DNA from: an uncultured Chlamydiae bacterium | GTDB lineage: Bacteria > Chlamydiota > Chlamydiia > Chlamydiales > Parachlamydiaceae | Reading direction: 5' to 3' | Assembly (NCBI GenBank): GCA_963754655.1 | Contig: CAVWGN010000001.1 | Span: 1,920,001-1,984,000, forward strand | DNA length: 64,000 bases | Shown: piece after piece, positions 1 to 64,000 of the stretch | Numbering within the stretch: position 1 is the stretch's first letter | How the letters are laid out: each line of letters starts with the position of its first letter | Translations under genes and position numbers: made by a program | The notes under the pieces: generated by a model | Database searches by the model: none | What the model saw: only the letters and a program-made list of their open reading frames with translations | What the model was told of the DNA's origin: nothing

Positions 1-740
1 TGAGTAAATCCTAAATTAAGCTTTTCTAGCTTTGGAAAAGACTCATCAAGCTTCTGAAAAGCTTCTGCTGTAAGATATGTGCATCCTGCTAAGTTAAGCT
101 CTTTTAAGTTTTTGGGGAGCTTGTCTAGGGATGCTATGTCAGTCGATCCTACATCAAGCTTTTCTAGCTTTGCAAAAGAGGATAAATCTAATTTCTCTAT
201 TGGAGTAGTGCCTGATAAAGTCAGAGATCGAAGATTGGGACAGGCTTGTTGTAATCTTCTAAGTTTTTCATTATCTAAGCTTGTAAAATTGGAGAGATTG
301 AGTGTAGTGATTTCTTCTCCAAATTGCAAGGTAGCCTCAAATCTTTGCTCAGGAGAAGGGTTACTATCTAACAACTCAAAAGCTATTACTTTTCCCATAA
401 TTTGTGAATAGATGTCCATTGAACCCCCTGCCTCAAGCAGCTCAGGGTAGCGAATATCATGTGGAGAAGGATTGTCTAAATACTGCATGATTTGCTTCCA
501 AAGATTTTGATCTTCGGGTTGAATCTTAAGTTGTTGAAGTAAGTTTTTAACTTCCTGTGCAGTTTCTTGTGAAGGCAAAGAAAAGGCTGCTTGTCTTAAA
601 AAATCTTGAATAATAATATTAATTTTTTCTAAATTTTTCGTTTTATCTGAAGAGACCTTCTCACTATTATAAGTGTTGATTAATTCCTTAAAAGAAACTT
701 CGATAAACGAAGGTAAATGGTAAAAATGATTCGGATCCAT
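1..740 (-). CDS. LRR-repeat protein, paralog 1 (runs off left edge of window)
   Basis: ATG at 740 (minus) gives MDPNHFYHLPSFIEVSF..., near-identical to 2281..3582; absent from ORF track because no stop lies in the window. Confidence 0.9.
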   Translation of the reverse strand, partial: MDPNHFYHLPSFIEVSFKELINTYNSEKVSSDKTKNLEKINIIIQDFLRQAAFSLPSQETAQEVKNLLQQLKIQPEDQNLWKQIMQYLDNPSPHDIRYPELLEAGGSMDIYSQIMGKVIAFELLDSNPSPEQRFEATLQFGEEITTLNLSNFTSLDNEKLRRLQQACPNLRSLTLSGTTPIEKLDLSSFAKLEKLDVGSTDIASLDKLPKNLKELNLAGCTYLTAEAFQKLDESFPKLEKLNLGFT

Positions 741-1064
741 ATTTTCTTCTCTCTTTTGATTATGATTAAAAATTTAATACAATAATTAATAAATAATTTA
801 TTATGTTTACAAATGCTATTATACAAACTATTTTAATTTTTAAGCGAGTATTAAAAACAATTTTTATTTAATTGACATTTGTATTAGATTTATTTTCAAC
901 TTGAGATTGATTTAATATCAAATGAATTTAGTAAAAAAATTTGATTTGATATTAAATCTATGGAAACAGTTTTTCCTTCAAAAATATTTAACTAAATCGA
1001 TCATAAAAATGAATGAAAATAAAAAAATCCTGTCTTTTGTTGGCATGAAGATGATCCGAATTGC

Positions 1065-1356
1065 CAGGGTGTTTTTACTAAACATATTTGACACTTGCAG
1101 CCCTTTAGGCTGCATGACACAACCCGCTCATAACCGAGGCGTTGTTCTAGTCTATTGCACTTACAGCCTTTTAGGCTGATAAAGAACCTCAGCTATAATA
1201 TTAGACCACAAGTCTAAAAGTACAATAGGAAATTCCCTGCATTAGCCTGAAGGGCTTTAAGTGCAATAGACCAGGGTAACTCCCTGGTTATAAGTGGTTT
1301 GTGTCATGTAGCCTGAAGAGCTGCAAGTATCAAATATGTTTAGTAAAAACACCCTG
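1065..1356. mobile_element. ~292-bp palindromic MITE/REPIN-like element (family P)
   Basis: Ends CAGGGTGTTTTTACTAAACATATTTGA / TCAAATATGTTTAGTAAAAACACCCTG, long imperfect inverted arms, GAATTGC repeated on both flanks. Confidence 0.8.
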
Positions 1357-1369
1357 ATTGAATTGCTTT

Positions 1370-1862
1370 TTATTGAATTTCTTGAAAGAAATCTTTGATC
1401 TTTGCTTCACATTCTTCTTTTGACATATATCCTACAAGGCGGGAAACAACTTTTCCTTTATACATTAAGATAGTTGTCGGATAGGCTTTGACCTTTAAAA
1501 AGTTGACTAATAACGTCTCTTCATCAGCATCAATTTTAGCAAATTGGCATTCTTTCTTATATTTTTCATGTAATGTTTCAAAAATGGGAGCAAAATATCT
1601 ACAAGGACGACACCAGTCTGCATAGACATCAATAATGAAGACCTTATCTGATTGTTCAACTTCTTCATGAAAATTATTTTTGGTGAATTGAATAATTTCC
1701 AAAGCTTTTTGGAACTATCTCTTTCTCTTAAACTTTCATAGCCAATTTGAAGATGACCCTGAAATTTGACCTCAGACACTTTAACGCTTTTTTGAACGAT
1801 AGAATTTAATAAATCATCCATGACTTGCACATTCCGCTTTGGTAATGGAAAAAGAGTGCTTC
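1370..1862 (-). pseudogene. 5'-truncated, frameshifted copy of thioredoxin-domain gene 5215..6063
   Basis: Split ORFs 1370..1702 and 1507..1830 match the C-terminal half of the intact copy (WCRPC). Confidence 0.85.
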
Positions 1863-1974
1863 ATATCCTTTATTTTTCACAATAATCAAAGCCTAAAGTA
1901 GTATTATTTATTTGAATATTAAAAAGATAATGATAAAATATTTATGTGATTAGAATTGCTATTTTTTGTACAAA

Positions 1975-2320
1975 ATTAACACCCTAAACCCACGGTAAAG
2001 CTTCGATTAAATTTTTAAATCATTTAAAATAATCTTGAATCCGTTTTCAGACCTATCAGCATAGGATTTGTTAAAAGATTGCTTAAGTTATCCCATTTAT
2101 CTGCTAATTTAATTTGAGCAGCTTCTGCTGATTTATAAGGAGCTGTCATAATTTGGAGCTTTTTGCGCTCCTCTTTAGGAAGAGTTTTATCATCTGTCAC
2201 TTCTTGTACAAAAGCAGTTATTCGCTCTCCGAATAAATCTAGAAGTTCTTGATAAGAAGTTTTCAGTATCTTCCAATGTATCATGGAGTAAACCTGCGAT
2301 AATGATAGAGGGATCTCTCT
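1975..2320 (-). pseudogene. Mesh1/SpoT-type HD-domain (p)ppGpp hydrolase remnant
   Basis: Across frames: RDPSIIIAGLLHDTLEDT / KTSYQELLDLFGERITAFVQEVTDDKTLPKEERK...IKLADKWDNL / RIQDYFK; frameshifted and 5' end missing. Confidence 0.8.
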
Positions 2321-3582
2321 AGCTTTGAAAAGGACTCATCAAGCTTTTGAAAGGATTCTGCTGTAAGAAGCCGGCATCTCTCTAAGTCAAGCTCTTTTAA
2401 GTTTTTGGGGAGCTTGTCTAGGGAGGCTATGTCAGTAAATCCTAAATTAAGCTTTTCTAGCTTTGAAAAGGACTCATCAAGCTTTTGAAAGGATTCTGCT
2501 GTAAGATAATTGCAATAGCTTAAGTCAAGCTCTTTTAAGTTTTTGGGGAGCTTGTCTAGAGAGGCTATGTTAGTCGATTTTACATTAAGCTTTTCTAGCT
2601 TTGAAAAGGACTCATCAAGCTTTTGAAAGGCTTCTGCCGTAAGAGACCTGCATCCTTCTAAGTTAAGCTCTTTTAAGTTTTTGGGGAGCTTGTCTAGGGA
2701 GGCTATGTCAGTCGATCCTACATTAAGCTTTTCTAGCTTTGAAAAGGACTCATCAAGCTTTTGAAAGGACTCTGCTGTAAGAAGCCGGCATCTCTCTAAG
2801 TCAAGCTCTTTTAAGCTTTTGGGGAGCTTGTCTAGGGCTATGTCAGTCCCTCTTACATTAAGCTTTTCTAGCTTTGAAAAAGACTCATCAAGCTTTTGAA
2901 AGGATTCTGCTGTAAGAGAATGGCATGCCGTTAAGTTAAGTTCTTTTAAGTTTTTGGGGAGCTTTTCTAGGGAGGTTATGTCAGTCGATTCTACACTAAG
3001 CTTTTCTAGGTTTGAAAAAGATGATAAATCTAATTTCTCTATTGGAGTAGTGCCTGATAAAGTCAGAGATCGAAGATTGGGACAGGCTTGTTGTAATCTT
3101 CTGAGTTTTTCATTATCTAAGCTTGTAAAATCAGGAAGATCGAGTGTATTGATTTCTTCTCCAAATTGCAGGGCAGCCTCAAATGTTTGCTCAGGAGAAG
3201 GGTTACTATCTAACAACTCAAAAGCTATTACTTTTCCCATCATTTGCGAATAGATGTCCATTGAACCCGCTGCCTCAAGCAACTCAGGATAGCGAATATC
3301 ATGTGGAGAAGGATTGTCTAAATACTGCATGATTTGATTCCAAAGATTTTGATCTTCGGGTTGAATCTTAAGTTGTTGAAGTAAGTTTTTAACTTCCTGT
3401 GCAGTTTCTTGTGAAGGCAAAGAAAAGGCTGCTTGTCTTAAAAAATCTTGAATAATAAGATTAATTTTTTCTAAATTTTTCGTTTTATCTGAAGAAACCT
3501 TCTCACTATTATAAGTGTTGATTAATTCCTTAAAAGAAACTTCGATAGACGAAGGTAAATGGTAAGAATGAGTCGGATCCAT
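2281..3582 (-). CDS. LRR-repeat protein, paralog 2 (3' end fused into HD pseudogene)
   Basis: 433 aa; tandem 46-aa (138-bp) two-LRR units such as LEKLNVxxTDIASLDKLPKNLKELxLxxCxxLTAESFQKLDESFSK. Confidence 0.9.
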   Translation of the reverse strand: MDPTHSYHLPSSIEVSFKELINTYNSEKVSSDKTKNLEKINLIIQDFLRQAAFSLPSQETAQEVKNLLQQLKIQPEDQNLWNQIMQYLDNPSPHDIRYPELLEAAGSMDIYSQMMGKVIAFELLDSNPSPEQTFEAALQFGEEINTLDLPDFTSLDNEKLRRLQQACPNLRSLTLSGTTPIEKLDLSSFSNLEKLSVESTDITSLEKLPKNLKELNLTACHSLTAESFQKLDESFSKLEKLNVRGTDIALDKLPKSLKELDLERCRLLTAESFQKLDESFSKLEKLNVGSTDIASLDKLPKNLKELNLEGCRSLTAEAFQKLDESFSKLEKLNVKSTNIASLDKLPKNLKELDLSYCNYLTAESFQKLDESFSKLEKLNLGFTDIASLDKLPKNLKELDLERCRLLTAESFQKLDESFSKLERSLYHYRRFTP

Positions 3583-3991
3583 ATTTTCTTCTTCCTTTTG
3601 ATTATGATTAAAAATTTAATACAATAATTAATAAATAATTTATTATGTTTACAAATGATATTATACAAACTATTTTAATTTTTAAGCGAGTATTAAAAAC
3701 ACTTTTTATTTAATTGACATTTGTATTAGATTTATTTTCAACTTGAGATTGATTTAATATCAAATGAATTTAGTAAAAAAATTTGATTTGATATTAAATC
3801 TATAGAAACAGTTTTTCCTTCAAAAAAATTTATCTAAATCGATCATAAAAATGAATAAAAACAAAAAATCCTGTCTTTTGTTGGCATGAAGATGATCCGA
3901 ATTGCCAGGGTGTTTTTACTAAACATATTTGACACTTGCAGCCCTTTAGGCTGCATGACACAACCCGCTCATAACCGAGGCGTTGTTCTAG

Positions 3992-4149
3992 TACTCCACC
4001 ACATTAGTTTTGTGTGTTTAGATTGCTTGAAAGCTCCCGCGGTTGAATTGACGTAAGTGGGTCAATATTAGCAATATGGACCCACTTACGCCAATTCAAC
4101 CCCGGGGCTTTGAAGCAATCTAAACACACAAAACTAATGTGGTGGAGTA
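3992..4149. mobile_element. 158-bp palindromic MITE (family A), flanked by CTAG
   Basis: CTAG-TACTCCACCACATTAGTTTTG...CAAAACTAATGTGGTGGAGTA-CTAG; empty single CTAG at 1147-1150. Confidence 0.9.
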
Positions 4150-4153
4150 CTAG

Positions 4154-4990
4154 GGAGCGTACCTAAAAGATTTAAAATAATAACTCTTATGATTTATAAT
4201 TTTCTGTGATAAAACAAGGGGGAAATTTGAATGAGTAGGATAGTATTAACTAATGAAAGATGGATAAAAATAAAACCTTTATTGCCAAAAGAACGAGGAT
4301 ATTGGGGCAGACCAAGTCGGCCTCATCGTAAGATTTTAGAAGGCATTATTTGGATTTTAAGAACAGGAGCCGCTTGGAGGGATCTACCACCCAAGTATGG
4401 TCCTTGGAGCACATGTTATAATCGCTTTAATCATGGACAAAGGCTGGAATCTGGCAAACGATTTGGCAAGCTTTAAAAGATGAAATTGACGAAGAAAATT
4501 ACTCTGTAGACAGCTCAATTGTTGAAGCGCATCAAGATGCTTGTAGGATAAAAAAAAAGCCGAAGAAGCCATGGGAAAATCAAGGGCCGGAACAACCACA
4601 AAAATTCATGCAGTAACAGATGGATTAGGTCGTTGTATTGATTTTATCTTGACAGAAGGCCAAGTACACGAGAGCACTCAAATGAAGCTTTTACTCAGTG
4701 GAAAAAATCCACAAAATGTTATAGCTGATAAAGCTTACGACTCAAATGAAATCAGAAATTTTATAGAAAAGATGGGAAGTCAAGCAGTCATACCCAGCAA
4801 AGTATCAAGAGCTGAACTAATTGAACATGATAAACATATCTACAGAGAGCGTTGCTTGGTAGAAAATTTTTTTCAGTTTATAAAACGATTTAGGCGTATT
4901 GGAATAAGATACGAAATGAAAGCTCAAAATTATGCAGGAATGTTGACGATCGCTTGTATTATACAATGGTTAATCTTTTAGGTACGCTCC
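4154..4990 (+). mobile_element. IS5-family (IS427-like) insertion sequence, 837 bp
   Basis: 19-bp perfect TIR GGAGCGTACCTAAAAGATT, CTAG on both sides, transposase motifs WILRTGAAWRDLP, TKIHAVTD, IADKAYD, VENFF. Confidence 0.95.
4231..4981 (+). pseudogene. IS5 transposase orfA/orfB; -1 slippery A9G at 4550-4559 plus an extra 1-nt frameshift near 4432
   Basis: Conserved WTKAGIWQ...DSSIVEAHQ is out of frame with the orfA start. Confidence 0.75.
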
Positions 4991-5214
4991 CTAGTCTATT
5001 GCACTTACAGCCTTTCAGGCTGATAAAGAACCTCAGCTATAATATTAGACCACAAGTCTAAAAGTACAATAAGAAATTCCCTGCATTAGCCTGAAGGGCT
5101 TTAAGTGCAATAGACCAGGGCAACGCCCTGGGTATAAGTGGTTTGTGTCATACAGCCTGAAGGGCTGCAAGTGTCAAATATGTTTAGTAAAAACACCCTG
5201 ATTGAATTGCTTTT

Positions 5215-6063
5215 TTATTGAATTTCTTGAAAGAAATCTTTGATCTTTGCTTCACATTCTTCTTTTGACATATATCCTACAAGGCGGGAAACAACCTTTC
5301 CTTTATACATTAAGATAGTTGTCGGATAGGCTTTGACCTTTAAAAAGTTGACTAATAACGTCTCTTCATCAGCATCAATTTTAGCAAATTGGCATTCTTT
5401 CTTATATTTTTCATGTAATGTTTCAAAAATGGGAGCAAAATATCTACAAGGACGACACCAGTCTGCATAGACATCAATAATGAAGGCCTTGTCTGATTGT
5501 TCAACTTCTTCATGAAAATTATTTTTGGTTAATTGAAGAATTTCCAAAGCCTTGTTGGAACTCTCTCTTGAACTTTCATCGCCAATTTGAAGTTGATCCT
5601 GAGATTTGACCTCAGATACTTCAACGCTTTGTTGAATGATAGAATCCAATAAATCATCCATGACTTGCACATTCGCTTTGGTAATGGAAAAAGAGTGATC
5701 CATATACTTAATAAAAGCCTCATTTTCAAAGATTTGACGCAGCTGATGAATTTCTTCATCAGAGAAGGTGCCATAAGGTTGCATCAATTGTTGGCGCGCC
5801 TCTTTTGTGTGAATCGCCTGTCGTAAGCGTTTAACAACGAGCTCTAATGGTAATTTTTTTTGACTTTTATCAATTGCCTGTGCCGTATACATGGCTGCAA
5901 ACTTATCAAATGTCTGTTCTCTAAGAAAGCTTTGATCTAATATCATATTTAAATCTGCGTCGCGCGTTGTCGAAATTTTTGGTTTTTCAGCCTCTCGACC
6001 ATCTAAACCAATGTTCACTATTAAACTAAAACAAACCGCTAAAACATAGAAGCTGAATTTCAT
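5215..6063 (-). CDS. Exported thioredoxin-domain protein
   Basis: Signal-peptide-like N-terminus, helical N-domain, C-terminal Trx fold with WCRPC. Confidence 0.85.
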   Translation of the reverse strand: MKFSFYVLAVCFSLIVNIGLDGREAEKPKISTTRDADLNMILDQSFLREQTFDKFAAMYTAQAIDKSQKKLPLELVVKRLRQAIHTKEARQQLMQPYGTFSDEEIHQLRQIFENEAFIKYMDHSFSITKANVQVMDDLLDSIIQQSVEVSEVKSQDQLQIGDESSRESSNKALEILQLTKNNFHEEVEQSDKAFIIDVYADWCRPCRYFAPIFETLHEKYKKECQFAKIDADEETLLVNFLKVKAYPTTILMYKGKVVSRLVGYMSKEECEAKIKDFFQEIQ

Positions 6064-6265
6064 AAATCTTCCCCGTAATAATTAATAAAGTGAAAAGCCA
6101 TAATAAATTATGAAATATTTTAATATTTCTTTGCAACTTAAATGAATTTTTTAATTATTGCGAAAGAGCTATGAAATAATTTTAAATGAATTAGCATTTC
6201 AATTATAATCATCATAAAGTGAACGCAGGATTTAATTGTAAAACTTATTTAACTTTCTAGGATCG

Positions 6266-7351
6266 ATGAATACATTAAAGATTAAGCAACTTTATCTTAT
6301 GATCTTCTGTCTGTTTTTATTATCTGTTTTAGAGCTTCATTTCATCTCGTTGAGCGGAGCTCTTTTTGCTGCAGTTCTCCCTCCACACGTAGGTGAAAAT
6401 GGATCGACTGCGCCAAAGCTTTTATCAGTTTCACGCATTTGGGATCAGGCAGCGCACAATGCTTTTACAGATTTGATTGAGTATCAAGGCTCTTTCTTTT
6501 TGACCTTTCGTGAATCAAATGAACACGCAGAGGGTGAAGATGGTTCGATCCGCATTTTAACGAGCGAGGATGGAAAGACTTGGCGGCCAATCGCTTTTTT
6601 AAGCAAGGAAGGATTTGATTTGCGCGATCCTAAATTTTCCGTTATGCCGGATGGTCGATTAATGTTGACTTTAGGTGGATCGATTTATCGCCAAGAAGAA
6701 TACGTGACAACCCATCCTTTGGTTGCTTTCTCTCATAATGGAGTGGATTGGTCTGACATTGATCTTATCCAAATGCCTGGAAATTGGATTTGGAAAATGG
6801 CCTGGCATATAGGCATCGGCTATGGAGTCTCTTATCACCCTAAAGATCCCTTAAATATTAAAACTCCTTGGATCATTACTCTTCTTCAAACCAAGGATGG
6901 TCTCCACTATTCGCCTATAACGGATCTAGATGTTCCTAATCATCCAAGTGAAGTCACATTGCGCTTCTTACCTGATGGGACTATGATTGCCTTAGTGCGA
7001 CGCCAAGGAAATGGATGGATTGGCTCTTCGATGCCCCCTTATACAACATGGAAATGGTCCGATTCTGGTTCACGCCTTGGGGGCCCTGATTTTCTCATTC
7101 TATCTAATGGTGACATGTGGGCATCCTCTCGTCTCATTACTAAAGAAGCCGACAAAACACTGACTTATACTGCTTTAGGGCGAATGACATTGAGCTCTTA
7201 TCAACCAGAACTCGTATTGCCTAGTGGAGGAGACACAAGTTATCCAGGTATGGTTTACCGCCATGGCATTCTTTATCTTAGCTATTATTCTTCGCACGAG
7301 GGGAAAACAAGCATCTATTTTGCCCAAATTCAGTTAGCGAATATTCCATGA
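6266..7351 (+). CDS. Secreted sialidase-like/BNR beta-propeller protein
   Basis: HNAFTDL..FRE, Asp-box SEDGKTW, DLRDPK, GGDTSYPG motifs. Confidence 0.7.
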   Translation: MNTLKIKQLYLMIFCLFLLSVLELHFISLSGALFAAVLPPHVGENGSTAPKLLSVSRIWDQAAHNAFTDLIEYQGSFFLTFRESNEHAEGEDGSIRILTSEDGKTWRPIAFLSKEGFDLRDPKFSVMPDGRLMLTLGGSIYRQEEYVTTHPLVAFSHNGVDWSDIDLIQMPGNWIWKMAWHIGIGYGVSYHPKDPLNIKTPWIITLLQTKDGLHYSPITDLDVPNHPSEVTLRFLPDGTMIALVRRQGNGWIGSSMPPYTTWKWSDSGSRLGGPDFLILSNGDMWASSRLITKEADKTLTYTALGRMTLSSYQPELVLPSGGDTSYPGMVYRHGILYLSYYSSHEGKTSIYFAQIQLANIP

Positions 7352-7554
7352 CTAAGGGACCTTGGCAGAATCCGGAATCGCGCTTGACAATCTATCCGGA
7401 TTTGATGCCATGCAAGCCAATCACATAAACTTAAGAACTGTTATCCTAAAAGAAGCATATAGGCTCTTTCACGGTGATGGCTAGCACACCCCTATCATAA
7501 GTCTCAAAGACTACAACTATACAACCGTGACAAGAAAGCCCGGAGGGACATACG

Positions 7555-7618
7555 CATTAAGCTAAGAGATGAGCTTAGGCTAAGCGACGCGACGCATCAG
7601 TAGCTGCGCCGCTTCTTA
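7555..7618. repeat. Degenerate repeat module shared with family A cargo
   Basis: TAAGAGATGAGCTTAGGCTAAGCG resembles 21786-21810, 36213-36240 and 60177-60200. Confidence 0.55.
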
Positions 7619-7655
7619 CTCGGGCTGGGATGAGAAAAAAAATATTTAACAACTG

Positions 7656-8795
7656 TCAAACTTCAAGACTTTTTAGCCTCAAAGAAGCAAGCGTTTGCAA
7701 CAAGGATAATGATGTCAAGTCCAGGTCCTGGCAGATCTTTAATTTAAGCTCTTTTACGCTTTTAGGGAGCATGTCTAGGGATGCTATATGAGTCAATCCT
7801 ACATTAAGCTTTTCTAGCTTTAAAAAAGAACCAAGCATTTGAAAGGATTCTGCTGTAAGAGCCGCGCATCCTTCTAAGTCAAGCTCTTTTAAGCTTTTGG
7901 GGAGCTTGTCTAGGGAGACTATCTTATTAAATTTCACAACAAGTTTTTCTAGCCTTGAAAAAGACTCATCAAGCTTTTGAAATGATTCTGCCGTAAGAGA
8001 ATAGCAATACGTTAAGTCAAGCTCTTTTAAGCTTTTGGGGAGCTTGTCTAGAGAGGCTATGTTAGTCAATCCTACATTAAGCTTTTCTAGCCTTGAAAAA
8101 GACTCATCAAGTTTTTGAAAGGATTCTGCTGTAAGAGAATGGCAATTCCATAAGTTAAGCTCTTTTAAGCTTTTGGGGAGCATATCTAGGGAGTCTATAT
8201 TAGCCGATTTTAAAGTAAGATTTTCTAGCTGTGAAAAAGAAGATAAATCTAATTCCTTTGAAGTGCTTGATAGAGTCAAGGATCGAAGATTGGGACATGC
8301 ATGTTGTAATCTTCTGAGTTGTTCATTATCTAATATTGTAAAAGTGGAGAGATCGAGTGTAGTGATTTCTTCTCTAAATTGCAGGGCAGCCTCAAATCTT
8401 TGCCCAGGAGTTGGGTTACTATCTAACAAGTGAAAAGCTAATAATTTTCCCATAATTTGTGAATAGGTCTCCATTGAATCTGCTGCCTTAAGCAGCTCAG
8501 GGTAGCGAATATAATGTGGAGAAGGATTGTCTAGGTACTGCATGATTTGATTCCAAAGATTTTGATCTTCTGGTTGAATCTTAAGTTGTTGAAGTAAGTT
8601 TTTAACTGCCTGTGCATTTTCTTCTGATTGCAAAAAAAAGGCTGCGTCTCTTAAAAAATCTTGAGTAATAAGATTAATTTTTTCTAAATTTTTCGTTTTA
8701 TCTGAAGGGACTTTCTCACTATTATAAGTGTTGATTAATTCCTGCAAATAAACATCCTTAGATGAATGTAAATGATAAGAATGACTCGAATCCAT
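7656..8795 (-). CDS. LRR-repeat protein, paralog 3
   Basis: 379 aa, same N-domain and 46-aa LRR units, intact distinct C-terminal cap. Confidence 0.9.
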   Translation of the reverse strand: MDSSHSYHLHSSKDVYLQELINTYNSEKVPSDKTKNLEKINLITQDFLRDAAFFLQSEENAQAVKNLLQQLKIQPEDQNLWNQIMQYLDNPSPHYIRYPELLKAADSMETYSQIMGKLLAFHLLDSNPTPGQRFEAALQFREEITTLDLSTFTILDNEQLRRLQHACPNLRSLTLSSTSKELDLSSFSQLENLTLKSANIDSLDMLPKSLKELNLWNCHSLTAESFQKLDESFSRLEKLNVGLTNIASLDKLPKSLKELDLTYCYSLTAESFQKLDESFSRLEKLVVKFNKIVSLDKLPKSLKELDLEGCAALTAESFQMLGSFLKLEKLNVGLTHIASLDMLPKSVKELKLKICQDLDLTSLSLLQTLASLRLKSLEV

Positions 8796-9175
8796 ATTTT
8801 CTTTCCCCCTTTTTAGTTTTACTATGCACTAAAACCTGTCAGTAATTGAAATCCTATAAAGCAATACGCTGAGTATAATTCATCATACGTTCTACAATGA
8901 AGCCATATAAAATTTTGATTATAATACAAAATTTAATGTGATAATAAATAAAATAAATCTATAACATCTATAAAATTAATTATATAAATTATTTTATTTT
9001 AAATATATTAAATAACTATTTATTTAATGTGATTCATATTTATATTACATCTATTTTCACTCTACAGACAAGGTGTTTACTAAAAAGTTTATTATCTAAA
9101 TCGATAGGAAAATGAATTAAAAACAAAAAAAAATTTTCCTGTCTCTTATTAGCATTAAGATTATCAAATTGTGTT

Positions 9176-9215
9176 TTATTGAATTTCTTAAAAGAAATCT
9201 TTGATCTTTGCTTCA
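9176..9215 (-). pseudogene. 3'-terminal remnant of the thioredoxin gene
   Basis: TTATTGAATTTCTTAAAAGAAATCTTTGATCTTTGCTTCA matches 1370-1409 and 5215-5254. Confidence 0.7.
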
Positions 9216-9221
9216 AGTTCT

Positions 9222-9335
9222 ATGTGAGGGATTGTGAACCTACCGTTCGGTCGCACTCCAAGGCTCTGTCACGGTGAGGTTATGACCCTCCTCGCGAAGC
9301 GGCGCGGCGATTTTAAATGCGTCGCTTAGCTTGCT
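9222..9335. repeat. Degenerate repeat module related to the 21845-21900 cargo
   Basis: ACCGTTCGGTCGC..GGCTCTGTCACGGTG and GCGAAGCGGCGCGGCGA motifs. Confidence 0.55.
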
Positions 9336-9421
9336 TTCTCTTTTAAATTGATAGATGCATTAGGGTGGCTAAGCAGCAAAATCTTTGACTTCGCTGGCGT
9401 AGGATAAGTGAATGAGTTAGC

Positions 9422-10879
9422 CTATTGAAACATTTGTTCTGTTTCTTTGGGGCCCCAGCTCCCCGCTAGATAATTAGGAAAGTTTAAAGGAGGCTGGGAT
9501 TTCCAGACATCTAAAATAGGTTGAATAATTTTCCAAGCCAATTCAACTTGATCGATGCGCATAAATAGAGTGGCATCATGATTAATGACATCCCAAAGCA
9601 AAGTTTCATAAGCTTTTTCTGAAGGCTTTTTAAAAGCTTGTTCATAATTAAACTTCATATTGACTTGAGCCAGTTTAAGATCATAACCGGGATGTTTGGC
9701 ATAAAATTGCAGAGTAATTTCTTCTTCAGGTTGAATGGATAAAACCAAGCACGCCGGTTGGTTGCTTAAAAAGCAACTCTGAGGAAAAGCACTATGCGGA
9801 ATATCACGAAAATAAATCACAATTTCAGATTTATGCTCTGTTAAGCGTTTCCCCGTGCGTAAATAAAAGGGAATCCCCTGCCAACGCCAATTCTCTACTT
9901 TCAATTTTAAAGCGACAAATGTTTCTGTATTTGATTGTGGAGAAACTTTATCTTCTGAACGATAGGCCATCACCTTTTGCCCATTGATTATTCCTTCATC
10001 ATATTGCCCTCTTATGACGTCATGGGCGATTTGCTCAGGTGTCAACGGTGAAATAGATTTCAAAACATCAGCCTTTTTATTGCGAACCTCATCCTCATTG
10101 AAAGAGATAATGGGCTCCATGGCGATTAGGCAAAGCAACTGCATAAGATGGTTTTGAACCATATCTCGCAACGCTCCCGCCCCTTCATAATACCCACCGC
10201 GATGCTCAATTCCTACTGTCTCAGCAGCTGTAATTGTCACATGATCAATATATCTGCGATTCCAAATGGGTTCAAACATGGGATTAGCAAATCGAAAGGC
10301 AATAAGATTGCGAACGGTATTTTTACCGAGGTAATGATCAATACGGAAAATTTGAGACTCTTTAAAACAACACAATAAGATTTTATTCAATGCGCAAGCT
10401 GACTCGAGATCATATCCAAAAGGTTTTTCAATCACAATGCGATCAAGCTCTTCGTTTTTCGTTAATCCAGCTTGATGCAAATATTGAGGAATGACAGGAA
10501 ATAATAGGGGAGGTGTTGCCAAATAAAAAATGTTTACAGTCTCTGTATGCCACTGTTGCTCATATTGCTTAATCCGGCTACTTAAGAGTTGATAAGTATT
10601 AGAATCTTTAAAATCTCCTTTTAAATAAGAAATATAGGGGGCAAACTCTTGCCAGGTTGTCTCATCGCTTTTTAAAGCAGAAAATTGTTGAACGCCTTGT
10701 TTATAGGAGAGAGCCAAATCTTCAGATTGAATATCTACTCGATCAATCCCAATGATGGCAAAATCTTTTGGAAGACAACCATTTAAATACAAAGTGAAAA
10801 GTGCAGGAATGACTTTGCGTTTAGCTAAGTCCCCTGATGCGCCAAATAAGGTAAAAACAGTCGATTTTACATGACTCAT
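9422..10879 (-). CDS. zwf: Glucose-6-phosphate 1-dehydrogenase
   Basis: GASGDLA, EKPFG, RIDHYLGK motifs. Confidence 0.97.
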   Translation of the reverse strand: MSHVKSTVFTLFGASGDLAKRKVIPALFTLYLNGCLPKDFAIIGIDRVDIQSEDLALSYKQGVQQFSALKSDETTWQEFAPYISYLKGDFKDSNTYQLLSSRIKQYEQQWHTETVNIFYLATPPLLFPVIPQYLHQAGLTKNEELDRIVIEKPFGYDLESACALNKILLCCFKESQIFRIDHYLGKNTVRNLIAFRFANPMFEPIWNRRYIDHVTITAAETVGIEHRGGYYEGAGALRDMVQNHLMQLLCLIAMEPIISFNEDEVRNKKADVLKSISPLTPEQIAHDVIRGQYDEGIINGQKVMAYRSEDKVSPQSNTETFVALKLKVENWRWQGIPFYLRTGKRLTEHKSEIVIYFRDIPHSAFPQSCFLSNQPACLVLSIQPEEEITLQFYAKHPGYDLKLAQVNMKFNYEQAFKKPSEKAYETLLWDVINHDATLFMRIDQVELAWKIIQPILDVWKSQPPLNFPNYLAGSWGPKETEQMFQ

Positions 10880-12303
10880 GATAGGGGATGCCCATGATCA
10901 ATTTTCGGTTGCCATTCTGTATGAAAAACTCCAGCCTTATCTAGGCGTTCATATGTATGAGCGCCAAAATAGTCGCGTTGAGCTTGGATAAGATTGGTCG
11001 GCAGCCATGATCCGCGAAAGGCATCATAATAGTTCAATGATGCCATGAGTGCTGGAGTAGGAATTCCCATTTGAGTCGCTTTAACCACCACATCTCTCAT
11101 ATCGAGTTGAGAATTTGACAATTCCCGATCTAATGCAGGATCTTTGAGGAGAGTCTCTAAATCAGCATTTTGTTGATAAGCCTGCCTAATTTTTTCGAGC
11201 AAAGCCGAACGAATAATGCAGCCCCCTCTCCAAATTTGTGCAATCTTTTCTAAATCCAAATGGTACTGATAATTTTGAGAAGCAACGCTCAAAAGAGACA
11301 TGCCTTGTTCATAAGTTAAGATAAATCCCATATAAAGCGCATTTTCCAGCTGGACGAGGAATGTCTCTCGATTGCCACTAAAAGCCGGAGTAGGTCCTTT
11401 TAATTCTTGTCGTTGATTGAGTTTCCAGCGATGCTTAAATACAGATAAGTCGCGCATCGCCACCGCCATATCAATAGTCGGAACAGGGACTTGCAATTCC
11501 ATCGCATTTTGAGAGGTCCACATGCCTGTTCCCTTTTGCTTAGCAACATCTAAAATGACATCGATCAACCCCTTCCCCTCTTCATCTTTTTGCATAAAAA
11601 TCTGGGCTGTAATTTCGATTAAGAAGCTTTGCAATTTTCCCTCATTCCAACGCTTATAAATTTGATGAAGTTCATCATCATTGAAATTTAACCCGTTTTT
11701 TAAAAGCTCGTAAGTTTCGGCTATCATTTGCATCAAGCCATATTCAATGCCATTATGCACCATTTTGACATAATGGCCGGCTGAGCCTGGCCCTAAGTAA
11801 ACGACGCAAGGCTGCCCATTTACATGAGCAGCTGCAGCCTCCAAAATCGATCTGACTTTTTGATAAGCCTCTTGTGGGCCGCCAGGCATCATGCTCGGAC
11901 CCAAACGTGCTCCAACCTCTCCACCCGAAATTCCCATTGCAAGCAGCTGAAAACCTTTATCTCGCACCATTTTTTGCCGCTGGTTTGTATCAGTAAAATG
12001 AGAATTGCCGCCATCGATGATGATATCACCAGGACTCAATAAAGGAAGCAATTCTTGAATCACAGCATCCACAGCTGGACCAGCAGGCACTAAAATGATA
12101 GAAATTCGCGGTTTTTGCAAAGACGAGACGAACTCTTTTAAGGATGAGACTGCTTGAGCTTTCGGATGTCTTTGCTGATTGAGCTCGTTTTTTTTATTAG
12201 TATCTTGATCATATCCTATAACCGAATATCCCTTATCTGCAATGTTAAGGGCCAAGTTACGTCCCATAGTGCCAATTCCAATGATCCCTATCTGAGCTGT
12301 CAT
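10876..12303 (-). CDS. gnd: 6-phosphogluconate dehydrogenase (decarboxylating); likely start MTAQ at 12303
   Basis: GIGTMG, IDGGN, VKMVHNGIEY, QAQRDYFGAHTY. Confidence 0.97.
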   Translation of the reverse strand: MTAQIGIIGIGTMGRNLALNIADKGYSVIGYDQDTNKKNELNQQRHPKAQAVSSLKEFVSSLQKPRISIILVPAGPAVDAVIQELLPLLSPGDIIIDGGNSHFTDTNQRQKMVRDKGFQLLAMGISGGEVGARLGPSMMPGGPQEAYQKVRSILEAAAAHVNGQPCVVYLGPGSAGHYVKMVHNGIEYGLMQMIAETYELLKNGLNFNDDELHQIYKRWNEGKLQSFLIEITAQIFMQKDEEGKGLIDVILDVAKQKGTGMWTSQNAMELQVPVPTIDMAVAMRDLSVFKHRWKLNQRQELKGPTPAFSGNRETFLVQLENALYMGFILTYEQGMSLLSVASQNYQYHLDLEKIAQIWRGGCIIRSALLEKIRQAYQQNADLETLLKDPALDRELSNSQLDMRDVVVKATQMGIPTPALMASLNYYDAFRGSWLPTNLIQAQRDYFGAHTYERLDKAGVFHTEWQPKIDHGHPLS

Positions 12304-12304
12304 G

Positions 12305-14395
12305 TTACTTCTCCACATGCTTTTTTTGCTTTTGCAAGATTTCTATAGCTTTTTTGACGACATGATCGACGGTAAAGCCATATTCCTTCATGACAACATC
12401 ACCCGGTGCAGAGGCTCCAAAGCGATCGATTCCAATCATCCCTCCCTGTTCGCCCACATAGCGCTCCCATCCCATTTCAACTCCTGCTTCAACAGCTAAA
12501 CGCGCCTTAATATGAGGAAGAAGGACAGAATCTTTGTATTCTTGCGATTGAGCTTCAAATAACTCCCAAGAAGGCATTGAAACTAACCGAGCATAAACCT
12601 TTTGCTCTGCTAGCTTTTGTTGCGCAGTGACAATCAAATTGACTTCAGAACCCGTTGCAATGAGGATGAAATTGGGTTTTTGATCTGAAGGATCAGCTAG
12701 TACATAAGCGCCCTTCTTTAATCCATCTGCAGACGCATACTTAGTACGATCGAGAGTGGGGACATTTTGACGGGTTAAAATCAAAGCCACAGATTTCTTA
12801 TGGGTTTCAATAGCAGTTTGCCAAGCAACAGCTGTTTCATTGGCATCAGCAGGACGAATCACAATTAAATGAGGAATTGCTCTTAGACTTGCCACCTGCT
12901 CAATAGGTTGATGCGTAGGACCATCTTCCCCTAACCCAATGCTATCATGGGTAAAGACATAAATCACAAGAAGATCCATTAAAGAAGCAAGACGAATGGC
13001 AGGGCGCATATAATCAGAAAAAGTGAGGAAAGTGGCACAATAAGGGATAATACCTCCATAAGTTGCCATTCCATTCATCATTGATCCCATAGCATGTTCA
13101 CGAACGCCAAATTGAATATTTCGCCCCGCATAGTTCCATCCTCCTTCGATAGCTCCTTGGCGATCGCCAAAATCAGTCAGAGGACTTTCGAAAGTTCCTC
13201 CCTGATTGATCACTGTATGGGTGGAAGGATTGAGATCTGCAGATCCTCCTATTAAAGCGGGAAGATGAGGGGCAATCATATTCAATACTTTACCTGACGC
13301 CACCCGAGTTGCCATTCCCTTTGGATCGGCTGGGAAAGGTTTAATCTCTTTGTCCCAACCAGGAGGTAACTTTTGTTCCATGATTAATTTTAATTCTTTT
13401 GCCTCTTCTGGGAATGCCTTTTCATAGGCTAGCCAGCGTTTATTCCATTCTTCTTCCAGTTTCTTTCCCTTTTTAATAGATTCATTAAAATGCTTTTGAG
13501 CGGCTTCTGGGATATAAAAGGAGGGTTCTAAAGGCCATCCCAAATTCTCCTTTGTCAATTTGGTTTCCTCTTTTCCTAGTGGTGATCCATGAGCTTCGTA
13601 TGTATCTTGCTTGTTAGGCGAACCATAGCCAATATGCGTACGAATCAGAATTAAACTTGGCCGCCCTTTATCTTGCTTTGCAGCTAAAATGGCATCCTCA
13701 ATGGCTTTTAAATCATTTCCATCTTCTACCTTGATTGTTTGCCAACCATAAGATTGGAATCGAGCAGCTCGATCTTCTGTAAATGTCACCTGTGTGCTAG
13801 CTGATAGAGTCACTTCATTGTCATCATAAAGATAAATGAGTTTGCCTAATTTTAAGTGTCCGGCCAAAGAAGCTGCTTCAGATGCGACCCCTTCCATGAG
13901 ATCGCCATCACTGACAAGGCAATAAATATAGTGATCAATGATTTCATGCCCTGGCCGGTTATAACGCGCCGCTAAATAAGCCTCTGCGACTGCCATGCCA
14001 ACACTATTGGCGAATCCTTGTCCTAAAGGACCCGTCGTCACTTCTATTCCATTAGCAAGTCCCCTTTCTGGATGCCCCGGCGTGGTGCTCTCCCACTGAC
14101 GAAATTTTTTGATCTGATCTAGAGGAAAATCATAACCAGTGAGATGAAGCATACTGTATAAAAGAGCTGATCCATGGCCAGCAGATAAAATAAAGCGATC
14201 GCGATCATACCAACTTGGATTTTTGGGATTATAATTCATGAGTTTAGTCCATAGAATATAAGCCATCGGAGCGGCATCTAAGGGTAATCCTGGATGGCCA
14301 CTATTTGCTTTTTCAACGGCATCTACAGATAAAAAGCGAATAGTATTGACGCAGAGTTGGTCTAAATCTGAGTCAAGAGTTGCGGACTGTTGCAT
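12305..14395 (-). CDS. tkt: Transketolase
   Basis: [28 protein letters not shown]. Confidence 0.98.
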
Positions 14396-14510
14396 GTTTT
14401 TCTCCTTAGAGTTTAAAGACTTAAACCTATTAGTTTCTTTGACAAATCAATAAAAACATCAAATTATTTCTATTCTTCTTTTATCTTACTCTCTAATTAA
14501 AATAAACATT

Positions 14511-15572
14511 CTAATGTGGCGTATTAAAAACAGATTGGAAAAATCTTGTTGCTTCCTCTGCAACTTGTAATTGAATCCATGTGCGATCGATCGAAGCATC
14601 ATCTTCTAGAAGGAAATCGAATTGAGCGGTTGGATCGACTAATTTGCGCTGACGCTCATTCAAAGCAGAAATAAAAATATAGTGATCTGCCTTGCCGGGA
14701 ATAGTTTGATAAAGGGCATGAGGAATATGACGAGCAAAAAATCCAGCATTATTTTTCGTGACAAGTACTCGATCCGCTTCAGCAGCAATTAAGTAAACGG
14801 GAATAGAAATTGTAGTAAGGCTAGTTTCATCAAACAACCATGACCATGCAGGAGCCATAACAAAGGCAGCTTTAATACGGGGGTCACGCCAATTTTTGCC
14901 CATCATATCTTTATTCAGAGTAGAGAGAACTTCATTTGCGCGCATAAATTCACGTAAAGCAGCATATTCGGGGCCCGGCATCAAATTATCAAGCTTGGTT
15001 GTACGCCCTCCTGCCACCCAAATTGACGTTGTTCCACCTAGAGAATAGCCTGCAATTCCAATCTGATTTTCATCGACAAAATCAGAGAGGGAATTTGAGA
15101 AAAATTGGTCGAGAATGATTTTAATATCTCTTGCTCTTTGCCAATGGTTGGCATGAATTTTCCCGTCAATTAAATCAGTATGACGAATCCCTATAACCAT
15201 AAAACCTTGATGAACAAACTCTCGAATCAACCAGGATAAGTGATGCGGATTGCCCATATAACCATGCGAAAGAACAATCAAAGGCCTCTTTGTTGGAGTT
15301 TTTGCGGGAGTTGCATTCATTGCGACATGAAAAGTATCCCATGGGTAGGCCGATGGAGCGCCTACTACCTGCGGATCAACAGGATACCAAACCAACAATT
15401 GGCGATTAATTTGCTGAAAATGATCGAAAAACGGGACCTCTTTAAAACCTAAAACAGGATAAGGAGTGACAGGGTAAGGCTCAAAGGCTATTAATGCTAA
15501 AGGAAAAAAAAGAAGAATCAATAGATAATTTGGAAAAATTTCTCTACGTTTTCTTTCTATGTTAAACAACAT
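14511..15572 (-). CDS. Exported alpha/beta hydrolase (PAF-acetylhydrolase/dienelactone hydrolase-like)
   Basis: LSHG, GYSLGG nucleophile elbow, hydrophobic N-terminus. Confidence 0.8.
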   Translation of the reverse strand: MLFNIERKRREIFPNYLLILLFFPLALIAFEPYPVTPYPVLGFKEVPFFDHFQQINRQLLVWYPVDPQVVGAPSAYPWDTFHVAMNATPAKTPTKRPLIVLSHGYMGNPHHLSWLIREFVHQGFMVIGIRHTDLIDGKIHANHWQRARDIKIILDQFFSNSLSDFVDENQIGIAGYSLGGTTSIWVAGGRTTKLDNLMPGPEYAALREFMRANEVLSTLNKDMMGKNWRDPRIKAAFVMAPAWSWLFDETSLTTISIPVYLIAAEADRVLVTKNNAGFFARHIPHALYQTIPGKADHYIFISALNERQRKLVDPTAQFDFLLEDDASIDRTWIQLQVAEEATRFFQSVFNTPH

Positions 15573-15581
15573 AACTACCTC

Positions 15582-15617
15582 ATCATTATCTAAATCATTA
15601 TCTAAATCATTATCTAA
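15582..15617. repeat. 3 exact tandem copies of ATCATTATCTAA
   Basis: Direct reading; abuts the RBS of the hydrolase gene. Confidence 0.9.
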
Positions 15618-15632
15618 AAATACTTTTTGCTC

Positions 15633-16028
15633 TTAGACTGGTGGCTTGGGCGCGTCACTTTTTCCATCTTTGATTCTTGCTTTTATATTTGCTGCAAAAG
15701 CTTCATAGCGGGTATGGAGAACCTGAAGTTCTTCATCTGATAATTTTTCGATCTTTAACAATTCATTATTAGCTCCTTCTATGGCTCGTATAATTTCATC
15801 TAATTTAAGATGAATAGCCATCGTATCTCGGTTTTGAGTGTTTTGAATCAAAAAAACCATTAAGAAAACAATCACTGTTGTTGTTGTATTAATGGCAAGC
15901 TGCCAAGCCTCACTAAAGTTAAAATAATGGCCAAGAAGAGCCCAAGCCACAACCAAAAAAAGAGCGCATAAGAATGCGCGCGCATCTCCTAATTTTTCTG
16001 ATATCCATTTAGCAAATTTAGAAAACAT
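15633..16028 (-). CDS. Low-affinity iron permease (Fet4-like) protein
   Basis: WQLAINTTTTVIVFLMVFLIQNTQNRD...LKLDE signature. Confidence 0.9.
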   Translation of the reverse strand: MFSKFAKWISEKLGDARAFLCALFLVVAWALLGHYFNFSEAWQLAINTTTTVIVFLMVFLIQNTQNRDTMAIHLKLDEIIRAIEGANNELLKIEKLSDEELQVLHTRYEAFAANIKARIKDGKSDAPKPPV

Positions 16029-16164
16029 AGATTTCTCTTAAAATGATTATAAATAAATAATTCTATTCACTATAAGCCGCACTGTAACAGTAAAAATTTT
16101 TTTAATCTATTGTTTAAAAGAAAGACTTACGCTATGTATCAATTTTGCCGGAATAAACCAGGAG

Positions 16165-16659
16165 ATGACAATGCTTCCCTTTATACTTTTTATATTAGCT
16201 GTCGTCTTTTCAGCTATTCATTTTTTCCTTAAAAATTATCAACCCAGTCTTTTGGAAATTTTTCTCTCCTATCTTATTTTTTTCAATATCGGGATCATGG
16301 GAATTTTAGGTTTTTATGCCCATATCTTTATGGCAGATCAAATTGCTAAATCAATTGGCTGGCCGGCAGGAAACCCTTTTCAGTTCGAAGTGGCAACCGC
16401 TAATTTGGCATTTGGAGTACTAGGTCTAACGGCGATGTGGTTGAGGGGTCTTTTTTGGGTGGCGACTATCCTAGGAACCTCTATTTTCCTCATAGGAGCT
16501 TTCATAGGACATATGATTCAATTTGCCCATGGCGATACTGCACCCTATAATAGTGGAATCTTTGTTTGGCTAGGAGACTTGATTCTTCCACTGCTTCTTC
16601 TTTCTTTACTCATCGTCTATTTGCGACAGCGTACACCTTATCCTTTCATTCAAGGTTGA
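16165..16659 (+). CDS. Integral membrane protein of unknown function
   Basis: Several TM segments, GWPAGNPFQFEVA motif. Confidence 0.8.
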   Translation: MTMLPFILFILAVVFSAIHFFLKNYQPSLLEIFLSYLIFFNIGIMGILGFYAHIFMADQIAKSIGWPAGNPFQFEVATANLAFGVLGLTAMWLRGLFWVATILGTSIFLIGAFIGHMIQFAHGDTAPYNSGIFVWLGDLILPLLLLSLLIVYLRQRTPYPFIQG

Positions 16660-16673
16660 TTGGAGCACAAGAA

Positions 16674-17690
16674 ATGGATGAAAATTCTTTGCTCGCTACA
16701 TTGACAAGACCAGAAGAAGCGGATAGGCTCCGGATTGTAGAAATTGTTAGACGTTGGGGAGGACTAACCACCGATGCCTTGCTTGATCCAGCCTGTCAAC
16801 TCTTTTGCATTCCTCAAGTTAAAGGAATCATTGGCTATCGTATTGAATTTGGCTGTGCAATCGCTTATGGAGACCCGGTATGCGAACCAAGCGATATGCC
16901 TCTCCTTGTTCAAGCTTTTCATGATTTTTGCCAAACGAAGTATAAAAATATTATTTATCTAGCCGCCTCGGAAAAGTTTGCCAAATGGGCGCTGCAAAAT
17001 GTTTGCAAGGCTTTTATTGAATATGGAGAAGAAATTTATTTAGATCCGCATTTTAATCCCAAAGATCGTCAAGGAACGCATGCGAGTTTGGTTCGCCGCA
17101 AAATACGCCATGCTCAACATGAAGAAGTCATCGTAAAAGAATATTTTCCCGTCGACGCTAAAATGGAACACTCTCTTGAGCAAGTAGGCGCTGCATGGCT
17201 TCAATCACGCCACGGTCTACAAATTCACATCTCTCATGTCCATCTTTTTAATGATCGAATGGGGAAACGCTGGTTTTATGCTCAGCAAAGAGAGCGCATT
17301 ATAGGCGTTGTCGTTCTCAATCAACTACAATCGCGCCAAGGTTGGCATCTTAATCACTTGATGTTTACTCCTAATGCGCCTCATGGCACACCAGAAATTC
17401 TCATTATCTCAGTGCTTGAAACCTTACAAAGCGAATGTTGTTCTTTTATTTCATTTGGAGTCGTACCAGCCAATCGATTAGGCGAAATTGTAGGATTATC
17501 GACCTCGACTTCTTGGATGACTCGCCAAATATATAAGCTTGCACATAAAATTTTTCATCTCGAAGGCCATAAAACGTTTTGGGGGAAATTTCATCCTCAA
17601 ACAAAGCCTTCTTACCTTTTATTTCATCAATCTTCTATTGGAATTCGAGAAGTGATCTCACTCATACGTTCTATGAATGTTTCTTTATAG
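16674..17690 (+). CDS. MprF C-terminal-like (DUF2156) aminoacyltransferase-domain protein; likely start MDENS
   Basis: GDPVC, YGEE, APHGTPE, F-x-G-K-F-x-P motifs. Confidence 0.75.
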   Translation: MDENSLLATLTRPEEADRLRIVEIVRRWGGLTTDALLDPACQLFCIPQVKGIIGYRIEFGCAIAYGDPVCEPSDMPLLVQAFHDFCQTKYKNIIYLAASEKFAKWALQNVCKAFIEYGEEIYLDPHFNPKDRQGTHASLVRRKIRHAQHEEVIVKEYFPVDAKMEHSLEQVGAAWLQSRHGLQIHISHVHLFNDRMGKRWFYAQQRERIIGVVVLNQLQSRQGWHLNHLMFTPNAPHGTPEILIISVLETLQSECCSFISFGVVPANRLGEIVGLSTSTSWMTRQIYKLAHKIFHLEGHKTFWGKFHPQTKPSYLLFHQSSIGIREVISLIRSMNVSL

Positions 17691-17762
17691 AAAAAAATGA
17701 CTGCCTCTTACTTATTGCTTCGATCATTTTTTGTTTAGAACAGTATTTTAAGATTGAAAGAC

Positions 17763-18623
17763 TTAATCTTCTTTCACTTTCTGCGCTAAAATGACACTGA
17801 AACTTCCCTCTTGTTTAATTCTGCCTTCTTTATCTACAACTGTATCCAGATATTGCTCGATCTTTTTCAATAAAGTAGGCCGTTGGGATTCTTTCACTAA
17901 ATTCCAACTACTTCGCGATTGCACACGATTAAGATATTCTTGTTTAGTGTAATAATGAACGTAAGGAAATGTGGCATCAACAATGATTTTAAATCCATGT
18001 TCTTCCAAAACATCTGGCACAGGGGATGCCTGCTTTTTCATTTTCTGGACACCAGATTCTTCCATGATACGTTCAATATTTTCTCTTAAAGGGTTGGGCT
18101 TATGACTTGTTTGATAGCGAGCTTTTCCTCCAATCACAAAATAATACCCGTGTGGTTTTAAAATACGTGCAACCTCATGAATAGAAGAAGAATTTGAAAA
18201 CCAATGAAAAGCCGATGCAGCTGTCACAACATCAAATTGTTCGTCTGAAAAAGGCAATCCCATCGCAATATCCGCTTGAATATACTTAATTGAACAAGCT
18301 TGATTATTCGCAGCTCGAGCTTCTTTAATCATTAAAACATCGCGATCTACACCAATGACATTTTTAAAGCCATTTTTATGAAGCTGCCTTGTTGAAATTC
18401 CTGTTCCACTTCCTAAATCAAGAATATAGGCACTAGGAGTGACATACGACTTTAAAATGGCATAAACGGCATCTGGTTTTTCTTTTCGCCCTAACACATA
18501 ATATTTACTGAGAGGTCCAAATTGCGAACAAGGTTGTTTACATAAAGGCTCATCTAGACTTTGTGCTCCCTCAACTGCATAACCAAAACATAAAGCCATT
18601 AAACAAGCGAATTGATGCATCAT
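17763..18623 (-). CDS. Class I SAM-dependent methyltransferase with signal-like N-terminus
   Basis: ILDLGSGTG, FDVVTAASAFHWF, RILKPHG. Confidence 0.9.
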   Translation of the reverse strand: MMHQFACLMALCFGYAVEGAQSLDEPLCKQPCSQFGPLSKYYVLGRKEKPDAVYAILKSYVTPSAYILDLGSGTGISTRQLHKNGFKNVIGVDRDVLMIKEARAANNQACSIKYIQADIAMGLPFSDEQFDVVTAASAFHWFSNSSSIHEVARILKPHGYYFVIGGKARYQTSHKPNPLRENIERIMEESGVQKMKKQASPVPDVLEEHGFKIIVDATFPYVHYYTKQEYLNRVQSRSSWNLVKESQRPTLLKKIEQYLDTVVDKEGRIKQEGSFSVILAQKVKED

Positions 18624-18971
18624 TATCCTCTCTCCCTTATTAATTTAGTATTCTCTTATCGCTTATCTAGGTTTTGGAATAGCAAGTAAAAATAAAATTT
18701 ATTGCTCATGCTATCACAAACTCCATTAATTTAGATAATCCAAGAAGCTGTTTTTTGCGCATCATCAAATGTTATCAAATTTTTTGCCGATTTGAGGATC
18801 ATGTCTGCTATCGATTTTTGACACTCACAAAAACTTATTTTAAGTCACCACTTTTTCGCAACATTATTTATTAATCGACGTAAATAATTGACTAAATTAG
18901 TAAAAATTAATAACCTAAATTAGTTTTATTTACCAATTTATTTTATCATAACACAAGAACATAGGAAATTT

Positions 18972-19367
18972 ATGAACATTCAATTTTTTTGCACGCGTAG
19001 TGTCGCTTTATTTAACGAAAAACTTGTGCCTCTCTTAACAGCTCAGCAAAAAAAAACTATCCTACTCGCTTCTATGATTTTTGCTGTGTTATTAATTGCG
19101 ATCTATGTCTTTAGAAATTGGACTGATAATAAAGTCGTCTATTTTAATGGGCATGGACACTTGATTGCACAAAACGGAGATGTCATGAACGGGGATTTCA
19201 AGGATGGGATGTTGGATGGGCTAGGTAAGGTCACTCGTCAGAATGGAGAAATATGGGAGGGAGAATTTAAATGTCACAAGTTGAATGGTCAAGGTAAGAA
19301 AACCTATTCAGATGGCAGAATAGAAGAAGGCCTATTTAAAGAAGGAGTTTTAGTCAAGGGAGGATAA
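18972..19367 (+). CDS. Membrane-anchored MORN-repeat protein
   Basis: TM helix followed by GxG..NG..xEGEF repeats. Confidence 0.85.
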   Translation: MNIQFFCTRSVALFNEKLVPLLTAQQKKTILLASMIFAVLLIAIYVFRNWTDNKVVYFNGHGHLIAQNGDVMNGDFKDGMLDGLGKVTRQNGEIWEGEFKCHKLNGQGKKTYSDGRIEEGLFKEGVLVKGG

Positions 19368-19556
19368 TATTTTTTGAATCATTACGATTGCTGATTCAAT
19401 TGAAAAAAAGGTTGATTCTGTTGATTCTGTTGGTGTGAAGAAGACGCTGAGCAATATCGAGCAAAGTGAGTCAATGATCTTAAAAAACATTCAACGATGA
19501 ATTGACAAAAAGAAAATAAATGATCATGGTAGAATTCAACTGCTGGAGGTCTCATC

Positions 19557-20453
19557 ATGGCAACAAGTGCAAGCTTTATGGGTCTTGGAAATATGGGGAG
19601 TGCCATGGCGCGTAACCTCGTTCGTAATGGGACACAATTATTTGTTTATAATCGTTCAAAAAATAAAGCTGAAGAACTTCTTCAAGAAGGAGCTCTACTC
19701 CTTCATTCTCCAAAAGAAGCCTTTATACATGCTCCTCTTGCTTTTTCAATGGTTGCTAATGATCAAGCCTTAAGAGAGATTACTGAAGGAAAAGAAGGTC
19801 TATTGGAAAACGCCAAGCCGGGCTGCATTCACGTTTCCATGAGCACAGTTTCTCCTAAACTCAGCCGCTATTTAGCAGAAAAGCACAGAGAAAAAGGAGT
19901 CGAATACGTAGCGGCACCTGTATTTGGCAGACCAGAAGCTGCTGCACAGCAAAGCTTAACCATCTGTATGGCAGGCAGCCAAAAAGGGAAGGCAAAAGTT
20001 GAACCTTTATTGCGCATATTAGGAAAAAAAATCTACGATTTTGGCGAAGATTCTAGCAAAGCGAATGCAGTCAAATTAACAGGCAATTTTTTTATTTTAT
20101 CCCTCATTGAATTAATGGCTGAAGCATTTGCTTTCGCCAAAAAAAGCGACATTCCAGTTGATATCTTACATGCCTGTTTTGCAGAAAGCTTGTTCCCTTC
20201 ACCCACTTTTCAAAACTATGGAAATATCATCCTCCATGAAAAATTCATTCCAGCTGGGTTTAAATTGTCTTTAGGATTAAAGGACATTAATCTTTTTCTA
20301 GACGAAGCGAATACGCGAAATGTGCCTTCTCCTATTGCAAATTTGCTTCACGAGAGACTCTTAACAGCTATAGCTAATCAGCGTGAAGACATGGATTGGT
20401 CGGCCATTGCCTTAACAGCTATGGAAGAGGCGGGCATCTCCTCAATCCATTAA
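19557..20453 (+). CDS. NAD(P)-dependent beta-hydroxyacid dehydrogenase family protein
   Basis: GLGNMG, APVFG, KLTGN, LGLKD. Confidence 0.92.
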   Translation: MATSASFMGLGNMGSAMARNLVRNGTQLFVYNRSKNKAEELLQEGALLLHSPKEAFIHAPLAFSMVANDQALREITEGKEGLLENAKPGCIHVSMSTVSPKLSRYLAEKHREKGVEYVAAPVFGRPEAAAQQSLTICMAGSQKGKAKVEPLLRILGKKIYDFGEDSSKANAVKLTGNFFILSLIELMAEAFAFAKKSDIPVDILHACFAESLFPSPTFQNYGNIILHEKFIPAGFKLSLGLKDINLFLDEANTRNVPSPIANLLHERLLTAIANQREDMDWSAIALTAMEEAGISSIH

Positions 20454-20538
20454 GCTCTTTTAAATAACTTCTTGAATAGCTGCTATCTGAATGAATCACT
20501 CTATCAATCAAATCATTTTTCAGTCAGCATCCGAAGCT

Positions 20539-20904
20539 TTATTTTCGGGTATTTCCTTGTTTGTGATGAATGAGGCTCGATAATTCATTACGATCATGAT
20601 GAGGAAGATGAGAATAAATATTATGAATCTTATGGACTAATTGGGCTTGCTCATCCGGCTTGCCTTGTATCATTTTCCAATCTATTTCAAGAAAATGAGG
20701 TTCAACTTTACCTTGAGCAAATTGAATAAGTGCTTGAAGTGCTTCTCTTAGTAAAGGCAAGACTTGCTTTGGATCGCTCTTATCTTTTTTTTGATCTGCC
20801 ACGCTTTGTTCAACGGCATGTAAACGCTTTCCCTCAACAATAAATGCTGTGTCTGGATTTTCTCCTACTTCAGCAGCATTGAATAAGTTTCCGTTATTTT
20901 CCAT
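20539..20904 (-). CDS. Hypothetical protein
   Basis: 121-aa ORF with GAGG RBS. Confidence 0.65.
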   Translation of the reverse strand: MENNGNLFNAAEVGENPDTAFIVEGKRLHAVEQSVADQKKDKSDPKQVLPLLREALQALIQFAQGKVEPHFLEIDWKMIQGKPDEQAQLVHKIHNIYSHLPHHDRNELSSLIHHKQGNTRK

Positions 20905-20983
20905 ACTTTCCTCACGGGTTAGATAAGTTAAACTGAAATTACCTTAAAAAATTTAGGCACGATTCAAAAAGAGTAAATTTGGG

Positions 20984-21151
20984 TAACATGTTTATACCGT
21001 CCTTTCGAGGCTGACAGAAAATTGATAATTTCAGACCTTAAATAATTTTTTGAAACCACTCACACTATACTCAAGACCAGTTAAAATAAATTATATACGT
21101 CAGAAATTATCAATTTCCTGTCAGCCTCGAAAGGACGGCATAAACATGTTA
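20984..21151. repeat. Intergenic inverted repeat (~50-bp arms, degenerate outer arms to ~20950/21178)
   Basis: TAACATGTTTATACCGTCCTTTCGAGGCTGACAG...CTGTCAGCCTCGAAAGGACGGCATAAACATGTTA. Confidence 0.85.
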
Positions 21152-21267
21152 TCTTCAATTGAACTATGCCAAAATTTCTTATAAAACAAAGGCCTTACCT
21201 AAGCAAGCCTTTAAATCTCCGGAAAAATTTTATTCTCATTCAGTAATATTAAAAAAGTTGTCTAGAC

Positions 21268-21633
21268 TCATTCTTTTAGATCAATTTTATGCCTCAGCTT
21301 TTTTTTCTCACCATGCTGGCTCTTTCTATTGAGCGTCTCCTCTTTTTTACTACGAGGAATGCGAGTCGGAATGCGCTTAAGCGGACGATAATTAAGGTGA
21401 GCGACTTTTTCTCGCAATTTCTTCAAGCATTGCATTTTGTTAAGATATTGACTTCTTTCTTTTTGACAGGTTACCACTATGTGACAAGGGCGATAAATGA
21501 GACGTACAGCACTATCAGTTGTATTGACATGTTGTCCCCCACTTCCGCTGGCCCGAAAGGTTTGAATATCGCAAAGCGCCAATAATTTCTCATCAGAATC
21601 TGGCAAAATGATTTTATTTGGAAAAACCGTCAT
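21268..21633 (-). CDS. arfB: Peptidyl-tRNA hydrolase ArfB/YaeJ-like ribosome rescue factor; likely start MTVF
   Basis: [22 protein letters not shown], basic C-terminal tail. Confidence 0.85.
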
Positions 21634-21727
21634 CCTAGCTCCTTTTATTTGGCGCAAAATAAAACCTAATTTATCTTTTGGAAATTTTAAATGCATTAAA
21701 AGACATTTCCAAACAAGTCATGACTAG

Positions 21728-22217
21728 TACTCAACCACATTAGTTTTAGCCTATTGGGATGGTTTTAAATCCCTATGCGTTAAGGTAAGAGATGGGTGTA
21801 GGCTACGTGCCGCATTCAGTCGCCACGCCGCTTCGCTCTGGGCTCTATGAGAGGGGTCATGACCCACCGTTCGGTCGCCCTCCGGGCTCGGTCACGGTGG
21901 GCTAGAATCAGTCGTCCTACGGACTCTAGCGGCAATGTAGAAGTCATTGAATGTTAGGTAAGGTGTTTGATAATAGTGCTGCTAGAATGCTAGTCAAGGC
22001 GTTTTGATAATGCCGCTAGAGTCCGTAGGACGACTGATTCTAGCCCACCGTGACCGAGCCCGGAGGGCGACCGAACGGTGGGTCATAACCCCTCTCATAG
22101 AGCCCAGAGCGAAGCGGCGTGGCGACTGAATGCGGCACGTAGCCTACACCCATCTCTTACCTTAACGCATAGGGATTTAAAACTATCCCAATAGGCTAAA
22201 ACTAATGTGGTTGAGTA
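21728..22217. mobile_element. 490-bp near-perfect palindrome with family A termini
   Basis: 207-bp arms 21728-21934 / 22011-22217 with about 2 mismatches, 76-bp spacer, CTAG flanks. Confidence 0.92.
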
Positions 22218-22384
22218 ACTAGTACTCCATTAGATCAGTTTTAACCTATTGGAGCGTTTTTTTTATGCCTTTCGCCAACGACTATTAAAATTGTCATCCT
22301 CAAATGAAAATTATTATATGATTAAATAAATCAAAAATTTTAATTAAATTAAATAATTAATTTAATTATATTTATATTAATTTT

Positions 22385-22413
22385 TTGACAAATTAAACAT
22401 TAATTCATAAAAT
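22385..22413 (+). promoter_or_regulatory. Sigma70-type promoter
   Basis: TTGACA-17 bp-TAAAAT upstream of small ORF 22488. Confidence 0.6.
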
Positions 22414-22487
22414 AATAATTAGGAAAGTGCTTAATTTTGATTTTTATTGTTTGAAGGTTGTGTATTGCACAATAAGGAGGAAAAAAC

Positions 22488-22622
22488 ATGGTTAAAGAAT
22501 CAAAACAGCGGAAAGAGGGAAGAAAAAAACCTCAAATGACGCTTAAAGAACGTAGAGCTAAAAAGCATGACAAAAAACAGTTTAAGCAAGAGCATCAAAT
22601 TGATGAGCATCTAACTGAATAG
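22488..22622 (+). CDS. Small basic 44-aa protein (not in ORF track)
   Basis: AAGGAGG RBS; MVKESKQRKEGRKKPQMTLKERRAKKHDKKQFKQEHQIDEHLTE. Confidence 0.75.
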   Translation: MVKESKQRKEGRKKPQMTLKERRAKKHDKKQFKQEHQIDEHLTE

Positions 22623-22814
22623 CCTGTTAAGCGATCAGGTTAAGTCATTGTTAGTGTAAGAGTTGTGAGTGTAAGCCTTCTTTTAAAGTAAAAAAAACCA
22701 AAAGAGGCGATGAAATGTGACTTCCATACAAGAGCAATAAATTAATTGCAATTGCTGTGAAATGGTCCGATATTGGATAATGATTTTGCGTTTATCCAAT
22801 AAAGGAGTATAAAA

Positions 22815-23306
22815 ATGAAATCATTTCATCTATTGACAATTATTTTTTCTCTTGTTTTTGTAAATTTAGCTTGTGCTGAGCAAGAACAATCCCAACTTCT
22901 TGTAACTCCAATTAAGGAAGTAAAAGTTGAGGAAATTGATTTTGAAAATCTGCCTGAACAATCCCAAATTGGTAATTTAGCAGAGGTGGTAAAAAGTGAG
23001 GAAAGTCTATTAGAAAAGTTGTCTGACCATATTCAAGGCCAGCTTATTCTGCATCCTTATGCAGAAAGTTTAGCCTATATCAATGGACAACTTTGTCATG
23101 TAGGCAATTATTCTCAATCTGTTATCTATACTGTATTGGAAGGGCCTTATTACGGCACTCAAACTACATTAGCCTATAACGGAGTTGTTCTTTATGTGAA
23201 CTATGATTATGTCATGGAATATACTCCATATGGTGTTGTTCTCCACCATCATTACTCTGATTCAGAAGTTGTGACCGGTTCCAATCAAGTCATCATTTTC
23301 AATTAA
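22815..23306 (+). CDS. Exported hypothetical protein
   Basis: AAGGAG RBS, signal peptide ending ACA. Confidence 0.8.
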   Translation: MKSFHLLTIIFSLVFVNLACAEQEQSQLLVTPIKEVKVEEIDFENLPEQSQIGNLAEVVKSEESLLEKLSDHIQGQLILHPYAESLAYINGQLCHVGNYSQSVIYTVLEGPYYGTQTTLAYNGVVLYVNYDYVMEYTPYGVVLHHHYSDSEVVTGSNQVIIFN

Positions 23307-23327
23307 TGATTGAATAGTTTGTCAAAT

Positions 23328-23351
23328 ACGCTTTAGCTATAGCTAAAGCGT
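23328..23351. terminator. Perfect palindrome between convergent genes, probable bidirectional terminator
   Basis: ACGCTTTAGCTATAGCTAAAGCGT. Confidence 0.55.
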
Positions 23352-23364
23352 TTCTGGAGTTTGT

Positions 23365-24234
23365 CTAATAAAGAATTTTAGGGTAGATAGGTGTTGCAAT
23401 GGCTAGGAGAATCACGAAAGCCAAAAAATTTATGCCAAAATCTGTCCACAAGCCAAAATGAGTGGTTTCTCCTACAATCATCAAATAGCGCAAAGCATCA
23501 ACTTGGTAAGTTAAGGGATTGACGCTGGAAAGTGTTTTTAGCCAAGAAGGCATCATGTCTATAGGATATAAGGCATTACTTGCAAAGAATAGAGGCATAG
23601 TCAGGACTTGACCAATTCCCATAAATCTTTCTCGTTTTTTGACAATAGCAGCGAAAGTGAGTGACAACGTTGAGAAGAAGGCGCCACCTAATAAAATCAT
23701 GGCGCAAATGCCCAACAAGGAAAACAAATCAAATTTTAAATGGATATCTAAAAAAAAAGAGAGTAAATAGATAACCAAAATTTGAGATAAGCCTCGAATT
23801 CCTCCAGCAATCGCTCTTCCTAAAATTAAGAGAGATCGTGGGGCTGGAGTGACTAAGATTTTATGCAGGATTCCCATATCTCGTTCCCATATCAAAGCAA
23901 TTCCAAAAAATATTCCAATAAAAAGGACGCTTTGCGCTAGTATTCCGGGGGCCATATAGTCAAGATAAGAAGATCCACTGATAGGAATAGCACGCACTTT
24001 AGCCATGGCCTGACCAAAAATCAATAGCCAAATGGCAGGCTGAATCATGCGAGTAAATAGCTCAAAAGGGTCGTGACGGAGCTTGCGTAAATCGGCTTCC
24101 ACAATTGCTAAAGTTTGTTGAAGGCCAATTAAAAATTTAGTCCAAATGTGAGAGGGTCTGCCTAATTTGCTTTGCATGATTAAAATCGCCTCCTTCGACG
24201 ATGGAAGTGCCTGTAGACTGAATAAATACATCAT
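23365..24234 (-). CDS. ABC-2 type exporter permease (true start probably ~24177)
   Basis: Six TM segments, PGILAQS, WERDMG, NPLTYQVDALR. Confidence 0.92.
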   Translation of the reverse strand: MMYLFSLQALPSSKEAILIMQSKLGRPSHIWTKFLIGLQQTLAIVEADLRKLRHDPFELFTRMIQPAIWLLIFGQAMAKVRAIPISGSSYLDYMAPGILAQSVLFIGIFFGIALIWERDMGILHKILVTPAPRSLLILGRAIAGGIRGLSQILVIYLLSFFLDIHLKFDLFSLLGICAMILLGGAFFSTLSLTFAAIVKKRERFMGIGQVLTMPLFFASNALYPIDMMPSWLKTLSSVNPLTYQVDALRYLMIVGETTHFGLWTDFGINFLAFVILLAIATPIYPKILY

Positions 24235-24937
24235 TTAGAGTAGCTTCAGGACCTAACTCTTTTTTGAGGTTAGCCGGAGAGTCCATTTTCAAAATATGGC
24301 CTAAATGCATGAAAGCGATGACATCGCAAAGCATATCTGCTTCCTCCATATCATGGGTTGTCATGAGAATCGTGGTCCCAAATTGCTTACGTAACTCCTT
24401 AATGCGACTCCACACGATTCTCCGAGCAGAAGGATCTAAACCCACTGTGGGTTCGTCAAGAAAAAGGACATGTGGTTCATGGACCAGTGCTTGTGCAATC
24501 TCGAGCCGCCTAATCATTCCTCCTGAAAATTGATTGACCAGCTGATCGGCAAATTCTGATAAACCCATAAAATTGAAAAGTTCCTCTATTCTTTTTTGGC
24601 GTTTATGTTTAGGAAGTCCATAAAGTTTGGTCGAAAGTAAGAGATTTTCATAAGCTGTCAAATCGCCATCTGCAGAGAGAAGCTGCGGCACATAGCCAAT
24701 ATGTTGACGGACAAGTCGAGCCTCGCATACAATGTCATGTCCACTAATTTTAGCTGTTCCTAAGGTAGGAGGTAAAAGAGTCGTCAGCATTTTGAGGAGG
24801 GTACTCTTTCCTGCTCCATTAGGGCCTAATAAGCCTAAGATTTTTCCTGCTTGAACCGTAAAAGAAATATGATCTACCGCGGCATGTGAATTGTAACAAT
24901 GTGTTAACTCTAAGACTTCGATCGAAAGAGATTTCAT
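24137..24937 (-). CDS. DrrA-like ABC exporter ATP-binding subunit; likely start MKSLS
   Basis: GPNGAGKS, FSGGM, LFLDEPT, TTH. Confidence 0.93.
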   Translation of the reverse strand: MKSLSIEVLELTHCYNSHAAVDHISFTVQAGKILGLLGPNGAGKSTLLKMLTTLLPPTLGTAKISGHDIVCEARLVRQHIGYVPQLLSADGDLTAYENLLLSTKLYGLPKHKRQKRIEELFNFMGLSEFADQLVNQFSGGMIRRLEIAQALVHEPHVLFLDEPTVGLDPSARRIVWSRIKELRKQFGTTILMTTHDMEEADMLCDVIAFMHLGHILKMDSPANLKKELGPEATLNDVFIQSTGTSIVEGGDFNHAKQIRQTLSHLD

Positions 24938-24948
24938 GCGCTGGATGA

Positions 24949-25380
24949 TTAAAAAGATTTTAAAATAGAACAACAATGGCCACATTTTTTGGCGTCAATA
25001 GGAATGGACATCCGACATTCGGGGCAATCTTTAGTCTTTGGAACTTCTTCATTTTTTTCTGGTTCGGTTTGGCGAAGTTTATTCATAGCTTTAATGATGA
25101 GAAAAATTGTTCCAGCCACTATGAGAAAGTCGATAACATTATTAATAAATACGCCGTACTTCAAATCGACAGGTGAAGCAGCAGTTCCAGGTAGATGCAT
25201 TTTCAAGGCAAGTTTACTGAAATCAATTCCCCCAATAAAAAGCCCTAAGGGAGGCAGGATGACATCAGATACAAGAGAACTGACAACCTTGCTAAAAGCG
25301 GCTCCTATGATAATTCCGATGGCCATATCTACCATATTTCCTTTAAGGGCAAATACTTTGAATTCCTGCCATAATGACAT
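24949..25380 (-). CDS. mscL: Large-conductance mechanosensitive channel with C-terminal CxxC...CxxC
   Basis: EFKVFALKGNMVDMAIGIIIGAAF; CPEC...CGHC tail. Confidence 0.95.
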   Translation of the reverse strand: MSLWQEFKVFALKGNMVDMAIGIIIGAAFSKVVSSLVSDVILPPLGLFIGGIDFSKLALKMHLPGTAASPVDLKYGVFINNVIDFLIVAGTIFLIIKAMNKLRQTEPEKNEEVPKTKDCPECRMSIPIDAKKCGHCCSILKSF

Positions 25381-25884
25381 ATTTTCCTCCCTAGTATTGA
25401 TCTTTCAATCTTCTCATTTTTAATTGACATGAGTCATTGAAAGAGGTTAATAAGTCGCATTAGAACAAAGCAATCGTATATTGTCAATCCTGACTCTGTT
25501 TTTAGACACTTATTAGATGCAACCTCAGAAAACGAGGTTGTAAAAGAAATTAGGAATACCTCCCAGGGTGCGGGCCGAATTTCACTTGAAGAAAGTAGAG
25601 CTGCAATCCTATCTCTCTCTGATTGACCGTCCGGTTTGCGAAATCATTGTTCCGCTTTGATATTTACTTATCTCGAAAGACATCTGTGACCTCATGCCTT
25701 CTGCGGTTTCTAGAGTCCTGCCCGAAACACTTTCATGGCCTTATCAAACGCGCACTTCATTGCCTGCTTTTTAAGCCTTAAGAAAAAATTTTACAGCTCC
25801 GATTATCTATAGATTTTAAATCATTAAATTGTTATCGAAGAACAGAAATCTAAATTTGTCAATTACTTAAGGAGAAAATTAGCT

Positions 25885-26922
25885 ATGAGTTTTAGAAGTC
25901 TACTGCACATCGCCTTCTGTCTATGCATTTGTCCTCTCACCGCCTCTCTCATTTATGTTTCGGATCCACTAGTCACACAAGAAAATGGCGCATTTAATCC
26001 CATTCATTGGAGCCTTTTATCTGAGCTAAAATCTCAAAAATATTCTTTTTGGTTTAGAGATTCTACTCATAGACAAAATTTAGAAGAGCAACATTTTTAT
26101 CTTTTTGATGAACTATTAGCAATTGGACAAACCCCCTTTCAAGATTATGCTTTTATCCATTCAAAGAGCTATGGAAAGATTCTGTATATTGATGGAGAAG
26201 TGCAATCTTCAGAAAAAGATGAGTTTATTTATCATGAAAGTCTTGTGCATCCTGCCATGATTGCTCATTCTTGTCCTAAATCCGTTCTTGTAATTGGAGC
26301 AGGAGAAGGAGCCGCTGCTCGAGAAATTTTGCGACACCCTTCTGTTGAACAATTGGTTTTAGTTGATATTGATGGAGACATTATCCAAAAATGTAAAGAT
26401 CTCTTAAAAGAATGGCATCAAGGTTCTTTTGATCACCCAAAATCCCAATTGCTCATCATGGATGGAAAGGAATATGTGGAAAGCAAAATAAAAAAATTTG
26501 ATATTATTTTTATCGACATCTGTGACAAATTAGATAATAGCCCTGCTGGAAAGCTATATACTAAGGAATTTTATCAATCTGTAAAAGAAATTCTAAATCC
26601 CAATGGCATTGTCGTTGTTCAGGCCATGGAGTTTGATGCAAGAGTAAGTAATGATCATTTAATCGTTCACCATAACCTTCAGAAAGTCTTCTCTCATACC
26701 GTTTCATATGGGGCCTATGTTCCTTCTTTTTGGTGTATGTGGGGATTTGTCATTGCATCTGATCATTCATCCTTAATTAACCTCACGAAGAAAAAAATCA
26801 ATGAAACTTTGAAAAGTCGAGGTTTAGACCATCAATTGCAACATTATGATGGCGAAACACATAGAAATATGTTTTCTATACCTAAGGAACTAAGAAAAGC
26901 CCTTAAAAATGCTGTCTACTAG
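25885..26922 (+). CDS. speE: Polyamine aminopropyltransferase (spermidine/thermospermine synthase family) with N-terminal extension
   Basis: DGEVQSSEKDEFIYHESLVHP, GAGEG, VDID, LYTKEFY. Confidence 0.9.
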   Translation: MSFRSLLHIAFCLCICPLTASLIYVSDPLVTQENGAFNPIHWSLLSELKSQKYSFWFRDSTHRQNLEEQHFYLFDELLAIGQTPFQDYAFIHSKSYGKILYIDGEVQSSEKDEFIYHESLVHPAMIAHSCPKSVLVIGAGEGAAAREILRHPSVEQLVLVDIDGDIIQKCKDLLKEWHQGSFDHPKSQLLIMDGKEYVESKIKKFDIIFIDICDKLDNSPAGKLYTKEFYQSVKEILNPNGIVVVQAMEFDARVSNDHLIVHHNLQKVFSHTVSYGAYVPSFWCMWGFVIASDHSSLINLTKKKINETLKSRGLDHQLQHYDGETHRNMFSIPKELRKALKNAVY

Positions 26923-26934
26923 ATAGGATGAATG

Positions 26935-26957
26935 GAGCGGCAATGTCATTGCCGCTC
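26935..26957. terminator. Hairpin between convergent speE and speD
   Basis: GAGCGGCAATG-T-CATTGCCGCTC. Confidence 0.65.
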
Positions 26958-26967
26958 CTCAGGATAA

Positions 26968-27411
26968 TTAATCTTCTTTTTCGTTCACTTCTGAATTTCG
27001 AAGAAAAAGTTGTTTATGCATTTGCTTAGGCTTCAAATAACTTGCTAGAACCTCTTCAAACCTTGAGGCATCGCATGAATGTCCACAAGTAAAAAAATCG
27101 ATAAAGCAAGCACCGTATTCTGGATAGGTATGAATACTTGCATGACTTTCTGAGAGAAGAATGACCATTGTAAAACCATTGGGCGGAAAAATATGCTTGA
27201 CTGACGATAAAATGGTGGCACCGGACGCTTTAGCAGCCTCTGCCATGGTCTTCTCTAGATGATCTAAATCAACCAAAGCTTCCTTGTTGCAATTGATATA
27301 ACTAGCCATCAAATGATGCCCAACAAATTCATAAGCATTCTCTTCTGCCTGAAGAGAGACAAAATAAAGGAGAGCGCAAAGACCCAAAGATTTAAAATAT
27401 TTACTTATCAT
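26968..27411 (-). CDS. speD: S-adenosylmethionine decarboxylase proenzyme (class 1b) with N-terminal signal-like extension
   Basis: GHHL, FPPNGFT, LSESHASIHTYPE, DFFTCG. Confidence 0.9.
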   Translation of the reverse strand: MISKYFKSLGLCALLYFVSLQAEENAYEFVGHHLMASYINCNKEALVDLDHLEKTMAEAAKASGATILSSVKHIFPPNGFTMVILLSESHASIHTYPEYGACFIDFFTCGHSCDASRFEEVLASYLKPKQMHKQLFLRNSEVNEKED

Positions 27412-27500
27412 TTTTTTTGTTACCCAAAATTTTAAATGACTTTATTTTTATCTGAATAAATTTTTTTTTGCAATCCGCTTTATTTGTTTATGCTTTACTA

Positions 27501-28562
27501 TTAAATCGCTGTGAGGGGTTGTCTTGTGATCATCCAACAACGATGAATTTTGCAATCATGAAAATCGATAGGAATGGTTTTACCTGTAATATCTTCTATA
27601 GAATAACAGTTAAAAATTTGAGTTTCAAAAATAAATTTTCGAGAGTTCGTACTAAAAAAGATCATTCCTTCTTCTGAAAGAAGCTTCAAAGCTTTAGATA
27701 TAATAGGAATATAATCCACTTGGATATCAAATAGCTGTGCCATCTTCTTTGATCGCGAAATAGTGGGAGGATCAATGATGATGAGATCATATTTTGCTCC
27801 AGCTTGAATTTCCTCATCTAAAAATTTGAGACAATCTGCTCGCACAATTTCATTATTTTTAAGCGGAAGAGAATTCAGTTCAAAATTATCTTTTCCCCAA
27901 GCTGTGTAAGTGTTTGACATATCGACACTCTTGGTAAAAGCAGCTCCTGCAACAGCGGCATGTACACTAAAAGAACAAGTATAAGCGAAGAGATTCAGCA
28001 ATCGTTTTCCCTTAGCCCTAGCAGCAACCATGCGCCGCGTTTCGCGATGGTCAAGAAAAAGGCCTGTATCTAAGTAGTCGTATAAATTGACTTTGAATTT
28101 TATTCCATACTCAAAAACAGAAAAAAATTCTTGGGAATCATCTCTTTTTTCATATTGCCTTGTCTCCTTTTTACGTGCTCGAGTTCGCCAATAGATGTCT
28201 TGATGTGCAGCTCCAAAGACAATATGTAAAGCTTTTTCTGTCTCTTTAATAAGATCGAGCGGAGGTTCACTTTCCTCACGCGATCGAGAAAAATATTGCA
28301 CGCAGAATCTTCCAGCATAAAAGTCAATTGCTAAAGGATACTGGCGAATTTCTCGATCATAAATGCGAAAGCAATCTGTTGCAGATCGCTTAGCCCATTT
28401 ACGTACATGACGATAATTTTTTCGAAGGCGATTTGCAAGCGGCGAACTTTTATTTTCACCATCTGCAATATTAGGTAGAGAAAGGTCTATTTTATCAAAA
28501 TGCATTTTTTTTGCTTTGCTTTCCAAGCAGAAATATTTAATTCTGAAATCAATAAATTTCAA
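27501..28562 (-). CDS. RlmK/RlmI-like 23S rRNA methyltransferase (stand-alone; start may be 28504)
   Basis: NRLRKN, RIYDREI, DYLDTGLFLDHR, LNLFAYT, IDPPT. Confidence 0.88.
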   Translation of the reverse strand: MKFIDFRIKYFCLESKAKKMHFDKIDLSLPNIADGENKSSPLANRLRKNYRHVRKWAKRSATDCFRIYDREIRQYPLAIDFYAGRFCVQYFSRSREESEPPLDLIKETEKALHIVFGAAHQDIYWRTRARKKETRQYEKRDDSQEFFSVFEYGIKFKVNLYDYLDTGLFLDHRETRRMVAARAKGKRLLNLFAYTCSFSVHAAVAGAAFTKSVDMSNTYTAWGKDNFELNSLPLKNNEIVRADCLKFLDEEIQAGAKYDLIIIDPPTISRSKKMAQLFDIQVDYIPIISKALKLLSEEGMIFFSTNSRKFIFETQIFNCYSIEDITGKTIPIDFHDCKIHRCWMITRQPLTAI

Positions 28563-28614
28563 AAAATGAAGTTTCTGGATAAATCAATAATTAAATCATT
28601 GGATTTAAATAATC

Positions 28615-29760
28615 TTAAGACTTGATTCTAACATCAATCGCCTTTAAATAAAGCTCTTGCTGAGTCATTATTGTTCCATTGAGAAGTTGGATACTTCCTC
28701 CCTTAGGAAGAATATAGGCTAAATTGTTATAGGGATCGACAAAGTTAGGATCAAGATCAATCGCTTTCAAATAAAGCTCAGGCCGAGTGATGGTTGTTCC
28801 ATTGAGGAGATGAATACTTTCTAAAAGGAGAATATTGGCTAAATTGTTATAGGCATAAACAAAGTTAGGTTTAAGATCAATCACCTTCAAATAAAGCTCA
28901 TACTGAGTCATTGTGATTCCATTGAGAAGCAGAATGCTTTCTCCTTTAGAGAAAGTATTGGCTAAATTGTTATAGGGATCAGCAAAGTTAGGATCAAGAT
29001 CAATAGCTTTCAAATAAAGCTCTTGTTGAGTCATTTTTGTTCCATTGAGGAGCCGCACGCTTTCTTCTTTTAGAAGAGTAGTGGCTAAATTGTTATAAGC
29101 ATAAACCAAGTGAGCCTCAAGATCAATCGCCTTCAAATAAAGCTCTTGCTTAGTCATTTTTGTTCCATTGAGAAGCTGAATGCTTTCCCCCCAAGGAAGA
29201 ATATTGGCTAAATTACTATAATGAACCTGGTTAGGTTCAAGATCAATCGCCTTCAAATGAAGTGCTTGCTGAGTCATTTTTGTTCCGTTGAGAAGCTGAA
29301 TGCTTTCTCCCAAAGAAAGAGTATTGGCTAAACTGTTATAGGCAGTAGCATGATAAGGGTGAAGATCAATCGCCTTCAAATAAAGTGCTTGCTGAGTCGG
29401 TTTTGTTCTATCTAGTAGTTCAGGGCTATCTTTTGTAGGCTGGATATCTTTCTCTTTCTTTTTTGGAACGACTGAATTTTTAAGACTCAATTCCTCATGG
29501 GTAGTTTGCTGAGCAGCCTGATGAAAAAGCGGTTGTCTATCTGTCTCATTGCTATTATCGCTATCGTCGTCGTTATTTCTTATGAAGTGCTCACCCCTGA
29601 AGCAGCAACAACAATTACTTAAATAGCGATCAGCTAAGACGTCAAAAGCTGTCGACGCAGCAGTGAAAATTCTTTTTTGCTGATTGGTTAGAGAGGAGAA
29701 CATTCGATTGCTGAAACAAGATTCAACATCATTAGATGGAGGTGGGAAGTTAATGTTCAT
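28615..29760 (-). CDS. TPR-like repeat protein (~42-aa repeats)
   Basis: About 6 repeats of LLNGTxMTQQELYLKAIDLxPNxxxAYNNLA. Confidence 0.85.
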   Translation of the reverse strand: MNINFPPPSNDVESCFSNRMFSSLTNQQKRIFTAASTAFDVLADRYLSNCCCCFRGEHFIRNNDDDSDNSNETDRQPLFHQAAQQTTHEELSLKNSVVPKKKEKDIQPTKDSPELLDRTKPTQQALYLKAIDLHPYHATAYNSLANTLSLGESIQLLNGTKMTQQALHLKAIDLEPNQVHYSNLANILPWGESIQLLNGTKMTKQELYLKAIDLEAHLVYAYNNLATTLLKEESVRLLNGTKMTQQELYLKAIDLDPNFADPYNNLANTFSKGESILLLNGITMTQYELYLKVIDLKPNFVYAYNNLANILLLESIHLLNGTTITRPELYLKAIDLDPNFVDPYNNLAYILPKGGSIQLLNGTIMTQQELYLKAIDVRIKS

Positions 29761-29922
29761 AGTTGGTATCCTATTTAACAGATTAAATTTAAAAAATTTT
29801 AAATGATTTATTCCTTCTTATCAATTTCTATTTTCATCCTCTCAGGGCAAAAGCTATAAAAAATAATTTCCTGTAATTACCTTGATCACGTTTGGTTGTT
29901 CACGGGCAATCTTTAAAGATGC

Positions 29923-31089
29923 CTATATGTCTTTGACTTCAATGGCTACAATATTCAAAGAAATCATTTCATTGCTTGCATAATACTTCAATAATTGAGA
30001 GAGTCCCTCATGCTGCTCCGTACCCTTTAGCAAAGCTAAACCCTCGCTAGGATCAAATAGAGCAAGGCCATCTTGTATTTTTACACATGCAATGGTGTGA
30101 TTGTTAAAATGAATTAAATAACTGCCTGTGTCCAATGCTTCCAATTGTGTCAAGACACACGAAATCTTACCTCCTAGACGCAAGGCTTCAATTAATTCTA
30201 ATCCTACGTAATTGGCCATTGTTTGTACAATTGCATTATGTACTGAGTCATTCTTTTTAATGCCTGGATGCTGTTGATAAGACCAAATGGTGTCTAATTC
30301 AAGGATGAGAGCATAAAGGTCGGTTGATAGATCTATCCCCTGATTTTCGATCTGGTCAAGTACAAAATGACGTAGCGTTTCAGGTTGATCTTCTAGATCC
30401 AAGAAAGCTTCGATAGAAGATAATAATTCTTGATGATGAATGAAGGGAAGAACGGGATTTTTTCTTTGTAGAACTTTACAAAAGAAATCCCTTTCTTGTG
30501 ATTGAACTCTTCCTTGAATTCCCATTAAGCCATCATAAATCGCTTGCAGCTTAACACACATTTCATTGCTCTTTCCCTCTACAGCTTGAGCTGCAAGCAA
30601 TAAGTTAGCTATGTCATCTGTCCCTTCAGCCAACACATACTGAGATAAGAAGGTCATGGATTTACCCAAACATATTCCACTTGCAGGATGGTAAACGATA
30701 TCATGGGTGATGCGAAGGCCTTGCGTACGACCCATCTCTTCATACACAACTTTCAGATCCGGATGCCAGGCAGTCACGAAGCACTTTTGCAATCCTTCTA
30801 GGTTGGCAAAATTGCGAGAAGACATGTATATATTTTGTTGTTTAAGAGCAGATGAGAACCAACACCAATGGCGCACTGTAAGACAAAGACGTACAGTGGC
30901 ATATTGAACAGCCATTGCAATGATGCGAAAAATGGCATGTGCCATTTCATAAAGAATAGATAGGGCAGCTATTGCCGAAGGCTCTGGCAATGCGTGAGAT
31001 ACATGATTCGAAATCGCCACTAAGGGTATCATGTTTTTGCTGGTATCACACGTAACTCGACTAAGAGCTGATGAATTGAACATGCACAT
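29923..31089 (-). CDS. Putative YopT/C58-like cysteine protease effector
   Basis: GICLGKS (Cys), HTIA (His), FDPSEG (Asp). Confidence 0.65.
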   Translation of the reverse strand: MCMFNSSALSRVTCDTSKNMIPLVAISNHVSHALPEPSAIAALSILYEMAHAIFRIIAMAVQYATVRLCLTVRHWCWFSSALKQQNIYMSSRNFANLEGLQKCFVTAWHPDLKVVYEEMGRTQGLRITHDIVYHPASGICLGKSMTFLSQYVLAEGTDDIANLLLAAQAVEGKSNEMCVKLQAIYDGLMGIQGRVQSQERDFFCKVLQRKNPVLPFIHHQELLSSIEAFLDLEDQPETLRHFVLDQIENQGIDLSTDLYALILELDTIWSYQQHPGIKKNDSVHNAIVQTMANYVGLELIEALRLGGKISCVLTQLEALDTGSYLIHFNNHTIACVKIQDGLALFDPSEGLALLKGTEQHEGLSQLLKYYASNEMISLNIVAIEVKDI

Positions 31090-31661
31090 AATGCTGCTCG
31101 AATGGCATCAATGCGCGCAAGATAATTAGTTAGCTTATTTTCTACTTGATTAACATCTAAATCGTCCTCTGGTATAACAGAAAGACGTTGAAAACAGATG
31201 GCTAGATAAAATTTATCACGATGCGGGCCATCTCCATGTCGATTCAGGTTCCTTTCAAAAGCACTATAATCTCGGCGCGCTTCATATGGAGTAAAAATGC
31301 CCATGAAGCCACATCCTGTCATCAAGGCTCCATATCCTAATGCACGAGCACTATCGAAAGCATTTTCATACACCGCAATTTGAGCTTCTTGCGAAAGACT
31401 TTGTCCGTCTAAATAGCGATAGACTTCTGAAATAATCAAAAAAACAGATAAAGCAAGACAATAAACGCTCCGGATGGCTGAAATGAGAGGTGTTAAACAG
31501 ACCAAAGCAAAGCATTTAAAACGAATAAGAAAAGCTGGATCATGATTAAAAACTTCTCCAGAAGGAATATGATAAGGAAATTCATACTCTTTTTCACTAT
31601 ACTGAAGAAAAAGGGATCCCCACTCTGCATTGGCCTGTTTTTCTAGCCTAATCCCTGTCAT
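31029..31661 (-). CDS. Hypothetical membrane protein (bilobed hydrophobic, Inc-like)
   Basis: 210 aa, long hydrophobic stretches. Confidence 0.7.
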   Translation of the reverse strand: MTGIRLEKQANAEWGSLFLQYSEKEYEFPYHIPSGEVFNHDPAFLIRFKCFALVCLTPLISAIRSVYCLALSVFLIISEVYRYLDGQSLSQEAQIAVYENAFDSARALGYGALMTGCGFMGIFTPYEARRDYSAFERNLNRHGDGPHRDKFYLAICFQRLSVIPEDDLDVNQVENKLTNYLARIDAIRAALCACSIHQLLVELRVIPAKT

Positions 31662-31690
31662 CTTATATCATCATTTAAAGATTGAGAAAA

Positions 31691-32206
31691 TCATTTACGG
31701 CAGACAAGGCAGCACAACAAACAACAAATACTAAAAAGAATGCAAGTCACAGGTTCACAGCCCTGTCTTTCTTTAGCCAATTCCTGACGCTTTTGAATCA
31801 ATCCATCTAATTCTTGCTTCTCACTATCACTAAGTTCTCGAACACTGATTTTATGCTTGAGACGAATTTCATCGCTAACATAAGCAATGCTCATTAGAGG
31901 AACGGCTAGAATTTGCCCCGGAATGAATAAAATGATTCCTATAAAAATACGAGCAACTTTTTGAAATCCTTGCGTTACTTTAGTTTCGATTTCTTGAACA
32001 GACAAATTCTGTTGACCGTCTAAACGGGTAACAAAATATTGTTTTCCGCCATTCCAAAATTCAGCTGCAATCCAACGAGTAGGAGCTCTGCAAACATCAG
32101 CAGCAACCTCAAATTGACTCAGCCAACTCTCATCTTTAAATTCTGGTGCATATTGAATCGTATTTAGAAAACCCTTATCTACTCTGCTAACAAAATTCAT
32201 AATCAA
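31691..32206 (-). CDS. Hypothetical membrane protein with Cys-rich C-terminus
   Basis: TM segment; ends CILFSICCLLCCLVCRK. Confidence 0.75.
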   Translation of the reverse strand: MIMNFVSRVDKGFLNTIQYAPEFKDESWLSQFEVAADVCRAPTRWIAAEFWNGGKQYFVTRLDGQQNLSVQEIETKVTQGFQKVARIFIGIILFIPGQILAVPLMSIAYVSDEIRLKHKISVRELSDSEKQELDGLIQKRQELAKERQGCEPVTCILFSICCLLCCLVCRK

Positions 32207-32328
32207 TTCCTGGATAATTACAATTTAATAAATATAATTTTTTATATTCTACAACCGTTTAGTATTTAAAAAAATATAATTTGATCCCTTATTAAAGTCA
32301 ATAGACATTTGAGTCCGGAGGGCGACCG

Positions 32329-32649
32329 GGGTGTGATTAATCTGGGAGTTTATATTTTTTAGCAGATCGATACGAAATGGTAGGGCGGCGGTAGCCCCTT
32401 TCAGTGGGAAGCCCCGTATGAAGCGAGCTTGCGAGCGGAATGCGGGGTGGGCATCAATAAAATATAAACCGCGGAAGCGGTGTGAGTGATCTTACACTGC
32501 TTCCGCAGCTCAATGCTATCTTGCCTACACCCCGCATTCCGCTCGCAAGCTCGCTTCATACGGGGCTTCCCACTGAAAGCGGCTACCGCCGCCCTACCAT
32601 TTCGTATCGATCTGCTAAAAAATATAAACTCCCAGATTTAATCCCACCC
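32329..32649. mobile_element. 321-bp palindromic element with 9-bp flanking direct repeat
   Basis: ~120-bp inverted arms plus inner hairpin; GGGCGACCG (32320-32328) / GGGCAACCG (32650-32658). Confidence 0.85.
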
Positions 32650-32690
32650 GGGCAACCGATTAGTCTAATTTCACCTCTTACAGAGCAACC

Positions 32691-33593
32691 TTAATCTTTA
32701 TTTGCTTGTTGGATGTGATAGGTAAGCTCTGTTCCAAATAAAATAATGAGCCAACTATAATTTAACCAGATGAGAAAAAGAGGCACAGCAGCAAAACTCC
32801 CATAAATTGTGCCATAGCTTGAAGCGTGGAGTTGAAACGTGACATACACCCATTGCCATATCACACAAATCATGCCCGTTGTCACTCCCGCTATCACCCC
32901 TGCTTTCCAAGAAACTTTTGTATTAGGCAAAAAAACATAAAAAAAGCTCAAGAGCCCCCAACTAATTAAATAGGGAATGAATTGGAAGAGAAAACGAATA
33001 AAAGGGCCCAAAACATGTAGAATATTAATGGATTGCGTAGTTAAAAGTGCTTGAGTTGATGCATAAATAATGATACTATTCGAACCTACTAAAAATAGGG
33101 GAAAAAGAAAGATCATGGGAATATAGCTTTTCACTTGTTGCCATAAAGTACGTGTAGATTTGACTTTCCAAATTTCGTCGAAGAAAGAACCAATGTTGCC
33201 AATCATCCGGAAAACAGTCCAAAGAAGAACGGCTAAGCCAAATGCAGCAATAATGTTCCCTTTTGTTGCTTTTAAAGTCGAATTAGAAAACTCTATAATT
33301 TTTTCCGCTACTTGGGGTTGGTCTTGAAATTGTGCTTTGACTTGCTCGGCAAATTTATCTGCAAATCCTAATTCTTGGGCTATGCCAAAACCAATTGCTA
33401 TTAAAGGGACGATAGAAAGAAGAGAATAAAAAGTGAGTGTTGAAGCCTTGTCAAAACACTTATCATTGATAAATCCTTTAATAGAAGAAATTAAAATCGC
33501 TAAAATTTTATAAAAAAATCCTGGAGATTTATTGTGTTTTTTATTCTCCCAAACCTCTCGAAAAAAATTGATAAATTCTTTGATTTTATTCAT
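32691..33593 (-). CDS. YihY/BrkB family membrane protein
   Basis: ASTLTFYSLLSIVP, YGTIYGSFAAVPLFLIWL. Confidence 0.92.
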   Translation of the reverse strand: MNKIKEFINFFREVWENKKHNKSPGFFYKILAILISSIKGFINDKCFDKASTLTFYSLLSIVPLIAIGFGIAQELGFADKFAEQVKAQFQDQPQVAEKIIEFSNSTLKATKGNIIAAFGLAVLLWTVFRMIGNIGSFFDEIWKVKSTRTLWQQVKSYIPMIFLFPLFLVGSNSIIIYASTQALLTTQSINILHVLGPFIRFLFQFIPYLISWGLLSFFYVFLPNTKVSWKAGVIAGVTTGMICVIWQWVYVTFQLHASSYGTIYGSFAAVPLFLIWLNYSWLIILFGTELTYHIQQANKD

Positions 33594-33858
33594 TGCTTTC
33601 CATGAAGTAATAAAAAGTAATTTCTTCCTTCAAGTTATCATTTTTAAAATAAAATGAGTATCATTTAGAGAATCATTGTCTAATACAAGAGAATTTAAAA
33701 TAGAGAATTGCTCTTCAGCCACAAACTGGATATTTTTATTACTTCGTTTAAAGTGTTTTTGCACTCTTTGTGAACTAAAGAAGGCAGTTTGCATAATTAT
33801 TATTCTCTAATTAAAGTGTGAATTTAAATTTTGCAAAACTCTAATGAATTATTGTTAA

Positions 33859-35946
33859 TTAAGACCTACGCTGCCGCACACGTCGTTTTTTAGTAGCTAC
33901 AGAGCCTTGGCTCTGATTAGATGGGATGGGAATTTCGATTAACTCTCCCTGGCCTGAAAGTGTCAAGATGCTCCCTGCGATGGGTTGCAAAAGAATTTTC
34001 TTTTGCAAAAGAGTACGAATTTGCCTTTCATTCAGTTCTTGATCTTTATACTGCTGCCATAGCACAAATGTGCATCCCTCTTTCCATTTTGAACAGCCAT
34101 ATCCCTTCTTGCCTTTTATGATCAAGCTTTTACATTTAGGACAATTGCCATAAATCTCCTCATTAATCTTAGAAAGATCACTCCCCTCTATTAACTGTTT
34201 GGTAAATTGTGCAATTCCTTGCATAAACTCTTGTGCGCTGAATTTTCCTTTTTCAATTTCTTTCAGTTTCGATTCCCAATCTCCTGTAAGTTCGGGAGAT
34301 TTCAAGATAGGATCTTGAATAAGAGCAATTAAATAACGACCTAAATCGGTTGCTATCAGAACTTTTCCCGTGCGTTGGATATACGCTCTTTTAATTAGAG
34401 TCTCAATGATTGATGCCCGAGTGGCTGGCGTGCCGATGCCCTTTTCTTTTAAAGCATCTTTTAGACTTTCGTCTTCAACTAGCTTTCCTGCTGTTTCCAT
34501 GGCACCCAATAAGGCATTTTCATTATAATGTGCAGGCGGTGTTGTCTTTCCTTCTGTAAGATAAGGAGAATGAGGACCTCTCTCCCCTTTCTGAAAAAGA
34601 GGTAACTCTTGCAACTCTTGGCTCTGCTTTGCTTCTTGATTGTCCTCTGATTTCTTGGGATAAAGAACAGTCCATCCAGCCGCAAGGATTCTGACTCCCT
34701 TGGTTTGAAAGGCCAATTGATTGGAATAACCTTCAATTGTCGTAATTTCTTTCGTACAGGATGGATAAAAAGCTGCGATTAAACGAATGACAATAGCATC
34801 ATAAACCACTTGAGATTGAAAAGATAAAGATTGAGGAAGATTTCCTGTAGGAATAAGGGCATGGTGATCCGTGACCTTTTTGTCATTAATCAGGCGGTTA
34901 GAAAAAGAGAGTTGAGATAAGTTTAATGGCTCAATTTCTTTGCTTTTGATTTTTTTTAAGTGCGTTAACGTTTCCACAACCTGGGTTTTCATATTAGCAG
35001 GAAGATAACGAGAATCTGTGCGGGGATAGGTGATGAATTTTTGTTCGTATAACGTTTGAGCAATCTGCAAAGTATCCGCAGCTGTGATACCGTGTTTGCG
35101 ATTCATCTCTCTTTGCAGCTCGGTCAAATCATAAAGTAAGGGTGGATGTTCATTTTCATTTTTAGTGGTCACTTTGTCAATTGTAAAGGGATGATCTTTC
35201 ACAGTATCTAGTGCAGATTCGGCATCCTTTTTTGACTTAAAGCGGTCGCCTTTTAATTTGAAGATAATGTCTCTATACTTTGTAAATAACTCCCAAAACG
35301 GTTCAGATTTAAAGTGGCGAATTTCGTCATCGCGCTTTACAATCATAGCTAAAACAGGTGTTTGCACACGTCCAATACTCCACAATGTTTTACCTCTACC
35401 GTAGCGCACTGTAAAATTTCGAGTCGCATTAAGCCCAACAATCCAATCAGATTCATTTCGACATTTAGCTGCAGCGTATAAATCATGATAGGCATGACCA
35501 GGCTTAAGATTTTGGAAAGCACTATGAAGGGCCTCTTCCGTTAATGAAGATAACCACAATCTCTTCCAAGGCTTATTCCCACATTGCGTCATGGAGAGAA
35601 TATAGCGAAAAATGAGCTCTCCTTCACGCCCAGCATCTGTCGCGCAGATCAACTCATTTGCTGATTTAAATAATTTTTTTATAATTCCAAATTGTTTGCG
35701 AATCCCTTTATCTTCTACAATTTTTAATTCAAACTGAGTTGGAATAAAAGGAAGAGACTCTAATGTCCATTTTTTCAAAAGAGGATCATAATCTTCTGGT
35801 TCTTTAAGAGAGATAAGATGACCAAAAGCCCATGTCACTTGATAACCATTGCCCTCATAATAGCCCTCATGACGTTGTCTGGCCCCAAGATGAGCAGCAA
35901 TATCACGTGCCACTGAAGGTTTTTCTGTCAAAATAACTCTCATCAC
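33859..35946 (-). CDS. topB: DNA topoisomerase III
   Basis: EKPSVA, ATDAGREGE, GRVQTP, ITYPRTDS, GIGTPATRA. Confidence 0.95.
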   Translation of the reverse strand: MMRVILTEKPSVARDIAAHLGARQRHEGYYEGNGYQVTWAFGHLISLKEPEDYDPLLKKWTLESLPFIPTQFELKIVEDKGIRKQFGIIKKLFKSANELICATDAGREGELIFRYILSMTQCGNKPWKRLWLSSLTEEALHSAFQNLKPGHAYHDLYAAAKCRNESDWIVGLNATRNFTVRYGRGKTLWSIGRVQTPVLAMIVKRDDEIRHFKSEPFWELFTKYRDIIFKLKGDRFKSKKDAESALDTVKDHPFTIDKVTTKNENEHPPLLYDLTELQREMNRKHGITAADTLQIAQTLYEQKFITYPRTDSRYLPANMKTQVVETLTHLKKIKSKEIEPLNLSQLSFSNRLINDKKVTDHHALIPTGNLPQSLSFQSQVVYDAIVIRLIAAFYPSCTKEITTIEGYSNQLAFQTKGVRILAAGWTVLYPKKSEDNQEAKQSQELQELPLFQKGERGPHSPYLTEGKTTPPAHYNENALLGAMETAGKLVEDESLKDALKEKGIGTPATRASIIETLIKRAYIQRTGKVLIATDLGRYLIALIQDPILKSPELTGDWESKLKEIEKGKFSAQEFMQGIAQFTKQLIEGSDLSKINEEIYGNCPKCKSLIIKGKKGYGCSKWKEGCTFVLWQQYKDQELNERQIRTLLQKKILLQPIAGSILTLSGQGELIEIPIPSNQSQGSVATKKRRVRQRRS

Positions 35947-36212
35947 ACCTCTCCATAAAATGTTAAGGATTAAACACTTTAATTATGCCCATTCACAGTC
36001 ATTTTTGCAAATACTTGCTTTGCTCACGTTTAATCCTTCGCCCTTTTTAATTACTCTTAAAGTAGAAGAGATAAAACTCTCACGTGTGAAGAGAAAGAAG
36101 ATAAGAGCATCACAAATTTAAACCAATTTAAAACAAAAAGCATTGCTTATTTTGAAAAATATGCTCAAAATATTTGTAATGAATTAATATTATTTGAAAA
36201 TTAGGAAATGAC

Positions 36213-36340
36213 TTAAGAGATGCGCTTAGACTAAACGGCGCAGCGACTGAATGCATCACTTAGTCTAAGCACATCTCTTAATTTAACACATGATAGGTTT
36301 AAGACTATCCAATATGCAAAAACTCATGTAACTGAGCACT
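36213..36340. repeat. Degenerate right half of a family A-type element
   Basis: Resembles 22110-22217; ends ...AAAACTCATGTAACTGAGCACTA next to CTAG. Confidence 0.6.
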
Positions 36341-36414
36341 AACTAGTACTCCATTACATTAGTTTTGCGTATTTGGACTGCTTCAAAGCCCCGAGGTTAG
36401 GAGGAGATGATTCT

Positions 36415-37158
36415 CTAGCAATTCGTCTAAAAGTTTTTAGTTTTTGGAAAAAATTCTCCACATCCTTTCTTTTTTATACAAACGCTTGCTATAGGGAATT
36501 TCATCAGTTCTCTTTGGGTGACTTGGAATGACAACTCGTTCCTTTCTTTTCATTAAATAGTATCTAATTTCATCTGTATCATAAGCTAGATCTGCTATAA
36601 CATTTCTTGCTCGTTTCCCATTTAATAGAGATTTAGCAAATAAATTATCATTTCTATTTCCAGGAGCAATTTTTACTTTTAATGGTTGCCCTTCAGCATT
36701 AACTACAACATGAATTCTTGTTGACCAACCACCTTGTGTCTTTCCAATTCCATTAAATGTTTTTCCTCCAAAACCTCCCATTGCATTTTGATGTACTTTA
36801 ACACTTGTAGAATCAATAATATGTGATTCGTGGGATGCATTTTTTTTTCAAAACACTCCAAATTTTTGACCAAGTTCCATTTAAGGTCCAGTTATGCATT
36901 CTTGAATAGATCGTTTGCCAGTGGCCAAATTCAGGGGGCATATCTCTCCAAGGAGCTCCCGTTCTTATAGACCATAAAATCCCTTCTATTACCAACCGAT
37001 CATTTTTTCTAGGTCTTCCCTGTTTACCTGTTTGCGAAGGTAATAATGGACTTAGCTTCTCCCAGTCCTTATCTTTTAAAAACATTCTAGTCATAAACAC
37101 CTCCTATGGGTCCCTACAACTATTATTATATCATAAATAATCTTTTTAAAACACGCCC
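36415..37158 (-). mobile_element. Truncated IS5-family element (orfA 36813..37100, orfB ~36420..36850, A9 slippery site)
   Basis: WSIRTGAPWRDMP, IDSTSVKVHQ, IADLAYD; left end GGGCGTGTTTTAAAAA; 3' part lost at CTAG. Confidence 0.88.
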
Positions 37159-37160
37159 TG

Positions 37161-37310
37161 GGTCGGGACTTAACAAAGAACTGTTTTTGGGCTTGATATT
37201 CTTCGTATCGATTTAACAACGACCCGCCTATAACAGCATTTAGAGGCATATTTATCGAAAATGACGCGAAAAATTATCAAGCCCAAAACAGTTCTTTGTT
37301 AAGTCCCGGC
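37161..37310. mobile_element. MITE-like element B, copy 1
   Basis: ~33-bp TIR CGGGACTTAACAAAGAACTGTTTT(T)GGGCTTGA. Confidence 0.8.
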
Positions 37311-37386
37311 ATATGGCTAGGTAATCGGAATTTTTTATCTTTGTTTTTGCAATGTTGCTTGATCCATATCCTTTCCCTCAGCGACG

Positions 37387-37621
37387 AGCGGCGTTAGCCG
37401 CGCATGGATAGTAGCCGTGGGTGTAGGCGCAAGCCGAAACCCACGGTTACCCAAAAAACAAATTTGAGCCACGTTAGTGGCGTATCATTCGTTTAAATAA
37501 ACATTACTCCACAATCACATTTCCTACGCCACTAACGTGGCTTCATTTTTTTTACCATACACCGTGGGTTCCGGCTTGCGCCTACACCCACGGCTACTAT
37601 CCATGCGCGGCTAACGCCGCT
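37387..37621. repeat. REP-like GC-rich palindrome C
   Basis: AGCGGCGTTAGCCGCGCATGGATAGTAGCCGTGGGTGTAGGCGCAAGCCG and its inverse; inner AGCCACGTTAGTGGCGTA pair. Confidence 0.88.
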
Positions 37622-37676
37622 TGAGCGACAAATTTAGCTTCTGGAGTTTGCCAGAAGCATTTCCTTCCTAGCCTAT

Positions 37677-37826
37677 GGCCGGGACTTAACAAAGAACTGT
37701 TTTGGGCTTTGATGTTTTTCCCGTCATTTTCGGGAAGTATGCCTTTAAAGCCTGTTACAGGCGGGGTGCTGTTAAATTGACATGAAGAATATCAAGCCCA
37801 AAAAAGTTCTTTGTTAAGTCCCGGCC
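37677..37826. mobile_element. MITE-like element B, copy 2 (inverted relative to copy 1)
   Basis: Same TIR; the interior is the diverged reverse complement of copy 1. Confidence 0.8.
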
Positions 37827-37950
37827 CTGGGTTAGATTAGCTCTCGTCATGTAGTCTGAAGGACTATAAGAGAATCATCTCGTCCCAATCCCGGGGCTTG
37901 AAGCAATCTAAATACACAAAACTAATGTGGTTGAGTACTAGATGAAGTCA

Positions 37951-38967
37951 TCAACGGGAAATGTTTGCTCCTTTTGGCAGTTTCGGCAGATTTTGCAGAT
38001 TAGGGCACCGCATGCAGTTAACAACTTGCACCTTTGGCAGCTCAGGCAGGCTATGCAGACTATAGCACTCGCTGCAGTCAAGCTCTCGCACATTTGGCAA
38101 TTCAGGCAGGCCTTGCAGATTATAGGACTGCATGCAGTTAAGCTTTTGTACATTTGGCAGCTCAGACAGGTTTTGCAGATTAATACACCAGCTGCACGTA
38201 AGCACTTGCACCTTTGGCAGCGCAGGCAGACTTTTTAGATTGCGCGAATTGCGGCAATCAAGCTCTCGCACATTTGGCAGCTCAGGCAGACTTTGCAAAT
38301 TGTGCAAATTGCGGCAGTTAAGAGTTTGCACATTTGGCAGCGCAGGCAGGCTTTGCAGAGTAGAGCAATAGCTACAGTCCAGCACTTGCACATTTGGCAG
38401 CTCAGGCAGGCTTTGTAGATTAGAACATTCGCGGCAGTCAAGTCTTATGAGACTACTTGACTGAGGTGGCAAATTTCTTATTTTATCCGATTTAATCATT
38501 AATTGATTAAGATTTGGGCACTTTTTAAATAATTCTTCAATGTCGCTTTCCTCTAAGTCCGGAAATTCTATTAGATTTGCTCCTGTCAGATTATGATCGA
38601 TCGCATGCTGCACAGCCTCTTTTGCATTTTTGCATTTATATTTTTTTAGAGAAACAAGCTGCTCGCTAGCCCATTCTTTTTCCTCCTTGTTTGCAATCCA
38701 ACTGAATTGATTGGAAAGATGTATAGTTTCCAATCCACTTTGAACCCCTCCCTTTTCGTAAGGAATATCAAACTTGCGTGGGGGAATATGGGAATAGATT
38801 TTCTCCCATACTTCTTCTGGCAATTGAGGAAGCTCATTGCTAGTAGAAAACGCACTCTCAGCGACATTTATAATCTTCATCTCGTCTTTTTGAACCTCTA
38901 CTGGAATTGATGTCAAATCATCCTTTCTAAATAGAGCTTCTGAAAAATTAAATTGATTGTTTACCAT
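37951..38967 (-). CDS. F-box-like plus LRR protein (20-aa/60-bp repeats)
   Basis: LPQLPEEVWEKIYSHI; about 8 repeats of LPELPNVxxLxCxxxxNLQS. Confidence 0.85.
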   Translation of the reverse strand: MVNNQFNFSEALFRKDDLTSIPVEVQKDEMKIINVAESAFSTSNELPQLPEEVWEKIYSHIPPRKFDIPYEKGGVQSGLETIHLSNQFSWIANKEEKEWASEQLVSLKKYKCKNAKEAVQHAIDHNLTGANLIEFPDLEESDIEELFKKCPNLNQLMIKSDKIRNLPPQSSSLIRLDCRECSNLQSLPELPNVQVLDCSYCSTLQSLPALPNVQTLNCRNLHNLQSLPELPNVRELDCRNSRNLKSLPALPKVQVLTCSWCINLQNLSELPNVQKLNCMQSYNLQGLPELPNVRELDCSECYSLHSLPELPKVQVVNCMRCPNLQNLPKLPKGANISR

Positions 38968-39306
38968 TTTATCATCCTTTTATATTATTTATATTAAATA
39001 AGTTTAATTAATTAATCAAAGCATAAACAAACTTTTATAATACTAAAAAATTAATAATTGTAAATAATTCATTTTTAATTTGTTATATAAAAACATATCA
39101 TTAAATGGATGATCAAAGAAAAATAAAAAAAATACTATATTAAAAAAACAAAAATTAAAAACAACACTAATAATAATTTTATTAATTGAAATATTAATAT
39201 CTATTTGATACAATTAAATGTTAAGATAATTCCGTACCACATACCAAAGTGTAAGCGAGTGATCGGAAAATGTAAGTTACAATAGAGTTTTAAATAGGAG
39301 ATTTTA

Positions 39307-40062
39307 ATGAATTCCTGTAGTCAATCTTTGCTTCAATCAAGTGTCGCCAATCGAAGCTGCTTGCTTGTGCCTAGCGGTGAAATAGATACAACAAATAGTA
39401 TTCCAACGACCTTGCCTCTTGAAATATGGAATAAAATTTTTAACTACTTAGGATTTCAAGATCTAAAGCTTTTTACTGAACACAAAGTTAAGGTTTTAAA
39501 AAAACCTTTAGACGGAAATGAGGACAATCATCGTCTGATGATGAGTAACAAGTTTATCTTTCACAAAAAAGATTTTTTAAATGCCATTAAAAGCGTATAT
39601 AGTGTTGCCCTCTGTTGCAAAGAGTTTTACGGACTGACACAACGAGAGAGAAAGTTGCTTATTAATGCTGCTCAATGGTCAAGATTTGATAGAGAATTTC
39701 TTTTTTCTGAGCAAATACCTACTAGAAATAAACAAGATGAGAATATAAGTTTTAAAACAGACGAAATTCAGGAAATTATTCGTACACCTTCATATAAGGA
39801 TCTTATCCCAAAGCTAGCTTTAGATACATTCAATACCAACGTTATTAATGAAAGATTAATTGACCAAGCGTCAATACTGTTAGTTGAATCCAGGAAATTA
39901 AAACCTTTAAAACTCGATTTAAATGAATTTAAACCTTTAAATTTAGATAAAATCTTCGAAAAAATTAAAGTAACAGAGTTGCTAGTGAATGAAAATCAGA
40001 TAAGTACTAAACAAGGACAGCCATCTGATTCAAATGAAGAATGGAAATGTGTTATACAATAG
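39307..40062 (+). CDS. F-box-like protein with C-terminal CaaX (CVIQ)
   Basis: LPLEIWNKIFNYLGFQDL; ends WKCVIQ-stop; AGGAG RBS. Confidence 0.8.
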   Translation: MNSCSQSLLQSSVANRSCLLVPSGEIDTTNSIPTTLPLEIWNKIFNYLGFQDLKLFTEHKVKVLKKPLDGNEDNHRLMMSNKFIFHKKDFLNAIKSVYSVALCCKEFYGLTQRERKLLINAAQWSRFDREFLFSEQIPTRNKQDENISFKTDEIQEIIRTPSYKDLIPKLALDTFNTNVINERLIDQASILLVESRKLKPLKLDLNEFKPLNLDKIFEKIKVTELLVNENQISTKQGQPSDSNEEWKCVIQ

Positions 40063-40380
40063 AAAAAAACTACTAAGGCATGAATTCTTTGTAACTATTC
40101 AGATCACTCATTGCGTACCGCTCCTAAAAATCTGTACAAATCTCAGCGACTCCCGCTGAAAGTATAATCAACAATATTTTTATCAATTATTTTTTTAGAA
40201 TTCTATACAAAAATAGCCAATAATGCGAATCATTCGCAATCTATTCCAACTTTTTGCTTTAACTTTTATGCTCTACTCCCAAAGGCAGGAATGTAAGCGT
40301 ATTCATCTCAATGCTATAATCGGTGATTAGGCAATCAATAATTTGTTGATTTAAAATGATTTTTCATTTCTCATGCATGT

Positions 40381-41562
40381 TTAAACAGTAGGTTGCGATT
40401 GGTGATGCTGATATGATTGTGCTAGTAAGCTTGATTGCTTCTCTAGCTTTTTAATGAAATTAAATGTCCAAGGTCTATCTAAATAAATCTTTTTATATTC
40501 ACTCTTAAGAATCATGACTGTTGGGAGTATCGCTTCTATAGTTTTCATTTCGATTATTCCTATTTTTAAAATAACTTGGTAAAAAATCGGTAAAGCACCT
40601 AAAAAGGCAAATTGTTTATAGCTTGCATCAAACCATTTTCTATCGATAAGTTTGCGAACATATGGTATCAAAATATCTGGCTTGATTTTAAAAAAGACAT
40701 GCAATAGACACTTTTCTCTACCTGGTATTTTCGAAAGAAAATCGATAATCTCAGAAGCAAAATAGTTGGAAGTAATGAAAGACGTTTCATCCAAATCATA
40801 CATTTGGCAGCAAAAAGCGAGCTTAATTTGAAAGATTATCAAGGGTGTTTGGTTCTTGAATGTTTTGAACATCTGGGAAAGATCTAAACGCCCTTTCATC
40901 ACTTCTTCAAAGCTCTTGAAATCATCTTGCGTAAATTGAAACTCATAAGTTTTAAATCTTTTATTGTAAGAGATCCAATCGACATCCCTATTTTTTTTAA
41001 ATTTTATATAGGCATCTTGAAGCTCATTCCAAACTATAATCTCAGCAATTTTATCCTTTGGATTAAAAATAAATTCATCTGATTTGGCTATCTTGTTGTA
41101 TGTTTTTTTACATAAATCGACAGCGATAGAAGATTGGTCATAGCAAATCAACTTATCCAAAATACTAAAAAAAATTTCGCATGACTTTACTGGATTTTTG
41201 TAAACGGGTTTCAAGTAATTTTCTATAAGAGTTTTCTGTTCTTTAAAATCTTCTTTGTCCTCAGCTAAATAGAGTGGTATTAATACTAGGGAAATATACT
41301 TACTGCACTCTTTATAACGTTTTGGCTGACACTGCAAAGCACGATCAAGTCTTTCAATCTCACTGCATAGATTCTTCCTCTCAAGCTCATTAAGTACTGT
41401 GAACATCTCTTCCTCTAAATCAATTTCGCTATCTAATTTTTCAAAGGAATTCGAGTCCATTTCCCATACGTTAATTACTTTTTCAAGTCGCTTCTCTAAA
41501 GTCAGTTCCATGCTAAGATTTTCATAAGGATTTGGATTTTCGTTAGCAATATTTTCTGTCAT
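40381..41562 (-). CDS. Hypothetical helical protein, low GC
   Basis: 393-aa ORF with no recognised motif. Confidence 0.75.
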   Translation of the reverse strand: MTENIANENPNPYENLSMELTLEKRLEKVINVWEMDSNSFEKLDSEIDLEEEMFTVLNELERKNLCSEIERLDRALQCQPKRYKECSKYISLVLIPLYLAEDKEDFKEQKTLIENYLKPVYKNPVKSCEIFFSILDKLICYDQSSIAVDLCKKTYNKIAKSDEFIFNPKDKIAEIIVWNELQDAYIKFKKNRDVDWISYNKRFKTYEFQFTQDDFKSFEEVMKGRLDLSQMFKTFKNQTPLIIFQIKLAFCCQMYDLDETSFITSNYFASEIIDFLSKIPGREKCLLHVFFKIKPDILIPYVRKLIDRKWFDASYKQFAFLGALPIFYQVILKIGIIEMKTIEAILPTVMILKSEYKKIYLDRPWTFNFIKKLEKQSSLLAQSYQHHQSQPTV

Positions 41563-41993
41563 AATACTTCACTTTAATTGTTCAAATTTTAGGAATTATT
41601 TAACTTAAGTAATCACAGCTTTGGGAAGTCTTTCACTGAAAGATTTCTCAACATCTTTTAAAATAAAACACTTATATAATAAAGCAATGTCATTTTTTGA
41701 GTCATCTATAAAGACAGCTTTAGTGAAGTATTCAACAAAACTAAACGGGGAAAATAATGCAAAAAATTCAGTAACCAAGCCAGAAATCAAGTTATTTTCG
41801 ATGTGCGACGCTATTTTCTCATGAAATGCTTTCAGGAAAATTTTTAATCGTGCGAAACCGATTACAATCTAAGGATTGGTTTCGTTCATTTTTAGCTGCA
41901 CGAAGTTAAATTAAACAAGCTAGCAAGCTGATTTTAAATAACATATAAATAAAAATCAAGAAACATCATTCAAAATTTCTCATCGCTTCATTC

Positions 41994-42022
41994 TTGACAA
42001 CTTCTTATAAAAGCATTAGCAT
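41994..42022 (+). promoter_or_regulatory. Sigma70-type promoter for the riboswitch-nrdBA transcript
   Basis: TTGACA-17 bp-TAGCAT. Confidence 0.6.
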
Positions 42023-42062
42023 TTAGCGCATTGATAAGATTGCCACGCATAGTGGTAATTTT

Positions 42063-42228
42063 GTGAAAAAGTGCCTCTAGTTAAGGCTAGAGGAGAATAG
42101 GGAAACGGGTGTGAATCCCGTACGGTAGCGCCGCTGTAACGAGTGACGAAAGCCTTTAAAACCACTGTGAAAACACGGGAAGGTAGGCGAATAGGATGAT
42201 CTCGGAGTCAGAAGACCTGCTTTTTCAC
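42063..42228 (+). ncRNA. Cobalamin (B12) riboswitch
   Basis: AATAGGGAA, CGGGTGTGAATCCCG, GCCGCTGTAA, CCACTG...GGGAAGG, B12-box GAGTCAGAAGACCTGC; P1 GTGAAAAAG/CTTTTTCAC. Confidence 0.93.
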
Positions 42229-42322
42229 TCTCATCAAGTCCTCAAATATGTATTTGAGGCTACTCTCTCGCCAAAGAGAGGATGGGGACAAAGAATGCTG
42301 CCTTCAGTTTTACTGATTTGCC

Positions 42323-42371
42323 GCCTTCCATGTCCTTAAATTAGGGACTGGAAAGGCATTCTGTTTTTTTT
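42323..42371 (+). terminator. Probable riboswitch expression-platform terminator
   Basis: GCCTTCCATGTCCTTA..TAGGGACTGGAAAGGC hairpin followed by a T8 run. Confidence 0.6.
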
Positions 42372-42398
42372 CACTCCCTATGATATGAAACCACGTCC

Positions 42399-43550
42399 AT
42401 GGCAGACGTTTGCTGGAGTATCATCATGGAAGTCTTAGATCAGTTCACTGAAAAAGAAGAAGATCGCTATGTCTTTTATTCCTTTCTAAACCGCACCTTT
42501 CGCCTTAATAAAGAAAAAGCTCGCGCTCGCCTTGCTGGTAAAAAAGTGATTAATGGGACGCGTAGCGCAGAACTTAATGTTTTACCTCTCAAATATCACG
42601 AAGCTTATCGTATTTATAAACAAATGAAAGCCAATCATTGGGAACCTGATGTCATTGACATGACGAAGGATTGTGCTCTATGGAATTCCAATAAGCTTAA
42701 TAGTCGAGAACGTTGGATTATTGAAATGGGAGTAGGATATTTTTCTGCTGCCGAAGGAATAGTGGGCGATAGTGTATTGCATGTAATTGAAGACAATCTT
42801 AGCGCAGCCGAACTTAAACACGCCTCTCTTCGCCAAATTGCTGAAGAATCTATTCACATGGATTCGCTGCTTCACATTATTAGCAGTCTAAATATTGATA
42901 TCGATGAAGTAACAGCAAAATTCCAAGATATCCCCTCAATTCAAAAGAAAAATGCTTTTATAACACGTCAGATGCCTGAATTGAAGATGGGTATAGATCT
43001 TACTTTGACTGAAAATAAGCAAAAGTTTGCTAAAGCAATCTTTGGAATTACACAGGTAATGGAGGGCACACAATTTTATGCGCTTTTTGCAATGATTCTT
43101 TCTTTGCATCGTCAAAACAAGATGACGGGCATAGGCCAGATGTTTCAATACACCCTACGTGATGAATCAAATCATATTGCACTTGGTCGTTACATTCTTG
43201 AAAAATTGATCGAAGAAAATCCTGATATTTGGACAAACGATTTCCGTGATGAACTCATTGAGTTTATGCGTGAAGGTGTCGAATTAGAAAAAGAATTTGT
43301 TTTAGATTGTCTTCCTGAAAACATTGTTGGCATGACACAAAACGATTTTCTTGATTTTGTAGACTATAATGCGGATAGAAGATTAGAAAGCCTTGGGTTG
43401 CCTCGCCTCTCTAGTATTAAAAATACTCCTTTTCTTTGGCTTGATGAGGTGATCTTTCTTAAGAAAGAGAAAAACTTCTTTGAAACTCGAGTTACCGAAT
43501 ATCAAACGAGCGGTAGCATCAAAAACACAAACGAAGAAGATCTCATATAA
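42399..43550 (+). CDS. nrdB: Ribonucleotide reductase beta subunit, class Ic (Mn/Fe)-like; start may be 42426
   Basis: SAAEGIV, EESIHMDSL, MEGTQFY, RDESNH, NFFETRVTEY. Confidence 0.93.
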   Translation: MADVCWSIIMEVLDQFTEKEEDRYVFYSFLNRTFRLNKEKARARLAGKKVINGTRSAELNVLPLKYHEAYRIYKQMKANHWEPDVIDMTKDCALWNSNKLNSRERWIIEMGVGYFSAAEGIVGDSVLHVIEDNLSAAELKHASLRQIAEESIHMDSLLHIISSLNIDIDEVTAKFQDIPSIQKKNAFITRQMPELKMGIDLTLTENKQKFAKAIFGITQVMEGTQFYALFAMILSLHRQNKMTGIGQMFQYTLRDESNHIALGRYILEKLIEENPDIWTNDFRDELIEFMREGVELEKEFVLDCLPENIVGMTQNDFLDFVDYNADRRLESLGLPRLSSIKNTPFLWLDEVIFLKKEKNFFETRVTEYQTSGSIKNTNEEDLI

Positions 43551-43567
43551 TCCAAGGAATCACAATC

Positions 43568-46387
43568 ATGACAACAAATGTTTTAGAATTAGAAAAAACA
43601 CTAGACTTCAAAACTCCAAGTAAATTTCCGAGTATTATTCGACGAGATTTACCACATACCAAGTCTATTAAGCCGCGACTCGTAACCTGGAATGGCAGCA
43701 AAATTGAAAAGGCAGTAAACGCCGCTTGCATAGAATTGGGACATAAGCTTGTAGGAAGGCAAATTCAGATAGAAATTGAAGCTCGAATGGAAAAGGAACG
43801 ATCACGTTTCATTCATATTGAACAATTACAAGATATGGTTGAAAATCTTCTCATTGAGTTCAATTATGGACGTGTCGCATTAGCATATGGAAAATATCGA
43901 GCACGCCGAGCGGCATTTCGTGAAGCTGAAGCCAGATTGATTCCTAGCGAATCACCAGAACTGATTTCAACTGAATTTGCTACTGATCTCAAACTAAGAG
44001 TTTCTTTTGCACGGATTGGATTAAATCTTATTCTTTCAGATAAAGAATTCATAGCACGTTTGATGCGTAGTGTATCGGCATCTCTAACTTCTCAAGAACA
44101 ACGAGAAACAATCATTCTTAATGCAAGAAATCTTCTTGATTTGGATGTCGATAGCCGTTTTTTTGGAGGACGGATTTTACTCTCCTATATCTATGAAGAA
44201 ACGTTGCCTTGGAAAATTGCTGATGGAATAGATCAATTAAAGTCTGCTCATAGAAAAGCTTTCCTTGCATATATTCCAATAGGAATTAAATTAGGACGTC
44301 TTGACCCACGTCTTGCTGAATTTAACATTGAAGAGCTTGCTGACGCTCTAGATCCTTATGCTGATCTTCAATTTGATTTTATTGGTATTCAAAACCTTTA
44401 TGATCGCTACCTGATCCATATTAAAGATAACGATTGGCCAGACGGAAAGCGTAGGATTGAATCTCCACAGATCTTCTGGATGCGTGTTGCTATGGGATTA
44501 GCTTTATTGGAGCCTGAACGAGAGAATCGAGCTAAAGAATTTTTTCATATATATCAAAATAAATTGGCTTGCTCATCAACACCGACACTTTTCAATTCAG
44601 GAACACGACGTCCTCAACTCTCAAGTTGTTATTTGCTTTATTGTGGTGATTCGATCGAAGATATTTCTGAAACATGGACACGGTTTTCTTTATTATCAAA
44701 ATGGGCTGGTGGATTAGGTTGCTCTTGGACAGCTGTACGTGGATGTGGGGCTCATATTCAAGGAACAAATGGAGATTCATCGGGTGTTATTCCTTTCCTT
44801 AAGGTTTCAAACGATATTTGTGTAGCAGTAAATCAAGGTGGAAAGCGTCCTGGAGCACTCTGTAGCTATCTCGAACTTTGGCATTCTGATATGGAGGACT
44901 TTCTTGACCTACGGAAAGAAACAGGTGATGACCGTCGACGCACGCATAACATGAATACTGCTTTATGGATACCGGATTTATTCATGAAACGTCTTCAAGA
45001 TATTTCAGAAGGACGTTTACAAAAAGACGCTACATGGACATTATTTCGTACGAACGAAACTCCTGATCTTACAGAAATTTATGGAAGCCAGTTTGAAGAA
45101 CGTTATTCTCATTATGAAAAGCTTGCAGAAGAAGGTAAAATATACGGGAATAAAATTCGAATATTAGCCCTTTGGAAAAAAATGATAGGTGCTATTTTTG
45201 AAACTGGACATCCTTGGATGACTTTTAAAGATCCTTCTAATATTAGATCTCCACAAGACCATGCAGGAGTGATTCATAGTTCAAATTTATGCACTGAGAT
45301 TACTCTCAACACTAGTAAAGAAGAAATTGCTGTTTGTAATCTTGCTTCCATCAATATTCTCAGTCATTTGCACGAAGATGGATCCGTTGATCATGAAAAA
45401 TTGAAGTCGACAATTAAAGTCGTGATGAGAATGTTAGATAATGTCATCGATATCAATTATTACCCCTCTGAAGCAGCACATGTCTCTAATATGAGACATC
45501 GCCCTGTCGGCCTTGGAATGATGGGAATGCAGGATGCTCTTTACATTCGTCGTACTCCATTTGATTCGATAGCAGCTGTTGATTTCAATGATGAGATTAT
45601 GGAGGCCATTGCATTCTACGCATACTCAGCTTCATCAGATCTGGCTACTGAACGAGGTCTATATTCTTCATTTAAAGGATCAAAATGGGATCGTGGGCTA
45701 CTTCCTCTAGACACGCTAAAATTATTGGAAAAAGAACGCGGAATTTCTGTTAAGGTTGACCGAAAGAGTCGTTTAGACTGGAATAGCTTAAGACAGAAAA
45801 TTCATGATCAAGGGATGCGCAATTCAAATTGCCTAGCAATTGCTCCGACGGCAACTATTTCAAATATCATGGGGTGTACACCTTGCATCGAACCTACTTA
45901 CAAGCACATTCATACTAAATCGAATCTATCAGGCGAATTCGTTCGCACAAATAATTATTTGGTAAAAGAATTGATGGATAGGAATCTTTGGGATGAAGAA
46001 ATGCTTTCGGATCTTAAATATTTTGATGGTTCTATTCAATCTATTGAACGCGTTCCAAATGAAGTGAAGGAACTTTATAAAACAGCTTTTGAAATCGAAC
46101 CAACATGGTTAATACAATGTGCGGCAGTTAGACAAAAATGGTTAGATCAATCTCAATCTGTTAATCTTTTTCTCGCAGAAAATGATGCACGCAAAGCTTC
46201 ATTTATGTATCGAGAAGCTTGGGAAAGTGGACTAAAAACAACGTACTATCTACGTACAATCAATAAATCATCTATGGATTCTGGTAATCGTGATCGAAAG
46301 AAATATGAGTCAGAACTAACAGCTGTCCTATCTGCTTGTTCTATTGAAGCTATGCGTAATGGAACTATTTGTGAATCATGCCAATAA
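43568..46387 (+). CDS. nrdA: Ribonucleotide reductase alpha subunit with N-terminal ATP-cone-like region
   Basis: STPTLFN, SSCYL, SNLCTEI, VCNL, APTATIS, KTTYYLR, CESCQ. Confidence 0.97.
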   Translation: MTTNVLELEKTLDFKTPSKFPSIIRRDLPHTKSIKPRLVTWNGSKIEKAVNAACIELGHKLVGRQIQIEIEARMEKERSRFIHIEQLQDMVENLLIEFNYGRVALAYGKYRARRAAFREAEARLIPSESPELISTEFATDLKLRVSFARIGLNLILSDKEFIARLMRSVSASLTSQEQRETIILNARNLLDLDVDSRFFGGRILLSYIYEETLPWKIADGIDQLKSAHRKAFLAYIPIGIKLGRLDPRLAEFNIEELADALDPYADLQFDFIGIQNLYDRYLIHIKDNDWPDGKRRIESPQIFWMRVAMGLALLEPERENRAKEFFHIYQNKLACSSTPTLFNSGTRRPQLSSCYLLYCGDSIEDISETWTRFSLLSKWAGGLGCSWTAVRGCGAHIQGTNGDSSGVIPFLKVSNDICVAVNQGGKRPGALCSYLELWHSDMEDFLDLRKETGDDRRRTHNMNTALWIPDLFMKRLQDISEGRLQKDATWTLFRTNETPDLTEIYGSQFEERYSHYEKLAEEGKIYGNKIRILALWKKMIGAIFETGHPWMTFKDPSNIRSPQDHAGVIHSSNLCTEITLNTSKEEIAVCNLASINILSHLHEDGSVDHEKLKSTIKVVMRMLDNVIDINYYPSEAAHVSNMRHRPVGLGMMGMQDALYIRRTPFDSIAAVDFNDEIMEAIAFYAYSASSDLATERGLYSSFKGSKWDRGLLPLDTLKLLEKERGISVKVDRKSRLDWNSLRQKIHDQGMRNSNCLAIAPTATISNIMGCTPCIEPTYKHIHTKSNLSGEFVRTNNYLVKELMDRNLWDEEMLSDLKYFDGSIQSIERVPNEVKELYKTAFEIEPTWLIQCAAVRQKWLDQSQSVNLFLAENDARKASFMYREAWESGLKTTYYLRTINKSSMDSGNRDRKKYESELTAVLSACSIEAMRNGTICESCQ

Positions 46388-46593
46388 AAGGGGAAAAATG
46401 GGAGTTAAATCAGATAATCAGGCGAACAGAATCTAGTGCGTAAAATTTGCCTAAAAACAAAATATTACCCTTCTTCATCGTATGTAAAAAGTACCTCTTT
46501 TCTCCTGGATATGCTACAATTAATCCGTTATTAAGTGCGTAAAGCACCTTATAAATAAAAAACTTAAATTCAATTTTAAAAGGTGGAGATTAA

Positions 46594-47496
46594 ATGAGTT
46601 TAATCACATATAACATTGGGAATGCTTATCGTTATTTATCAGAAGCTTTTCAACAACAAAATCATGATGAAATAAATCAAGATGAATCAACATGGCCTTC
46701 CTATCAGACTATAGCCGTTTCCTTTTTTGTGGCTACAGTAGGTGCTTGTGCTATAAGAAAATTTATTAATACTGTATTTCAGCCAGTTAAAGATACTCCT
46801 GAATTATTTTGGAAAGAATTAGAAAGTAATCAAAGACCCCCTCTACCTTCAGGGCCAGTTGTTGTTATGGGTAAGGTAATTGCTGAAAATTTACCTTCAT
46901 TACAAAAACAAATGTTTTCCTCATGTAATGGAGTATCACAAATGTTTGTTGAATATATACAAAAAAAAGGCTTAAAACCTAAAAATGTGATAGATCTAGG
47001 TTGTGGTATAGGTGCTAATTCATATCCTTTATTGAAATATGGTGTGAATGTTGTTGCAATAGATAGTATGGAATGTTTGCTAGAAGCATATAGATCACGT
47101 ATTAATAGCAAAGAAAAGCAATTTGCTTTATTGCAATGTGCTGATCTCACTACGTTGGAAAAATATGGTACAGAAGCCAATATAGCAGATATTGCTCTTG
47201 CTATTGATGTCTTGCCATATCTTCCGATTTCTTGCTGGAAAAGTACTATGGAAAAGATCGTAGTGTCTTTAAAACCTGGAGGTTATTTTTTTGGCACTGT
47301 GTTTGTCAAAAAAGCCTGGTTGAATCATCCAGTTGTGGCTTTTCATGAAAAATTTGGAGCACAGTATTATCAAATTCGTGATTTGGCTGCACGGTTAATT
47401 CACCATTCTGGTCTCGAGATGGTAGAATGTCGTCTCAGAGAAAATGGTTCTGGTTGTTATGAATTTGTTGCACGTAAACCTAGCCACAGGGCATAG
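46594..47496 (+). CDS. SAM-dependent methyltransferase with N-terminal TM extension
   Basis: VIDLGCGIG, LKPGG. Confidence 0.85.
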   Translation: MSLITYNIGNAYRYLSEAFQQQNHDEINQDESTWPSYQTIAVSFFVATVGACAIRKFINTVFQPVKDTPELFWKELESNQRPPLPSGPVVVMGKVIAENLPSLQKQMFSSCNGVSQMFVEYIQKKGLKPKNVIDLGCGIGANSYPLLKYGVNVVAIDSMECLLEAYRSRINSKEKQFALLQCADLTTLEKYGTEANIADIALAIDVLPYLPISCWKSTMEKIVVSLKPGGYFFGTVFVKKAWLNHPVVAFHEKFGAQYYQIRDLAARLIHHSGLEMVECRLRENGSGCYEFVARKPSHRA

Positions 47497-47668
47497 GACA
47501 TTAAATCTGAGGTTTTTTCCTTCTTTCATTGTATCCTGCATGAATAAATCTAGAAAGATACTTAGAGATACAACAGATTTCAAATATTTTTTAATGTCCT
47601 GTGCCTGATAACTCGTCTCCTAAAAGCCTTACCTGCAAGACATACAATGAAACTCTAGGAAAATTGTA

Positions 47669-48166
47669 ATGTTGTCTGAATATCGGTTCATTTTTAAACC
47701 CATGGAAGCAAAAGATCGGCTTCTTATTCATGAATGGCTTGTACAACCCCATATTGCTGAGTGGATTCACGGAGCCGGACTTCAAAATACACTGAACGGT
47801 CTAGAAAAATTTTTCCAAGGAAAGTCTGACACTACTTACTGGATTGGTTATCATGAAGACATTCCTTTTGCATTTTTGATTACCTCTCCTGAAGGAAATG
47901 ATGCGACCACTTTGGACTTGTTCATTTGTGACCTGAATTATTTGGGGAAAGGAATTGCTGTGCCCATGATTCAGGAGTTTTTAATTAGCCAGTTTCCAAT
48001 TGTGAAAAGGGTTTTGATAGACCCTGAAGTCACTAATAAACGAGCCATCCATGTGTACCAAAAAGTGGGTTTTAAGATCATTGGAGAGTTTATTGCAAGC
48101 TGGCATCCTGTGCCTCATTATCAAATGGAGCTACATATGAAAGATCTTTTAGAGGCAAAGAAATGA
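47669..48166 (+). CDS. GNAT acetyltransferase (AAC(6')/siderophore acetyltransferase-like)
   Basis: WLVQPHIAEW, GKGIA, IDPEVTNKRAIHVYQKVGF. Confidence 0.88.
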   Translation: MLSEYRFIFKPMEAKDRLLIHEWLVQPHIAEWIHGAGLQNTLNGLEKFFQGKSDTTYWIGYHEDIPFAFLITSPEGNDATTLDLFICDLNYLGKGIAVPMIQEFLISQFPIVKRVLIDPEVTNKRAIHVYQKVGFKIIGEFIASWHPVPHYQMELHMKDLLEAKK

Positions 48167-48399
48167 ATGAAGCTTCCTGTTATTTAGAGCAACACGATAC
48201 TATTTCTAAAAAAATGGAGAAGAAAATGCGCAAAGATTCAATGACAAAGCCTGAAATTAAGGAGCTTGAAGGGCTCCAAATTGAAATAACCCAGGCCAGC
48301 GGCCTGGGAAAAACACCCCATATCGCAGTCTGAAAGACTACAAGAGAAATTATGGTTCACTCACTTGCAAGTGGGGTATGATTAAATTTGGGAGTTTAT

Positions 48400-48748
48400 A
48401 TTTTTTAAAAGATCAGGCATTAAAGGCTTATCAAAGTTATGAAAAAAGAGTGAAAGCAGGAGGATATTATGAAAAAGAAAGACTAAGTCTACCTACGAAG
48501 AATTTATTGAAGATGATGAGCAACAGGCTTTACTTGATAAAGAATACAAAGAACTACTCTTATCTGAATTACTTATGGCGGCAATGAAGCATGATCATAT
48601 TTCAGTAAGAAAATTAGCCTCAGCAGGTGTATCTTCAACAATTATTCAAGGCCTAAAGTCTGGATCAAAAACAAACATAACGATTGATACGTTATCGAAG
48701 ATTTTAGATGCTGTGGGTTATCAAATCCATCTTTGCTCCAAAAAATAG
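48400..48748 (+). pseudogene. Decayed toxin-antitoxin pair: toxin C-terminal remnant plus frameshifted XRE-HTH antitoxin (48469-48748)
   Basis: After a frameshift at ~48480 reads KSTYEEFI...ISVRKLASAGVSSTIIQGLKSGSKTNITIDTLSKILDAVGY. Confidence 0.65.
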
Positions 48749-49130
48749 CCCTGAAAAGAAACTGGAATTAGCGTAAATATAGAAATTAATTCACTGCGTC
48801 TCCAAACAAAAGGCGAAGTAGCCGACTTGTGAGACTCCAAGAGAATTGTACAATTTTTGAGCAGGAAAGTTTTGCTCCCCAGTAAAAATAATCATCTTGC
48901 GAATTTTGTGAAGTTCCTTAGCATCTAGTAAGAGTTATTGCATAACAGATCTAGAATATCCTCTTTGTCTAAAGCTAGACACAGTCTAAACACCACCAAC
49001 CTTTCCTAAGTCCAATGCCTTGGCGTTTAAATCAGCGATAGACACAAGAGCATTGTTAAGAAATAGACCCCCAATCATTTTTCTTTTCATTTTTTCAAGA
49101 AACTGATCTAAGAGCTGTTTATCAGTCATA

Positions 49131-49649
49131 CTATTGTCGGATAAATGTCCAATTCAAGGGATCGCCATCTTTGTAAGGCATATATCCGTGAAAAACATGC
49201 GGATTGCCATCAAACACCAGCGGCAAAAAATAACGGTCGCCTTTCCACATAGGCAACTCCTCCATTATTTCCAAAGGCACCCATTCCAGCAATCCTTCAT
49301 CGTTTTGCTTATAAGGGATACCCGCAAAGCTTTCAATGAGAAAGATAAAGCCAAGCCAATCTTCACCAGCGGGACCAAAACCTGTCCAATTAATCGTACC
49401 GCGCAATTTCATGAGAGTACATTCGATACCCGCTTCTTCTCTTATCTCGCGCTGCATACATGTCACCACATCTTCGTTGGATTCCATTTTGCCACCAAGA
49501 CCATTGTACTTACCATGATGATGATCGCCTTTGCGAGCATTGCGGTGCACGAGCAAAACACGTTTATGATCCGGTGACAAGACATATCCAAGCGTTCCCA
49601 AAATAGGCTTATAAGGCATAATAACTCTTTCTGTTAGATTTAAGTGCAA
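49131..49649 (-). CDS. mutT: NUDIX hydrolase, 8-oxo-dGTP diphosphatase-like
   Basis: GGKMESNE...REIREEAG Nudix box. Confidence 0.85.
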   Translation of the reverse strand: MHLNLTERVIMPYKPILGTLGYVLSPDHKRVLLVHRNARKGDHHHGKYNGLGGKMESNEDVVTCMQREIREEAGIECTLMKLRGTINWTGFGPAGEDWLGFIFLIESFAGIPYKQNDEGLLEWVPLEIMEELPMWKGDRYFLPLVFDGNPHVFHGYMPYKDGDPLNWTFIRQ

Positions 49650-49944
49650 TAGCTTATGTTAAGCCAAAGAAACTCACAATCTTTTTGTAAGTTAGTTTTT
49701 ATCTGTCATTTTTACCAGGCTCAATTTCTAATCCCTGTGAAAGAAGTTCAGAACGATAAGGCTGACCATCCTATGCTAGCATTGCCATTTTTTCATGTAT
49801 TTTGAAAAAAAGAAGAAATTTTGAAGAAAAAGGAGTTTTATTGACGATTGTTGCAGTTTATTGCTGTCTAATGCGTAAAAACTGCGTAGTTGACTTTGAT
49901 TAGGCTTGTGAGAAATATTTTAATTTCTCGCTTAGAATGAAATA

Positions 49945-50026
49945 TGGGGGCGGTTGGACTCGAACCAACGGAGACCGAAGTCGAGGGATTTACAGTCCCT
50001 TGCAATTGCCACTATGCGACACCCCC
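49945..50026 (-). tRNA. tRNA-Tyr(GTA)
   Basis: Cloverleaf with long variable arm, anticodon loop CTGTAAA, GTTCGA. Confidence 0.96.
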
Positions 50027-50031
50027 TAGGA

Positions 50032-50104
<73 letters not shown>

Positions 50105-50202
50105 GAAAGAAAGAGTTTTATAACAAAATCATTCTTTCCATACAACAATTTTATTCTATCAAGCAATAATTCCTTCTTAACCTTCTGTGAAACCTCACTT
50201 TT

Positions 50203-50538
50203 CTATTGATTAGGCGTGTCCTTTGACTCATCTTGAGCTAAATAGTCAGAGGGATTTGGCGGAACGGGTGGCTTATCTTCATGTGAATGCAGCGCTTGTC
50301 CAAACGAACGCTCCATTAAAGTCGTATAATCAACTGCAGCCTTCACCTGCCCTGGCTGTGAAGTCTCTTGCGGCTGAGGTTTATTGCTCCCTCCACCACT
50401 TAAAACTTTAGCCGTAAACTTGCGGCCCCCCAAAGAGCTTTTTTTTTGTTGCTGCTGTTCATTTTTCAAACAGCAATTTTTATATTTTTTCCCAGATCCA
50501 CAAGGACATGGATCATTTCTTCCTACCTTCTCTAGCAT
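50203..50538 (-). CDS. SEC-C motif protein
   Basis: [20 protein letters not shown]. Confidence 0.9.
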
Positions 50539-50773
50539 AAGACCTCTATTTTATTTCTTTTATTTTTGCTGAGGAAATCAGCTTGACACCGCTTGGCTCG
50601 TCCTGTAAAATATCTTCTTTTCAACTTATATAAGTATAGCATTTCCAGCGCTTTCTACCAAAAATTATCTAGTATAAGTGAACTTTCATCAACTTGTTTC
50701 TTTATGTTTTTTTTCTAAATAGATTAATTATAAATGACCCTTATTTTTTAAAACAATTATAAAACATTATTTT

Positions 50774-51514
50774 ATGACCTTTCCTATTGCACGCCCCCCT
50801 TGGACCGCTCTCGGCAAACGTTTAGAAAGCACTCTTCGCAAGGCTTTATTTGACTTTGAAATGCTCAAAGATGTGTCAAAATTGGCAGTTGCTCTCAGTG
50901 GCGGTAAAGACAGCTTGACTCTTTTATTTCTATTGAAGGCCATTGCGGGACGCGGCTTTCCCAATTTCGATCTTTATGCCATTTATGTTTCAGGAGAATT
51001 CTCTTGCGGAGCTGGAGTTGATGAGGATTACTTGCGAGGCATTTGTGAAGAATTAGGAGTCCATTTTCTCACTCGCTCCTCTTCTCAGAAAAGAGAAACC
51101 TTGGAATGCTATAGTTGCTCGCGTGAGAGAAGGCGTTTACTTTTTGAAGCTGCTAAAAGCGTTGGTACAACGACAATTGCTTTTGGACATCATCGCGACG
51201 ATCAAGCGCAAACTGTCTTGATGAACCTTCTACATAAAGCTGAATTTGCGGGCAATTTACCTAAAATTCATATGCAAGAATATGGTGTGACAATTATCCG
51301 TCCATTGATTTATATAGCAGAGCAAGATATTCGAACATTTGCCCAGCAACAAGGATTTGCCCGTGTTGTTTGCCGTTGCCCAGTCGGACAAAACTCTATG
51401 CGCAAGCAAACCGATCAACTTTTAAGCGAAATTGAAACAATTTTTCCAAATGCGCGTGAAAATATTGCCCAAGCTGGGCTAATATATGGATCTCAAAAAG
51501 CAGCGATCCCTTAA
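50774..51514 (+). CDS. ttcA: tRNA 2-thiocytidine biosynthesis protein TtcA family
   Basis: SGGKDS, CYSC, GHHRDD, IRPL, CRCP. Confidence 0.9.
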   Translation: MTFPIARPPWTALGKRLESTLRKALFDFEMLKDVSKLAVALSGGKDSLTLLFLLKAIAGRGFPNFDLYAIYVSGEFSCGAGVDEDYLRGICEELGVHFLTRSSSQKRETLECYSCSRERRRLLFEAAKSVGTTTIAFGHHRDDQAQTVLMNLLHKAEFAGNLPKIHMQEYGVTIIRPLIYIAEQDIRTFAQQQGFARVVCRCPVGQNSMRKQTDQLLSEIETIFPNARENIAQAGLIYGSQKAAIP

Positions 51515-51550
51515 CAACCCAAGCGTTGGATTCTTTCTCCATTTGCGTAA

Positions 51551-52447
51551 ATGGCGAAAAAACCAAAAATCAGGTTAAAAATGGAGCCATTTATGACTGA
51601 TTCTATCCCAAGTGAACATGAAAGCCGGGTCAACATCCAGGGAATTGAGATTGCCTTGGGATTTCCAGATGAATTTAAATTTGAATGGATTGGCCAGCGT
51701 GATGTATTGGAACAGTTATTGGCCGCATGGTTAGTCATTGATAAAAATGATATTCCCCTTAATCCACGTTTGATTGGCAAACCGGGTGTAGGAAAAACAA
51801 CCTTGGCTTATGCGGCTGCCAAAAAACTCAATAAACACGTGTATATTTTTCAGTGCACCATGGATACTCGCCCTGAAGATCTTTTAATTACTCCTGTCGT
51901 TGATAAAGGAGGTGGAATTCGCTATGTGGCTTCAGCCCTTGTCACCGCCATGATTCGCGGAGGTGTATGCATTTTAGATGAAGCCAATCGCATGAGCGAA
52001 AAATCATGGGCCTCCTTGGCGCCCCTACTAGACACAAGACGCTATATTGAATCCATTGTTGCAGGGCTTAAGGTCTCAGCTCATCCTGAATTTCGCATTT
52101 GCGTGACAATGAATGATGACGCCTCTACTTTTGAGATCCCAGAATACATTCACAGCCGCTTGCAGCCTCAAATTTATCTCGACTTTCCTGAGGCAGAAGA
52201 GGAGCGCCGCATCTTAAAAGAAAATCTTCCCTTTGTTGACGAGTATATTTTAGAGTATGTAGTTAACTTTTTACAACGCGCCCATGCGCAACACGAGAAT
52301 TACACTATTCGAGACGGCATCAATATTGCGCGCTATGCTGCCAAGCGCATTAAAAGCTTAAATAGTAGTAGAGGCAATTTTGAAAACTTACTTCGCGAGG
52401 CCATCCTCATGACTTTAGGTGATGAAGCTTTAGCTCATATTCTTTAA
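51551..52447 (+). CDS. MoxR/CbbQ-like AAA+ ATPase
   Basis: GKPGVGKT, ILDEANR, SRL. Confidence 0.9.
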   Translation: MAKKPKIRLKMEPFMTDSIPSEHESRVNIQGIEIALGFPDEFKFEWIGQRDVLEQLLAAWLVIDKNDIPLNPRLIGKPGVGKTTLAYAAAKKLNKHVYIFQCTMDTRPEDLLITPVVDKGGGIRYVASALVTAMIRGGVCILDEANRMSEKSWASLAPLLDTRRYIESIVAGLKVSAHPEFRICVTMNDDASTFEIPEYIHSRLQPQIYLDFPEAEEERRILKENLPFVDEYILEYVVNFLQRAHAQHENYTIRDGINIARYAAKRIKSLNSSRGNFENLLREAILMTLGDEALAHIL

Positions 52448-52467
52448 AAAGTCTCTTTCATGCCTAG

Positions 52468-52625
52468 TACTCAACCACATTAGTTTTGTGTATTTAGATT
52501 GCTTGAAAGCTCCCGCGGTTGAATTGGCGTAAGTGGGTCCATATTGCTAATATTGACCCACTTACGCCAATTCAACCCCGGGGCTTTGAAGCAGTCTAAA
52601 TACACAAAACTAATGTGGTTGAGTA
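52468..52625. mobile_element. 158-bp palindromic MITE (family A), flanked by CTAG
   Basis: Near-identical to 3992-4149. Confidence 0.92.
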
Positions 52626-52685
52626 CTAGCTATAACCTGATCTTTCAGGCTGTAAGGCTTTACAAAACTTAGAAGAGTTTCTTTC

Positions 52686-54515
52686 ATGTCTGATTATGAC
52701 CCTTACTTTTTGCAAAAAGGACATCTTTATGCTGTTCCCGTCATTCATTACAACATGGAAATGGCCGCTCAAGTCAAGTTAGCTTTTGATACGCTTAAAC
52801 CTGATTGCGTAGCAGTCGAGCTTCCGGAAACCATGCAGACTAAAATCCTTCATGCAGCTTCTCGCCTTCCTGATATTAGCATTGTTTTGACCTACGAAAC
52901 AGATCATTCGCCTATTTATTTCATGTGCGAACCTTGCGATCCCCTATTCGAAGCCTTGCGTAGCGCATCGGAATCACAAGTCGATGCTTATTGCATCGAT
53001 TTAGATATCGCCCAATATCCAGAATTCCGTGATCCCATTCCCGACCCTTATGCAATTCAACGCCTAGGACTGAAGCTTTACTATGAAATGTATGCTCAGG
53101 CACAGCTTAAAAGCTTAATTTTTCCTAATCCTCTTGATCAGAAGAGGGAAATTTACATGGCGCGCCGCCTCAAAGAACTTTGCTTGCGTTACGACCGTGT
53201 TCTATTTATTGGCGGCATGGCACATATTGCCTCTATTCTAAAATTGATGGATCAATCTTCCTTTCCTGATTTTCAACACACTAATCGCGAAGTCGTTGAG
53301 CTTTGTACACTCACTTCAGAATCTTGCCGCGACGTCTTAGCCGAATGGGGATATTTATCCACTCAGTATGAAAAAAGACGCGAAAAGATTGTGCAGGAGG
53401 GCACACCAGATCGTCAAAAAATCATTCTTCAGCTCTATCGTCAAGCAGCAGAGAACTATATCGAACATACAGGAAATGTTTTTCCTGGATATCACTTGCG
53501 AAACATCATGAAGTTTGTGCGCAATTATGCTTTAATTAACGGACAGCTCATGCCCGATTTGTTTAAGATTTTAACAGCTGGAAAGGGATGTGTAGACCAT
53601 AATTATGCTTATGAGGTGTGGGAACTCGCAACCTTTTATCCCCATCACCGTAATGTAGATGGATTACCTGAACTTGACTTATCAATTGAAGAGATTTGGG
53701 GACACAGTAAATTGATTCACTTTCATCTCAAAGAAAAAGGACGCAAAAATTCTGTGTTCCCAAAGCTCAGAAAAGATCGTACAAGTTTTCGTTTTCGTCC
53801 TCCTAGTCCCTTTGCAATTTGCTCTTATCCGCCAGAAGATGTAGCCATAGAAAATTTTGGCAACTTCCTCAAAAAAAAGGGATTGCAAATCTTAACAGAA
53901 GAAGGAGCCCGCACGATTCCCTTTTGCACAAGCATCGAAGATGGAATTGATATTAAGGAAACCATTAGGCACTGGTACGAAAAAAAACTCTACGTCAAAA
54001 CAAGAGGAAAGCCTCCTGCAGGAGTTGGATCAATTTGCATGATTTTTGATGAGGACAAACCAGAAGAAGGCAAAGTATATCGTGAAAAATATCCATGGCG
54101 TACAACCTGGCTAGGAGAACATCAACAAGAATCAGATATGGCCTTTTATGCAACCCCACTTTCACAAAATATTGTAGGACCTGGCATTAGCCGATGTGAG
54201 TATGGAGGCTTCATGATGTCGTATCCGCCTAGACGCTTAAGTAATGTCTGGATGGATCCCGACTACCAAGAATGCCGCACTAAAGCAGAAGTTCTCCTAA
54301 TGGCTGCCATTGATTATGCTGTAAAGCCTATTATCGTCTATGTAGCCGCCACTCCACCTCGTAGCCTAATCAAAAGCTTTGCACGCCGATTTGGCAAAAA
54401 GATTGTTTACATCCCCATTGGGCAGCTATCACCCATTACATTGAATAAATTACGCGCTTTCCACGTTTTAGATGGTCATGATAAACGGGAAATTGCTGAT
54501 GAATACATTTATTAG
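52686..54515 (+). CDS. Conserved hypothetical protein, possibly TraB/Tiki-like N-domain, AAA partner
   Basis: 609 aa; PVIH, VAVELP, REIYMARRL, GGMAH motifs. Confidence 0.7.
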   Translation: MSDYDPYFLQKGHLYAVPVIHYNMEMAAQVKLAFDTLKPDCVAVELPETMQTKILHAASRLPDISIVLTYETDHSPIYFMCEPCDPLFEALRSASESQVDAYCIDLDIAQYPEFRDPIPDPYAIQRLGLKLYYEMYAQAQLKSLIFPNPLDQKREIYMARRLKELCLRYDRVLFIGGMAHIASILKLMDQSSFPDFQHTNREVVELCTLTSESCRDVLAEWGYLSTQYEKRREKIVQEGTPDRQKIILQLYRQAAENYIEHTGNVFPGYHLRNIMKFVRNYALINGQLMPDLFKILTAGKGCVDHNYAYEVWELATFYPHHRNVDGLPELDLSIEEIWGHSKLIHFHLKEKGRKNSVFPKLRKDRTSFRFRPPSPFAICSYPPEDVAIENFGNFLKKKGLQILTEEGARTIPFCTSIEDGIDIKETIRHWYEKKLYVKTRGKPPAGVGSICMIFDEDKPEEGKVYREKYPWRTTWLGEHQQESDMAFYATPLSQNIVGPGISRCEYGGFMMSYPPRRLSNVWMDPDYQECRTKAEVLLMAAIDYAVKPIIVYVAATPPRSLIKSFARRFGKKIVYIPIGQLSPITLNKLRAFHVLDGHDKREIADEYIY

Positions 54516-54562
54516 ACTCACCTATAAAATGATAATGGCCTATTATTAGTTTTAAAAAAGAG

Positions 54563-55594
54563 CTATTGCAGTCGAGACATAGCTAACGAAATTCCCTTTT
54601 TTAAGAGTTGGATTCTTTCTTTTAATGCGCATGGCAAAGAGGTTTGTTGATGAAGATCTTCCACATGATCTAAAAGTCCCTCTAATCGAGCCAATAGAAA
54701 CTGTTTATCAGTTTCATCTACCAAATGAAGATGGGTCAAATCAGAATGAATGTGATGCAATTCTCGCTCCATAAAAATAATTTCCCCTTCCATTTCAACA
54801 AAAGCTGTCCAATCTTTTGTATCATCCACATTCACAACATCTTTCATCACCTGGTCAATTTTCATGAGAAGCTGGTCAAAACAAGCCTCGCGCCGCTCCT
54901 GTAAATTTGCAATCCATTCCGATGCCTGCTTGAGAGATATCTGCTCTTTAGCTTCATTGCGCAAATTCATTAATTGCTTCAAAGGCTCCTCGATGGCATG
55001 CGCCAGACGCTCTTCCACATTTTTGAAAGCTTCACTTTCTGGAGGGACAAGCGACAGCGATTGCGTCTGATAATCTTGCGCTACTTTAATATCTTTATCG
55101 ATTAAATACTTAGTTCGATCAGCAACTATTTCTAAGATCCTATTAACCAAACCTTTGCGATCATTCAATTGATGATATAGCCGCACCCAATGCGTAGCTT
55201 CCTCATCCCATTCAGTTAAAGGAGTGTGATCAAAATTTTCTAATTTATTATCGAGTTTATGCTTCAAATGTTCAGCGTCGCTAATCAATCCATCTAAAAC
55301 ATCTTGGGCAATGGGCAAAATCCAACTATCAAAATGCTTCAAGATCAATTTTTTTTGCTCATTAAATTGATCTATAATAGTAGAAGCTGTACTCTTTAAG
55401 TCTTGCAGACGATTTAATAAGACTTGATCAATCACACGTGCCTGCTCAGTCAACTCTGGCATTTTCCGAATTTGTGTATACAGGCGCTTGATCGATTCCC
55501 CAGAACTAAAATTGGTACTAGGAGTCTTAGGAGTCTTCTTTTCGTCTGGTTTTTTAGATTCAGGCAAAGGAATCATAAGACCCAATAATATCAT
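54563..55594 (-). CDS. Hypothetical coiled-coil protein
   Basis: 343-aa helical ORF. Confidence 0.75.
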   Translation of the reverse strand: MILLGLMIPLPESKKPDEKKTPKTPSTNFSSGESIKRLYTQIRKMPELTEQARVIDQVLLNRLQDLKSTASTIIDQFNEQKKLILKHFDSWILPIAQDVLDGLISDAEHLKHKLDNKLENFDHTPLTEWDEEATHWVRLYHQLNDRKGLVNRILEIVADRTKYLIDKDIKVAQDYQTQSLSLVPPESEAFKNVEERLAHAIEEPLKQLMNLRNEAKEQISLKQASEWIANLQERREACFDQLLMKIDQVMKDVVNVDDTKDWTAFVEMEGEIIFMERELHHIHSDLTHLHLVDETDKQFLLARLEGLLDHVEDLHQQTSLPCALKERIQLLKKGISLAMSRLQ

Positions 55595-55721
55595 GTTATC
55601 TATAATCTATATAGAATTATATTATACATGAAATTAATTTTGAATGATTAATTAAACTAAAAAAAATAATACTCATAAAAAACTTCAAATAATTAATAGC
55701 TATTCTATAAGGAAAAGAATA

Positions 55722-56531
55722 ATGATTAAGCGACCATTTATTTTAGTGACAAATGACGATGGAGTGTATGCCCCTGGAATTAAACATTTATGGCAAGTTT
55801 TATCCGAAAGTGCTGATATTTGCGTGGTAGCACCTGCAAGTGAGCAATCCGCTGTGAGTTTATCCATCACTATTCGCCATCCTTTACGCATTGAAAAAAT
55901 TGAGTGGCCTTTTGCAGAAGCCAACGTATGGTCGGTCAATGGAACGCCTGCCGACTGTGTCAAGCTGGCCTTGAATGTCATTTTGCCACAGGTTCCTCAG
56001 TTAATTGTTTCTGGGATCAATCGTGGAAGCAACGCTGGACGCAATGTTCTCTATAGCGGCACTGTAGCAGCCGTCATTGAAGGAGTCATGCATCATATTC
56101 CAGGCATAGCCCTTTCAGTAGTTGATTACTTTAATCCAGATTATGAAAAAGTAAAATCTTACATCCCCACTGTTATTGATTATCTTTTAAGGCATCCTTT
56201 GCCAAAGGGAACTTTTCTCAATGTCAATTTTCCTACACACACGGAAACAGGAATCAAAGGCATTCGTTTTGCAAAGCAGGGTAAGGAATATTGGGCTGAA
56301 AATCCCGAGCAACGGGAACATCCAGCTGAATGCAGTCCCTATTATTGGCTCGGATCGAAGTTAGCACAATTTGATGAAGATCCTGATAGTGACATTGTCC
56401 TATTAAGAGAAGGCTATGCTACAGCGGTTCCCATTCACATTGGAGATTTAACTCATCATCCCTCTATCAAAGAGTACCGCAACAAATTTGAAAATTTTGT
56501 TAATGATAAATCTGTCTATCTGGGAAAATAA
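55722..56531 (+). CDS. surE: 5'/3'-nucleotidase SurE
   Basis: LVTNDDG, GTPADCV, SGINRGSN, YSGTV. Confidence 0.96.
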   Translation: MIKRPFILVTNDDGVYAPGIKHLWQVLSESADICVVAPASEQSAVSLSITIRHPLRIEKIEWPFAEANVWSVNGTPADCVKLALNVILPQVPQLIVSGINRGSNAGRNVLYSGTVAAVIEGVMHHIPGIALSVVDYFNPDYEKVKSYIPTVIDYLLRHPLPKGTFLNVNFPTHTETGIKGIRFAKQGKEYWAENPEQREHPAECSPYYWLGSKLAQFDEDPDSDIVLLREGYATAVPIHIGDLTHHPSIKEYRNKFENFVNDKSVYLGK

Positions 56532-56549
56532 GTTCGTGGAAAAAGGTCT

Positions 56550-56963
56550 TTAATTTTTTGCATGTTGTTTTTCAAAAGCATCTAATCGATGTAAAGCCTT
56601 TTCTTGACATTTCTCAATGATTTGACGCCCCCCTTCAAGGCGATATAAGCGATTGAGCTCCACGCGCAACTGATCGCTGAGCTCATGGTTATGCCGTATC
56701 TCTTCCCCTTTTTCTACTTCGGGATGGGAAAAGCTAAATTCTTCCGCCGCAATGATAAGGGTGATTAGACGATCAAATTGCCGCTGCAACTTGCCTGAGG
56801 CAGCGAGCAACTGTTCTCGAGTATGAATGCCTTTTAATTCTTGAATAAGAGAGCGGATAACTCCTTCTCCCTCCTCTTGGAAGTCCTCTAAAGAACGGGG
56901 ACCGCAGCTTATGGCAATGAGAAGCAATACAATAAGGAGTAGGATTCTTTTTAAACAGTCCAT
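56550..56963 (-). CDS. Putative lipoprotein
   Basis: Hydrophobic leader ending AISC. Confidence 0.8.
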   Translation of the reverse strand: MDCLKRILLLIVLLLIAISCGPRSLEDFQEEGEGVIRSLIQELKGIHTREQLLAASGKLQRQFDRLITLIIAAEEFSFSHPEVEKGEEIRHNHELSDQLRVELNRLYRLEGGRQIIEKCQEKALHRLDAFEKQHAKN

Positions 56964-57364
56964 AATTTTCTTTTAATGATTTAGCTACGTTAGCAATATA
57001 TGTTAAGCACCAAAAAGGTTTTTAAGGCATTTCCTTGGTTTTTATCCAGCAGGCTGGCCATACAAAGACCCTAAGTCCTTTAAAAGGAAGAAAGGACCAT
57101 CGCCTGCTTTGCTACCCAACCTTCTTTTAAGAGGCGCAATGCCTCATTATAAAATGATGTAATTGACTTACTAGCCTAGCCGGTTTTCCTTAGGATCGCA
57201 AGCAACATAAATAAAGATTGAATGATATTTAAAAAGCGAACTAATGAAATGAAAAACATCTATTTAACAAATAGAAAAAAAAAGATAAGTTATATTTAGA
57301 AAAAAAAGAGAAGTTATATTACAATTAAATTCATCTTTAATTTAAACAATAGGAGAATGATAAA

Positions 57365-57826
57365 ATGGCCATTCATTTTGAAGAGTTAAGAACTCATACT
57401 TGGCAGATATTTTCAGGAATCGTTATTGCAGGGGGAAGTGCTTTTGGTCTAAGAGAAATCTCTCAACTGGGTGTCAAAGGATTTGCTACCTCTTTGGTAA
57501 AGGAAAGGCTTGGATTCACAGAGAATGGTAAATTAGCCTATGTACTGGTCGCTTATAATATTTACCAAATTGCAGATAAAATTTTTCATCGATTAGGTTG
57601 GCAGGAAGAATTACCACGCGGAATAGCAAGTGTAGTCATAGGTGGCATCTCTGGTTTTTCTCTCACTCTGGCGGCAAGACATCATCCAATAGCCGCTTAC
57701 CTAGTGACTGGTCTAACAGCTTTACAATTAGGATTATGGACAATTCTCGGAGTATGCTTAATTTCGGAGGGATTGAAGGGAACGATTCATGCTTGTTCCT
57801 CTGATTCTACTCCGGCAATTTCTTAG
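57365..57826 (+). CDS. Hypothetical membrane protein
   Basis: AGGAG RBS, several hydrophobic segments. Confidence 0.75.
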   Translation: MAIHFEELRTHTWQIFSGIVIAGGSAFGLREISQLGVKGFATSLVKERLGFTENGKLAYVLVAYNIYQIADKIFHRLGWQEELPRGIASVVIGGISGFSLTLAARHHPIAAYLVTGLTALQLGLWTILGVCLISEGLKGTIHACSSDSTPAIS

Positions 57827-57949
57827 ATCATTGTTTAGAAGTCGCTAAGAAAAATTCGCCCATGGCATGATTTAATGAAATGACATTCTAATTAAAAATT
57901 GGCTTGCACTAAATTCGTTAGATCATTAAAGTATAGGCTTGTTTTGCAA

Positions 57950-58022
57950 GGGCGTATAGCTCAGTTGGTAGAGCTCCTGTCTTACACACAGGCGGTCATA
58001 GGTTCGAGTCCTGTTGCGCCCA
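57950..58022 (+). tRNA. tRNA-Val(TAC)
   Basis: CCTGT-CTTACAC-ACAGG anticodon arm, GTTCGA. Confidence 0.96.
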
Positions 58023-58035
58023 AATATTGCAACTT

Positions 58036-58109
58036 GCGGGAGTAGTTCAATTGGTTAGAGCACCGGCTTGTCACGCCGGAAGTTGCGGGTTCGAGCCCCG
58101 TCTCCCGCG
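58036..58109 (+). tRNA. tRNA-Asp(GTC)
   Basis: CCGGC-TTGTCAC-GCCGG anticodon arm, GTTCGA. Confidence 0.96.
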
Positions 58110-58254
58110 TTCTTTTCAGATAAAGAACCCAGTCCATTATAAGCCATTATCAAGTGCATTTTCAAGCATCCATTCATTACTCTTTCATTTTTCTTGACGG
58201 GCTGCTATCTGTTTTCAGTATAATTAAATTGATTCACCTAGGAATGCTCATATT

Positions 58255-59190
58255 ATGCATGCTTCTCACGCTCCAAAGCGTTCGTGGTTTTCTCAAATTC
58301 TGACATATTTTTTGATGACAATCGGAGCTTTTTTAGCAGCATTTGCTTTAGAAGTCTTTTTTATTCCCAATAATCTCATTGATGGTGGGGTTGTGGGTGT
58401 GGCAATGATATTTGGCAATGTGTTTGGGAAACAAGTCATTCCTTATCTACTCATTTTATTTAATTTGCCTTTTCTCATTTTAGCGTATCGCTCAATAGGC
58501 AAAGTCTTTGTCATCCACATGATTGTGGCAACCCTTTTATTTTCTGGAGCGCTAGTGCTGATTGCCGATGCAATGCCCTTTCAATTTCACGGAGACAGTT
58601 TGGAAGTCGTCGTCGTTGGAGGAGCTATCTTAGGGATTGGCATAGGCTTAATTATACGCGGAGGAGGCTGCCTAGATGGCACAGAAATTTTGGGAATCAT
58701 TATCAATCGACGTGCGGGATTTACAGTTGGACAGGTTGTGTTAGTATGCAATGTTTTTGTCTTTGGAGCAGCAGGCTTGGTTTTTCAAGATTGGCATCCT
58801 CCTTTAATGTCGCTCATTACTTACATTGTTGTGATCAAAATCATGGATTCTGTCATCGTTGGCCTTGATGAAACTAAATCGGTACTTATTATTTCATCTA
58901 AATCAAAAATCATTGCGGATGCAATTATTCATGAACTTGGACTAGGTTTGACAATCATGTATGGAAGGGGAGGATTTTCAGGCGATGAACGCGAAATCTT
59001 ATATGTCATTGCCGAGCGCTTACAATTAGCTGAATTAAAAGATCTTATTTTGCGTGAAGATCGCTATGCGTTTATTGCGATTGAAAACTTGCATGAAGTT
59101 GCCAATGGCAAACCTTCCAAGCCTAAAATGACTCGCATTGAGCATATTTTTTCCAGTCTTGTACAAAAGCAACCCCAACCAGAAGAATGA
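58255..59190 (+). CDS. YitT family membrane protein
   Basis: PNNLIDGGVVG, NLPFL, GGCLDGTEI, DUF2179-like C-terminus. Confidence 0.92.
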   Translation: MHASHAPKRSWFSQILTYFLMTIGAFLAAFALEVFFIPNNLIDGGVVGVAMIFGNVFGKQVIPYLLILFNLPFLILAYRSIGKVFVIHMIVATLLFSGALVLIADAMPFQFHGDSLEVVVVGGAILGIGIGLIIRGGGCLDGTEILGIIINRRAGFTVGQVVLVCNVFVFGAAGLVFQDWHPPLMSLITYIVVIKIMDSVIVGLDETKSVLIISSKSKIIADAIIHELGLGLTIMYGRGGFSGDEREILYVIAERLQLAELKDLILREDRYAFIAIENLHEVANGKPSKPKMTRIEHIFSSLVQKQPQPEE

Positions 59191-59239
59191 AAGAAGGGAG
59201 ATCTTAAGATATGTCCTTGGCAAAACTCTATGAGGCACT

Positions 59240-59929
59240 ATGATACAATATCAAGGCAATCAAGAAGATGATAAACAACTCTTTACGCATGATTCTTGGC
59301 GTGTTTTCCGAATCATTTCTGAATTTGTCGACGGTTTTGAAACCATGACAAATTTAGGACCCTCGGTTTCTATTTTTGGATCAGCACGTCTTCCTCCCGA
59401 GTCTCTTTATTACAATTTAGCTGTTGATGTTGCACGACTTATTGCGAGCAAAGGATTTGCCATTATTACAGGGGGCGGACCTGGAATCATGGAAGCTGCC
59501 AATAAAGGAGCTCAGGAAGCTAAAGGACATTCTTGTGGGCTGGCCATTGATCTGCCCTTTGAAACAGAACCTAATCGATTCATCGACCCCAAATATCGCC
59601 TCACTTTTCGCTACTTTTTTATTCGCAAAGTCATGTTTATTCGCTACGCACAAGGATACGTTTTCCTTCCAGGTGGATTCGGAACACTGGATGAGCTTTT
59701 TGAAGCTTTGACTCTCATTCAAACACAAAAAATCAAAGCTTTCCCTATTTACTTAATGGGAAAAGCTTATTGGGTGGAAATGATTAAATGGATTGAAGAA
59801 ACTATGCTTGTCCATGGATGTATCTCAAAAGAAGATTTTAACATGTTTCTCATAACTGATGACCCAGAAGAAGTGGCCAATGGGATTGAACGTCACTATC
59901 AGAGAGATCGAGCAATGAGAAACTTTTAG
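59240..59929 (+). CDS. LOG family (TIGR00730) protein
   Basis: FGSAR, TGGGPGIMEA, PGGFGTLDELFE. Confidence 0.93.
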   Translation: MIQYQGNQEDDKQLFTHDSWRVFRIISEFVDGFETMTNLGPSVSIFGSARLPPESLYYNLAVDVARLIASKGFAIITGGGPGIMEAANKGAQEAKGHSCGLAIDLPFETEPNRFIDPKYRLTFRYFFIRKVMFIRYAQGYVFLPGGFGTLDELFEALTLIQTQKIKAFPIYLMGKAYWVEMIKWIEETMLVHGCISKEDFNMFLITDDPEEVANGIERHYQRDRAMRNF

Positions 59930-60081
59930 TAGGAATAGTTGAAATTCGGCTTTAAAATTCTAGCGGTTGAATCAGAGAAGAGCATAACAGTTCTTTTCTT
60001 TTTCCCATAAATATAGTGAGTTAAATTTAATTTTTTCACTTGGCTTTTAAAAGAGATTCTTTTAACTGATGGCTCAGAATC

Positions 60082-60228
60082 CAGAGTATTTTTCTAAAAA
60101 ATTTGACACTGGCAGCCCTTCAGGCTGCATGACGCAACTCACTTATAACTAGGGCCTTGCCCCATAAGCATCAAGCTAAGAGATGAGCGTAGGCTACGCG
60201 GCGACTGAAGGCGTCGCGTAGCCTACGT
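60082..60228. repeat. Chimeric repeat remnant: family P left arm joined to the family A cargo module
   Basis: TTTGACACTGGCAGCCCTTCAGGCTGCATGAC followed by TAAGAGATGAGCGTAGGCTACGCG...CGCGTAGCCTACG. Confidence 0.7.
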
Positions 60229-60521
60229 TTCTTTTCAATTTCTATATTTTATTCTTGTTGCAATTTGAATAGATTTATCATTCTCCTTCTTATTTAAAGG
60301 GAGTGTGCTTTAAAAAAATTAATTAACTACTAAATATTAGCATGGAATACAGTTTTAAATTAAATAGAGTTTAGATTCAATAAAATAAATTCTAAAACAA
60401 CTACCTTAACAAATCTATTTTGTTTTAATTTTTTTTAAGCAAAAATTTCAGTAATAGTCAATTGCACATACAAAAAGAAAAAGAAAAAGAAGAAAAATCA
60501 ATAATTTTTTCGCCATCAGAT

Positions 60522-60550
60522 TTGACAAACATTAAAGTAAAAAATATAAT
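60522..60550 (+). promoter_or_regulatory. Perfect consensus sigma70 promoter
   Basis: TTGACA-17 bp-TATAAT. Confidence 0.7.
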
Positions 60551-60651
60551 AAGATTATTGCAACGTGAAAAAGCACAATTCATATTTAAGGATAAATAAA
60601 ATTGCAAAATTGAGAATTATATAAATTCTTAAGCTTAACCAAAGGTGAGAT

Positions 60652-60972
60652 ATGAAAGAGGGAAAGTCTAGTCAAGAAAAACTAAAACGTAGTGCAGAGG
60701 ATTGGGTAGCTATTGCAAGAAATTTTGGTGAGAAGTGTGTTGAAATTCAAAAAGAATCGACATTAAATATCGATCAAAAACTTGAAAAGCAAAAGGCTTT
60801 AGGAAAAGAAATGGCTAAAGAAATACAAGCCGATCCCCATTTAAAAGACGAAGATAAGCAGCAAATGATTCATTCTATCAATAACTATATGGATGAATGG
60901 AAAACGATGCATGATGTGATTCATAAAGAACCAAACCCTAAAAGCCTGGGAAAGAAAAAAGAGAAGGAATAG
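60652..60972 (+). CDS. Hypothetical charged protein
   Basis: 106 aa, RBS AAGGTGA, promoter upstream, hairpin downstream. Confidence 0.75.
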   Translation: MKEGKSSQEKLKRSAEDWVAIARNFGEKCVEIQKESTLNIDQKLEKQKALGKEMAKEIQADPHLKDEDKQQMIHSINNYMDEWKTMHDVIHKEPNPKSLGKKKEKE

Positions 60973-60992
60973 CGACTCAGCCCAATCCTAAC

Positions 60993-61020
60993 GCTCCCTT
61001 GTCAATCCATCCAAGGGAGC
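60993..61020. terminator. Hairpin between convergent genes
   Basis: GCTCCCTTG...CAAGGGAGC. Confidence 0.55.
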
Positions 61021-61050
61021 ATAAAAAGAAACAAATGCTTGGGATGGCAG

Positions 61051-61935
61051 CTAAGTCGTAGCCTGAAACATAGGACGCTCGTTTCCTTTGGACCTTTTGG
61101 AATTAGGAAAGCTTTCCCGTTGTGAAAAAGTCTTTCCAGTTGAAAATGTTTGCGTAGTTGGATGTCGAGTGGAGGGTGCTGAATTCATAGGACGCAAATC
61201 TGGTTGCGCGGGTGCACGATGCACAGTTGGAAATCCCCCTTTATTTTCTTGTGGATGCGGCATAGCATAAGCTACATGTGGAGCAGTCGACTGATAATTG
61301 GTATGTGCCTGTCGAGGATTAAATGGAAATTGTTGAGGAGCAGTCAATGGTATTGAAAGCCCCGCAACAGGCTGAACAGGTTGCCTGGTTAAAGGTGCTT
61401 GATTCATGAGACGTGGATCGGGCTGCGCAGGCGCGCGATGTACAGTGGGAAACCCAGTGCTATGAGTCGGATGTACTTGTGGAACCCCTCCCTGAAGCCC
61501 GCTATGCGAATAATTGATATGCGCTTGTTGAAAGGGAGAATGAGGAATGGGGATAGGTTGCACAACAGGTGCTGCACCATAAACTGGCGCTGCATGCAGC
61601 TGATTCCCATTTGGCCATGGCCACCAATTCCATTGTGAATGAGCTGGTGGTGAAGCGGCAGGAATAACGGGTCCAGGCACAACCGGATAATGACCCTGAT
61701 GCTGAGTAGAAGTGGGGCAGCAGCTTTTGAAAAGCCAAATCAAACCAATTTCTCCTGCTACGCAACGCAACATTGTCGCCAAATTAGGATTTGTGCGATT
61801 AAAGGCATTTGCTGAAAACAATGCCAATGCACCTAAGGCCAAAGCTACAATGCTATCACTATAGAAAGAAGAACGCTGTGCTTGCAGACCCTGAGGGGAG
61901 GCTGGTTGAAACCAGCCTTGAATATAACTAACCAT
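61051..61935 (-). CDS. Inc-like protein: bilobed hydrophobic domain plus Pro/Gln/His-rich tail
   Basis: Two hydrophobic segments, then a low-complexity tail with a repeated GFPTVHRAPAQPD. Confidence 0.75.
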   Translation of the reverse strand: MVSYIQGWFQPASPQGLQAQRSSFYSDSIVALALGALALFSANAFNRTNPNLATMLRCVAGEIGLIWLFKSCCPTSTQHQGHYPVVPGPVIPAASPPAHSQWNWWPWPNGNQLHAAPVYGAAPVVQPIPIPHSPFQQAHINYSHSGLQGGVPQVHPTHSTGFPTVHRAPAQPDPRLMNQAPLTRQPVQPVAGLSIPLTAPQQFPFNPRQAHTNYQSTAPHVAYAMPHPQENKGGFPTVHRAPAQPDLRPMNSAPSTRHPTTQTFSTGKTFSQRESFPNSKRSKGNERPMFQATT

Positions 61936-61962
61936 AACTAACTCCTAGTGAGAGTTTCAATA

Positions 61963-62388
61963 TTAGACGCGTCGAGCTGTTGCCTCAAATAGCGGTCCCT
62001 GTTTATTTAAAACGTAAGGAGCAGGACTTTGAACATGAGTGGGAGGAGAAGCTTGAACATGAGTGGGAGGAGAAGCTTGAACATGATGATAATGATGCGT
62101 GACAGGTGGTGGAGGCAATTGAACTGATATCTGCTGAGGCAGTGGCACGACACCAAGTCCATTTGCTGGTGCTCTAACAACATTTGGAAATGGAGGTGTT
62201 GAAGAATGATAGGACGCTGGAGAAAATAAAACTCCTTGACTCGCTTGCTGAACGGACCCAACTTGATTCGCTAAAGGCGAAATAGTCGTGTATGCTGGAG
62301 ATGGGGCTGGGCATTGGTTTCCTGGACGATGAACAGCAGCTGGATAAAGAGGTTTTTGATTGGGTTGTATATATGGATTGACTTGCAT
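61963..62388 (-). CDS. Pro-rich disordered protein
   Basis: AGGAG RBS; 24-bp tandem repeat (HVQASPPT x2). Confidence 0.7.
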   Translation of the reverse strand: MQVNPYIQPNQKPLYPAAVHRPGNQCPAPSPAYTTISPLANQVGSVQQASQGVLFSPASYHSSTPPFPNVVRAPANGLGVVPLPQQISVQLPPPPVTHHYHHVQASPPTHVQASPPTHVQSPAPYVLNKQGPLFEATARRV

Positions 62389-62469
62389 AAAATCTCCTAT
62401 AATTAAATTAATTGATTATCTCGTTTACATTCTTAGGCCAAGCATGCTTGGCCCTGTTTAAGACCTCAT

Positions 62470-63177
62470 TTAATACGCTGTAGAATAACCATAAAAAACC
62501 GCTTGGCTATAAGGCTGACCAGATTGATCCACATTAATGAGAATATGGGGGAATTGAGCGGTACGCCACTTGTTGTTGACACCTACCAATAATCGTTGTC
62601 CTATTTGCCAGTAAGAAAAATTAGAATCCGAACCCACCTGCCATACAGTGTTATCACTCAACAACACTAAACGCTGATAAGGGTCAATATTGACAATGCG
62701 AAAAGTGTACGCCCCCATAGGTACTGGCGGATTAATTAAATTCACTTCTACAGCTTGATTTGTTGTACGATTATGCAACACATATTGATAAGAGGAAAAC
62801 CAAGAAAAGCTAGGCTTAATAAAGATGTCATCACTTTGGACCCAGTACAAGACTTTTGCACGCCCACTGCTCTGCACTTCCCATTTAGAGGCGTCATGTA
62901 ATTGCACGACATCTCCCGTATCTGAAAAAGCAACTAAGTGATAATAACCATCATTATGAATACGCTGAAGATACTGGCTATCATTACCATAATCGAAAGA
63001 CTCAATCGCCCAATTCACCGTTTCCGACATATTCTCAACTAGACTTTCCTCTTGTTCAACATGAATCATCTCTGGAAAAGAGTTTTGTTCATCGGCATAG
63101 ACACTACTAGTTGTGCTCATATATAGAAGAGCTGTACATAGGTTGACTAAAAGGCGGCCTACAAATAAACGGTTCAT
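62470..63177 (-). CDS. Exported hypothetical protein with internal repeat; likely start MNRLF
   Basis: GGAGG RBS, signal peptide ending VYA, repeated L-x-D-x-x-x-W-x-V. Confidence 0.75.
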   Translation of the reverse strand: MNRLFVGRLLVNLCTALLYMSTTSSVYADEQNSFPEMIHVEQEESLVENMSETVNWAIESFDYGNDSQYLQRIHNDGYYHLVAFSDTGDVVQLHDASKWEVQSSGRAKVLYWVQSDDIFIKPSFSWFSSYQYVLHNRTTNQAVEVNLINPPVPMGAYTFRIVNIDPYQRLVLLSDNTVWQVGSDSNFSYWQIGQRLLVGVNNKWRTAQFPHILINVDQSGQPYSQAVFYGYSTAY

Positions 63178-63606
63178 TAAAACCTCCACTAAATTAATGT
63201 TAAAATTCATGCATTCATCAATCATTGATGAGCTTTTGTAGTCTTTCAAAAATCGCCGAAAATCTGACTATTTTAGAAATGGAAAAAAACACAAACATTG
63301 ATATTTAAAAATTTACCTCTAACCAAATGCTAATTTTTAACTTCTAATCAAAGCTCGCTTTTCTTGCTCTTTCTTTAGGCTAGCTAAAGAAGAGGTTCCT
63401 CAACTTGCCATCAGATCAGTCGACTTTCTAGTTTTTTTGTCTTACCCGGAATATATAGGGAATTATTATTAAGAAGGAATAAAGATGAATTAAAAAATGA
63501 AACTTCTGTTTAGGTAACCACCTAGGGGCTTTTAATTAGAAATATTTGACAGAAAACTTCATATTTAGCCCAGCTCTTTTGGTAATCGCTACCAAAGGAG
63601 TAAAAA

Positions 63607-64000
63607 ATGGTCTCAAAATCATATAGAAATGATAGACGAATCTTGAAAAGGGAAATGAATATTGAGGAGTTTAAAGAAACTATTTTAAATGATTTGGTAT
63701 TATTCCCAACCCACGACAGGCGCAGCATTGAACCTAATAGACTTGAGTATATTTTTTTTATCATCCTCTCTGCCATGTTAGCGAGAGCGAATAGCATTAA
63801 TCAAATTGCAATATTTGCTAAATCCAAAGCCCAGTGGATAAGCGACTAATTGCAATAGAAACTATTCCAGGCTATGGAATTTTTGGTGGACATTCATCCG
63901 AATCAAGCCAGAATCTTTAAAGGCAATCTTAGTTGAATACTTAGAAACTGTTCCTCATGGATTAAGGGATCAAATAAACCTATTTCTGTCGCGATTTCAA
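63607..64000 (+). pseudogene. ISAs1-family transposase remnant
   Basis: DRR....LEYIFFIILSAMLARANSINQIAIFAKSKAQW then frameshift to IPGYGIFWWTFIRIKPE. Confidence 0.7.

Follow-up and report, generated by a model that had tools for sequence, protein, structure and literature searches.

Family A palindromes of a Parachlamydiaceae genome as the probable IS630-type outer layer of nested non-autonomous elements

The family A palindromes of this chlamydial genome are probably the outer, IS630-type layer of a set of nested non-autonomous elements, each of which relies in trans on a different family of transposase. The proposed hierarchy has three layers: an IS630-type MITE shell would insert at CTAG; MITEs of an unclassified DDE family, carrying hairpins that resemble tnpA flanks, would insert at RCCCNGGGY in a 158-bp ancestor; and these modules would bring new CCCWGGG sites, permitting further nesting. 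The genome thereby offers a worked hierarchy of IS630-type shell, 9-bp-target MITEs and TnpA-flank hairpins. By default the elements are read as selfish DNA.

The window, which is the whole 64,000-nucleotide stretch analysed, contains the following features.

1065..1356, no strand: family L palindrome with three-hairpin modules; CTAG at 1147-1150 empty, its filled twin being the site at 3988
3988..4153, no strand: 158-bp ancestral-type MITE between CTAGs (element 3992-4149)
4154..4994, plus strand: IS5a, IS5 family, 837 bp, two ORFs, intact-looking (element 4154-4990)
7549..7612, plus strand: module F1 fragment
9219..9330, plus strand: modules F2/F1 fragment, matching the tnpA C1:2429452 flank at 86%
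21724..22222, no strand: 490-bp MITE (element 21728-22217)
22223..22255, plus strand: degenerate half-terminus; its CTAG at 22219-22222 is common with the 490-bp MITE
32311..32651, no strand: separate palindrome with 124-nt arms, not an A element (palindrome proper 32326-32651)
36200..36342, minus strand: half-element with a degenerate A terminus and F1 hairpin; stands back to back with the 1591-bp element
36343..37941, no strand: composite MITE, 1591 bp, between CTAGs (element 36347-37937)
36416..37154, minus strand: IS5b, IS5 family, inside the composite
37155..37832, no strand: E[K-H-K]E unit, 660 bp (unit 37164-37823), with exact 9-bp direct repeat flanks
37833..37888, minus strand: module D arm, its start resembling the TIR of the unclassified IS
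52464..52629, no strand: second 158-bp MITE between CTAGs (element 52468-52625)
60082..60226, no strand: family L arm fused to an F1 hairpin

The element at 3992-4149 comprises, in order: an IS630-type TIR and linker; a core arm with a CCCnGGG target; the B hairpin (4044-4099); and the mirrored arm. The 490-bp MITE has the same TIR with a different linker, and its interior consists of F modules with 207-nt arms that are 99% complementary; these modules match the downstream flank of the IS200-like tnpA C1:2429452. CTAG stands on both sides of three of the four window copies, the 490-bp copy having an extra A before its right CTAG. A sequence-only reading of this DNA had placed interiors of 158 bp, 490 bp and ~1.59 kb here, with half-elements at 22223 and 36213-36340. 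The interiors lie where it put them, the largest measuring 1591 bp, and the half-elements were confirmed, at 22223 and 36200-36342. Its description of the interiors as non-coding needs correction for the 1.59-kb interior, which contains a truncated IS5: IS5b lacks ~100 bp at one end and the C-terminus of ORF B. Module recurrence at 32311 had also been claimed and is not upheld. The palindrome at 32326-32651 has only an 18-bp fragment, an F2 fragment lying in front of it, in common with A interiors, and is related to the flanks of tnpA C1:2939324.

Across the genome, 247 family A termini were found at up to two mismatches, as compared with 2 in a Markov-3 control modelled on the main contig, and CTAG directly precedes 156 of them. 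Such a search had been suggested beforehand, and it shows that these are not just a few copies: 82 terminus pairs lie no more than 5 kb apart, one of them spurious (it spans real genes), giving 81 elements. They are intergenic and multicopy, none of the 56 of up to 700 bp lying inside an ORF of at least 150 aa. The ORFs of large elements are the genes of other ISs, an own transposase being absent, and the length span of 75 bp to 4 kb is due to nested cargo. Whole composites are copied at unrelated loci with identities up to 99.4%, and the whole hierarchy takes in 337 loci with a span of ~126 kb, or 4% of the genome. Fold z-scores are -21.8 for the 158-bp element and -48.5 for the 490-bp element. 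The initial picture of a mobile, non-autonomous, CTAG-targeting shell, whose modular interiors differ while their modules recur in other combinations, thus stands.

Mobility had been argued from the empty site at 1147 and its filled twin at 3988. The pair is real, but the twin holds two insertions, an A element and IS5a, which have one CTAG in common (the second CTAG of IS5a is 4991-4994), and the shell is not isolated by it. Other paralogous pairs do isolate the shell. After removal of five self or neighbour matches, empty paralogous sites are found for 8/81 elements, each with a 4-base overlap; in two of the eight the site is other than CTAG, which counts against the model. The second 158-bp MITE is missing from the orthologous gap in two congeners. 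At the 490-bp locus synteny is broken in congeners, so the empty site is unreadable there.

Very long, near-perfect arms, and tandem expansions that reach 3.2 kb in some palindromes, might be expected of assembly artefacts. As an account of the long palindromes this is scarcely credible, given that dozens of independent genomes and metagenome contigs show the same architecture with compensatory changes, and that empty paralogues and target duplications are precise. Single tandem expansions could be artefacts. One soil sequencing run contains 7% of the words; its contigs cover the repeats only and so are no test of this assembly.

Outside this genome, the A terminus pattern (up to two mismatches) is present in only 1 of 60 other genomes of relatives, and the chlamydia-specific extended pattern has no metagenome matches. 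No window repeat reaches an Rfam gathering threshold, the matches being sub-threshold hairpins with E up to 1, and the A core with its B hairpin likewise matches no Rfam family at that threshold. The literature covered (main texts, few of them from subscription journals) gives no account of family A elements in chlamydiae.

By its terminus, which falls in the TIR class of one IS630 clade, family A can be assigned to the IS630-type MITEs. Intact IS630 elements in cyanobacteria and in chlamydial relatives are bounded by this terminus class, bearing out an initial guess at IS630. All nine cyanobacterial loci inspected (the nine longest of 17 matches) end in it, five of them close to A's terminus, and the NF033545 model gives the IS630 link 140.8 bits against a cut-off of 100. 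Chlamydial IS630 homologs have clean paired CTAGTRC ends at 12/24 loci, the closest matching A at 20/24 and 19/24 bases. In this genome a transposase bearing A's exact TIR was looked for without success, which counts against the model, and the query used detected no close homolog of the cognate IS630 clade. The one intact IS630 here has a CTAG target and a different TIR, only the five bases after TA agreeing with A. The family A mobiliser may have been lost from this genome, or may be this more distant IS630. IS701 was rejected as mobiliser, the genome (96.7% complete) having no PF13546 (DDE_5) match.

Insertion is at CTAG, most likely with TA duplicated within it. IS630 itself duplicates TA (PMC2170065), and a title in the reference list of that paper gives the CTAG preference. 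Among 27 informative pairs, with TA on both sides and CTAG not on both, a 4-bp direct repeat occurs in none; the outer base differs in 16, the inner in 7 and both in 4. The inner-base variation in 7/27 pairs counts against the TA model. Resident IS5a (23 copies) also uses CTAG, and 15/23 copies adjoin an A terminus, A termini making up ~3% of the 5501 CTAG sites. That IS5a moves family A is nonetheless very improbable: its TIR is unrelated to A's, and the adjacency comes from the common target.

The nearest analogue of an IS630-type shell is RUP of Streptococcus pneumoniae, which the part of PMC2229807 on that element describes as an IS630-family MITE mobilised by IS630-Spn1. Like RUP and other IS630-type MITEs, family A has IS630-clade TIRs, a TA target within CTAG, no coding capacity, an intergenic distribution and ~80 paired copies. 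Unlike them, it is a full-length hairpin, spans the wide length range above, and has a core that in relatives is found with the ends of other ISs.

The 158-bp element represents the ancestral form. Its core contains RCCCNGGGY, a 9-bp motif at which an unclassified DDE IS with two ORFs inserts in this genome. Located at this motif are modules C1, E[KHK]E and D, and C1 and D carry the ends of the unclassified IS family. Flanks lie within two mismatches of RCCCNGGGY for C1 (149/175), E (100/145), D (53/96) and the IS termini (28/36), against a background of 0.4%. Relatives of the unclassified IS end in C1's terminus (L358, L365), and a 9-bp direct repeat (at most one mismatch) flanks 11/17 E[KHK]E units. 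Interiors thus appear to grow mainly via nested insertion. Growth by symmetric accretion of modules is not supported in the form first proposed: each module is symmetric in itself and was inserted, often off-centre, at a defined 9-bp target that is duplicated. The inner three-hairpin modules hold further CCCWGGG sites, which makes the nesting recursive.

Some flank data run against this model. C1 flanks are exact inverted 7-mers in 27/73 cases and exact direct repeats in 10/73, and D flanks have an exact 7-bp direct repeat in 0/29. Since these flanks are more often inverted than direct, the duplication model requires later homogenisation. Template switching between arms would supply it, and arm-to-arm copying may improve the symmetry of an element after insertion: the 20-nt termini are identical in 27/81 elements, against a shuffled mean of 14.4 and maximum of 23 over 2000 shuffles. 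Variant architectures could arise if the B hairpin or its neighbours were lost by recombination between junction copies, which are direct repeats because the junction itself is palindromic. The idea that the B hairpin was inserted late and made a duplication of its own was rejected, as throughout the family B lies between both core arms. For E's terminus, no autonomous element was found.

Fixed-site insertion in palindromic repeats is also seen for an IS1182-like element (11/11 copies), the unclassified IS, IS5a and IS5b. In this they resemble the REP-targeting elements IS1397, IS621 and IS1594, as presented in PMC3184786; here, in contrast, some of the targeting elements are MITEs, and these add new targets of their own, making the process recursive.

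On sequence similarity, matches to the inner three-hairpin modules lie in the flanks of this genome's IS200-like tnpA genes, six of which are bordered on both sides by palindromic modules also present within A elements. Modules C2, D/G, F and H are of TIRtron/TIRYT type: long inverted or self-complementary repeats around IS200-like tnpA, dispersed genome-wide. In the window, the H module of the 37164-37823 unit matches the flank of tnpA C1:2802252, the rest of the module D arm matches tnpA C1:2544251 over the gene's 3' end and flank, and the family L palindrome at 1065..1356 weakly matches the flank of the latter gene. Module C2 is also matched by the orphan motif Acido-Lenti-1 (Rfam RF01687), including at the flank of tnpA C1:395846, linking this motif to a tnpA flank. 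There are 148 matches among the 150 scored of 1077 candidates, 11 of them above cut-off; C2 is not part of the window's A elements.

The same modules prompt another reading, in which IS200-like TnpA (HUH) would move the entire element as a REPIN/TIR-type unit, with CTAG as the cleavage context. TnpA-REP enzymes cleave at CT, according to the text consulted in PMC8266576. The core arms also keep conserved mismatches between them. Six tnpA genes with shared modules fit this reading as well, and in its mismatches the core resembles TnpA-bound hairpins. It is nonetheless improbable for the element as a whole: the A terminus bounds DDE IS630 genes; paired A arms flank none of the tnpA genes; and TA, TWA and 9-bp duplications are DDE signatures. 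The two tnpA genes tested score 23-25 bits with the RAYT model (cut-off 80) and lie above the IS200 cut-off; a RAYT was rejected as shell mobiliser on this score and on the absence of A arms around tnpA. A core-only hairpin, as expected of an IS605-type end, was found in 0/351 genomes with the pattern used, and such an end was rejected as the origin of the core. The unit is not a GTAG-tagged short palindrome: family A begins behind CTAG, and its first 20 bases form no hairpin; GTAG-type tags lie inside 44/53 cyanobacterial units. The HUH reading likely applies to the inner modules only.

Precedents for these modules come from Di Nocera et al. 2013 (PMC3733652), whose account of TIRtrons/TIRYT places IS200-like tnpA genes between long self-complementary repeats, which make up dispersed families as well, some TIRs carrying a GGGGWSAS motif. 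Here, unlike in that account, the modules are carried inside DDE-type MITEs at two levels. Section 7 of the same paper describes REP dimers inside a TA-ended long palindrome of Anabaena variabilis. This precedent is partial: the outer palindrome is viewed there as a target, and that section draws no link to IS630 or end exchange.

The usual definition of a MITE rests on its ends, and loss of the helper transposase is expected to be its death. The inner core of the 158-bp element, found in 33/73 genomes of the family, is flanked by unrelated ends: IS630-type (TA) in some relatives and IS5-type (TWA, the IS1031 group) in others, the latter forming the TAGG class. The end-to-core distance is 34-37 bp in 92/93 classified elements. 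TAGG-class shells have an exact TWA direct repeat in 28/29 elements selected for such ends, and IS5 loci with similar GG/GA-starting TIRs have one in 7/8. Family-wide, the core thus appears to persist while shells are exchanged. The fixed shell with interchangeable cargo of the sequence-only reading captures only part of this: across the family, the interior of the 158-bp element is conserved and the shell changes.

We lean slightly towards a model in which the structured core is the identity of the MITE lineage. Its termini would be swapped repeatedly (several IS630 clades with TA, IS5 with TWA) at the fixed spacing; a core beside a new IS end would reproduce that end on its opposite side, arm copying would symmetrise the new end, and the transposase family would change over time. 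The lineage would outlive any helper, with the core serving as a functional site (protein-binding or transposition-enhancing) and as landing pad for the unclassified target-specific IS family. Alternatively, the ends were never captured from ISs, and point-mutation drift with arm homogenisation made them converge on the TA- or TWA-targeting transposase present. The fixed spacing, which insertion and deletion do not give without selection, would suit such drift, as would pairs such as L199 and L248, whose difference is confined to the outer ~14 bases. Drift is rendered rather unlikely by three observations: L150 and L160 have B hairpins 96% identical and outer arms 29% identical; 44/132 shells match a sampled IS end at 17/22 bases or more, against 2/2640 shuffles; and ISs accumulate against the termini of core elements. 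Counting against the end-exchange model, the tree used to count exchanges has 96 columns and many open forks. Core arms enclose no transposase in loci L114-L294, the few matches being ISs beside MITEs, and the core has 0 matches on viruses or plasmids. No exchange of ends between IS630 and IS5 MITEs was found in the main texts covered. That one interior occurs, within a single bacterial family, with ends from two or more transposase families offers a way, open to testing, in which MITEs could persist over long periods and new ones arise, and swapped ends suggest how such parasites could outlive borrowed enzymes.

The unclassified IS that uses the core is 1848 bp long and specific for RCCCWGGGY, with a 9-bp duplication. 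It reveals a target-specific DDE family: its transposase has invariant acidic residues and a D-x-x-H motif, matches no Pfam or NCBIfam transposase model, and has no match in a PDB sequence search. ESM Atlas returned unnamed clusters, with family leads at 0.80 only. The nearest structures to its predicted fold are Hermes, P element and ISCth4 (E 3e-5 to 4e-4). The fold may liken it to the prokaryotic Mutator-like DDE transposases (IS256, ISLre2, ISKra4/ISMich2) as treated in PMC3942029, a group marked by a DDE triad with a helical insertion domain, TIRs and an 8-10-bp duplication. The RCCCWGGGY specificity sets it apart, and with no family model matched it is left unassigned. As in ISMich2 (PMC3942029), there are two ORFs with an apparent -1 frameshift.

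Taken in aggregate, the data make it quite probable that the whole is an IS630-type MITE in which DDE-type MITEs and modules from TnpA flanks are nested. The sequence-only reading placed four family A elements (CTAG-flanked palindromic shells), two half-elements and an empty twin in the window, and all lie where it put them. Its filled twin at 3988 does contain an A element, but also a second insertion, an 837-bp IS5 (IS5a) behind the 158-bp element, with CTAG common to both. The position of the 1.59-kb element likewise stands, but its interior encloses a truncated second IS5. The genome-wide terminus search that it proposed covered 3.16 Mb (2 contigs, 96.7% complete); a degenerate 20-base pattern with up to 2 mismatches gave 247 matches versus 2 in a Markov-3 control. 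CTAG directly precedes 156 of the 247 termini, and 82 pairs within 5 kb delimit elements of 75-4177 bp, one of them spurious and enclosing ordinary genes. Most A elements take the form of a long palindrome. The host is presumably an environmental chlamydia, judged on gene content. As observed, the A elements are real and their mechanism is interpretable. At 10 of the 247 termini the flanking TAG/TAA doubles as the stop codon for an ORF of at least 150 aa.

When left and right flanks of 81 A elements were blasted separately in search of empty sites, 13 gave adjoining matches elsewhere in the genome; five were left out as self or neighbouring element. The flanks overlap by 4 bases in all 8 remaining empty paralogues, and the empty site reads CTAG in 6. 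Congeners G002 and G003 lack the element at 52468: the two genes around it lie next to each other there, separated by 11 and 22 bases. As both congeners belong to other species (upstream gene 77-81% identical), the comparison represents absence of the element rather than a precise empty site. Composite A elements at unrelated loci are up to 99.4% identical, so shell and cargo are copied as one.

An exact search for the A terminus across the species collection found 5 loci, all cyanobacterial; copy numbers in three of the genomes concerned are 85, 205 and 66 (up to 3 mismatches). There the terminus borders 1.3-kb two-ORF elements whose protein scores above the IS630 cut-off, and the A-type TIR class ends all nine cyanobacterial IS630 loci inspected (the 9 longest of 17 matches). 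Homologs of this protein occur in 26/401 genomes of the host's phylum, with none in the window's genome at E 1e-20. Clean paired CTAGTRC ends are present at 12 of 24 phylum IS630 loci examined, the closest ends sharing 20/24 and 19/24 bases with A. IS630 elements duplicate TA, according to a passage of PMC2170065. Of the A pairs, 27 have TA on each side without both flanks being CTAG; a 4-bp direct repeat is found in none of them, and the varying flank base is the outer one in 16, the inner in 7 and both in 4. The variation in these flanks agrees with TA duplication of the IS630 type. The IS630 family has RUP as its model MITE (PMC2229807).

The one intact IS630 of the window's genome also targets CTAG, but its TIR departs from that of A after 5 bases. 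Together with the lack of a cognate-clade homolog, this suggests that the family A mobiliser may be either lost or cross-reacting. IS701 was not found in this genome (96.7% complete). The cyanobacterial relatives, in which 44/53 units carry GTAG-type hairpins within IS630-type ends, follow the same logic as the chlamydial elements with other cargo. In three cyanobacterial genomes (loci L024-L053), such IS630-ended MITEs of 110-160 bp, with GTAG-type hairpins inside, form tandem arrays (66-205 termini per genome).

For the shell interiors, 18 module pieces map genome-wide to 337 loci that together extend over 126.5 kb, and 149 of these loci include an A arm. Modules are found where A is absent, too, and a good many composites lack symmetry. 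Module junctions lie at RCCCNGGGY (up to 2 mismatches) for 149/175 termini of module C1, 100/145 of E and 53/96 of D, as compared to 0.4% of random sites. The E[KHK]E unit, built of modules E, K and H, has a direct repeat of 9 bp (one mismatch or none) in 11/17 cases. The window's genome (G000) also contains an autonomous element with this type of target, namely a two-ORF IS of 1848 bp that is present in 10 full copies.

Window 37155-37163 and 37824-37832: exact 9-bp direct repeat flanking E[KHK]E
Retrieved locus L071:257-2104 (contig C1, G000:C1:69956-71803): unclassified two-ORF DDE IS, 9-bp duplication at RCCCWGGGY

The duplication of this IS, 9 bp long when element ends are fixed by comparison with relatives, is exact in 8/9 paired copies. 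The terminus of module C1 is the end of relatives of this IS, and the start of module D resembles its TIR. Its protein matches no Pfam or NCBIfam transposase model and has 51 homologs, none named; relatives occur in 23/400 phylum genomes and in Nostoc. The predicted fold (pLDDT 89.9) is closest to the Hermes, P element and ISCth4 transposases, and the element possibly represents an uncatalogued IS family.

Two observations count against a duplication model for the modules: among 73 pairs of C1 flanks, exact inverted 7-mers (27) exceed exact direct ones (10), and D flanks have exact direct repeats in 0/29. We read both as later arm homogenisation. An independent sign of homogenisation is that 27/81 A elements have identical ends (shuffled mean 14.4, maximum 23). 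Palindromic modules are expanded in tandem to as much as 3.2 kb at G000:C1:413150-416390, 1766767-1768400 and 2971932-2973760; this is either true slippage or an assembly effect. REP-targeting ISs are already known, as part of PMC3184786 reports; in the window's genome, all 11 copies of an IS1182-like element (L072, G000:C1:553817-555296) are inserted at one same hairpin of module C2.

The innermost modules match sequences that flank IS200-like tnpA genes. For the 490-bp interior the match is the flank of the tnpA at contig position C1:2429452, and for module H the flank of C1:2802252; free-standing D copies carry the last codons of the C1:2544251-type tnpA. Genes and flanking repeats together resemble the TIRYT/TIRtron arrangement in a portion of PMC3733652; the two tnpA tested score above the IS200 cut-off and below the RAYT cut-off. 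Rfam Acido-Lenti-1 matches module C2. Six IS200-like tnpA genes (L074-L077, L002, G000) each have their own flanking hairpin family, one flank matching Acido-Lenti-1. At window 20984-21151 lies a hairpin with arms that match, at 97% over 35 bases, the end of this genome's own IS200/IS605 element.

In congener G001, the inner arm and B hairpin are as in family A, but the ends are different. The 20-base core pattern occurs in 33/73 genomes of the host's family (reversed control 0) and in at least 121 metagenome stretches. The ends of 106 full-length core elements fall into unrelated classes (TATAC 42, TAGGR 22, CTAGTRC 18, smaller classes 11, unclassified 13); core conservation here is partly built in because the core, unlike B and the spacing, served as search key. 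Arms are 94% symmetric within one element versus 31% identical between end classes, and in one pair the B hairpins are 96% identical and the outer arms 29%. A tree of interiors (96 columns, many open forks) requires 30 or more changes of shell class, where the minimum is 3.

We favour exchange of ends through capture of an IS end. An IS end would land next to the MITE at a target common to both, become joined to the core by a deletion, and be mirrored onto the other side through arm copying. ISs adjoin these ends in 15/23 IS5a copies of the window's genome, and IS630 elements do so in relatives. Of 132 distinct shells, 44 agree at 17/22 bases or more with one of the IS ends sampled in relatives (shuffles 2/2640), the best matches being mostly IS630 ends. 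Of 29 TAGG-class elements chosen for their ends, 28 have an exact direct repeat of TWA, and IS5 loci with TAGG-class ends share it (7/8); this class thus follows another transposase family. End-to-core distance is 34-37 bp in 92/93 classified elements, a constancy that speaks for gradual convergence of the ends, an alternative that we consider unlikely beside capture.

Our best guess is that the core is a putative protein-bound site helping synapsis or transposition at a fixed end distance. An alignment of 45 core elements contains compensatory change at 41/57 pairs; in the B stem, changes on one side only are infrequent, and mismatches between the two core arms are conserved. The compensatory pattern fits DNA-level symmetry better than RNA selection. 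Searches for transposases between core arms and for a core-only hairpin pattern found no source element.

The component parts are familiar; what is unusual is that nesting reaches three levels, each with a named driver, and that termini are exchanged between transposase families. Section 7 of PMC3733652 describes REP dimers within a TA-ended long palindrome in Anabaena and draws no link to IS630. Portions of the main text of PMC11602168 and bioRxiv 10.64898/2026.10.21.760802 leave chlamydiae unmentioned, and PMC5009743 holds nothing of relevance. No account of IS630/IS5 MITE end exchange was found in the main-text literature searched.

Window 1-5700 and 7656-8795 are segmental duplications with an LRR gene and a thioredoxin-like gene; LRR families in this genome exceed 100 paralogues. 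With its EF-G-like, type III secretion-like and Suf-like genes, the second contig (G000:C2, 35 kb) has a chromosomal look; a repeat element overlaps with its ends, and the contig is probably an unplaced chromosomal piece, not a plasmid. A cobalamin riboswitch and four tRNA genes lie at window 42052-42238, 49945-50104 and 57950-58109.
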